From Pseudoalteromonas translucida KMM 520 (GTDB taxonomy: Bacteria > Pseudomonadota > Gammaproteobacteria > Enterobacterales > Alteromonadaceae), in NCBI RefSeq assembly GCF_001465295.1, contig NZ_CP011034.1, positions 390,001-422,000 on the forward strand: DNA of 32,000 nt. The letters run 5' to 3'. Below are positions 1 through 32,000 of the stretch, in pieces. The position numbers were made by a program, and so were the translations under genes. The stretch's first letter is position 1. Every line of letters begins with the position of its first letter. The notes beneath the pieces are model-generated. The model worked only from the letters and a program-made list of their open reading frames with translations, made no database searches and had not been told where the DNA came from.

Positions 1-83
1 ATATAGGTGGCTGCGACGACATGATGGCAATAGAAGCACAAGGTCAACTTGATAAAAAGCTAAATGCCACACAAAACGCTTAA
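1..83 (+). CDS. grxC: glutaredoxin 3, C-terminal fragment (gene begins upstream of the window)
   Basis: The frame ending at TAA 81-83 reads IGGCDDMMAIEAQGQLDKKLNATQNA*. This resembles the IGGYDDLYALDARGGLDPLL C-terminus of E. coli Grx3 as I recall it. grxC-secB-gpsA is a conserved neighbourhood. Confidence 0.7.
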   Translation, partial: IGGCDDMMAIEAQGQLDKKLNATQNA

Positions 84-123
84 ATTTTAACTAATTATAA
101 TAACGAACAGGTTAAGGATTACA

Positions 124-612
124 ATGAACGAAGAAACGCAAAACGCAGCAGCACAACAAGAAACTGGCGCACAATTTACTATTCAACGTATTTACACAAA
201 AGACGTGTCGTTTGAAACGCCAAACTCTCCAGCTATTTTTCAAAAAGAATGGACACCAGAAGTTAAGTTAGACCTAGACACTCGCTCTAATAAGTTAGAC
301 GAAGGTGTATTTGAAGTGGTTTTAGCACTAACAGTGACTGCATCTATTGGCGAAGAAACGGCCTTTTTATGTGAAATTCAACAAGCAGGTATTTTTACTA
401 TTGCTGACGTTGAAGAAACACAACTTGCTCATATGCTTGGTGCATTTTGCCCTAACGTATTGTTTCCATATGCGCGTGAAGCAGTTTCTAACCTTGTTAA
501 CCGTGGTACTTTTCCACAGCTTAACCTTGCGCCAGTTAACTTTGACGCATTATTTGCACAATACATGCAACAACGCACAGCGCAAGCTGAGCAGGCATCA
601 GTAGACGCATAA
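124..612 (+). CDS. secB: protein-export chaperone SecB
   Basis: 162-aa ORF with typical SecB length and sequence ([19 protein letters not shown]...). AAGGA lies 6 nt upstream of the ATG. It is followed directly by gpsA, as in enterobacteria. Confidence 0.93.
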
Positions 613-615
613 ATT

Positions 616-1623
616 ATGAGTACAGCAACTTCAGCTGTTACTGTATTAGGGGCGGGGTCTTATGGCACCGCCCTTGCTATTTGCTTAGCCCGAAATGGTC
701 ACCAAGTGACACTTTGGGGTCGCAATAGCGACGACGTTGCCACGCTTGCAGCTGAGCGAAAAAATCAACGTTACTTACCTGATATTCCTTTTCCCGACAC
801 TTTAACTCTTGAAGCCGACTTGCAACGTGCTGCTGCAAGTAATGAAATAGTGTTAGTGGTTGTGCCTAGCCATGCATTTGGCGACACCTTAAAGCAAATT
901 AAACCAGCTTTACAGCAAGGCGCAAAAGTTGCGTGGGCAACGAAAGGGCTAGAGCCAAATACCGGGCGCTTATTACAAGAAGTTGCAGTGCAAGAGCTTG
1001 GTGATGCAATTCCATTAGCGGTGCTTTCGGGGCCAACATTTGCTAAAGAAATGGCCATGGGATCGCCTACTGCTATTTCGGTTTCATCCACCTCTACAGA
1101 ATTTGCCAAGCAGTTAGCTGATTTACTGCATTGCGGTCGCTCATTTAGAGTGTACAACAATGATGATTTTATTGGCATACAGCTAGGTGGTGCGGTTAAA
1201 AACGTTATTGCTATTGGTGCAGGCATTTCCGATGGCGTAGGTTTTGGCGCTAATGCACGCACGGCACTAATTACTCGCGGCCTTGCTGAGCTAACACGCT
1301 TAGGTTGTGCTTTGGGCGCAAAACCCGAAACCTTTATGGGGATGGCAGGCCTTGGCGATTTAATTTTAACCTGCACAGATAACCAGTCACGTAATCGTCG
1401 TTTTGGTTTAGCGTTAGGTAAAGGCGAAAGCGTAGAGGCTGCAATAGAGTCTATAGGCCAAGTGGTCGAAGGCTTTAGAAACACCAAAGAAGTGTATTTA
1501 TTAGCGCAGCGCAGCGGTGTAGAAATGCCAATCACCGAGCAAATTTATAAAGTGCTGTACGAAAATAAAGACATGAAAGAAGCGGCTATGGCCTTATTAG
1601 GCCGAGAGCAGCGCTCAGAATAA
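616..1623 (+). CDS. gpsA: NAD(P)H-dependent glycerol-3-phosphate dehydrogenase
   Basis: 335 aa with the N-terminal Rossmann motif [10 protein letters not shown] and full-length resemblance to GpsA. It starts 4 nt after the secB stop. Confidence 0.95.
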
Positions 1624-1832
1624 AAGGGCAGCTTTCATAAAGCTAAATTTTAGGTGTCAGATTTTAGGTATCAGGTTTTAGGTAGAAATTAGCCAAGCTC
1701 GGTGTGTGGGTTAAACCGCAGACGGGCTTAATGTCGCGCAGGTTAAGCTTTAAACCCTGCGCGAGGTAAACTTCCACCTACAAGTTAGGCGCTTGGTTTA
1801 TATCATTTACCTAAAACCTTGCGCCTAAAACT
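1624..1832 (+). repeat. structured intergenic repeat, copy 1
   Basis: It begins AAGGGCAG immediately after the gpsA stop (1621-1623). The core is ...AGGTTTTAGGTAGAAATTAGCCAAGCTCGGTGT...CGCGCAGG-N13-CCTGCGCGAGGTAAACTTCC..CTACAAG. The 3' end TACCTAAAACCTTGCGCCTAAAAC is the inverse of the 5' AGGTTTTAGGTA motif. Confidence 0.85.
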
Positions 1833-1841
1833 CTTTACTTC

Positions 1842-2306
1842 TTACTTTGCGCCCGGAAACCCAAGCTGGCGCCACGATTCATACACAAACACCGAAACCG
1901 CGTTAGATAAGTTCATACTGCGGCTATTGGCTTGCATTGGAATGCGCACCCGTTGCTCGTTTGGAAGCGATTGAATTAGCTCATCCGGAAGGCCGCGCGT
2001 TTCAGGGCCAAATACTAAACAGTCGCCAGCCTCGTATTGTGCCTGATGATGAAATTGGCTGCCTTTAGTGGTGCAAGCGTATATTTTTTTAGGCTTGCAT
2101 GCTTCTAGGTAAGCTTCAAACGAAGCATGGCGTTGTACATGGCTAAATTCATGATAATCAAGGCCGGCACGTTTTATTCGTTTGTCATCCCATGCAAAGC
2201 CAAGTGGCTCAATTAAATGTAGCGAATAGCCCGTATTTGCACATAAGCGAATAATATTACCGGTATTCGGTGGGATTTCAGGTTGGTATAAAACAATATC
2301 CAGCAT
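1842..2306 (-). CDS. trmL: tRNA (cytidine/uridine-2'-O)-methyltransferase TrmL (SPOUT family)
   Basis: 154 aa. [26 protein letters not shown]... and the C-terminal [10 protein letters not shown] knot region are typical of YibK/TrmL. Confidence 0.9.
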
Positions 2307-2416
2307 AACGAGCCTTATAAAATAGTCAGTAATTTAACGATTTGCAGTATACACAGAAAGCGTGTAAAAAACTGATATACTCACTTTATTCAATACACTT
2401 ATTAACGGATAAATAC

Positions 2417-3334
2417 GTGCATAATCGCAGTTACGAATTTTGGGTAAAAACCTCTAGTTTAGTCACTATGGTCATGGTGAGCTTAATGATTGCAGCTAAA
2501 ACCTGGGCATGGCTTGCCTCGGGTTCAGCGTCAATGCTGGGCTCATTAACCGATTCACTCATGGATATTACCGCCACAGCTATGAGTTTTTTAGTATTAG
2601 GTTATGCGCTGCGCCCCGCCGATGACGACCACCGTTTTGGTCACGGCAAAGCCGAAGCGCTCGCTGGGCTAGGGCAGGCCGCATTTATTGCAGGTTCTGG
2701 CTGTTTATTAGCGTTTCATAGTATAGAGCGCTTGTTTAATCCTTTAGAGCTCACTCATTCATTGTTAGGTGTATGGGTAAGTATTTTTGCCATTGCCTGT
2801 ACATTAGTGATTGTATTTGTACAAAATAAAGTAGTTAAACATACCGAATCTATTGCAATAAAGGCCGACTCAGTACATTACAAAGGCGATTTGATTTTAA
2901 ATGCTGCGGTGCTACTGGCTATTTTACTCTCGTATTATGGTGTGTTGTACGCCGACCCTATTTTTGCAGTTGGCGTTGCCGGTTATCTACTTTATAACAG
3001 CTGGGATATAGCCCGAGATAGCGCAGATCACTTAATGGACAAAGAACTGCCAGATGAAGAAAAACAACGCATTTTAGATGTATCGAAAAGCCATACTGAC
3101 GTACGCGGTGTACACGGCGTTCGTACCCGACAAGGTGGAAAAGTTAAGTTTATTCAACTGCATTTAGAGCTAGATGATCACCTAAGCTTAATTCGCGCGC
3201 ACAACGTAGCCGATGAAGTAGAGGCAATGATCACTAAAGAATTTGAGTCAGAAGTTGATATTCTAATTCATCTAGATCCTTTGTCTTCTGTGGAACTGAG
3301 TGACACTGAGGGGGCAGCGGTAACTGAACCGTAA
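2417..3334 (+). CDS. fieF: cation diffusion facilitator family metal efflux transporter (FieF-like)
   Basis: LTDSLMDI...RPADDDHRFGHGKAEALAGL matches the FieF/YiiP signature, and a C-terminal cytoplasmic domain is present. The ORF is open from TTG 2342, but GTG 2417 gives an N-terminus the same length as E. coli FieF. The start is uncertain. Confidence 0.8.
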   Translation: MHNRSYEFWVKTSSLVTMVMVSLMIAAKTWAWLASGSASMLGSLTDSLMDITATAMSFLVLGYALRPADDDHRFGHGKAEALAGLGQAAFIAGSGCLLAFHSIERLFNPLELTHSLLGVWVSIFAIACTLVIVFVQNKVVKHTESIAIKADSVHYKGDLILNAAVLLAILLSYYGVLYADPIFAVGVAGYLLYNSWDIARDSADHLMDKELPDEEKQRILDVSKSHTDVRGVHGVRTRQGGKVKFIQLHLELDDHLSLIRAHNVADEVEAMITKEFESEVDILIHLDPLSSVELSDTEGAAVTEP

Positions 3335-3340
3335 GTAAAA

Positions 3341-3539
3341 CTGGAATTTCAGGTTAAAACCAGCAAACACTGGATTTAACCTGATACTTTTGCCCTAGAT
3401 GTGAAGTTTACCTCGCGCAGGGTTTTAAAAACGTAACCAGCGCGGCATAAAGCCCCGCCTATGGTTAACCCAAACACCGAGCTTAGTTTTTCTCTACCTA
3501 AAACCTACAACCTAACACCTCAAACCTGCTCTTCCACAC
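3341..3539 (-). repeat. structured intergenic repeat, copy 2 (the only minus-orientation copy)
   Basis: The reverse complement reads GGAAGAGCAGGTTTGAGGTGTTAGGTTGTAGGTTTTAGGTAGAG...TAAGCTCGGTGTTTGGG...TAGGCGGGGCTTTATGCCGCGC...CCTGCGCGAGGTAAACTTC. It starts 1 nt after the stop of the minus-strand pldB gene (3540-3542). Confidence 0.85.
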
Positions 3540-4472
3540 CTATTCGCAAAACTGGTACAAACTTGTTAGCAGTGGCTGGCGTATTTCATCACGTTCAAAT
3601 AATAGTTCGTGTTTAGCGCCGGCAAAGCTTTTTATTACGGCTTGGTTATGTCGGTTTGCCAGTTTATCTTGCGCGGCGTTATCTACTACTTCGTCGCGCT
3701 CTGCGCTGGCTATAAACAGTGGAATATTAATACTTAACTTATCAACCGATGCAATAAAGGTAAATGCGGCTTGTAGCCAGCCATAGGTTACGCCACCAAG
3801 CTGCAACAGTGGATCTTGATAGGTTTGCCTAAAAAATTTATAACGCACTTGGCTGCTAGTTAATGTATTTAAGGCAAACTCATCTGGGCTGTAATCGTTT
3901 TGCCCAAGGGCATAACTTTGTGAAAAACCGAAAAGCACAGCTGCGTTGGCAATCAATTTTGCCAACGGTTTTGGGGTGTTTTTAGTGTGAATGTCAAACA
4001 TGGGTGCCGATAAAAATAACCCACTAAAACTATTTTCAAAGTGGGCTAAATAGTCAAAAGCAATTGCACCGCCCATTGAGTGGCCAAGCAGTATTTTTTT
4101 GCCTTGCCAGTGATTATCAACAATTTGTTGATTAAATAAATGCAGATCGTGGCGATAATCAGTAAAGCATTTTACATAGCCTTTATGCGTATTAGCTAAG
4201 TGTCGATAAGAGCGACCTTGCCCTTGATGATCAACAATAAACACGGCAAAATTATTAGTGTACAGCTCCCACAATAGCTCTTTGTATTTATCAAGCCCTT
4301 CTATACGCCCTGAGCTAATTACAATAGCGGTATGCGCCTGTTCAGGTTTTGCATAGGCATAAAATAACTGCCCAGCAGGGGTATTTAAATAGGCTTTAAC
4401 TAGGGTGTTGTTATAAAAATCATTAATACTGGGTTGATTATTAACAAGCTCGTTTTCACTACTGTAAAACAT
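3540..4472 (-). CDS. pldB: lysophospholipase L2-like alpha/beta hydrolase
   Basis: 310 aa. SGRIEGLDKY...VDHQGQGRS...GHSMGGAIA...SAPMF...AERDEVVDN...KHELLFE is collinear with E. coli PldB as I recall it. GHSMG is the nucleophile elbow. Confidence 0.75.
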   Translation of the reverse strand: MFYSSENELVNNQPSINDFYNNTLVKAYLNTPAGQLFYAYAKPEQAHTAIVISSGRIEGLDKYKELLWELYTNNFAVFIVDHQGQGRSYRHLANTHKGYVKCFTDYRHDLHLFNQQIVDNHWQGKKILLGHSMGGAIAFDYLAHFENSFSGLFLSAPMFDIHTKNTPKPLAKLIANAAVLFGFSQSYALGQNDYSPDEFALNTLTSSQVRYKFFRQTYQDPLLQLGGVTYGWLQAAFTFIASVDKLSINIPLFIASAERDEVVDNAAQDKLANRHNQAVIKSFAGAKHELLFERDEIRQPLLTSLYQFCE

Positions 4473-4475
4473 TCA

Positions 4476-5891
4476 CTACTCTTTTATTATTGGTAAAGTA
4501 ACCATGGCGCACAGGCCACCTTGTGGTTTATTTGATAAAACCAAGCTGCCGCCATGAGCAATAATAGCATTTTTGGCAATTGCTAAACCTAAACCCGTGC
4601 CACCACTCACTCGGTCACGCGCATCTGACTGCCTAAAAAACGGCTCACATAACTTACTTAGCTGGTTATTTGGTACACCTGGGCCATCATCACATATTTC
4701 AATATAAATGGCATCACCGTGCTTTAGGGTAAGGCTAATAGTGTGCTGTGCATACTTAATGGCGTTGCGCAGTAAGTTTTCCAGTGCGCTGGCAATTAGC
4801 GCTTCATCGCAATTTAGTGTTACCGCCGCCGAGCCACTTACTTGTAGTTGCTTGTTATGCTGTTTTGCTTCAAAAGTGGCATCGTTAAGTACATGATCAA
4901 CAATATCTTGCAGCGACTGCTTGTGTAGCGATAACGCTTGGCTATTTGCCTCTAAACGCGACACTTGTAATACATCGGCAATCATTTTATCGAGTTGATT
5001 GGCTTCTTTTTCTATACGCAGTAAGTACGATTGGCTGGCTTCGCTTGCTTGCATTTGCGCAAGGCCAGTCGCCATTTTTAAGCGAGTAAGTGGCGAGCGT
5101 AGTTCGTGCGATATATCGGCCAGTAAGCGTTTTTGCGCGCTAATTAATTGCGCTAATTGGTCAGCCATACGGTTAAAGTCACGACCTAATATACCTAGCT
5201 CATCTTTACGATTAGCGGATATGGCAGCCCGGGCTGTTAAATCGCCGGCAGAGAGTTTAATCGCGGCTTTTTTTAAGCTGTTAATAGGCGCAATTAAATT
5301 ACGACTGAATAAAAAACTCAAAATAAGTGAGGCAATAATCGCAATCGAAATTTTTATCCATTTAGGCATTAACATTAAGCGCACGAATAGCGGCGGCTGG
5401 TGGTTTATGTCTATTTCGTATAAATAAAAGTGGCCCTCAGGTACATTTACACTGATAGGGCCAAAGGCCTGAAAATGTTCGGTAATTATTACCTGCGGCA
5501 GCATACTTTTACTAAAATTAAGCAAGCTTAAATCAATATTGCTCGGCACTTCTTTACTGGTTATAAAGTCATCGCTTTGCGCGGCACTTAAATACAATAA
5601 CTTACGTTTTGATAGTCTAGGGTGAGTAACAATATCGCTCAAGGTGCGCTGATGCTTAGTAACTGCGCGCTCAATGCTTTTAGCGGTATGAGCGAGGTTT
5701 TTTTTCATCGGCCCTTTTAATGGCTCATTACTGAGTACATTAATTAGCGTAATATGGCTTAAAAAAACAAGCGCAGCTATGGTGCCTATAATGGTAAGCC
5801 AGAACCAAATAAACACTTTAAAAAACAAGTAGTGATGTGGTTGCTTTAGCCACGCAAAGTAGGGCGCTTTATTCGCCTTGAATAAAGACAT
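4476..5891 (-). CDS. cpxA: envelope-stress sensor histidine kinase CpxA
   Basis: 471 aa with two TM segments, a HAMP domain, the H-box RLLADISHELRSPLTRL, the N-box ALENLLRNAIKYA and the G-box SGGTGLGLAIA. It closely parallels E. coli CpxA and overlaps the cpxR 3' end by 23 nt. Confidence 0.85.
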   Translation of the reverse strand: MSLFKANKAPYFAWLKQPHHYLFFKVFIWFWLTIIGTIAALVFLSHITLINVLSNEPLKGPMKKNLAHTAKSIERAVTKHQRTLSDIVTHPRLSKRKLLYLSAAQSDDFITSKEVPSNIDLSLLNFSKSMLPQVIITEHFQAFGPISVNVPEGHFYLYEIDINHQPPLFVRLMLMPKWIKISIAIIASLILSFLFSRNLIAPINSLKKAAIKLSAGDLTARAAISANRKDELGILGRDFNRMADQLAQLISAQKRLLADISHELRSPLTRLKMATGLAQMQASEASQSYLLRIEKEANQLDKMIADVLQVSRLEANSQALSLHKQSLQDIVDHVLNDATFEAKQHNKQLQVSGSAAVTLNCDEALIASALENLLRNAIKYAQHTISLTLKHGDAIYIEICDDGPGVPNNQLSKLCEPFFRQSDARDRVSGGTGLGLAIAKNAIIAHGGSLVLSNKPQGGLCAMVTLPIIKE

Positions 5892-6558
5892 AACCTGCCC
5901 CTCTAATGGTTTTAATTAGCTCGTTAGGTAAGTGCTCAGCTATTTTTTTACGAATGTTGCTAACGTGCATATCAATAGAGCGATCAAACGAGGCTAAGCG
6001 CCTGCCAAGTACGTCTTCACTTATTTGCTCTTTACTAACCACCTCGCCAGCACGCTTGGCAAGTAATGCGAGTATTTCGTATTCGGTGCCGGTAAGGGTT
6101 AAGGTAGTTTGTTGAATTAATGCTTCGCGGGCGGCCAAATTAATAGTAACCCCGTTAACGACTAATTTATTGCTGCTAGTGGCATTCATGCTAGTAATAT
6201 GTTCAATACGACGCGTAATTGCTTTAACTCGGGCAAGTAACTCACGGTGATTAAAAGGCTTAGGTATGTAATCGTCTGCGCCAAGTTCAAGGCCAAAAAT
6301 ACGATCAAAATCTTCGCCTTTGGCGGTAAGCATAATTACTGGCGTAAGCTTGGTTTGCCTAAGTTGTTTAAGTACTTCAAAACCATCAAGGGTTGGCAGC
6401 ATTACATCAAGTAGTATAAGTGCGTAGTCGTTCGCTTGCGCTAGTTTTAAGCCTTGCTCACCGTCGTGTACGCTTTGCACGTTAAACCCTTGCGCGGTTA
6501 AATACTCGCTTAATAGCTCACACAAACCTGTGTCGTCATCAATCATTAATAGTTTCAT
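5869..6558 (-). CDS. cpxR: OmpR-family response regulator CpxR
   Basis: MKLLMIDDD...LLDVMLP...PVIMLTA...ELGADDYIPKPFNHREL...TGTEYEIL...RGAGY matches CpxR. I chose ATG 6558 (AAGGG RBS upstream) rather than the ORF-track start at 6660, which adds 34 residues with no homology. Confidence 0.88.
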   Translation of the reverse strand: MKLLMIDDDTGLCELLSEYLTAQGFNVQSVHDGEQGLKLAQANDYALILLDVMLPTLDGFEVLKQLRQTKLTPVIMLTAKGEDFDRIFGLELGADDYIPKPFNHRELLARVKAITRRIEHITSMNATSSNKLVVNGVTINLAAREALIQQTTLTLTGTEYEILALLAKRAGEVVSKEQISEDVLGRRLASFDRSIDMHVSNIRKKIAEHLPNELIKTIRGAGYVFIQGE

Positions 6559-6622
6559 TTTCAAACCCTTGGGTTGTGCCGTATGTGCTGATTTTACCTG
6601 CTTAATAGTACAAAAGTGAATC

Positions 6623-6638
6623 TTTACATAACCTTTAC
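6623..6638 (-). promoter_or_regulatory. candidate CpxR box (GTAAA direct repeat) in the cpxR/cpxP divergent region
   Basis: The minus strand reads GTAAAGGTTATGTAAA (TTTAC at 6623-6627 and 6634-6638). The published CpxR consensus is GTAAA-N5-GTAAA, and here the spacer is 6 nt. Confidence 0.35.
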
Positions 6639-6716
6639 ACTGCTTTGCGTTACTTTGCATTGCAGCGGGTATAGTTACCTCAACAGATTAAAACAACCAA
6701 TCCAATAGTAAAGGTA

Positions 6717-7208
6717 ATGATTATGACTAAAGTAAATACACTTTCAAAACTAGTACTTATTTGTGGCTTAGCAACCGCTACTTTCGGTGCAACCAGTGTT
6801 ATGGCCAAAGGTGATATGCATAAGCAAGGTCACTATTCACAAGCGCACTTTTTACTATCGGAGCGCGGCGCTGATAAACTCGATTTAACACAAGAGCAGC
6901 AAACTAAATTAGAAGCTATATTTGCAGCACAAAAAACGCAAATGCAAGCACTTAGAGGCACAGACAAAGAAGCGCGTAAAGCACAGCGCACCGCTCACAA
7001 AGCTATAATGGAAAGCTTGTTATCAGCAGCAACGTTTGACGAAAATGCCGCAAAAGAGCTACTCGCTCAACGCCACGAAAAAGGTGAAGAAATGGGTTTA
7101 ATTAAATTAAAAACTCAGCACCAAGTAAGGCAAGTTCTAAATGCAGAGCAGCAAGAAAAGTTTGCAAAAATGCAAAAGCGTATGGGTAAGAAAAAACATT
7201 CAAAATAG
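6717..7208 (+). CDS. cpxP: CpxP/Spy-family periplasmic stress protein
   Basis: It has a signal peptide (LVLICGLATATFGATSVMA), an LTXXQ motif (LDLTQEQQ), a second degenerate motif (LNAEQQ) and a helical Lys/Gln-rich body. It is divergent from cpxRA, as in E. coli. ATG 6723 may be the true start because it is better spaced from AAAGG. Confidence 0.7.
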   Translation: MIMTKVNTLSKLVLICGLATATFGATSVMAKGDMHKQGHYSQAHFLLSERGADKLDLTQEQQTKLEAIFAAQKTQMQALRGTDKEARKAQRTAHKAIMESLLSAATFDENAAKELLAQRHEKGEEMGLIKLKTQHQVRQVLNAEQQEKFAKMQKRMGKKKHSK

Positions 7209-7242
7209 CTTTTAGTTGGATAAATTTTTGGCTATATAAAAT

Positions 7243-7280
7243 AAAACACCGAGTTCCATTTGAGCTCGGTGTTTTGCTTT
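7243..7280 (+). terminator. Rho-independent terminator after cpxP
   Basis: The arms AAAACACCGAG (7243-7253) and CTCGGTGTTTT (7265-7275) form an 11-bp stem followed by a T-rich tail. The flanking A-run could allow bidirectional function. Confidence 0.7.
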
Positions 7281-7300
7281 GTATGTTGTTTAAGTAAAAC

Positions 7301-7440
7301 AAGGTGTCAGGTTTTAGATAGAGGTTAAGCCAAGCACGGTGTTTAAATTACCCGCAGGCCAAGCTTTATGCCGCGCGGGTTAAAATTTAAAAACGATTGC
7401 GCGAGGTAAACTCTCGCCTACAAATTCCAGACTAAACCTA
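7301..7440 (+). repeat. structured intergenic repeat, copy 3
   Basis: AAGGTGTCAGGTTTTAGATAGAGGTTAAGCCAAGCACGGTGTTTAAATTACCCGCAGGCCAAGCTTTATGCCGCGCGGG...GCGCGAGGTAAACTCTCGCCTACAAA. It lies between the cpxP terminator and the yacG stop. Confidence 0.85.
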
Positions 7441-7444
7441 TTTA

Positions 7445-7675
7445 TTACTTAAAAAAGTCATCTTCGTTTTTTGCCATCATGGCTTCTATGTCTTCAATCA
7501 TGTCTTGGCTAAAATCTTCAGCTGAGGTTATAGGGGCTGAAATTCTGTTATTTTCAAACGACCATTCGCCTAAATCAATAAGCTGACAACGTTTTGAACA
7601 AAACGGGCGGTGTGGGCTTTGCTCTGACCATTCAACCTTACTTTTACAGGTTGGGCAGTTAACAATAGTTGGCAT
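7445..7675 (-). CDS. yacG: DNA gyrase inhibitor YacG (zinc finger)
   Basis: 76 aa. [10 protein letters not shown]...[15 protein letters not shown] is the YacG zinc-ribbon signature. Confidence 0.9.
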
Positions 7676-7800
7676 AGTAATCTCTCAATCTTGTTTTAAA
7701 TGGTGCTGTCTAATAGCCAAACTCTAAGTCAGTTTAAATGCTTTTAGTATTGTATTGTATTGGCTTTTATAGAGTCGTATCATTTTTCTGATACCTGATA

Positions 7801-9474
7801 TTAAAAACTCGTTACCCGATTAATTTCAGCTAACGAGGTCATGCCGTCGGCGGCTTTACGAATACCCGATAAACGCAGGTTATTAAATCCGGCTTTAAGC
7901 GACACTTCAGCTATTTCTAGCGAGTTACCGCCGCGCATTATAATTTGTGCTATTTCTGGGGTGATTTTCATTACTTCGTAAATACCTACACGGCCTTTAT
8001 AACCATCGGTACAGTTTTCGCAACCTTTAGGGGCATACAGGGTCATTTCACTAATTTGTTGCTGGCTAAAACCTTGGCGCAGTAGTTCTTCGCTAGGTAA
8101 ATTCTCAGGTGTTTTACACTTAGGGCATAAGCGACGCGCTAGGCGCTGAGCTATAATTAAACTTATTGAACTTGCTACGTTATACGCCGGTACGCCCATG
8201 TTTAATAAGCGGGTAATGGTTTCGGGCGCTGAGTTAGTATGTAAGGTCGAAAGCACTAAGTGACCGGTTTGTGCCGCTTTAATAGATATTTCAGCGGTTT
8301 CTAGGTCACGTATTTCACCTACCATTACTACATCGGGATCTTGGCGTAAAAATGCGCGCAATGCGTTGGCAAAGGTCATATCGGCTTTTATATTAATTTG
8401 TACTTGGTTAATCCCTTCGAGGTTAATTTCTACCGGATCTTCGGCGGTACTAATATTACGCTCTGGCTGGTTTAATATATTTAAGCCAGTGTAAAGCGAT
8501 ACCGTTTTACCCGAGCCAGTAGGCCCAGTTACTAATATCATCCCTTGTGGTTGCTCAAGCGCATCCATATACAGCTTTTTTTGCTCGGGTTCGTAACCTA
8601 ATACATCAATGCCAAGCATGGCGCTAGATGAATCAAGAATACGCATTACAATTTTTTCGCCCCACAAGGTGGGCATGGTGCTTACCCGAAAATCGATGCT
8701 TTTACGCTCGGTTATTTTTAGCTTTATGCGGCCATCTTGCGGTTTGCGTTTTTCGGCAATATCAAGGCGCGACATTACTTTAATACGCGCTGAAAGCTTA
8801 GTTGCTAAAGTATTTGGTGGGCTGGCTACTTCGTGCAAAATGCCGTCAATTCTAAAGCGAATTCGGTACTTGTGCTCGTAAGGTTCAAAGTGTAAATCAG
8901 ACGCGCCTTTTTTAATTGCATCCATTAATATTTTATTGATGTAAACAATGATTGGTGCATCGTCTTTATCATCATCTTGAGTGGTGTCTTTTTGGATATC
9001 GGCGTCTAGTTCGGCAAATTCTTTAAACTCGTCATCACTTAAATTTAAGCTACCAGTGGCATCAAGCAATTGCTCTATTTTGTTATCGAGTTGAACGTAG
9101 TCAGCTACCACCACTTCACAAGACAAACCGGTACTAAATTCAAAGTTTTCAAATGCGCCGTAATCGGTAGGATCAGAGGCGGCAATGTACACTTTTCTGC
9201 CTTTTTGTACTAAAGGCAAAATATGATGCTTACGGATCAGTTTTTCTTTTACTAACTCAGGGGGAATAAGTGCGGTATTAAAGTCTTTTAAATCAAAAAA
9301 AGGCACCCTAAATAAATCAATGCATTGCGCCGCTAAATCTTTACTGTCGATTTTTCCGCATTTAGCAATAAGCTCAGCAGTAGAGGCAAACTCTTGCTGT
9401 TTAGTTTTTACTATATCGGCATCAACACGGCCAAGGGTAATAAATTTTCTTAATAACGGTGAGTTAATATTCAT
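7801..9474 (-). CDS. pilB: type IV pilus assembly ATPase PilB
   Basis: It has the N-terminal T2SSE_N domain, Walker A GPTGSGKT, Asp/His boxes and the tetracysteine CPKC...CENC. I chose ATG 9474 (AGGTG 5 nt upstream) over the TTG at 9498. Confidence 0.9.
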
Positions 9475-9594
9475 TGCGCACCTGTTTAAATCCTTCAATA
9501 GTTAGCAATTTATCAGAAAAAAGCAGGGATTACATTGCCCATCACAATCTAGGCTAATTTTAGCAATTAAAATAGCTGTTTTTATAATTTATGG

Positions 9595-10227
9595 CTATTT
9601 TAACGCCAGTTTTAAATAGCCTTTATGCAAAGCTATCAGGTCGTGCTTAACCAAAGCTAAGCTGCGATCGTTATTTAAAATATCATCTGCTTGTTGTTGT
9701 TTTTGTTCACGCGACATTTGCGCGGCAATAATACTATTTACTTGCTCTAAGCTTATGTTATCACGTTTAACCGTACGCTCTATTTGCACGTTTTTTGGCA
9801 CGTCTATAAGTAAAGTGCGGTTACAGTATTTATCTAGGCCGTTTTCAAAAAGTAGCGGGGCAACAAGTACCACATAAGGGCTGGTGGCATTATTTAAATC
9901 GGTAATAATTTGCTGGCGTATAAGTGGGTGTAATAGGGCATTTAACCAGTTTTTATGCTCATTATTGCTAAACACAAGCTCGCGCAAAGCACTGCGGTTT
10001 AAATTGCCATCGGCTAAGAGTATATCTGCACCAAAGTGTGCAATAATTGCCTTTAGCCCTTCGCTGCCTTGCTCAACCACTTGGCGAGCAATAATATCGG
10101 CATCAATAACGCAAATGTCCAGTGCTTCAAGCATGTTACTTACAGCGGTTTTACCACAGCCTATACCGCCAGTTAAACCCAGCACCCAATTATTTATGTT
10201 CGTTACTTTAACAGGATGTTCGCTCAT
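9595..10227 (-). CDS. coaE: dephospho-CoA kinase
   Basis: The P-loop is GLTGGIGCGKT, and length and family are typical. ATG 10227 lies 1 nt after the pilD stop (10229-10231). The ORF-track start at 10239 overlaps pilD. Confidence 0.9.
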   Translation of the reverse strand: MSEHPVKVTNINNWVLGLTGGIGCGKTAVSNMLEALDICVIDADIIARQVVEQGSEGLKAIIAHFGADILLADGNLNRSALRELVFSNNEHKNWLNALLHPLIRQQIITDLNNATSPYVVLVAPLLFENGLDKYCNRTLLIDVPKNVQIERTVKRDNISLEQVNSIIAAQMSREQKQQQADDILNNDRSLALVKHDLIALHKGYLKLALK

Positions 10228-10228
10228 A

Positions 10229-11125
10229 TTAGTAACCAATTACATTAAAGTAACTAGCTTGCAATTGTTCGCCCCATAACATGGTGATCCAGCCTGCAAT
10301 AGCAAGGTAGGGGCCAAACGGAATAGGCGTAGCTTTGTCTTTACCCTGAACAGTTAATAGCGCAATGCCAATAATGGCGCCCACTACGCTCGAGAGCAAA
10401 ATAATAGTTAATAATGATTGCCAGCCAAGCAAAGCACCAAACACGGCAAGTAATTTAAAATCGCCATAGCCCATGCCTTCTTTACCGGTAAGTAATTTAA
10501 ATAACCAAAATACGCTCCACAAACTTAAATAGCCGCAAGCGGCACCAATAATGGCATCAGTTGGGGTAACGGTATAGCCCAGTACTGCAGCTATAAGCGC
10601 CAGCCACACTAGCGGTAGGGTAATTTGGTCGGGCAGGAGCATATGGTCAATATCAATAAAGGTAAGTGCCACTAAAGTCCAAGTAACTGCTATATAAAGT
10701 AAAGCCTGCTCAGTAGCACCCAGCTTATACGCAACAACTAAGCTTAATAGTGCAGTTATTGCCTCTACAATAGGGTAACGAGCCGATATAGGGTTACTAC
10801 AACTGGCGCATTTACCTTTTAAAAATAACCAGCTAATAACAGGAATGTTTTGCCACGCTTTAATTGCGGTTTTACATTTAGGGCAGGTAGAGTTGGGCTT
10901 AATTAAATTAAAAGTTGAGTTTAAAGGCTCGTTTTCGCCTGTATTATTACTTTTAAGTTCGCTTTCTAAAAGCAGTCGGCATTCGCCTTGCCATTCGCGT
11001 TGCATCATTAGTGGCAAACGGTAAATAACTACGTTTAAAAAACTGCCAACACATAAACTCACTAAGCCAATAGTGGTTAAATAAAACCATAATTGGCTTT
11101 GCATTACTTCTATAATACTTTGCAT
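10229..11125 (-). CDS. pilD: prepilin peptidase / N-methyltransferase PilD
   Basis: 298 aa, polytopic. It has the cytoplasmic Cys cluster CPKCK...CASC and the catalytic GMGYGDFKLL motif. Confidence 0.92.
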   Translation of the reverse strand: MQSIIEVMQSQLWFYLTTIGLVSLCVGSFLNVVIYRLPLMMQREWQGECRLLLESELKSNNTGENEPLNSTFNLIKPNSTCPKCKTAIKAWQNIPVISWLFLKGKCASCSNPISARYPIVEAITALLSLVVAYKLGATEQALLYIAVTWTLVALTFIDIDHMLLPDQITLPLVWLALIAAVLGYTVTPTDAIIGAACGYLSLWSVFWLFKLLTGKEGMGYGDFKLLAVFGALLGWQSLLTIILLSSVVGAIIGIALLTVQGKDKATPIPFGPYLAIAGWITMLWGEQLQASYFNVIGY

Positions 11126-11160
11126 ATAACGACCAAATAATTAAATAATGAGTTTAAAAA

Positions 11161-12387
11161 CTAAATAACAGCGCCAAGTTGGAATATAGGCAAGTACATG
11201 GCAACAATTAAACCACCAACCAATACGCCAAGTACTGCCATAATCATCGGTTCTAGCAAGCTTGAGAGCCCATCTACCGCATCATCAACTTCTTGCTCAT
11301 AAATAGTCGCTACTTTGGCTAACATGCTATCAAGTGATCCCGACTCTTCACCAATAGCCACCATTTGTATTACCATATCAGGGAATATTTTAGAGTTACG
11401 CATTGCCCAGTTCATTTGGTTACCCGAGCTTACTTCGGCTTTTATTTCTAAAATAGCATAACGATAAACCGCATTACCCGAGGCTCCTGCGGCAGAATCC
11501 AGCGCATCTACTAGCGGTACACCAGCCGCAAAAGTAGTCGAAAGCGTACGCGCGTAACGGGCAACAGCAGCTTTGTTTAAAATCATACCAATAACAGGGA
11601 GCTTTAATATAGCTCTGTCTGTTGCATCACGGAGCTTTAAGCTTTTAAGGTGTGCCTCTTTAAACGCCCAACCAAAGGCAAATATTATTATAAGTATTAT
11701 CCACCAGTACTCTTGCATAAATTCCGATATAGCAATTACAAATAAGGTAAAAGCAGGGAGTTCAGCGCCAAATCCGGCAAAAATATCCTGAAATTGCGGT
11801 ACTACAAATATTAGTAATATAGAGGTAACAATAAGTGCGATAACTAATACCGCAATAGGGTAAAACATCGCTTTTTTAATTTTTGATTTAAGCGCTTCAG
11901 ACTTTTCTTTATAAATTGCAACGCGGTCGAATATTTTATCTAAAGCCCCAGACTGCTCACCCGATGCCACTAAATCACAATATAAATCATCAAAATAACG
12001 GGGGTGGCGCCTTAGTGCTTGCGATAGCGGTTGGCCAGTCTTTACTTCATCTGCAATGGTTTCCATGAGTTTACCAAGGCTTTTATTGGTTGCTCCAGTA
12101 CCAATCATTTCAATTGACTGAATTAACGGTACACCCGCCATAAGCATGGTAGCAATTTGCCGAGTGACTATGGCAATATCTTTAGGGGTGATTTTTTGTA
12201 AGCGTGCACCAAATAACGGTTTGGCTTTACGCTTTACTTTTGAGGGGGTAATACCCTGTTTACGCAGTTGGGCTTTTACTAACGCAACACTAGAACCTGT
12301 AAGCTCACCTTCTAAACGTTTCCCGCGAGTGCTAACGCCTACCCACTCAAAGGTATCTTGCCCTTTTTTTTCTTGTTGTTTAGCCAT
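11161..12387 (-). CDS. pilC: type IV pilus inner-membrane platform protein PilC
   Basis: 408 aa with duplicated T2SSF domains and three TM segments. It sits immediately upstream of pilD. Confidence 0.92.
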   Translation of the reverse strand: MAKQQEKKGQDTFEWVGVSTRGKRLEGELTGSSVALVKAQLRKQGITPSKVKRKAKPLFGARLQKITPKDIAIVTRQIATMLMAGVPLIQSIEMIGTGATNKSLGKLMETIADEVKTGQPLSQALRRHPRYFDDLYCDLVASGEQSGALDKIFDRVAIYKEKSEALKSKIKKAMFYPIAVLVIALIVTSILLIFVVPQFQDIFAGFGAELPAFTLFVIAISEFMQEYWWIILIIIFAFGWAFKEAHLKSLKLRDATDRAILKLPVIGMILNKAAVARYARTLSTTFAAGVPLVDALDSAAGASGNAVYRYAILEIKAEVSSGNQMNWAMRNSKIFPDMVIQMVAIGEESGSLDSMLAKVATIYEQEVDDAVDGLSSLLEPMIMAVLGVLVGGLIVAMYLPIFQLGAVI

Positions 12388-12466
12388 ATTGATTCCATAT
12401 CACCATGAAGGTATAACATTTAGCTTAGTGCTATATAATAGCTGCAAAATTGCACATAAACAATTG

Positions 12467-13123
12467 ATGCAAAAGCTTTTACCAACTTATAACAAAATGA
12501 TGGAATCATGTATGTTAAAACAAAAATTTAAACAGAAACTCCAGTGGTCAATTATACATTTACTTACAGGGGCTTTGGTTTTAACTATTGCTGCAATGCT
12601 TATTTATTTAAATTGGTTTTATGATGGTCGTTATTTGCTAACAGATTTAGTTGGCTTAGCGATAATTATATTTACCTTAGACCTTATTTTAGGCCCAGTA
12701 CTGAGTTTTTGGCTACTCTCACCAGATAAAGCAAAGAAAGAAAATATCATCAATATTTTATTAATCGTATTACTGCAAGCTGTATCCTTTGGTTATGGTG
12801 TTGTTCAAATAGACAGCCAAAGGCTTGCTTATATTATAAAATGGCAAGGTTCTTATTTTGCTATATCAAAAAGTGAGTCTAGGCGAAGTGAAATCTCGGA
12901 AAGTTTTTACAAATTTAACGAGCCTAAAATTGGTACTGCTAATAGAAGTAAGTACGATAAGCTAATTAAAGAGTCAGTTTCGCCAGTGGAAATGTACGAG
13001 TTTTTTGAAGTATCAAATTTCGCAACAGAGTGCGGGATACAGTGCGCAGTAATAACAAAAAAAGGTATAGTAAATGTTACAATGGATGGTAATAATCTTG
13101 TTTTTAGCAAGTCCCTTCACTAA
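12467..13123 (+). CDS. putative type IV pilin accessory membrane protein (TfpX/TfpZ/FimB-like)
   Basis: There are three N-terminal TM helices (WSIIHLLTGALVLTIAAMLIYLNWF, LVGLAIIIFTLDLILGPVLSFWLL, IINILLIVLLQAVSFGYGVV) and then a soluble domain. The pattern HLL..W(F/Y)..D..LGP.L..W......Q...FGYG resembles pilin accessory proteins as I recall them. Start candidates are 12467, 12497 and 12512. The ORF-track start at 12146 is antisense to pilC. The gene is AT-rich. Confidence 0.5.
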   Translation: MQKLLPTYNKMMESCMLKQKFKQKLQWSIIHLLTGALVLTIAAMLIYLNWFYDGRYLLTDLVGLAIIIFTLDLILGPVLSFWLLSPDKAKKENIINILLIVLLQAVSFGYGVVQIDSQRLAYIIKWQGSYFAISKSESRRSEISESFYKFNEPKIGTANRSKYDKLIKESVSPVEMYEFFEVSNFATECGIQCAVITKKGIVNVTMDGNNLVFSKSLH

Positions 13124-13535
13124 TGCAGGTGCTAGTTGCCAATAATTCCCATTGCAGTTGGTTCGCATTTATTGTTGCAAGCATAATATAAGTATCTCCT
13201 GCGCTAGAAATAGATGCTTCGTTACTTGCTGTTGATTTTATTTGAATGCTTTGGGCGGTGTTGGTAATTTCAATGTCGGAGATAAACTCAGGGGCTAAAA
13301 AGTCTGATTTATTACTGCCTAGTTTACTAAAGGTATTGCAATTGTTTAGAGATTCTTTTGTATAAAAGCAAATTTCAATATTGCGCTGTAATGCGTTGCT
13401 CGCTAAAACAACTTCAGTAAATTTAGCGCGTTTATAATGGTTGTTATAAGCAGGAAGAGCTAATGATATTAATATCCCCATAATGGAGATAGTTATCATT
13501 AGCTCTATTAATGAAAAGCCTAAGGCTTTAATCAT
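13104..13535 (-). CDS. type IVa pilin paralogue (second pilin)
   Basis: It has the class III signal MIKALG|FSLIELM with Glu+5, a hydrophobic alpha1-N, and two Cys pairs (C..12..C and terminal C-x5-C), like the upstream pilA. It shares KRAKFTEVVLAS with pil[16 protein letters not shown] content is much lower than in pilA. Confidence 0.8.
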   Translation of the reverse strand: MIKALGFSLIELMITISIMGILISLALPAYNNHYKRAKFTEVVLASNALQRNIEICFYTKESLNNCNTFSKLGSNKSDFLAPEFISDIEITNTAQSIQIKSTASNEASISSAGDTYIMLATINANQLQWELLATSTCISEGTC

Positions 13536-13546
13536 TAGTTATTCTA

Positions 13547-13990
13547 TTAACAAAGACCTTTGGCAATACATGTACCATCTTGGGCCCAGGTAAGAGTTCC
13601 CAATGGCACATCAGCAGTTCCTGCAACTGAAGGGGTAAGTGTATATGTAGCATCATCAACAGTATCTTCACCAATAGCAGTGACTACTCCATCATCTCCA
13701 ACTGTCACACTTAAAACATGAACTCCAGCTGCAGCTCCCGCTGTATCGAGACCAACAAGAGCAGGGGTCTTGCAGTTATCTAAATCTCCAGCTCCACGAG
13801 TTTGAAAACATACATCTACTAAGCCTTTCGCTGACGATGCTGCAAGTACAACCTCAGAAAAACGTGCTTTTTTAGTATATGTTTGGTACTGCGGTAATGC
13901 GATAGCAGCCAAAATACCGATAATTGCGATAACGATCATTAATTCAATTAGGGTGAAACCCTTTTGGTTCTGTTGTGTCATTGTTTTCAT
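13547..13990 (-). CDS. pilA: major type IVa pilin PilA
   Basis: The leader is [11 protein letters not shown]|[25 protein letters not shown], the C-terminal disulfide loop is C-IAKGL-C, and AGGAGAGG RBS lies upstream. Confidence 0.9.
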
Positions 13991-14054
13991 GTTTCCTCTC
14001 CTAAAGGATAATGTTGTGGTAAATAAACACTATTTAAGTAGCATTAGTGCTTAG

Positions 14055-14132
14055 CTTAATTTGTTTATTTAACCTGTTTACTTAATTTGTTTATTTAAAC
14101 AGTTTACTTAAACTATTTATTTAAAAAATAAA
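14055..14132. repeat. 26-bp AT-rich tandem repeat upstream of pilA (2 good copies and 1 degenerate)
   Basis: CTTAATTTGTTTATTTAACCTGTTTA (14055-14080) and CTTAATTTGTTTATTTAAACAGTTTA (14081-14106) are 23/26 identical. A degenerate third unit lies at 14107-14132. Confidence 0.8.
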
Positions 14133-14552
14133 CTTTACTGTACAGCGTGTTTTGGTTTGTATAAAAAAAAGTACGCTGTGAATTTAGTTATTAAAGTTAC
14201 AAACGTTTAGCACTTTAATGCGTTATTTAATTACTTTTATATTTAGGTATAGCCGCAATCAATTTTTAATTACTTATATTGTTAGCTAATACGCGCTTAG
14301 CTTTTTATGCCTGTTCACTGAACGCATTAGTATTAAAGCAGCTAATTAGTGCTTTTATATTAATGTTACATTCATTTATAGTACAACAGCGTGAGTTTAC
14401 CACTGTTTTTTACTTTTTAGTACACGGCTTATATTTAAAAAAGTATTTTATTTAACAAAATGTTAAAAAGCAGTCCTTTCGGATTATTAAATGCTTTATA
14501 GCAGCTATTGTCAATGAATTAGCACGATTTTAATTTAGGCTTAGCACATATA

Positions 14553-15434
<882 letters not shown>

Positions 15435-15470
15435 TTACTATGTTTGAAATGTAATAACCAGCTTTGTGGT

Positions 15471-15610
15471 AAAGGCAGGTTTTAGGGAAAGAGCAGGTTT
15501 TAGGTAGAAATCAGCCAAGCTCGGTGCTTAGGTTATGTATAGGCGGGGCTTTATGCCGCGCAGGTTAAAATTAAAAAGCTGCGCGAGGTAAACTCCCGGC
15601 TACAAACTCG
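15471..15610 (+). repeat. structured intergenic repeat, copy 4
   Basis: AAAGGCAGGTTTTAGGGAAAGAGCAGGTTTTAGGTAGAAATCAGCCAAGCTCGGTGCTT...TAGGCGGGGCTTTATGCCGCGCAGG-N-CTGCGCGAGGTAAACTCCCGGCTACAAA. It has two 5' modules and lies in the divergent nadC/ampD region. Confidence 0.85.
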
Positions 15611-15697
15611 GTGGTTGGTAAGCTTTTATTGCTTCGTCTATCATTTTTAAATTAAATCCTTTAGCATCGATGTTATGTCGATCTTTTGATTTAAATT

Positions 15698-16252
15698 ATG
15701 AACATAGATTTAAATGGGGTGGTAAATAGTGCTGTGCAGCGTGGTTGTGCGCATTTTGATGAGCGCCCGAGTGATACTGATGTTTCTTTATTGGTGATTC
15801 ATAATATATCGTTGCCGGCGGGGCAGTTTGGTACGCCCTATGTTGATGATTTATTTATGGGTACGCTTAATTGTGAAGCGCATAGTAGCTTTAGCGATTT
15901 ACAGGGTGTGCGGGTGTCGGCGCATTGCTTTATTAAACGCAGCGGAGAGCTAGTGCAGTACGTGCCATTTAATAAACGAGCATGGCATGCTGGGGCGTCT
16001 GAGTTTAAAGGGCAAACTAACTGCAATAACTTTAGCATTGGCATTGAGCTTGAGGGAACCGACACCACAGCTTATACTTTAGCGCAATACACTAGTTTAA
16101 AAACACTAAGTAAAGCCATAATGCAACGCTACCCAAATATAACAATAGAGCGAATTGTAGGGCATTGCGATATAGCACCAGGGCGAAAAACGGACCCCGG
16201 TAGTAGCTTTAACTGGCATTTATTTTTAACTATGCTTAAACAATCAGGCTAA
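15698..16252 (+). CDS. ampD: 1,6-anhydro-N-acetylmuramyl-L-alanine amidase AmpD
   Basis: 184 aa, Amidase_2 family (LLVIHNISLP..., HCFIKR.G...QYV....RAWHAG.S, GHCDIAPGRKTDPG). nadC-ampD-ampE synteny supports the call. Confidence 0.9.
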   Translation: MNIDLNGVVNSAVQRGCAHFDERPSDTDVSLLVIHNISLPAGQFGTPYVDDLFMGTLNCEAHSSFSDLQGVRVSAHCFIKRSGELVQYVPFNKRAWHAGASEFKGQTNCNNFSIGIELEGTDTTAYTLAQYTSLKTLSKAIMQRYPNITIERIVGHCDIAPGRKTDPGSSFNWHLFLTMLKQSG

Positions 16253-16265
16253 GTGAGTAACAACA

Positions 16266-17117
16266 ATGATTTTGGTTTCGATAATAATTGCATTAATACT
16301 TGAGCGCTTAGGTGCTCGTTCAGCCCATTGGCAAATTAGCTACTACGCAGATGGTTATGTAAATCGCTCGGCAAACCTACTTACTAATAAAGGCGTATTT
16401 GGCTCGGGTGTTGGTTTTTTAGTGTGGTTACTTTTACCTGTACTGGCTATTGGTTGTTTATATTTGCTATCTGACTTTGTGCTGTGGCAACTTATTTTTA
16501 ATGTAACAATATTACTCGTGTGTTTTGGTTGTGCTAAACAGCGTGCTTTATATAAGTCGTACTTAAATGCTTTAACCCGAGATGATAAAACCGCAGCCAC
16601 TTTATATGCACTGCAAATAGGCCAAAATCGCACAGAAGAAGAACAAGACGGCGAAACAGTGGGGCAAACCCTGGCGTGGGTTAACTTTAGGTTTTACTGC
16701 GCGGTGATTTTTTGGTTTGTAATATTAGGCGCAGCCGGTGCGGTTTTATATGCACTCGTACGCACATTCGCCGACTTGGTAACGCAAGATGACGATGAAA
16801 TAATAGCAAAGCACACTAAAATGCTACACAGGTTATTATTTTGGCTTGATTGGTTACCTGCACGTATTACCAGTTTTGGTTATTTAGTAATAGGTAACTT
16901 TAATAAAGGCACTAGTTGCTGGTTACGCTACGCGCTTGATTTTACAAGCCCTAACCGCAAAGTAGTTACTTACACCGCATTAGCCGCAGAGCAGGTAGAA
17001 AAACGTTACTACGACTGCGCGTACGAAGCTACCTGTATGATTAAACTGGTAAAACGTAATGTATTGTTTTATTTAGTACTGATTGCGTTATTAACCCTGT
17101 TTGGTGGGTTGGATTAA
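16266..17117 (+). CDS. ampE: beta-lactamase induction signal transducer AmpE
   Basis: 283-aa membrane protein. ERLGARSAHWQ, WVNFRFY and LDWLPARIT parallel E. coli AmpE as I recall it. It follows ampD. Confidence 0.8.
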   Translation: MILVSIIIALILERLGARSAHWQISYYADGYVNRSANLLTNKGVFGSGVGFLVWLLLPVLAIGCLYLLSDFVLWQLIFNVTILLVCFGCAKQRALYKSYLNALTRDDKTAATLYALQIGQNRTEEEQDGETVGQTLAWVNFRFYCAVIFWFVILGAAGAVLYALVRTFADLVTQDDDEIIAKHTKMLHRLLFWLDWLPARITSFGYLVIGNFNKGTSCWLRYALDFTSPNRKVVTYTALAAEQVEKRYYDCAYEATCMIKLVKRNVLFYLVLIALLTLFGGLD

Positions 17118-17290
17118 AAAGCAGGCTTTAGATATCAGGCTTAAGGTAGAGATAAAACTAAGCTTGGTATCTAGGCTAATCGTAGACGGAGCTTTATGCC
17201 GCGCTGTTAATTAAAAAACATTGCGCAAGGTAAACCTTACGCAGCGTGTATTTGTTTTACTTATTTTTTAACTCCTAATACCTAAATCCC
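17118..17290 (+). repeat. structured intergenic repeat, copy 5 (most diverged)
   Basis: It starts right after the ampE TAA (17115-17117): AAAGCAGGCTTTAGATATCAGGCTTAAGGTAGAGATAAAACTAAGCTTGGTAT...TAGACGGAGCTTTATGCCGCGCTG...TTGCGCAAGGTAAACC. The tail is ...AATACCTAAATCCC. Confidence 0.75.
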
Positions 17291-17305
17291 CCATTTCTTA
17301 CCTCC

Positions 17306-17319
17306 TGGTCTGACCAATT
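17306..17319. promoter_or_regulatory. candidate PdhR operator (distal, half-degenerate)
   Basis: TGGTCTGACCAATT compared with the published PdhR palindrome ATTGGT-N3-ACCAAT. Confidence 0.4.
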
Positions 17320-17460
17320 TATTTTCGTCTCATTTACCTTTCTTTATTTATACTATTTTGTGTATTCTTTAAACTTTGTGCTGAATGCGTTACGCTGGCT
17401 AAGTGACCTTAAAGCCACTGTAAATTGACAGCAATTAGGCTTTTTGTTACCGTATGTCAA

Positions 17461-17479
17461 AATTTGGTATGACCAATTT
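17461..17479. promoter_or_regulatory. candidate PdhR operator (proximal)
   Basis: AATTTGGTATGACCAATTT has a perfect TTGGT-N3-ACCAA palindrome about 80 bp upstream of the pdhR start. This matches the autoregulated pdhR-aceEF-lpd promoter architecture of E. coli. Confidence 0.6.
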
Positions 17480-17555
17480 ACCTTTTGGCTAAATTGTTCA
17501 GTTCAAAGCCTGGTTTTAAGGGCTTTTGGTATTTATACAACGCGGACGTTGACTG

Positions 17556-18305
17556 ATGTCTTTAAAGATTAAAGCTGCAAAATTATCGGATGTGATTTTA
17601 CAACAACTTGAGAACATGATTCTTGAGGGATCGTTGGCACCAGGCGAAAAACTGCCACCGGAGCGTGAGTTAGCTAAGCAATTTGAAGTGTCGCGGCCAT
17701 CACTGCGCGAAGCGATTCAAAAGCTTGAAGCTAAAGGTTTAGTAACTAGGCGCCAAGGCGGCGGTACGTATGTAAAAAATCAGCTCGAAGAAGGGCTTAC
17801 TGATCCGCTGTTTGATTTGATCAGTAAACATCCTGAATCGCAGTTTGATTTACTTGAATTTCGTCATGCATTAGAAGGGATTGCCGCGTATTACGCTGCA
17901 CTGCGTGGCACCAATAACGATTTTATTAAAGTAAAACAAAGCTTTGATCAAATTGCTTTGGTACAAGACGACTTACAACAAAAAGCGAAAGCAATAAATG
18001 CTTTTCATTTTTGTATTGCAGAGGCGTCACATAACATTGTTTTACTACATTTAGTGAGAGGCATGCAGGCATTGCTTGAGCAAAATGTATTACAAAATTT
18101 AACCGTGTTATTAACAAAATCAGATATCAGTAACCAATTAGGCCACCACCGTGGTTTGCTAATGGATGCTGTTATTGAAGGTAAGCCCGAAGAAGCACGC
18201 TTAGCTAGTAATGCGCATTTAGCCTATATAGAAGAAGCATTACTTGAAGCGGGTAAAGAACATTCGCGAATTGAACGCAGTTTAAGACGCACCAAACAAA
18301 ATTAA
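17556..18305 (+). CDS. pdhR: GntR/FadR-family pyruvate dehydrogenase complex repressor PdhR
   Basis: It has an N-terminal wHTH (LPPERELAKQFEVSRPSLREAIQKLEAKGLV.RRQGGGT.V) and an FCD domain. It is directly upstream of aceE. Confidence 0.9.
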   Translation: MSLKIKAAKLSDVILQQLENMILEGSLAPGEKLPPERELAKQFEVSRPSLREAIQKLEAKGLVTRRQGGGTYVKNQLEEGLTDPLFDLISKHPESQFDLLEFRHALEGIAAYYAALRGTNNDFIKVKQSFDQIALVQDDLQQKAKAINAFHFCIAEASHNIVLLHLVRGMQALLEQNVLQNLTVLLTKSDISNQLGHHRGLLMDAVIEGKPEEARLASNAHLAYIEEALLEAGKEHSRIERSLRRTKQN

Positions 18306-18388
18306 GCAAATACATCCTTACTCAAAATTAGTAAGTGGGATGTGTTAAATACACAACATTCGTATTTTAAACATAAGGAAACCTCCAT

Positions 18389-21055
18389 ATGTCTGAAGTC
18401 AATAAAATTGACGTAGACGCGCTAGAAACACAAGAGTGGTTACAAGCTCTTGAATCGGTTGTGCGCGAAGAAGGTGTTGAACGAGCTCAGTTTTTACTTG
18501 AGCAAGTGTTAGAGCAAGCCCGTTTAGATGGCGTAGATATGCCAACGGGTATTACCACTAATTACGTCAATACAATTCCGGTAGAGCAAGAACCTGCTTA
18601 CCCGGGAGATGTAAATATTGAACGCCGTATTCGTTCAATAATTCGTTGGAACGCGATTATGATTGTATTGCGTGCATCGAAAAAAGATCTCGATTTAGGC
18701 GGCCATATGGCGTCTTACCAATCGTCTGCGGCATTTTATGAAGTGTGTTTTAACCACTTTTTTAAAGCACCAAACGATGTAGATGGCGGCGATTTAGTTT
18801 ATTACCAGGGTCATATTTCTCCGGGTATTTATGCCCGCGCATTTGTTGAAGGGCGTTTATCGGCATCGCAGCTAGATAACTTCCGTCAAGAAGTAGGTGG
18901 CGAAGGCTTACCGTCGTACCCGCATCCTAAATTAATGCCTGAATTTTGGCAGTTTCCTACGGTTTCTATGGGCCTTGGTCCTATTTCGTCTATTTACCAA
19001 GCACGCTTTTTAAAATACCTAGACGGCCGTGGCTTAAAAGACACTAAAAACCAACGTGTTTATGCGTTTTTAGGTGATGGCGAAATGGATGAGCCAGAAT
19101 CTCGTGGCGCTATTTCATTTGCTGCACGCGAAAAGCTAGACAACCTATGTTACTTAGTTAACTGTAACTTACAGCGTCTAGATGGCCCAGTTATGGGTAA
19201 CGGTAAAATTATTCAAGAGCTAGAGGGCCTATTTAAAGGCGCTGGCTGGAACGTAATTAAGCTAGTGTGGGGCAGCGGTTGGGATATATTACTGGCTAAA
19301 GATAAAACCGGTAAGCTATTACAACTAATGAACGAAACAGTTGACGGCGATTACCAAACCTATAAAGCAAAAAATGGCGCGTATGTACGTGAGCATTTCT
19401 TTGGTCGTTACCCTGAAACCGCAGCACTTGTTGCTGATATGACAGATGACGAAATTTTTGCGCTTAAGCGTGGTGGTCATGAGCCATCTAAATTATTTGC
19501 TGCATTTAAAAAAGCAGAAGAAACCAAAGGTCGTCCTACTGTTATTCTTGCTAAAACCGTTAAAGGTTATGGCATGGGTGAAGCGGCTGAAGGTAAAAAT
19601 ATTGCGCACCAAGTTAAAAAAATGGACATGTCGCATGTTGCACACCTACGCTCACGCTTAGGCCTTGACGATTTAATATCTGAAGAGCAACTAACCGAAC
19701 TGCCATATTTAACGGTTGAAGAAGGCTCACCTGAGCACACTTACTTACACGCACGCCGTGAAGAACTAAAAGGTTATACACCTAAGCGTATTGCGCGCTT
19801 TAGCGAAAAGTTAGCTGTGCCAGAAGTAGAGGCGTTTAACCCGCTACTTGAAGAACAAAAACGTGATATTTCTACCACTATGGGTTTTGTTCGTGCACTT
19901 AATATTTTATTAAAAGACAAAGGCATTGGTAAAAACATAGTACCTATTATTGCCGACGAAGCACGTACCTTTGGTATGGAAGGTTTGTTCCGCCAAATTG
20001 GTATTTATAACCCGCATGGCCAAAACTACACACCTCAAGATCGCGATATTGTTTCTTACTATAAAGAAGCTACATCGGGTCAAGTACTGCAAGAAGGTAT
20101 TAACGAGTTAGGTGCAATGTCGTCATGGGTTGCTGCAGCAACATCTTACAGCACCAACGATTTACCCATGATCCCATTTTACATTTACTACTCTATGTTT
20201 GGTTTCCAACGCGTTGGCGACATGGCATGGATGGCAGGCGATCAGCAAGCACGTGGTTTCTTATTAGGTGCAACAGCAGGGCGTACTACGCTTAACGGCG
20301 AAGGCTTACAACACGAAGATGGCCACAGCCATATTCTTGCCAGCACAGTACCTAACTGTATTTCTTACGATCCAACGTACGCATACGAAGTAGCGGTTAT
20401 CATTCAAGATGGTATTCGTCGTATGTATGGTGACGATCAAGAAAACATTTACTACTACTTAACGTTAATGAACGAAAACTACCATCAGCCAGCTATGCCA
20501 GAAGGCGCTGAAGAAGGTATTCGTAAAGGTATTTACAAGCTAGAGAGCTACGCAGGCAAAAAAGCCAACGTACAGCTATTAAGCTCGGGTACTATTATGA
20601 CTGAAGTACGTAAAGCAGCTAAAGTATTGAGCGAAGACTACGGTGTTGCATCTGACGTATTCTCAGTAACGTCTTTCAACGAATTAACGCGCGATGGCCA
20701 AGATGTTGAGCGTTTTAACATGCTTAACCCTGAAGGCGAGCAAAAAACTGCGTATATCACTAGCGTACTAAACGATTCAGTAACGGTTGCAGCAACCGAT
20801 TACATGAAAAACTACGCAGAGCAAGCGCGTTCGTTTATTCCTAGCAATAACTATAAAGTGTTAGGCACCGATGGTTACGGCCGCTCTGATAGTCGCGAAA
20901 ACCTTCGTCGTCACTTTGAAGTTAACGCAGACTACGTTGTAGTTGCTACGTTATCTGAACTTGCTAAACGTGGTGAAGTTGAAAAGTCGGTAGTTATTGA
21001 AGCACTTAAAAAGTTCAATATAGACACCAACAAACTTAACCCACTGTACGCATAA
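18389..21055 (+). CDS. aceE: pyruvate dehydrogenase E1 component (homodimeric type)
   Basis: 888 aa. The ThDP motif is [10 protein letters not shown]...NCNLQRLDG, with full-length AceE resemblance. AAGGAAAC RBS lies upstream. Confidence 0.97.
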
Positions 21056-21065
21056 GAGGTTTGCA

Positions 21066-21950
21066 ATGAGTATTGAAATTAAAGTACCCGATATCGGTGG
21101 TGATGAAGTAGAAGTAACCGAAATATTAGTAGCCGTTGGCGACGTTGTTGAAGTTGACCAAGCATTACTAACCGTTGAGGGCGACAAAGCGTCAATGGAA
21201 GTACCGGCCGACACTGCTGGCACAGTAAAAGAGATTAAAGTAAGCATTGGCGACAACGTAGCTACTGGCTCTTTAGTGTTTATCTTTGAGGGCGAGAGTG
21301 CAGGCGAAAGCGCAAGTACAGCTAAAAGCGACAGTGCAGCAGAGCAAAAAGCGCCTGCAACTGACGCTAAGCCAGCACCAGCGGCTTCTAGCTCTGCAGT
21401 ACAAGACGTAACTTTGCCAGATATTGGCGATGACGAAGTTGAAGTAACTGAAATATTAGTAGCCGTTGGCGACAGCGTTACTGAAGATCAGTCTATTTTA
21501 AGCGTTGAAGGCGACAAAGCATCAATGGAAGTACCTGCGCCATTTGCTGGCACAGTGAAAGAAATTAAAGTAGCGACTGGCGATACAGTAAAAACTGGTT
21601 CATTGGTATTTGTATTTGAAGTAGCAGGTAGCGAGTCTGCAGCACCAGCAGCTGAATCAACACCAGCCGAAACTAAAGCAGCACCGGCAGCAGCCGAGCA
21701 AAGCTCAGCATCAAGCACAAAAGAAGTTAACGTGCCTGATATTGGTGGCGACGAAGTTGAAGTGACCGAAATTTTAGTAGCCGTTGGCGACAGCGTTACT
21801 GAAGATCAATCGCTACTAAACGTTGAAGGCGACAAAGCGGCAATGGAGCTTCCGGCACCGTTTGCAGGCACAGTTAAAGAAATTAAAGTAGCTACGGGCG
21901 ACAAAGTATCGACCGGCTCGTTAATTTTTGTTTTTGAAGTTGCTGGTGGC
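21066..21950 (+). repeat. three tandem lipoyl-domain coding repeats inside aceF
   Basis: The units lie at about 21066-21290, 21399-21627 and 21720-21950. GAAATATTAGTAGCCGTTGGCGAC is shared by units 1 and 2, and GTAGCCGTTGGCGACAGCGTTACTGAAGATCA by units 2 and 3. Confidence 0.9.
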
Positions 21951-23021
21951 GCACCCGCTGCAGCCGCTAAACCAGAAGCCGAAAAATCTGCACCTGCTGC
22001 TAAAAGCGAAAAGCCAGCGCCAAAAGCCGAAACAGCGACGCAATCTGCTCCAGCAGCTAGCAACGAAAGCTTTGCCAATAACAGCGCGTATGCACATGCA
22101 TCGCCTGTGGTACGCCGTTTAGCACGTGAGTTTGGTATAAACCTAGCTAACGTAAAAGGCTCTGGCCGTAAAAACCGCGTAGTAAAAGACGACGTGCAAA
22201 ACTATGTTAAAAACCTAGTTAAGCAAGTTGAATCTGGTCAATTGTCGGCAGGTAAAGGCAACGCAGGCGGCAGTGAGCTTGGGCTTATTCCATGGCCTAA
22301 AGTTGATTTTGCTAAGTTTGGCGAAATTGAAGAGAAAAAACTATCGCGTATTCAAAAGCTATCGGGTAAAAACTTACACCGTAACTGGGTGCAAATCCCA
22401 CATGTTACTCAGTTCGACGAAGCCGATATAACAAGCCTTGAAGAATTCCGTAAAGAGCAAAATGCCCTTAACGAGAAGAAAAAGCTAGGTGTTAAAATTA
22501 CGCCATTAGTATTTGTAATGAAAGCCGCAGCAAAAGCGTTGGCCGAATTTCCAACTATTAACTCGTCACTGTCTAACGACGGTGAAAGCTTAATTCTTAA
22601 AAAGTACATTAATATTGGTGTAGCGGTTGATACGCCAAATGGTTTAGTAGTACCTGTGTTTAAAGATGTTGATAAAAAAGGCATTATTGAACTATCGCGC
22701 GAGCTAATGGAAGTATCTGTTAAAGCACGCGACGGTAAGCTTACCTCGGCAGATATGCAAGGTGGCTGTTTTACTATTTCAAGCTTAGGCGGTATTGGCG
22801 GTACGGCATTTACGCCGATTGTTAACGCGCCAGAAGTGGCTATTTTAGGTGTATCTAAATCTGAAATGAAGCCAAAATGGAATGGTAAAGAGTTTGAACC
22901 AAAACTTATGGTGCCATTGTCAATGTCGTACGACCATAGAGTGATTGACGGTGCGCTAGCAGCACGCTTTACTGTTACGCTGGCAAGCTACATGAGCGAT
23001 ATTCGTCAATTAGTGATGTAA
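21066..23021 (+). CDS. aceF: dihydrolipoyllysine-residue acetyltransferase E2 with three lipoyl domains
   Basis: There are three lipoyl domains ([11 protein letters not shown] twice and [11 protein letters not shown] once), Ala/Pro-rich linkers, the E3-binding domain [16 protein letters not shown] and the catalytic DHRVIDG. Confidence 0.97.
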
Positions 23022-23042
23022 TCGCTAAAAATGTATGAAATC

Positions 23043-23076
23043 AAATCCCAGCCAGTTGTTTTTTGCTGGGATTTTT
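23043..23076 (+). terminator. hairpin plus T-run between aceF and lpdA (attenuating terminator candidate)
   Basis: AAATCCCAGC (23043-23052) pairs with GCTGGGATTT (23065-23074), followed by TTTTT. Confidence 0.55.
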
Positions 23077-23178
23077 ACCATTTGCAATGATACAATCTTT
23101 GCACAGAATTTCTGCCTCGCAGAAGCATGGCAGTTAAACCTTGGGGCTGTGTCCCGTTCAAATAATTAAGGTAATAGC

Positions 23179-24606
23179 ATGAGCAACGAATTAAAAACTC
23201 AAGTTGTTGTACTAGGCGGTGGTCCTGGTGGTTACTCTGCGGCTTTCCGTGCTGCTGACTTGGGCTTAGAAGTTACACTAGTTGAGTCTCGCGATACACT
23301 AGGCGGTGTATGTCTAAATGTGGGTTGTATCCCTTCAAAAGCGCTTTTACATGTAGCTAAAGTAATTGATGACGCAGCGGCAATGGCCGATCATGGCGTT
23401 ACTTTTGGCGCACCACAAATTGACTTAGACAAAATCCGTTCATGGAAAGACTCTGTTATTGGCCAACTTACTGGTGGCTTAACTAGCATGTCGAAAATGC
23501 GTAAAGTTAAAGTTGTATACGGTTACGGTAAATTTACTGGCAGCAACACCATTGCTGTTGAAGGCACCGACGGTACAACAACAATTACGTTCGATAACGC
23601 AATTATTGCTGCAGGTTCTAAACCAGTTAGCTTACCTTTCATCCCAGAAGATGACCGCGTAATTGACTCAACTGGCGCACTAGAGCTTAAAGATATCCCT
23701 GAAAAGCTACTTGTACTTGGTGGTGGTATTATTGGTCTTGAAATGGGCACAGTATACCGTGCACTAGGTTCAGCAATCGACGTAGTTGAATTTGCTGATC
23801 AACTAGTACCTGCTGCCGATAAAGACATTGTTAAAATTTACCAAAAGTACGTAAGCGACAAATTTAACGTAATGCTTTCTACTAAAGTAACGGGCATTGA
23901 CGCAAAAGACGATGGCCTATATGTAACGTTTGAAGGTAAAAACGCACCAGCAGAACCAGTACGTTACGACAAAGTACTTGTAGCAGTTGGCCGTACACCA
24001 AACGGTAAGTTACTTGATGCAGATAAAGCAGGCGTTAACGTTGATGATCGCGGCTTTATTAATGTTGATAAGCAGCTTAAAACAAACGTTGAGCACATTT
24101 TTGCAGTGGGCGACATTGTTGGCCAGCCTATGCTTGCGCATAAAGCGGTTCACGAAGCACACGTTGCAGCTGAAGTTATTTCTGGTCAAAAACATTACTT
24201 TGATCCTAAATGTATTCCTTCAATTGCCTACACAGATCCAGAAATGGCGTGGGTTGGTGTAACTGAAAAAGAAGCAAAAGAGCAAGGCCTTAGCATTGAA
24301 ACTGCGGTATTCCCGTGGGCTGCATCAGGTCGCGCAATTGCATCTGCACGTACTGAAGGTTCTACTAAGCTTATTTTTGATAAAGAAAGTGGCCGTGTAA
24401 TCGGTGGCGCTATGGTTGGTATTAACGCAGGCGAAATGCTGGGCGAAATTGGCCTAGCAGTAGAAATGGGTGCAGATGGCGAAGACTTAGCGCTTACCAT
24501 TCATGCTCACCCAACATTGAATGAATCAATCGGCCTAGCAGCTGAAATTTACGAAGGTTCAATCACTGACTTACCAAATAAAAAAGCAGTTAAAAAGAAA
24601 AAATAA
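23179..24606 (+). CDS. lpdA: dihydrolipoyl dehydrogenase (E3)
   Basis: It has the FAD motif GGGPGGY, the redox disulfide CLNVGCIPSK, an NAD fold GGGIIGLE and the C-terminal HAHPTLNE. Confidence 0.97.
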   Translation: MSNELKTQVVVLGGGPGGYSAAFRAADLGLEVTLVESRDTLGGVCLNVGCIPSKALLHVAKVIDDAAAMADHGVTFGAPQIDLDKIRSWKDSVIGQLTGGLTSMSKMRKVKVVYGYGKFTGSNTIAVEGTDGTTTITFDNAIIAAGSKPVSLPFIPEDDRVIDSTGALELKDIPEKLLVLGGGIIGLEMGTVYRALGSAIDVVEFADQLVPAADKDIVKIYQKYVSDKFNVMLSTKVTGIDAKDDGLYVTFEGKNAPAEPVRYDKVLVAVGRTPNGKLLDADKAGVNVDDRGFINVDKQLKTNVEHIFAVGDIVGQPMLAHKAVHEAHVAAEVISGQKHYFDPKCIPSIAYTDPEMAWVGVTEKEAKEQGLSIETAVFPWAASGRAIASARTEGSTKLIFDKESGRVIGGAMVGINAGEMLGEIGLAVEMGADGEDLALTIHAHPTLNESIGLAAEIYEGSITDLPNKKAVKKKK

Positions 24607-24626
24607 TTTCTTTTAGTTAATTGTTT

Positions 24627-24656
24627 AAAAACCCAAGCCCAGCTTGGGTTTTTTTA
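24627..24656 (+). terminator. Rho-independent terminator after lpdA
   Basis: In AAAAACCCAAGC-CCA-GCTTGGGTTTTTTT the stem is 24631-24638 paired with 24642-24649, followed by a T-run. Confidence 0.8.
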
Positions 24657-24663
24657 TGGGCGA

Positions 24664-24862
24664 AAAGCAGGTATTAGGTTAAGAGCAGGTATTAGGTTAA
24701 GAGCAGGTTTTAGGCAGAGATCAAACCAAGCTCAGTGTCTGGAGGTATGCGTAGGCGGGGCTTTATGCCGCGCTTATTAATATTAAAAAACTGCGCGAGG
24801 TAAACTTTCGGCTACAGGGTTGTATTACCTTATTGATACCTAAAACCTGAACGCTAAAATAC
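24664..24862 (+). repeat. structured intergenic repeat, copy 6 (three 5' modules)
   Basis: GCAGGTATTAGGTTAAGA occurs twice (24667-24684 and 24685-24702), followed by GCAGGTTTTAGGCAGAGA (24703-20). The core is ATCAAACCAAGCTCAGTGT...TAGGCGGGGCTTTATGCCGCGC...CTGCGCGAGGTAAACTTTCGGCTACAG. The 3' end is GATACCTAAAACCTGAACGCTAAAA. Confidence 0.88.
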
Positions 24863-24943
24863 TCTTTTCACTGCGCCCTTACATATCTATTTTTATCAAA
24901 TATAGCTACAATGCGCGCCTAATTTATTTAAGGTAAACCCCCA

Positions 24944-25618
24944 GTGAAAAATGCCGTTTTAGCATTACGTGCCCAACAAATAAGCGAATCGCGCCGTGAG
25001 TTCAATGCTCGGGGTGCTAAAATGACACGTTGCCAGCAATGCTTACTTGCAGAGCTTTACTGTATTTGCGAAGGGGTTATACAGGCCGATTGCGACGCTG
25101 CTGTTTGTTTACTTATGTATCATAATGAAAGCTTTAAACCTTCAAATACTGGGCGTTTAATCGCCGAAATAATACCTGAAAACTATGCATTTAGATGGGA
25201 CAGAACCGATCCCGATGCCAAACTATTAGCATTAATAAACGATCCACAATATCAGCCTATGGTGGTATTTCCTGCTGAAGATGTAGAGCCGGGCAGAGCC
25301 GTAACTGAAGTAAATATAACAGCCGGTAAAAAACCGCTATTTATATTTTTAGACGGCACCTGGCGCGAAGCTAAAAAAATGATCCGCAAAAGTCCGTATT
25401 TAGATAACCTTCCGGTATTATCGATCACTGCCGACAAACTCTCAGACTACCGCCTACGCGTTGCTCCCCATGCGCACCAACTCGGCACTGCAGAAGTGGC
25501 CATTATGGTGTTAGCGTTAGCGGGAGAGAAGGATGCAGCCTCTAAATTAGAACAGCACTTTATAAAATTCCGCGACGCGTACTTATTAGGTAAACGTAAT
25601 AAAGGTAGGCCAGAGTAA
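24944..25618 (+). CDS. tapT: DTW-domain tRNA-uridine aminocarboxypropyltransferase (YfiP/TapT-like)
   Basis: It is collinear with E. coli YfiP as I recall it (NAVL.LRA...RC.QCLL....C.C, PSNTGRLIA, YQPMVVFPA, PLFI.LDGTW.EA.KM.RKSPYLDNLPV, YRLR, TAEVAI). The start is GTG 24944, with AAGG 9 nt upstream. Confidence 0.85.
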   Translation: MKNAVLALRAQQISESRREFNARGAKMTRCQQCLLAELYCICEGVIQADCDAAVCLLMYHNESFKPSNTGRLIAEIIPENYAFRWDRTDPDAKLLALINDPQYQPMVVFPAEDVEPGRAVTEVNITAGKKPLFIFLDGTWREAKKMIRKSPYLDNLPVLSITADKLSDYRLRVAPHAHQLGTAEVAIMVLALAGEKDAASKLEQHFIKFRDAYLLGKRNKGRPE

Positions 25619-25808
25619 AAAGGGCAGGTTTTAGATATTAGGTTTCAGGCAGAGGTAAGCCAAGCACGGTGTTTAAGCTGCCCGTAGGCGGGGCTTTATA
25701 CCGCGCTTGTTAAAATAAAAAAACTGCACAAGGTAAACTCCTATCTATAAATCAGGATCGAGCTATATCACTTAGCTAGAACTTAAAACTAGAACCTCAC
25801 ACCTGACG
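25619..25808 (+). repeat. structured intergenic repeat, copy 7
   Basis: It starts right after the tapT TAA (25616-25618): AAAGGGCAGGTTTTAGATATTAGGTTTCAGGCAGAGGTAAGCCAAGCACGGTGTTTAAGCTGCCCGTAGGCGGGGCTTTATACCGCGC...GCACAAGGTAAACTCC. The 3' end is CTTAAAACTAGAACCTCACACCTGAC. Confidence 0.85.
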
Positions 25809-26027
25809 CTTTTAATATTTTTATAATTTATTTCCTGCTTCCCTCACATTACTCAAAAAACAAACTACTCTTTTAACAATAGTTATTTGTAACTAAAAAT
25901 ACACTCAATATAATCAACTTTTTTACTATTTAAAAAAATAAAGTAAATAAAAAAGTATTGTAATTGCGCCTTTTACATTTATAAATTATCCTTCAGCGAT
26001 ATATCACCCTAAGGGAATATCATTCAA

Positions 26028-27569
26028 ATGAATCAGCAAAAACAAGCTATAGTCGACCAGGAAGTTACTTTTGGTATTGATGAAGAACTGCTTTCTACTA
26101 CAGATTTGCAAGGAGTCATAACTTACGCAAATGATAACTTTTGTAAAGTTGCTGGATATACATTAGACGAGCTAGTAGGTAATAACCATAGTATGGTGCG
26201 CCACCCAGATATGCCCAAAGCTGCATTTGCCGATTTATGGTCTAATTTAAAGAATGATATTGCTTGGCGAGGTGCAATTAAAAATAGATGTAAAAATGGT
26301 CAATACTACTGGGTTGACGCATTTGTAACGCCCATTTATGAAAGCGGTAAAAAAATTGGCTATCAATCTGTTAGACGCCGACTATTACCAGAGTACTTAA
26401 ACAGTGCAGAAAAACTGTATCAGCGGATTAATAGTGGTAAGTCTATAAATACATTTACTCATAAGCTATCAGTACTCAAACTCCCTATATATTTATGCTT
26501 TAGTGCACTTTTTGCTTGGTTAGTTAGTTATTCACTGTGGTTTATTTTGCTGTTTATTCCTCTGCCTTTTGTTATTTATTATGATCAGCTCGTTTTATCG
26601 CAGCGATACCTTAAAAAAAGAAAAGCCGAGTCAGACAGTATTTCTCGCCATGTGTTTTCGGGCAGTAATATATTTAGTTTTGCAGATTTTCAAATTAAAT
26701 TACTCGAAGGCAAAGTCACTACAATAGTAGGGCGGATCATCGATGGAACATTGAGTTTAGAAAAAGGTGCCAATTCGCTCAAAGCCGTTGCTCAAAAATC
26801 TAAATTGGGAGTTGAAAAAGAAGCTGCAGAGCTACATCAGGTTTCGTCAGCGGTTGAGCAAATGGTTAACTCAATTGATGAAGTTGCCAAAAGTACTGTT
26901 ATAACTACCCAAAAAGTAAATCAAGCGCATTCAAATTGTGAGGCAGCTACACAAGCTATGTCGCAAACTATGGATAAAGTTTCTTTACTCGCAAATGAGG
27001 TAGATAACTCAGCTAATTCAGCTACAGAATTAGCCAAAGAGGCAGGTAAAATTGGCGATATCATGCAAGAAATTCAAGGTATTGCAGATCAAACTAATTT
27101 ACTTGCGCTAAATGCAGCCATCGAGGCAGCGCGTGCTGGAGAGCATGGAAGAGGTTTTTCTGTAGTTGCAGATGAAGTTCGCGCACTATCAAGTAGAACT
27201 CACTCTGCCACTGAGCAAATACAAACATCTATAGCAGAAATGCAGTCAACGTTATTAAGCTGGTCTAAAACGATGGAAGTTGGAAAAAACGCTGCCGAAG
27301 ACTGTGTTAAAGAAACACGCCAAACACAAGAAGTAGTTTCTCAGGTTCATCTTTCTATTAGCGATATTTCAGATATCACGAGCCAAATATCTACAGCTGC
27401 CGAAGAACAAAGTATGGTATCGCAAGAGATTAGCCGTAACATTTACAACATTAGTGAAACCTCAAGCGAAAACCTAACTCAAGCACAATTAGTAGAAGTT
27501 GAATCAGACTCTATTGATAAACGCTCAAAAATGCTTGCATCATTAGGGTTATCTTTCAAAGTAGATTAA
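26028..27569 (+). CDS. PAS-domain methyl-accepting chemotaxis protein (Aer-like energy/aerotaxis receptor)
   Basis: It has the N-terminal Aer-type PAS ([43 protein letters not shown]), a central hydrophobic hairpin, and the MCP signalling hairpin [40 protein letters not shown]. Confidence 0.88.
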
Positions 27570-27700
27570 AGGGCGGGTAAGAGCAGGCATCAGGCAGAGA
27601 TTAAGCCAAGCTCGGTGTTTAAATTACCCGTAGGCGGGGCTTTATGCCGCACTTGCTAAAATTAAAAAGCATTGCGCGAGGTAAACTCCCAACTGCAAGC
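27570..27700 (+). repeat. structured intergenic repeat, copy 8
   Basis: It starts right after the MCP TAA (27567-27569): AGGGCGGGTAAGAGCAGGCATCAGGCAGAGATTAAGCCAAGCTCGGTGTTTAAATTACCCGTAGGCGGGGCTTTATGCCGCAC...TTGCGCGAGGTAAACTCCCAACTGCAAG. Confidence 0.85.
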
Positions 27701-27707
27701 TCAAGGT

Positions 27708-27740
27708 TAAAGATCAAACCAAGCTCGGTATTAAAGCCAA
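27708..27740 (+). repeat. partial extra repeat fragment (left-core module only)
   Basis: AAAGATCAAACCAAGCTCGGTATTAAAGCC matches the AGAGATCAAACCAAGCTCAGTGT segment of copy 6. Confidence 0.6.
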
Positions 27741-27764
27741 ACACGTTGTTTGGCTGGATTTTTA
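27735..27764 (+). terminator. hairpin plus T-run (candidate terminator for the MCP transcript)
   Basis: AGCCAAACA (27735-27743), loop CGT, TGTTTGGCT (27747-27755), then GGATTTTTA. Confidence 0.5.
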
Positions 27765-27815
27765 CAGCCACTTAACCTCTACTTTTATTCCTTTGAACTT
27801 CTATTTAATTAGTCA

Positions 27816-27843
27816 TTTACATATAAACTACATAGGGTATAAT
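27816..27843 (+). promoter_or_regulatory. candidate sigma70 promoter for the wza operon leader
   Basis: TTTACA (27816-27821), 16-nt spacer, TATAAT (27838-27843). It lies about 650 nt upstream of the wza ATG and about 330 nt upstream of the JUMPStart-like element. Confidence 0.35.
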
Positions 27844-28173
27844 TCTGCGCTCATTTAGTTTGACATTGTGTTTTTTGCAATTGATTACAAGTGTTGATTG
27901 CTATGGAAAGCTGGGTATTAACTACCAAGAAAGCCTCGAAATAAACAGCGAGCGAACTGCAATAAAAAACCACTTTCCAATTAGTAAATCACAATAGATT
28001 AATTGCCTTACACGCAAATTTAAAGCTAAGCGCTTTATGGCTTATAAGTGAAGTTTTACACATCTCTTTTAGTCACTATAAGTTTTAGCTAAAATTAGAG
28101 AGCACAACGGTATTTACTGATAGTGCTTTTTGATGTGTATTTTTAATACCAAAAATCAAAAATTAAATTTTAC

Positions 28174-28210
28174 CAGTACGTAGGAACTGCAACCTAGGGG
28201 CGGAAGCGTG
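28174..28210 (+). promoter_or_regulatory. JUMPStart-like element with ops-like motif (RfaH antitermination site)
   Basis: CAGTACGTAGGAACTGCAACCTAGGGGCGGAAGCGTG compared with the JUMPStart consensus as I recall it, CAGTGCTCTGGTAGCTGTTAAGCCAGGGGCGGTAGCGTG. The ops core GGCGGTAG is here GGCGGAAG (28199-28206). It is in the untranslated leader of a polysaccharide export operon. Confidence 0.6.
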
Positions 28211-28359
28211 TCCGAAGGACTAGAGAGTAAATAGATATACTTTTAGATTGGAGCGAGAAAAGCTCTGCGACGAACAGGGCCGCAAGCGTGTTTGAGGTCA
28301 TAAGCGCTAAGAAGATAAAGTTTTTAGTAAAGAGTAAGGGTCCAGCAACTATATTGAAG

Positions 28360-28392
28360 AACCTAGAACCTAGAACCTAGAACCTAGAACCT
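28360..28392. repeat. heptanucleotide microsatellite (AACCTAG) x 4.7
   Basis: AACCTAG occurs at 28360, 28367, 28374 and 28381, with a partial AACCT at 28388-28392. It lies 100 nt upstream of the wza start. Confidence 0.95.
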
Positions 28393-28491
28393 TTCTTTTT
28401 CCCTTTATCCATGCTTTAATTACAGCGCAAAAAATAACGACTCATCGGCTGATGAGCAGCTAAATAATTAAAATAATTTTGGAATACAACA

Positions 28492-29604
28492 ATGGCGTTA
28501 CGCTGTAAATCTCTCGCTACCTCTCTCGTCCTATTAGCAATGACTGGTTGTACAATTATACCAGGCAGCCATTTTGAAGGCATAGAGCCTGGTAATCAAA
28601 CAACTAATCTCGAGCAAGAGCTCGAAAAAGTAAATATTCAAATTATTGACTCGTCGCTTATTTCACAACAAAAAAATGCACGTAAAGCGGCAAAACCAAT
28701 TTCTAGCCTAGTAGGTGTTAACACCAGTAATTATAAATATAAATTAGGTGTAGGCGATGTAGTAACGGTAGGTGTATGGGATCACCCAGAGCTTACAATA
28801 CCAGCAGGTACGCAGCGTACGGCTGAGTTCGACGGCTTTAAAGTACAAGAGGACGGTACTATTACTTATGCTTACGCAGCAAATATTCCAGCAGCTGGGC
28901 ATACGATAAGCGAGTTACGCAAAGATTTAGTATCACGTTTAGCGCGAGTAATAGAAAACCCACAAGTAGACGTAAAAATAGTTAGCTTTAAAAGCCAAAA
29001 AACGTATGTAACGGGTGAAGTCAAACAGCCAGGCGTATACCCAGTAACCGATATACCACTTACTTTAATAGATGCGCTTAACCAAGCTGGCGGATTAACT
29101 AAAGAAGCCGATTGGCGCACAGTGACCTTTACTCGTGGTAATAAAACCGAAGTCATTAAATTAGAAGACTTTTACGCCAATGGTGATATTTCACAAAATC
29201 GCTTGTTACAACATGGCGACATAGTGCACGTAAACCGTAACGACAAACAAAAAGTATTTGTTTTAGGTGATGTAAATAAAGCAGGTTCGGTGAGCATAAC
29301 GCGTTACGGGTTAAACTTAGCAGAAGCACTTTCTAACACCGGTGGCTTAAACGAAAACACCGCCGATGCAAATGGTGTGTTTGTGCTGCGTAAACGTAAC
29401 CTGGAACAAACCGGAATAATTGCCGACGTATATCAGTTGCATGCTAAAAACATAGCTGCATTAGTACTTGCTGAGCAGTTTGAACTACAACCGCACGACA
29501 TTGTATATGTAACCTCAGCACCGCTGGCACGTTGGAACCGTGTAATAAGCTTGTTACTACCTTCGGTAGCAACAGTTGATAACCTTAACGACATTAATAA
29601 CTAA
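28492..29604 (+). CDS. wza: polysaccharide export outer-membrane lipoprotein Wza
   Basis: It has the lipobox LLAMTG|C, a Poly_export domain (YKLGVGDVVTVGVWDHPEL) and SLBB repeats. It is followed by wzb and wzc. Confidence 0.9.
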   Translation: MALRCKSLATSLVLLAMTGCTIIPGSHFEGIEPGNQTTNLEQELEKVNIQIIDSSLISQQKNARKAAKPISSLVGVNTSNYKYKLGVGDVVTVGVWDHPELTIPAGTQRTAEFDGFKVQEDGTITYAYAANIPAAGHTISELRKDLVSRLARVIENPQVDVKIVSFKSQKTYVTGEVKQPGVYPVTDIPLTLIDALNQAGGLTKEADWRTVTFTRGNKTEVIKLEDFYANGDISQNRLLQHGDIVHVNRNDKQKVFVLGDVNKAGSVSITRYGLNLAEALSNTGGLNENTADANGVFVLRKRNLEQTGIIADVYQLHAKNIAALVLAEQFELQPHDIVYVTSAPLARWNRVISLLLPSVATVDNLNDINN

Positions 29605-29616
29605 GGGTTAATTAAC

Positions 29617-30051
29617 ATGTTTGATTCTGTATTAGTGGTCTGTGCAGGCAATATTTGCCGCAGCCCAACTGCTGAATATATATTAAAAGCAAAGCTTGAA
29701 GGCAAAAATATTACTGTATCGTCAGCTGGTTTAACTGCACTTGAAGGTAAATCAGCCGACGCCACAGCAAAGCAAATAGCGCAAGTGCATGGCATAAATA
29801 TGGACTCACACCAAGGTCGCCAACTTAACTCGCAACTAATTGCACAAAATAGTGTGATTTTAGTAATGGAACAGCGCCATTTAACTGACCTATGTAGCCG
29901 CTATCCAGAAGCTCGTGGTAAAACATTTTTACTCGGTAAATGGATTAACGACACTGAAATACCCGATCCGTACCGTCAAAGCCAAGAGGCTTTTGACCAT
30001 GTATACGCATTAATCGACAGCGCCTGTAGCGCTTGGCAAAAGTATTTATAA
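29617..30051 (+). CDS. wzb: low-molecular-weight protein-tyrosine phosphatase Wzb
   Basis: It has the CX5R(S/T) P-loop VCAGNICRSP and the DP motif (IPDPY). 144 aa. Confidence 0.92.
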   Translation: MFDSVLVVCAGNICRSPTAEYILKAKLEGKNITVSSAGLTALEGKSADATAKQIAQVHGINMDSHQGRQLNSQLIAQNSVILVMEQRHLTDLCSRYPEARGKTFLLGKWINDTEIPDPYRQSQEAFDHVYALIDSACSAWQKYL

Positions 30052-30054
30052 GGA

Positions 30055-31185
30055 ATGGCTAATTTAATGAATACTCAGCCTAACAACAGCTCAAACACTC
30101 AAAAGCAAGTAAGTAATACAACACAGCAAGCGCAAGAAATTGACTTAATGGCATTACTTGGTGCACTGCTCGATCGTAAGTATTTTATAGTGGCAGTTAC
30201 TGCATTATTTATGCTAGTAGGTGTGGTTTATGCGGTTTTAAGCACACCTGTATACCAAGCAAGCGCAATGATACAGGTTGAGAATAGTAGTAGCTCTGTA
30301 CCTGGTTTTGACGACATGGCCGGTATGTTCGAAAGTACCTCTGCTGCCGTTACAGAAATAGAACTATTAAAGTCGCGTAGTATCATAGGCGAAGCGGTAG
30401 ATACGTTAAAACTAGATATAACTGCAGAGCCAAAGTTATTTCCATTAGTTGGTAGCCGTGCCTATCGTAAGTTTACGCCAATGGAGCAAGGCGATTTAGC
30501 CGAGCCAAGCTTTGGTGCAGATAGCTATGCCTGGGGCGGCGAAAGCATTAGCGTATTTAGATTTGACGTACCTAGCCGAGCTATTAATCAAACATACACA
30601 CTAGTAGCACAAGCCAATAACAGCGTTGCTTTATTAGATGGTGAAGGTGAGCAAATACTTAGTGGCAAAGTGGGAGATGAGCTAAGCAATGGTAAATTTA
30701 ATTTAACCATACGTAGCTTAATTGCTCGCCCAGGTACTGAGTTTTTATTAAGCCGAAAAGATCGCCTAAATACTATTTTAGATTTACAAGCTGCTATCGG
30801 CGCAAGCGAAAAAGGCAAAGACTCTGGCATAATTAATTTAAGCCTACAAAGTACTAAACCAAGCTACGCCGAAAAGGTACTAGATAAAGTCGCTGCTATT
30901 TATGTACGCCGTAACGTAGAGCGAAATAGTGCTGAAGCTCAAAAGTCGCTAGAGTTCTTAGAAGTGCAACTGCCTGAAATTAAAAAACAACTTGAATTTG
31001 CAGAGCAGCGCTTTAACGACTACCAAATTAAACGCCAATCAATAAACATAACACTCGAAACCCAAGGCGTGCTTGAACAAGTAGTCGTGCTTGAAACTAA
31101 ATTACAAGAGCTAGAACTAAAGCGCCTAGAGATCAGTCGTAAATTTAAAAAAGACCACCCAACCTACCTAATGCCGATCAGTTAA
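30055..31185 (+). pseudogene. wzc: tyrosine autokinase / polysaccharide co-polymerase Wzc, N-terminal half only, truncated by IS insertion
   Basis: It has TM1, a periplasmic Wzz/coiled-coil domain, and sequence up to ...KKDHPTY (E. coli Wzc has KEHPAY at the equivalent point, about residue 370 of about 720). It then reads LMPIS* into foreign sequence. TM2, the Walker A/B kinase domain and the Tyr-rich tail are missing. Confidence 0.85.
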
Positions 31186-31224
31186 GGTTAATTGATCGGT
31201 TGACCGATCTAAATGATCGTGAAT

Positions 31225-31259
31225 AATCCGTAATTAGTTTCGCTAATTACGGATTTTTT
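31225..31259 (+). terminator. 13-bp perfect hairpin plus T-run inside the IS end, immediately upstream of the transposase ATG
   Basis: AATCCGTAATTAG (31225-31237), loop TTTCG, CTAATTACGGATT (31243-31255), then TTTT, then ATG at 31260. Confidence 0.6.
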
Positions 31260-31961
31260 ATGGATATTCAAACAGCTCTTTCGACCACTTTCTCATCTGC
31301 CGAGGAATTTACAGCGCTTGATAACTTATCTGGCATATTAGATCCCGAATTACTTAACCAAGCTTTTGAAAAATCGGGGGTCGCCACCGTTCGTAAACGT
31401 CGTTTACCACTCGACGCTGTCGTTTGGTCTGTGATTGGTATGAGTTTATTTCGTCATGAATCTGTTTGGGATATAGCCTCTAAAATGGACATCGCCTTAC
31501 CAGGTAAAGGGAAACTAGTTGCCCCTAGTGCCATGGTTCAAGCGAGACAACGCTTAGGTGAAGGTGCTGTCGAGCAGGTCTTCAAGATGATGGCGTCACG
31601 GCATTATAATCATGCCCACTTTGATACATTTTGTGGCTTAAATCTATTAGCTGTTGATGGGGTTGTCTTTCGTACACATGATACGCCAGAGAATAAAGAC
31701 GTATTTGGATGTGGCTCAACCCAGTATGGTGAAAATACCTATCCGCAAATTCGGATGGTATGCCACATGGAGCTAACGAGTCATCAACTCATTAATTGTG
31801 CTTTTAACGGGCAGCATCAAGGGGAGATGACACTCGCTGAAGAACTCATTGAAGGCACACCGGATAACTCATTAACCTTATTTGATCGCGGTTATTATTC
31901 ATTAGGGCTTTTGCATCGTTGGCATCAAGCAGGGACTGAAAGACACTGGATGATACCATAA
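31260..31961 (+). CDS. IS4-family (InsG-like) DDE transposase, N-terminal 233 aa; the frame closes prematurely
   Basis: [82 protein letters not shown] and HWMIP are collinear with E. coli IS4 InsG as I recall it. TAA at 31959-31961 falls where homologues continue. Confidence 0.8.
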
Positions 31962-32000
31962 AGAAAATGAGTAAAAATGACCAGTTAGTGCGTCTTAAAA

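Follow-up and report, generated by a model that had tools for sequence, protein, structure and literature searches.

The locus analysed here raises the question of which kind of element occupies its intergenic gaps. The window, that is the whole 32-kb stretch of DNA under study, contains eight full copies of a repeat, seven on the + strand and one on the - strand, together with one fragment. An earlier note had described these eight copies as a dispersed, non-coding, structured intergenic family of mobile-element type, with MITE-like ends in four of them. We have examined the anatomy of the repeats, their variation between strains, their dispersal and their possible enzymatic partner.

Detection and anatomy of the repeats

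All eight copies share a conserved core of about 115 nt, the alignment of which has 45 invariant columns. The nhmmer profile of this core finds exactly eight places in the window (E = 7e-29 to 9e-35) plus the fragment, and independent repeat finding recovers the repeats as well (families D2-D4, with the minus copy appearing as inverted pairs I1-I7), so that each copy is confirmed at the place originally reported. The motif search of the window returned 10 matches to TGCGCGAGGTAAACT with up to 3 mismatches (1.1 expected), 9 to GCCAAGCTCGGTGTTT (0.4 expected) and 24 to CAGGTTTTAGGT with up to 2 mismatches (3.7 expected), in each case far more than by chance. Every copy sits in inter-ORF space. 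Of the 11 intergenic gaps that measure 120 nt or more, three (7677-7800, 13991-14552 and 23022-23178) are free of the repeat and the other eight are occupied. The earlier description of the family as dispersed, non-coding, structured and of mobile-element type is upheld.

Each copy is a polar mosaic, whose first part consists of AGGTNNN-type short repeats, variable in number and with a period of 7, 14 or 18, followed by a linker module of about 30 nt (AAGCCAAGCTCGGTGTTTAA) that leads to the REP. The REP half reads GTAG + GCGGGGC-TTTAT-GCCGCGC, with a 7-bp stem, a conserved central G.G mismatch and a TTTAT loop; it is joined by an A+T-rich linker of 18-21 nt to an inverted relative (iREP) reading GCGCGAG-GTAAA-CTCCCGC + CTAC, with the loop GTAAA. 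The two halves can each fold locally, or pair with one another into one long hairpin. The features are the following:

Copy 1, 1624..1832 (+): between gpsA (stop 1623) and convergent trmL; 14-nt/7-nt short repeats 1647-1684 (also found by TRF), linker module about 1685-1717, degenerate REP-a 1718-1739 (tag GCAG), A+T linker, iREP-b 1759-1781 (ends CTAC), inverted AGGTTTT-type repeats 1809-1832 in the 3' part; nhmmer match 1672-1788 (+), E=8.6e-32.
Copy 2, 3341..3539 (-): abuts the pldB stop (3542-3540), convergent with fieF; heptamer array 3496-3527, REP-a 3462-3440 (tag ATAG), iREP-b 3418-3396, and at the 3' end a separate perfect hairpin at about 3345-3385 (from sequence and fold); nhmmer match 3507-3400 (-), E=4.1e-31.
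Copy 3, 7301..7440 (+): 3' of the cpxP terminator hairpin (7248-7275), convergent with yacG; degenerate REP-a 7354-7376 (tag GCAG), intact iREP-b 7399-7421; nhmmer match 7308-7426 (+), E=5e-32.
Copy 4, 15471..15610 (+): in the divergent nadC/ampD gap; 18-nt repeat 15471-15504, REP-a 15539-15561 (tag ATAG), iREP-b 15581-15603; nhmmer match 15494-15610 (+), E=8.5e-35.
Copy 5, 17118..17290 (+): abuts the ampE stop (17117), upstream of pdhR; REP-a 17182-17204 (GTAG, weak stem), degenerate iREP-b 17223-17245, inverted short repeats at about 17270-17288 in the 3' part; nhmmer match 17136-17249 (+), E=6.9e-29.
Copy 6, 24664..24862 (+): 3' of the lpd terminator (24635-24651), upstream of yfiP/tapT; 18-nt repeat x2.7 at 24666-24714 (TRF), intact REP-a 24751-24773, iREP-b 24793-24815, inverse motif 24838-24849 in the 3' part; nhmmer match 24704-24820 (+), E=1.1e-33.
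Copy 7, 25619..25808 (+): abuts the yfiP stop (25618), upstream of an MCP gene; REP-a 25684-25706, degenerate iREP-b 25726-25748, inverted heptamers at about 25775-25806; nhmmer match 25639-25754 (+), E=3.6e-32.
Copy 8, 27570..27700 (+): abuts the MCP gene stop (27569); REP-a 27630-27652, iREP-b 27674-27696 (tag decayed to CTGC); nhmmer match 27584-27701 (+), E=1.8e-33.
Fragment, 27708..27751 (+): second linker module (AGATCAAACCAAGCTCGGTATTAAAG) without a REP pair, apparently what is left of one more tandem unit; nhmmer match 27708-27742 (profile positions 13-47), motif matches 27718-27733 and 27736-27751.

The stems of the REP and iREP halves differ by compensatory changes (GGC/GCC versus GAG/CTC), and stem variation between species is compensatory as well, further types (GGT/ACC, GAA/TTC, AAA/TTT) being found in related loci. 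Across 402 kb of these loci there are 199 GTAG-tagged hairpins with a 7-bp stem and a 5-nt loop, against 16.6 in shuffles and 10-21 with control tags, which is 12-fold above chance; among 82 unique REPINs pairing is observed at six of the seven stem positions, position 4 being almost always mismatched. The E. coli TnpA_REP needs a stem mismatch plus GTAG (PMC3333891). Of the 16 REP halves in the window's eight copies, just two retain the canonical GTAG tag and hairpin, and the REP-b of copy 3, whose ortholog in L040 has GTAGGCGGGGC intact, passes the test for GTAG plus a 7-bp stem, as only two window hairpins do; REP copies are better kept in sister strains. The GCTTTATGCCGCGC and TGCGCGAGGTAAAC halves are near-invariant, even with decayed pairing partners. 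Folds of single window copies are mostly no better than those of shuffles, which, like the small number of canonical halves, speaks against a REP assignment. Copy 4 is the sole one of the eight for which the MFE structure is the full long REPIN hairpin (z=-3.6), and copy 1 folds into one long hairpin over the whole element (z=-5.8), with a left/right inverted similarity scoring 31 (null maximum 21), whole-element palindromy being significant in this copy only among the eight tested. The antisense strand has a terminator-like arrangement: in six of the eight copies 5-7 consecutive T come after the REP-b hairpin, and a scan flags copy 5.

Variation between strains and dispersal

Across strains, orthologous gaps are empty, or hold one unit or 2-4 tandem units. 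Sites with one to four tandem units among strains of 95-98% identity are those of copies 2, 3, 4 and 7: the copy-2 site has 1, 2 or 3 units in sister strains, the copy-4 site has 4 in L031, and the copy-7 gap has 1, 3 or 4 REPIN units in P. nigrifaciens strains. At the copy-4 site of strain B62 there are 8 or more units, which belong to a different REP type. The L016 ortholog of copy 8 has one more REPIN unit, copy 7 is missing from the L013 and B62 relatives, and strain B62 lacks copies 5-7. In L036 the segment from 24668 to about 24824, corresponding to copy 6, is missing. The comparison of orthologous gaps proposed in the earlier note thus reveals both an empty allele and varying unit numbers.

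Outside the window, the 10 kb upstream contain one partial copy, and a 20-kb stretch 105 kb away contains one full copy, with one further weak match in KMM 661; these two sampled stretches are 2-5 times sparser in repeats than the window. The several hundred or more copies per genome extrapolated in the earlier note are a tentative figure. The distant full copy is found downstream of fbp on the 1.88-Mb contig that also carries the window's syntenic region; the complete P. nigrifaciens KMM 661 genome and several metagenomes have it too. Exact-pattern scans of public collections returned 12 and 22 loci only. At least eight further Pseudoalteromonas species harbour related copies, at loci that are not orthologous. 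Arrays of the type (AGGTNNN)n are seen genus-wide.

A RAYT gene in sister strains

There is no RAYT in the window, and its strain is without one at both known positions; the link between the repeats and a RAYT therefore rests on sister strains. At L016:491-943 a 150-aa protein with the HUH motif DHIH and with YIVANP is encoded, which scores 132 bits on the NCBIfam model NF047646 'REP-associated tyrosine transposase' (cut-off 80 bits) and remains below the cut-off of the IS200 model. It matches Pfam Y1_Tnp, the best solved structure is 4ER8 (E. coli TnpA_REP), and its relatives carry the source annotation 'REP-associated tyrosine transposase [Pseudoalteromonas]'. The RAYT homologues of L016, L030, L004, L018, L027 and L039-L042 have REPs on both sides within about 60 nt, and a REP-embedded RAYT is present also in a second Pseudoalteromonas lineage. 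In P. nigrifaciens (L039-L042) the gene lies inside the gap of window copy 5, window 17119-17303 corresponding to L040 9840-10529 (the window and L040 being 93-98% identical), and in L016 and L030 the copy-6 gap contains the gene plus extra REPINs, so that the Y1 partner of RAYT or IS200-IS605 type that had been suggested for the family is indeed found. The position of the RAYT gene differs by strain. We thus consider, with a probability of about 0.88, that the window repeats are REP/BIME-type elements (REPINs), i.e. non-autonomous palindromes belonging to a RAYT (TnpA_REP).

Alternative explanations

The repeats might instead be classical MITEs, deletion derivatives of a DDE-type IS with terminal inverted repeats AGGTTTTAGG / CCTAAAACCT and IS ends like AAAAGGGCAGGTTTTAGG, mobilised in trans. 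The end-to-end fold of copy 1 would suit this reading, as would the inverse of the 5' motif near the 3' end, which the earlier note gave for copies 1, 2, 6 and 7: it is exact in copy 6 (24838-24849), has one mismatch in copy 1 (1809-1820) and two in copy 7 (25794-25805), but is absent from copy 2, which has its separate perfect hairpin there. However, a convincing 3' partner is missing in five of the eight copies, and the supposed terminal repeats are variable-number AGGTNNN tandem repeats, whose unit and number vary by copy and strain. In addition, the empty copy-6 allele of L036 has no target-site duplication and retains the 3' 'TIR' (ACCTAAA), the neighbourhood transposases are only REP-flanked RAYT and REP-targeting IS110-type genes, and around none of the copies are there ends matching the IS4-family gene at 31260-31961. 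The MITE-like interpretation of the ends is thus not upheld, and such an origin is very improbable. Very improbable, too, is a purely local family, produced by segmental or slippage-type duplication around the RAYT locus: even though the seven species-group metagenome loci with the exact pattern (L017, L021, L030, L031, L032, L034, L036) all represent the window's region, and the upstream 10 kb have just their partial copy, the full-length copy at fbp and those in other species argue against it.

A host cis-acting RNA or DNA element spread by selection, such as a 3'-UTR stabiliser, a one-directional terminator/insulator or a protein-binding site, would make the RAYT association incidental. Seven of the eight copies start 0-60 nt past a co-oriented gene's stop codon or terminator, and at all five sites between tandem (same-direction) genes the element has the orientation of its neighbours; the antisense hairpin with its T-run and the near-invariant GCTTTATGCCGCGC and TGCGCGAGGTAAAC halves are likewise compatible with such a function. 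However, no Rfam family matches the repeats, whether gathering or E-value thresholds are applied; cpxP and lpd come with canonical terminators of their own ahead of copies 3 and 6; and presence/absence and the variation from 1 to 4 units between near-identical strains are at odds with a required function at each site. Since such roles are secondary uses of RAYT-linked elements in known REP systems, this explanation, improbable as a substitute, complements the RAYT reading rather than replacing it.

Comparison with known systems

As in the E. coli REP/BIME and RAYT system (TnpA_REP, 'REPtron'; Ton-Hoang et al. 2012, PMC3333891; Corneloup et al. 2021, PMC8266576), a 5' GTAG tag precedes an imperfect palindrome in whose stem a mismatch is conserved, two inverted sister REP types are combined with conserved linkers into a mosaic, tandem clusters vary in unit number by strain, a small HUH/Y1 gene (~150-165 aa) is flanked by REPs, and the elements are extragenic, mostly at gene 3' ends. 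In contrast, the Pseudoalteromonas sequence is unrelated to the y/z1/z2 consensus, the stem has 7 bp only with a fixed TTTAY loop, the polar 5' module (AGGTNNN repeats and ~30-nt linker) confers direction, the RAYT gene lies in different gaps by strain, and its motifs DHIH/WQ/YIVANP follow the pattern of subclass 2.5 (Quentin et al. 2018, PMC6006769), listed there for xanthomonads and pseudomonads, rather than that of the E. coli subclass. The statement that the repeats do not match REP/BIME therefore stands with respect to the E. coli consensus, but not at the level of the class, all defining REP features being present.

With the REPINs and RAYTs of Pseudomonas fluorescens (Bertels & Rainey 2011, PMC3116915) the repeats share an inverted REP doublet as the replicated unit, with one long hairpin possible (all eight window copies are doublets), a cognate RAYT with REPIN flanks and lineage-specific REP sequences, B62 having a different REP type at the same site. 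Unlike those REPINs, the window copies look decayed and form no 'master sequence' cloud, since they are mutually 62-85% identical and no two are alike; the literature searched describes no heptamer arrays for Pseudomonas REPINs. In the superfamily of GTAG-tagged palindromic repeats, e.g. Stenotrophomonas SMAG (Di Nocera et al. 2013, PMC3733652), the GTAG terminus likewise adjoins a stem-loop, distribution is patchy within genera, and singletons, head-head/tail-tail dimers and tandem clusters occur. The main text of that survey makes no mention of Pseudoalteromonas, whose stem is mismatched as in the E. coli group, unlike the perfect palindromes of Stenotrophomonas.

What the family has in common with IS200/IS605 insertion sequences and their palindrome-associated derivatives is a Y1 HUH enzyme of related kind, hairpins in subterminal position, single-strand chemistry and the lack of target duplication; here, however, the protein lies above the RAYT and below the IS200 cut-off, tnpB is missing and the repeats far outnumber the gene. 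Correia, RUP, ERIC and BOX elements resemble the family in size (130-210 bp), intergenic location, predicted hairpin and many copies, but the repeats have neither fixed terminal inverted repeats nor target-site duplication, the absence of sequence similarity to these families noted earlier holds, and no family of Rfam, the one repeat or RNA library searched, gives a match.

Implications

The GTAG tag, the mismatched imperfect palindrome, the REP/iREP pairs, the strain-variable tandem clusters and the flanked RAYT place the Pseudoalteromonas repeats in the known REP/BIME class; what is new is this genus's version, not the element type. By analogy with E. coli, Stenotrophomonas and Marinomonas, the RAYT would bind the GTAG-tagged, mismatched hairpin on single-stranded DNA and would cut and rejoin at nearby C^T sites, by which units would be spread and reshuffled without target duplications, and later recombination or slippage between units would alter the tandem number. 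In vivo RAYT-driven REP spread is undemonstrated in any organism (PMC8266576), and the model leaves the conserved 5' linker module, the AGGTNNN arrays and the polarity with respect to genes unaccounted for, as it does the strain-dependent position of the RAYT gene. The absence of a RAYT at both known positions and the unusual decay of the window copies fit the view that these are relics whose renewal has ceased. At the level of the host, the location of the copies in 3' untranslated regions makes a role in RNA 3'-end protection plausible.

The repeat family and its anatomy

The eight intergenic repeats of the window (copies 1 to 8, from 1624-1832 to 27570-27700) were all recovered by mechanical repeat finding, seven on the + strand and one, copy 2, on the - strand, which confirms that the family described in the earlier note is real. 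Their MAFFT alignment contains 45 invariant columns, and a profile built on the core of ~115 nt yields exactly eight matches in the window (nhmmer, E = 7e-29 to 9e-35), with an additional fragment match at 27708-27742; the three core motifs are found 6- to 24-fold above the expectation from dinucleotide shuffles. Two further claims were borne out: over the whole window each copy sits between ORFs, all being extragenic and non-coding, and most sizeable gaps hold a copy, namely eight out of 11 when intergenic gaps ≥120 nt are counted. Among the three large gaps devoid of a copy is that of 562 nt ahead of the type IV pilin genes, in which an A+T-rich tandem repeat of 13/26 nt lies at 14055-14125 (CTTAATTTGTTTATTTAAACAGTTTA x2.7).

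The Rfam comparison that had been proposed was carried out on the whole window and gave no covariance-model match at the gathering threshold (Rfam 15). Relaxed E-value thresholds were applied to three stretches, with no match at E<=1 over 15400-17600 and none on the element over 27500-28500. A plasmid collection queried with a copy and with the partner transposase described below returned a 37-nt match and distant transposases of the same kind only.

Read 5' to 3' along the element strand, each copy is composed of five parts:

Part 1: boundary near (T/G)AAAAGGGCAGG
Part 2: short tandem repeats based on AGGTNNN, variable in number, with a period of 7, 14 or 18
Part 3: linker of ~30 nt, AGATTAAGCCAAGCTCGGTGTTTAAGTTACCC
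Part 4: GTAG + GCGGGGC-TTTAT-GCCGCGC, an A+T-rich segment of 18-21 nt, and GCGCGAG-GTAAA-CTCCCGC + CTAC
Part 5: variable tail, with inverse AGGTNNN units in copies 1, 6 and 7

The TAA stop codon of the upstream gene is directly abutted in four cases (gpsA, ampE, yfiP and the MCP gene). As for YfiP/TapT, the window protein (last residues encoded at 25604-25618) and its relatives P0006, P0007, P0011 and P0013 end differently after a conserved NKGRP, namely in E*, EPDQS*, LSI*, CSR* and L*; the coding end and the stop codon thus seem to be supplied by the abutting intergenic element.

Assignment to the REP class

When read on its own strand, the second half of part 4 becomes GTAG + GCGGGAG-TTTAC-CTCGCGC, and thus has an architecture like that of the first half in the opposite orientation, with the distal stem pairs altered on both sides. 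Such sister hairpins are the signature of a REP followed by an inverted REP (iREP), the doublet termed BIME or REPIN. Indeed, all eight window copies are REP plus iREP with a linker of 18-21 nt. The view of the entire element of ~200 nt as one large palindrome, its left half mirrored by the right, was dismissed, being significant for copy 1 only.

The tag and hairpin statistics were analyzed over related loci. Of 82 unique REPINs, 59 have GTAG as the 5' tag of the REP and 58 have CTAC, its complement, as the 3' tag of the iREP; within the window, GTAG is kept in four of the eight first halves (REP-a; the others have ATAG or GCAG) and CTAC in four of the eight inverted halves (iREP-b). A scan of the related loci (402 kb) counted 199 hairpins made of GTAG, a 7-bp stem and a 5-nt loop; shuffled sequence contained 16.6, and replacing the tag by one of six control tetranucleotides gave 10-21. 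In the 82 doublets six of the seven stem positions are paired in 79-100% of the copies, and the central position 4 is mismatched in ~87-90%, being G.G in the REP and C.C in the iREP. Consensus folding (RNA-type) of the eight window copies revealed no covariation, the paired positions varying too little among these eight; it is across species that covariation is found, the compensatory stem types being GGC/GCC, GAG/CTC, GGT/ACC, GAA/TTC and AAA/TTT. Long-range pairing of REP with iREP engages 5-6 of the 7 positions per arm pair and pairs GTAG with CTAC in 86% of cells; it closes the central stem position, yet opens two or three others, and in copy 4 this long REPIN hairpin is the MFE fold.

Binding and cleavage by E. 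coli TnpA_REP need both a 5' GTAG and a stem mismatch (PMC3333891), and the Pseudoalteromonas repeats carry both features. The statement that the sequence does not match REP/BIME is true of the E. coli consensus only and has to be withdrawn at the level of the class, since the GTAG tag, the mismatched palindrome, the inverted REP pairs, tandem clusters of varying size and a REP-flanked transposase gene were all found. The window repeats are a REP/BIME/REPIN family of the Pseudoalteromonas nigrifaciens group with a cognate REP-associated tyrosine transposase (RAYT).

The partner transposase and its position

A tblastn search of the window found no Y1 transposase; the ORF between copies 6 and 7 encodes a DTW-domain tRNA-uridine aminocarboxypropyltransferase (YfiP/TapT), by which the window was placed in Pseudoalteromonas; an exact look-up of the window's AmpE gave no record. 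A YfiP/TapT relative, 99% identical, is encoded on metagenome contig L016, and there the partner that the earlier note had suggested looking for is present: a 150-aa Y1_Tnp gene (L016:491-943) lies between these REPs at the copy-6 site, the gap separating lpd from yfiP. The protein matches Pfam Y1_Tnp (PF01797) and scores 132.4 bits on the NCBIfam model NF047646 for REP-associated tyrosine transposases (cut-off 80), against 30.3 bits on the IS200 model NF033573, under the cut-off of 55. Among solved structures its best match is E. coli TnpA_REP (4ER8), in which the HxH and YIxxNP motifs align with its own, and its length and motifs (DHIH, WQ and YIVANP) fit the subclass 2.5 pattern tabulated in Quentin et al. 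2018. Close relatives are already called REP-associated tyrosine transposase in the NCBI/UniRef records of Pseudoalteromonas, among them a P. nigrifaciens protein with 93% identity. REPs lie within ~60 nt on both sides of every RAYT (L039-L042, L016, L030, L004, L018 and L027), including a second RAYT lineage with 66% identity (L004, L018 and L027) whose genes have arrays of this REP pair on either side. Binding and cleavage of the cognate single-stranded REP by the enzyme are known for the E. coli, S. maltophilia and Marinomonas systems only (PMC3333891, PMC8266576).

The window is syntenic with P. nigrifaciens assemblies (L039-L042) over 20 kb at 93-98% DNA identity. In these the RAYT is located in the ampE-pdhR gap (L040:10001-10453), where copy 5 (window 17119-17303) is replaced by 690 nt arranged as iREP, REP, RAYT, partial REP and iREP. 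In L016 (491-943) and in TARA scaffold 30725 (L030:6992-7441) it is located in the lpd-yfiP gap, orthologous to window 24664-24862, and the ampE-pdhR gap of the TARA scaffold (L031) is too short to hold a RAYT. Neither gap contains a RAYT in the window or in L036, a related locus with flanks 96-98% identical to it. The two alternative gaps are 7.5 kb apart within one species-level group; at the DNA level the flanks share 96-98% identity, whereas the two RAYT versions are 93% identical in protein. In this species the gene thus has two alternative positions; the usual description of RAYTs is that they behave like housekeeping genes (PMC8266576). The RAYT gene itself may be relocating between REPIN sites within the species.

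Genes for IS110-family (DEDD) transposases of 327 aa were observed beside or inside REP pairs at L039:10538-11521, L042:10538-11521 and L050:11298-12281, next to the RAYT in the first two and directly after the fbp copy in the third. IS110-type elements are known to insert into REPs (PMC12288879), and the placement seen here fits such targeting.

Variation between strains and decay of copies

Comparison of orthologous gaps between strains revealed the presence/absence polymorphism that the earlier note had proposed looking for, in the form of an empty site in L036, missing copies in strain B62 and variable unit numbers. The empty copy-6 allele of L036 reads GGGCGAAAA|GTCACCTTG..., and lacks the window sequence from 24668 to ~24824, from the short repeats through CTAC+AGGGTT; the 3' ACCTAAA is still there. 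No target-site duplication is evident at this site when the filled and empty alleles are compared. The interpretation of the element ends as MITE-like terminal inverted repeats does not hold, as the inverse motifs are variable short repeats found in three of the eight copies. In B62, whose YfiP is 88% identical, copies 5, 6 and 7 are absent and the copy-4 site bears at least 8 tandem units of another REP type, GTAGGTGAGGTTTTACACCTCGC. Even among strains that are 95-98% identical the unit number varies, as detailed below; arrays in other species reach 8 units, and the 14-nt subrepeats of copy 1 number 3 or 2 depending on the strain.

Number of REPIN units at orthologous sites among 95-98%-identical strains
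Copy-2 site: 1, 2 or 3
Copy-3 site: 1 to 3
Copy-4 site: 1 or 4
Copy-7 site: 1, 3 or 4

The copies of the window itself are considerably decayed. No two of them are close (62-85% identity), and of the 16 REP halves only the REP-a of copy 6 and the REP-b (inverted half) of copy 3 pass the test for GTAG plus hairpin. Folding is clearly better than that of shuffled sequences for copies 1, 3 and 4 only, and copy 4 is the only one that folds in this way as the full long hairpin. The fraction of REP-like halves with an intact hairpin is 2/22 in the window, 10/20 in the P. nigrifaciens locus L040 and 0.25-1.0 in other relatives; the REP-a of copy 3 differs from its intact ortholog at 4 of 11 positions, despite flanks that are ~96% identical. 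Judged from the 32 kb of the window, this decay would fit a lineage that lost its RAYT.

Polarity, heptamer arrays and alternative readings

Five independent sites lie between tandem genes, and at every one of them the element points in the direction of the genes; copies 1 and 2, which are 1.7 kb apart on opposite strands, each start at the stop codon of the gene that runs in their own direction. An intrinsic-terminator role in the sense orientation was discarded, as no T-run follows the hairpins and both cpxP and lpd have terminators of their own upstream of the element. On the antisense strand a T-run follows the REP-b hairpin in six of the eight copies, and the polarity may reflect selection against a terminator in sense orientation. 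The conserved 5' module may make the mobile unit a polar composite that stays co-oriented with the upstream gene. Other known classes of repeats were set aside for unsuitable context or motifs: integron attC sites would come in cassette arrays, which are lacking, the arrays are without the spacers of a CRISPR, and the motif repeated is AGGT instead of the GGA bound by CsrA in a CsrB-like sponge.

The short repeats were analyzed as arrays of period 7. Those in the window include:

1647-1684: period-7 array
3496-3527: period-7 array
24666-24714: period-7 array
28358-28392: period-7 array, a perfect (AGAACCT)x5 in the wza leader

Over 324 kb, 42 of 72 such arrays lie within 150 nt of a REPIN match, though only 9% of the bases do (~6-fold enrichment). 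An ACCT/AGGT core is present in 17 of 38 distinct unit types, the lists near and far from REPINs being counted separately, against 5% expected, and heptamers with this core are equally over-represented far from REPINs. The arrays around REPINs often have inverted orientation on the two sides, a placement of which we found no description in the literature searched. L003, L004, L018 and L033 hold many arrays, with up to 44 units at L004:6824-7134, and an unexplained excess of heptanucleotide repeats is known in many bacteria (PMC4679880). E. coli TnpA_REP cuts at a CC^T motif, which is present in the complement of (AGGTNNN)n; these arrays may be footprints of repeated cleavage and rejoining by the RAYT and not of ordinary slippage, and a tie between the ACCT core and C^T cleavage is put forward as an idea only. 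The broader proposal, that Pseudoalteromonas harbors an unusually live and atypical REPtron (REP plus RAYT) combining a relocating RAYT, a polar composite mobile unit and arrays that are cleavage footprints, we regard as rather unlikely.

Distribution beyond the window

Exact-pattern scans returned 12 loci from GTDB genomes and 22 from JGI metagenomes, with the motif pair in Pseudoalteromonas only, apart from one 259-bp contig; these scans are not a census, because P. nigrifaciens loci with known matches were not returned from the genome collection. The exception (L012, NZ_JBEOPF010000442.1) is labelled Psychrobacter sp., and the 43 nt before its REPIN match without a difference the sequence after the pldB stop codon in the Pseudoalteromonas contig L021; it is probably cross-contamination in its assembly batch. 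The 10 kb upstream of the window contain one partial copy. At a distance of 105 kb, on the same contig (1.88 Mb), a full copy follows fbp; it is also present in the complete genome of strain KMM 661, and the 20-kb stretch that includes it otherwise holds one weak match at most. The family is therefore dispersed, and the density of the window (8 per 32 kb, or one per 4 kb) is atypical of the two other stretches sampled, with ~1 per 10-20 kb. The figure of several hundred or more copies per genome in the earlier note is a guess.

Other features of the window and its relatives

A long leader (27790-28491) precedes the wza-wzb-wzc polysaccharide export cluster. It contains a JUMPstart/ops-like match at 28174-28210 (22 bits, below the gathering score of 35) and a similar second motif ~90 nt downstream. 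At 30055-31961, the wzc tyrosine-kinase ORF has 376 aa, against ~720 aa for full-length Wzc; the ORF after it (31260-31961) encodes an IS4-family transposase, and wzc thus looks interrupted by an insertion sequence. The three direct repeats of ~247 nt at 21073-21967 (68-79% identity) lie within an ORF of 651 aa (21066-23021), which corresponds to the triple Biotin_lipoyl/2-oxoacid dehydrogenase (AceF-type) gene of the syntenic P. nigrifaciens loci; they therefore represent the usual triplication of lipoyl domains and have nothing to do with the REP family. In the relatives L013 (900-1450) and L015 (11290-11750), where the MCP gene and the wza cluster are both missing, a conserved non-coding stretch of ~500 nt extends from yfiP to the gene of an ABC-transporter binding protein. 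It is dense in TCCT/ATCC and GGA-rich on the minus strand, resembling a CsrB-like sponge, and had no Rfam match at E<=0.01.

Significance

The repeat that fills most intergenic gaps of a P. nigrifaciens-type stretch now has a name and a partner enzyme. In the literature searched we found no paper linking RAYTs or REPs to Pseudoalteromonas; the enzyme is already named in genome annotations. For annotation, these gaps need no longer count as unexplained, and for assembly and strain typing, length polymorphism is to be expected in them. To specialists in REPs and RAYTs the most useful part is the population-level variation, which comprises an empty site, 1-4 units per gap, two RAYT positions, IS110-type insertions into the REPs and more decay in the strain devoid of a RAYT at both positions. 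The in vivo spread of REPs is not yet settled, and it could conveniently be studied in a species with so much standing variation.

Follow-up and report, generated by a model that had tools for sequence, protein, structure and literature searches.

A repeat of about 200 nt recurs between the genes of the 32-kb window analysed here (the whole stretch of DNA, a segment of a Pseudoalteromonas-type chromosome), and it raises the questions of what the element is, why its copies lie beside the 3′ ends of genes and whether their orientation follows the transcription of those genes. The window contains, in order, secB, gpsA, trmL (−), fieF, pldB (−), cpxA/R (−), cpxP, yacG (−), pilB-pilin genes (−), nadC (−), ampD, ampE, pdhR, aceE, aceF, lpdA, a DTW-domain gene (tapT), a PAS-MCP gene, polysaccharide genes and an IS4 fragment, with (−) denoting the minus strand.

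Copies and anatomy of the repeat

A repeat search of the window (families D2-D5, I1-I7) revealed one family with eight copies, seven on the plus strand and one on the minus strand (3338-3529). Two degenerate patterns derived from the conserved core each matched 8/8 copies, with 0 matches expected in the window. The original prediction had counted eight copies with a single inverted one, and the repeat search and both patterns bear this out. All eight copies are located in intergenic spacers, a density of 8 copies per 32 kb:

1624..1835, plus strand: copy 1, nearly filling the 218-nt convergent spacer of gpsA (+) and trmL (−); heptamer array at ~1646-1684, head core to ~1716, REPIN-like body at ~1717-1781, tail with inverted CCTAAAAC units to ~1835
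3338..3529, minus strand: copy 2, the one at the originally noted site, in the convergent spacer of fieF (+, stop 3332-3334) and pldB (−, stop 3540-3542); body at ~3396-3462
3530-3539, minus strand: GTGTGGAAGA, native flank of pldB outside copy 2, from comparison with an element-free allele (L068)
7297..7444, plus strand: copy 3, in the convergent spacer of cpxP (+) and yacG (−, 7445-7675), ~20 nt past the cpxP terminator (7242-7276); body at ~7354-7421
15466..15620, plus strand: copy 4, in the divergent spacer of nadC (−) and ampD (+), head toward the nadC start codon (15431), which is 37 nt from the 5′ end of the copy; body at ~15539-15603
17118..17290, plus strand: copy 5, directly past the ampE TAA (17115-17117) and upstream of pdhR; body at ~17182-17245
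24663..24850, plus strand: copy 6, 8 nt past the T-run of the lpdA terminator (24635-24651), with three 18-nt head units; body at ~24751-24815
25619..25805, plus strand: copy 7, directly past the DTW/tapT TAA (25616-25618); body at ~25684-25748
27570..27760, plus strand: copy 8, directly past the MCP TAA (27567-27569); body at ~27630-27696, then a partial second head
27735-27755: separate terminator-like hairpin after the body of copy 8, from the terminator scan

Copies 1 and 2 span their spacers from one end to the other, and at its far end each faces the other gene's stop codon with the reverse complement of the heptamer motif. Among window spacers of at least 60 nt, the repeat occupies 3/3 convergent, 4/7 tandem plus-strand, 0/4 tandem minus-strand and 1/1 divergent spacers. 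Seven of the eight copies have the placement typical of REPs (convergent or unidirectional, close to the upstream 3′ end), and one is in the divergent spacer.

Aligned with the copies of relatives, the element is a mosaic that opens with 7-nt NAGGNNN units arrayed in variable number and continues with a conserved head, a REPIN-like doublet body and a tail of inverted heptamers. The unit of the 5′ array is (T/C)AGG(T/C)(A/T)T, usually after (T)AAAGGGCAGG, and the head is a conserved stretch of ~35 nt, AGAGAT.AAGCCAAGCTCGGTGTTTAAGTTAC. The body reads GTAG-GCGGGGC-TTTAT-GCCGCGC, an AT-rich spacer of ~21 nt, and GCGCGAG-GTAAA-CTCCCGC-CTAC; these are two inverted, GTAG-tagged imperfect palindromes (REPs) of 23 nt, each made up of the tag and a palindrome whose 7-bp stem has a conserved mismatch at its centre and whose loop is 5 nt long, with the tags pointing outwards. 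The outer arms are also inverted relative to each other, with NAGGNNN at the 5′ side and NNNCCTN at the 3′ side.

In 92 unique copies the stems are ~85-95% Watson-Crick, and 6/7 stem positions are mostly Watson-Crick; the central mismatch is G.G in 86/92 and C.C in 62/92. The GTAG tags, GTAGGCGGGG... and ...CCCGCCTAC, are found in the arrays of relatives (L017), in the 92-copy consensus and in its per-position counts, and several window copies carry degenerate tags (GCAG, ATAG). The body has the arrangement of a REPIN: inverted REPs, a short spacer and an outer stem, GTAGGCGGG/CCCGCCTAC, that pairs. Folding of copy 1 as RNA yields one long hairpin (−79.2 kcal/mol, z −5.3) in which the head pairs with the tail, and the whole ~200-nt element is predicted to form a single long imperfect hairpin.

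Several readings of the parts were rejected. The heptamers are not CsrA sites, as their units are AGG(T/C) and not GGA; the 7-nt arrays are out of triplet phase, which rejects a peptide-coding reading; and the head lacks a match to the IHF consensus.

Relation to REP/REPIN elements and a RAYT gene in relatives

Relatives were found through strains encoding identical LpdA or GpsA, and they have the same elements in the same spacers and in the same orientation. Some carry a gene for a 150-aa protein inside a body unit; among strains with identical LpdA, it lies in either the ampE-pdhR or the lpdA-DTW spacer, depending on the strain. This protein scores 129-132 bits on NF047646 REP_Tyr_transpos (cut-off 80) and 32 bits, against a cut-off of 55, on NF033573 transpos_IS200. 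It matches PDB 4er8 (E. coli TnpArep, E = 3.5e-7), HIH and ARYIVANP are visible in its sequence, and its homologues are annotated RAYT in the source records. Judged by these matches, the gene is a REP-associated tyrosine transposase (RAYT).

RAYT genes flanked by REPs occur in relatives only (L014-L023, L033, L048-L057, L004), and a tblastn search of the 32-kb window found none. Each sampled strain has at most one copy in the stretches covered, at one of the two fixed spacers, and further RAYT look-ups returned the fixed loci again and no new sites. The close RAYT is antisense to the body orientation wherever it is present. In L016 a third, 43%-identical RAYT occupies one of the two spacers; it is encoded on the opposite strand and lacks an adjoining full body unit. 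Several strains have an IS110 transposase inserted next to the RAYT, and IS110 insertion into REPs is known (PMC12288879).

The body is amplified in tandem in relatives, with up to eight body units at an 82-nt period (L017) or up to eight head+body units (L067), and amplified units reach up to 1.2 kb in one spacer. These arrays consist of head-to-tail inverted doublets of ~82 nt or of head+doublet units of ~140 nt. Heptamer number also differs between strains at fixed junctions, such that the distance from the gene end to the AGAGAT anchor ranges over 32-73 nt at gpsA, 86-121 nt at lpdA, 23-57 nt at pldB and 39-138 nt in the nadC-ampD spacer. Slippage or unequal recombination would account for the changes in tandem unit and heptamer number.

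Beyond the window, neither pattern matched any viral contig, and the plasmid collection gave one 37-nt match. The scan of genome contigs identified 12 stretches, all from other Pseudoalteromonas, and the metagenome scan identified 24 loci, mostly from the same nadC-ampE-lpdA region, so that few independent sites were added.

The GTAG doublet, the tandem amplification of the body and the presence of RAYT inside the body in relatives together point to a REP/REPIN-RAYT family. We assign a probability of about 0.72 to the reading that the repeats are a Pseudoalteromonas REP/REPIN family, that is, non-autonomous palindromic elements kept by RAYT. The link of RAYT to the window repeats comes from close relatives, and mobilisation by RAYT is putative. 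We found no published description of this repeat family in Pseudoalteromonas. The family itself is previously undescribed, and its adjacency to stop codons is a known REP placement.

Known families of GTAG REPs with RAYT/TnpArep (E. coli REP/BIME; Messing 2012, PMC3479197; Corneloup 2021, PMC8266576; PMC3733652) resemble the repeats in the GTAG that precedes an imperfect palindrome with a conserved mismatch, in copies that are dense and extragenic as judged from the 32-kb window, in mosaic clusters with other motifs (as in BIMEs) and in a Y1 transposase gene flanked by repeats. They likewise occupy convergent and unidirectional spacers, tight against the 3′ end of the upstream ORF, whose stop codon they sometimes supply. 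Unlike them, the present family forms arrays in which an inverted doublet recurs in direct tandem, instead of regularly alternating Y/Z REPs, and it adds the ~35-nt conserved head and heptamer VNTR arms. An E. coli-type BIME, with regularly spaced alternating REPs and defined linkers, was rejected because the arrays are head-to-tail and mosaic in spirit only.

The REPINs of Pseudomonas fluorescens SBW25 (Bertels & Rainey 2011, PMC3116915) share with the element two inverted REPs with a short spacer in one long hairpin, and a RAYT that is low-copy and apparently mostly vertical, here at the same two spacers across sampled strains. The present system differs in that strains with identical LpdA vary in which of two spacers carries RAYT, and in the additional RAYT of L016. 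The head and the inverted heptamer VNTR arms are an unusual feature, without counterpart in the REP/REPIN descriptions consulted, and to call the element an ordinary REP may for that reason understate it. With its heptamer arms and unusual mosaic form, the family would carry the REP/REPIN-RAYT system into Alteromonadales.

IS200/IS605 elements and their miniature derivatives (PATEs) are similar in their Y1 HUH enzyme, hairpin ends, single-strand chemistry and strand-biased insertion by a short target. Derivation as an IS200/IS605 PATE was rejected on the sub-threshold NF033573 score of the transposase and on the RAYT gene not being multicopy with the repeats in the stretches covered. ERIC (Yersinia) and Correia elements (Neisseria) are imperfect palindromes of ~120-200 nt with inverted ends, co-transcribed with their neighbours, and their reported effects on mRNA stability depend on orientation; unlike the present family, they are MITEs with TA target duplications and without RAYT. 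Among classical MITE features, the repeat has inverted heptamer arms, and no target duplication is definable. The only IS in the window, the IS4 fragment (31260-31961), has unrelated upstream sequence and was rejected as the origin of the repeat.

Junctions with stop codons and terminators

In REP-rich genomes, the 3′ ends of both flanking ORFs are <20 bp from conv-REPs, uni-REPs are found near the 3′ end of the upstream ORF at variable distance to the downstream ORF, and GTAG REPs often supply the stop codon (Di Nocera 2013, PMC3733652). The placement in the window is the same pattern, so the location is ordinary for REPs. The surveys consulted do not cover Pseudoalteromonas, which has 0 mentions in PMC3733652. 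The original prediction had not recognised the REP/REPIN-RAYT identity of the repeat, a type of element whose placement had already been published.

It had also placed five of the eight copies 0-3 nt past a stop codon, and we find that four of these, at gpsA (1621-1623), ampE, DTW/tapT and MCP, begin 0-1 nt past a TAA, while the pldB copy begins ~10 nt past the TAG. The shift at pldB follows from GTGTGGAAGA, the first 10 nt past the pldB stop, which are also present in L068, where pldB borders an element-free 45-nt spacer (MCP-pldB). The further claim that copies 3 and 6 lie just past intrinsic terminators holds for cpxP (7242-7276) and lpdA (24635-24651), as does the position beside gene 3′ ends in general: junctions are kept in up to 10 related strains per site, with a variable number of 7-nt units. 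At five sites the terminator scan found no terminator between the stop codon and the element, so the upstream transcript must enter the element. Three explanations had been offered for the arrangement (a 3′ UTR module, targeting of TAA or stop codons, and selection); of these, the position at gene 3′ ends, the entry of transcripts and a plausible overlap with TAA find support, and the orientation rule does not.

For a REP/REPIN family, the junctions would arise as follows. Copies would persist where they are harmless, downstream of genes in convergent and unidirectional spacers as in other REP families, and could reach to the last functional base of the upstream unit, whether stop codon or terminator. 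The A-rich 5′ end, (T)AAAGGGCAGG, may overlap or supply a TAA stop, and copies without an intervening terminator would necessarily be co-transcribed as 3′ UTR. By analogy with E. coli REPs, the hairpin would probably serve as a 3′-exonuclease barrier or attenuator. Work by Newbury from 1987 reportedly found that REPs stabilise upstream mRNA, work by Espeli from 2001 that BIMEs attenuate transcription, and work by Liang, Rudd and Deutscher from 2015 that ribosomes stall at REPs lying within 15 nt of a stop codon. A natural allele series suited to tests of REP effects on mRNA 3′ ends is available in spacers that are filled, amplified, RAYT-bearing or empty while their flanking proteins are identical.

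A rather unlikely alternative is that insertion targets TAA or A-rich sequence, or that the element brings its own TAA; stop codons would then simply be those TAA sites near the ends of genes where a copy is tolerated. A TAA precedes AGGGCAGG at stop codons, directly before A(G)GGCAGG at gpsA, ampE, DTW and MCP, and also away from them, with GTGGTAA before AGGCAGG in the divergent nadC-ampD spacer and GGCTAA before AGGGCAG after the lpdA terminator in L016. Within tandem arrays, internal units start ..ATTAAGAGCAGG or ..TTAAGAGCAGG. In gpsA, the element-free allele (L065) stops with TGA and has a hairpin of its own downstream, and every filled allele encodes the same protein and stops with TAA; the DTW stop is TAG in the element-free L017/L021 and TAA in most filled alleles. 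With TAA at stop and non-stop sites and TGA or TAG in element-free alleles, it is plausible from these alignments that the element end overlaps or supplies the stop codon, as published for GTAG REPs (PMC3733652). Against targeting, however, stand the pldB boundary 10 nt past the TAG and the lpdA copy, which begins GCGAAAAGCAGG without a TAA. In the SAM_MT-deac spacer, moreover, the element lies 95 nt from the stop codon in five strains and adjoins it only in L064, where a secondary deletion appears to have brought the two together. TAA followed by A is also the commonest stop context in an AT-rich genome, and no target duplication, nor a clean empty site with one, was found among the alleles compared.

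Orientation relative to transcription and replication

The proposal that orientation tracks transcription rather than chromosome strand had relied on the inverted pldB copy, described as sitting behind the single minus-strand host gene. This description is wrong, since 13/29 called genes are on the minus strand, and the copy is uninformative: in the convergent fieF/pldB spacer either orientation is co-oriented with one neighbour. Copies 1 (gpsA/trmL) and 3 (cpxP/yacG) are likewise convergent and copy 4 is divergent, leaving four copies, behind the tandem plus-strand genes ampE, lpdA, DTW and MCP, in which orientation is testable. All four are co-oriented with the upstream gene (two-sided binomial p = 0.125). 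Resting on a convergent case and confounded with the replication strand, the proposal is unsupported.

To count independent tandem sites with a head, we collapsed orthologous sites. Five of the six resulting sites are co-oriented (ampE, lpdA, DTW, MCP and L035; one-sided p ~0.11), and one, L047, is anti-oriented; there it is a tail-type array that adjoins the upstream stop codon. In other Pseudoalteromonas, related REPs form headless arrays, and these are anti-oriented at 6/6 tandem sites seen. An orientation rule is unproven, and the window data alone yield no new rule linking repeat orientation to transcription.

These counts bear on the possibility, which we regard as rather unlikely, that the element is a dedicated, orientation-sensitive 3′ UTR RNA module (a stabiliser, a terminator or insulator, or an sRNA source) whose co-orientation is kept by selection. 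The co-orientation of the informative tandem copies in the window and of L035 is what such a module predicts, as are stop junctions shared by strains that differ in the adjoining array, and the five host genes without a terminator of their own before the element. Moreover, hairpins take the place of the element in alleles of gpsA and the deac-side spacer that lack it, and the body is asymmetric, with a REP hairpin followed by a U-run on the antisense strand (flagged in copy 5) and an A-rich loop on the sense strand. The 4/4 co-oriented tandem copies, together with 7 of ~10 independent sites at a stop codon, may exceed passive tolerance.

Yet the co-orientation is not significant and is confounded with the replication strand, the tandem spacer of L047 holds an anti-oriented copy, copy 4 occupies a divergent promoter spacer and the headless related arrays are all anti-oriented. 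The intrinsic terminator scan flagged 0/8 bodies on the sense strand and copy 5 on the antisense strand, Rfam gave no match at the gathering score and chance-level matches only in a permissive scan, and RNAalifold detected 0-1 compensatory pairs. G.T and A.C stem mismatches are symmetric (22 v 18, 33 v 32, 56 v 49) and so give no indication that selection acts on the structure of the sense RNA alone.

Orientation may instead come from replication. A Y1 (HUH) transposase acting on the single-stranded lagging-strand template would insert copies in one orientation per replichore, and most genes are also co-oriented with replication; we consider this explanation unlikely. The plus strand of the window carries 7/8 copies, has positive GC skew and corresponds to the plus strand at ~0.4 Mb in the complete 3.2-3.5-Mb chromosomes of relatives (CP011036.1, CP133571.1). 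It is probably the leading strand, and the 7:1 strand bias then fits replication equally well. The spacers able to separate the two models are those behind minus-strand genes in tandem (n = 4, 96-562 nt), and they contain no element, an absence that speaks for replication. Lagging-strand targeting is described for IS200/IS605 relatives (PMC6006769). On the other side, the pldB copy, with up to eight tandem units, is inverted in 11/11 sampled strains, and the REP doublet has GTAG hairpins on both strands, from which a strand rule is not obviously expected. The 7:1 ratio itself reaches only p ~0.07, with copies that are not all independent of gene orientation.

Finally, it is improbable, the evidence being compositional, that the heptamer arms have a function of their own, by which the element would serve as a mobile boundary of transcription units in both directions. 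A gene reading in from either side would meet a G-rich (NAGGNNN)n tract, the REPIN hairpin and then a C-rich, G-poor (NNNCCUN)n tract; its 3′ end would be protected by a hairpin, and a Rho-loading tract would follow immediately ahead of the adjacent gene or promoter. If true, a repeat kept by RAYT would provide 3′ ends and insulation to terminator-less genes, and heptamer number, which varies rapidly, would tune this function.

For annotators, the analysis names a very dense repeat of the Pseudoalteromonas haloplanktis/nigrifaciens group and describes its anatomy; the repeat breaks assemblies, creates spurious ORFs and varies among strains like a VNTR. Other REP families in the genus have flanking heptamers of other sequence, such as ACGGGTN, CCTCGAA and CCCGTTG.

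Heptamer arrays and other repeats

In each element the 5′ part consists of tandem NAGGNNN units, arrayed with a period of 7 nt or a compound period of 14/18 nt. We located arrays at the following window positions, and at the same sites in stretches L014-L023 and L058-L067 (L numbers denote stretches from other strains or assemblies, mostly relatives):

1646-1684, array of copy 1, between gpsA and trmL
3496-3527, array of copy 2, between fieF and pldB
15471-15504, array of copy 4, between nadC and ampD
24666-24714, array of copy 6, after lpdA

The number of NAGGNNN units differs between strains whose flanking proteins are identical, and the array therefore behaves as a VNTR. Heptamers of different sequence flank other REP families of the genus Pseudoalteromonas:

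ACGGGTN and CCTCGAA, in L004
CCCGTTG, in L039 and L047

A perfect heptamer array, (AGAACCT)x5 at window 28358-28392, is placed downstream of copy 8, at a distance of about 600 nt, and is separate from any REP body; comparable runs occur in L035, L069 and L071. The 562-nt spacer between a pilin gene and nadC holds an AT-rich tandem repeat (14055-14125, period 13/26 nt, about 5 copies). Within aceF (21073-21967), a unit of about 247 nt occurs three times in direct orientation; these copies correspond to the lipoyl domains, whose triplication is usual, and are not a mobile repeat. A near full-length Pseudoalteromonas element (110 bits) was also found on a 259-bp contig filed under Psychrobacter sp. 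(L012), probably a contaminant of that assembly.

RAYT and IS110 genes at the REP spacers

Among strains with identical LpdA, the gene for the REP-associated tyrosine transposase (RAYT) alternates in position between two spacers, and the two versions are 94% identical:

ampE-pdhR spacer, RAYT in L014, L022 and L023
lpdA-DTW spacer, RAYT in L015, L017-L019, L021 and L033

In L016 the lpdA-DTW spacer holds another RAYT (11714-12169), which is on the opposite strand and shares just 43% identity; this region lacks a RAYT in both L020 and the window. In several strains (L022 2433-3416; also L048, L051, L052 and L054-L056) the ampE-pdhR spacer has an IS110-family transposase inserted in its REP array, next to the RAYT. 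REPs are described as known targets of IS110 elements (PMC12288879).

Flanks of the REP sites

The DTW/tapT coding sequence ends in 17 nt (AAAGGCAGGCCAGAGTAA; window 25599-25618 and orthologues) that are similar to a head unit of the element, and AAAGGCAGGCCAGAGTAA also occurs at this gene end in L017 and L021, strains without an element downstream. The likeness is either coincidental or hints at placement guided by homology.

The SAM_MT-side REP site is the boundary of a variable island, which ends at the REP. In one strain (L059 2418-3280), the SAM_MT flank beside one REP site has given way to csy genes and a type I-F CRISPR array (repeat GTGACCTGCCGTATAGGCAGCTGAGAAT); the same spot is held by GAPS4-type defence genes in L061 and by a sucrose-utilisation cluster in L063.

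Polysaccharide locus and IS4 fragment

The segment at window 28150-28290 lies upstream of Wzz, a gene of the polysaccharide cluster, and is conserved there among relatives; it contains GGCGGAAGCGTG and GCCGCAAGCGTG, which are similar to the ops/JUMPstart element (GGCGGTAGnnTG). This segment is probably an RfaH-type leader of the downstream polysaccharide genes. For the products of 28492-29604 and 30055-31185 the assembly collection gave no exact match, whereas it did for gpsA and lpdA; 28492-31185 looks like a strain-specific segment of the locus.

The 233-aa IS4-family transposase ORF (31260-31961) matches a 332-position profile at positions 4-201 only and is therefore probably truncated or frameshifted. 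Upstream of it, at 31225-31255, lies a strong hairpin with a T-run.
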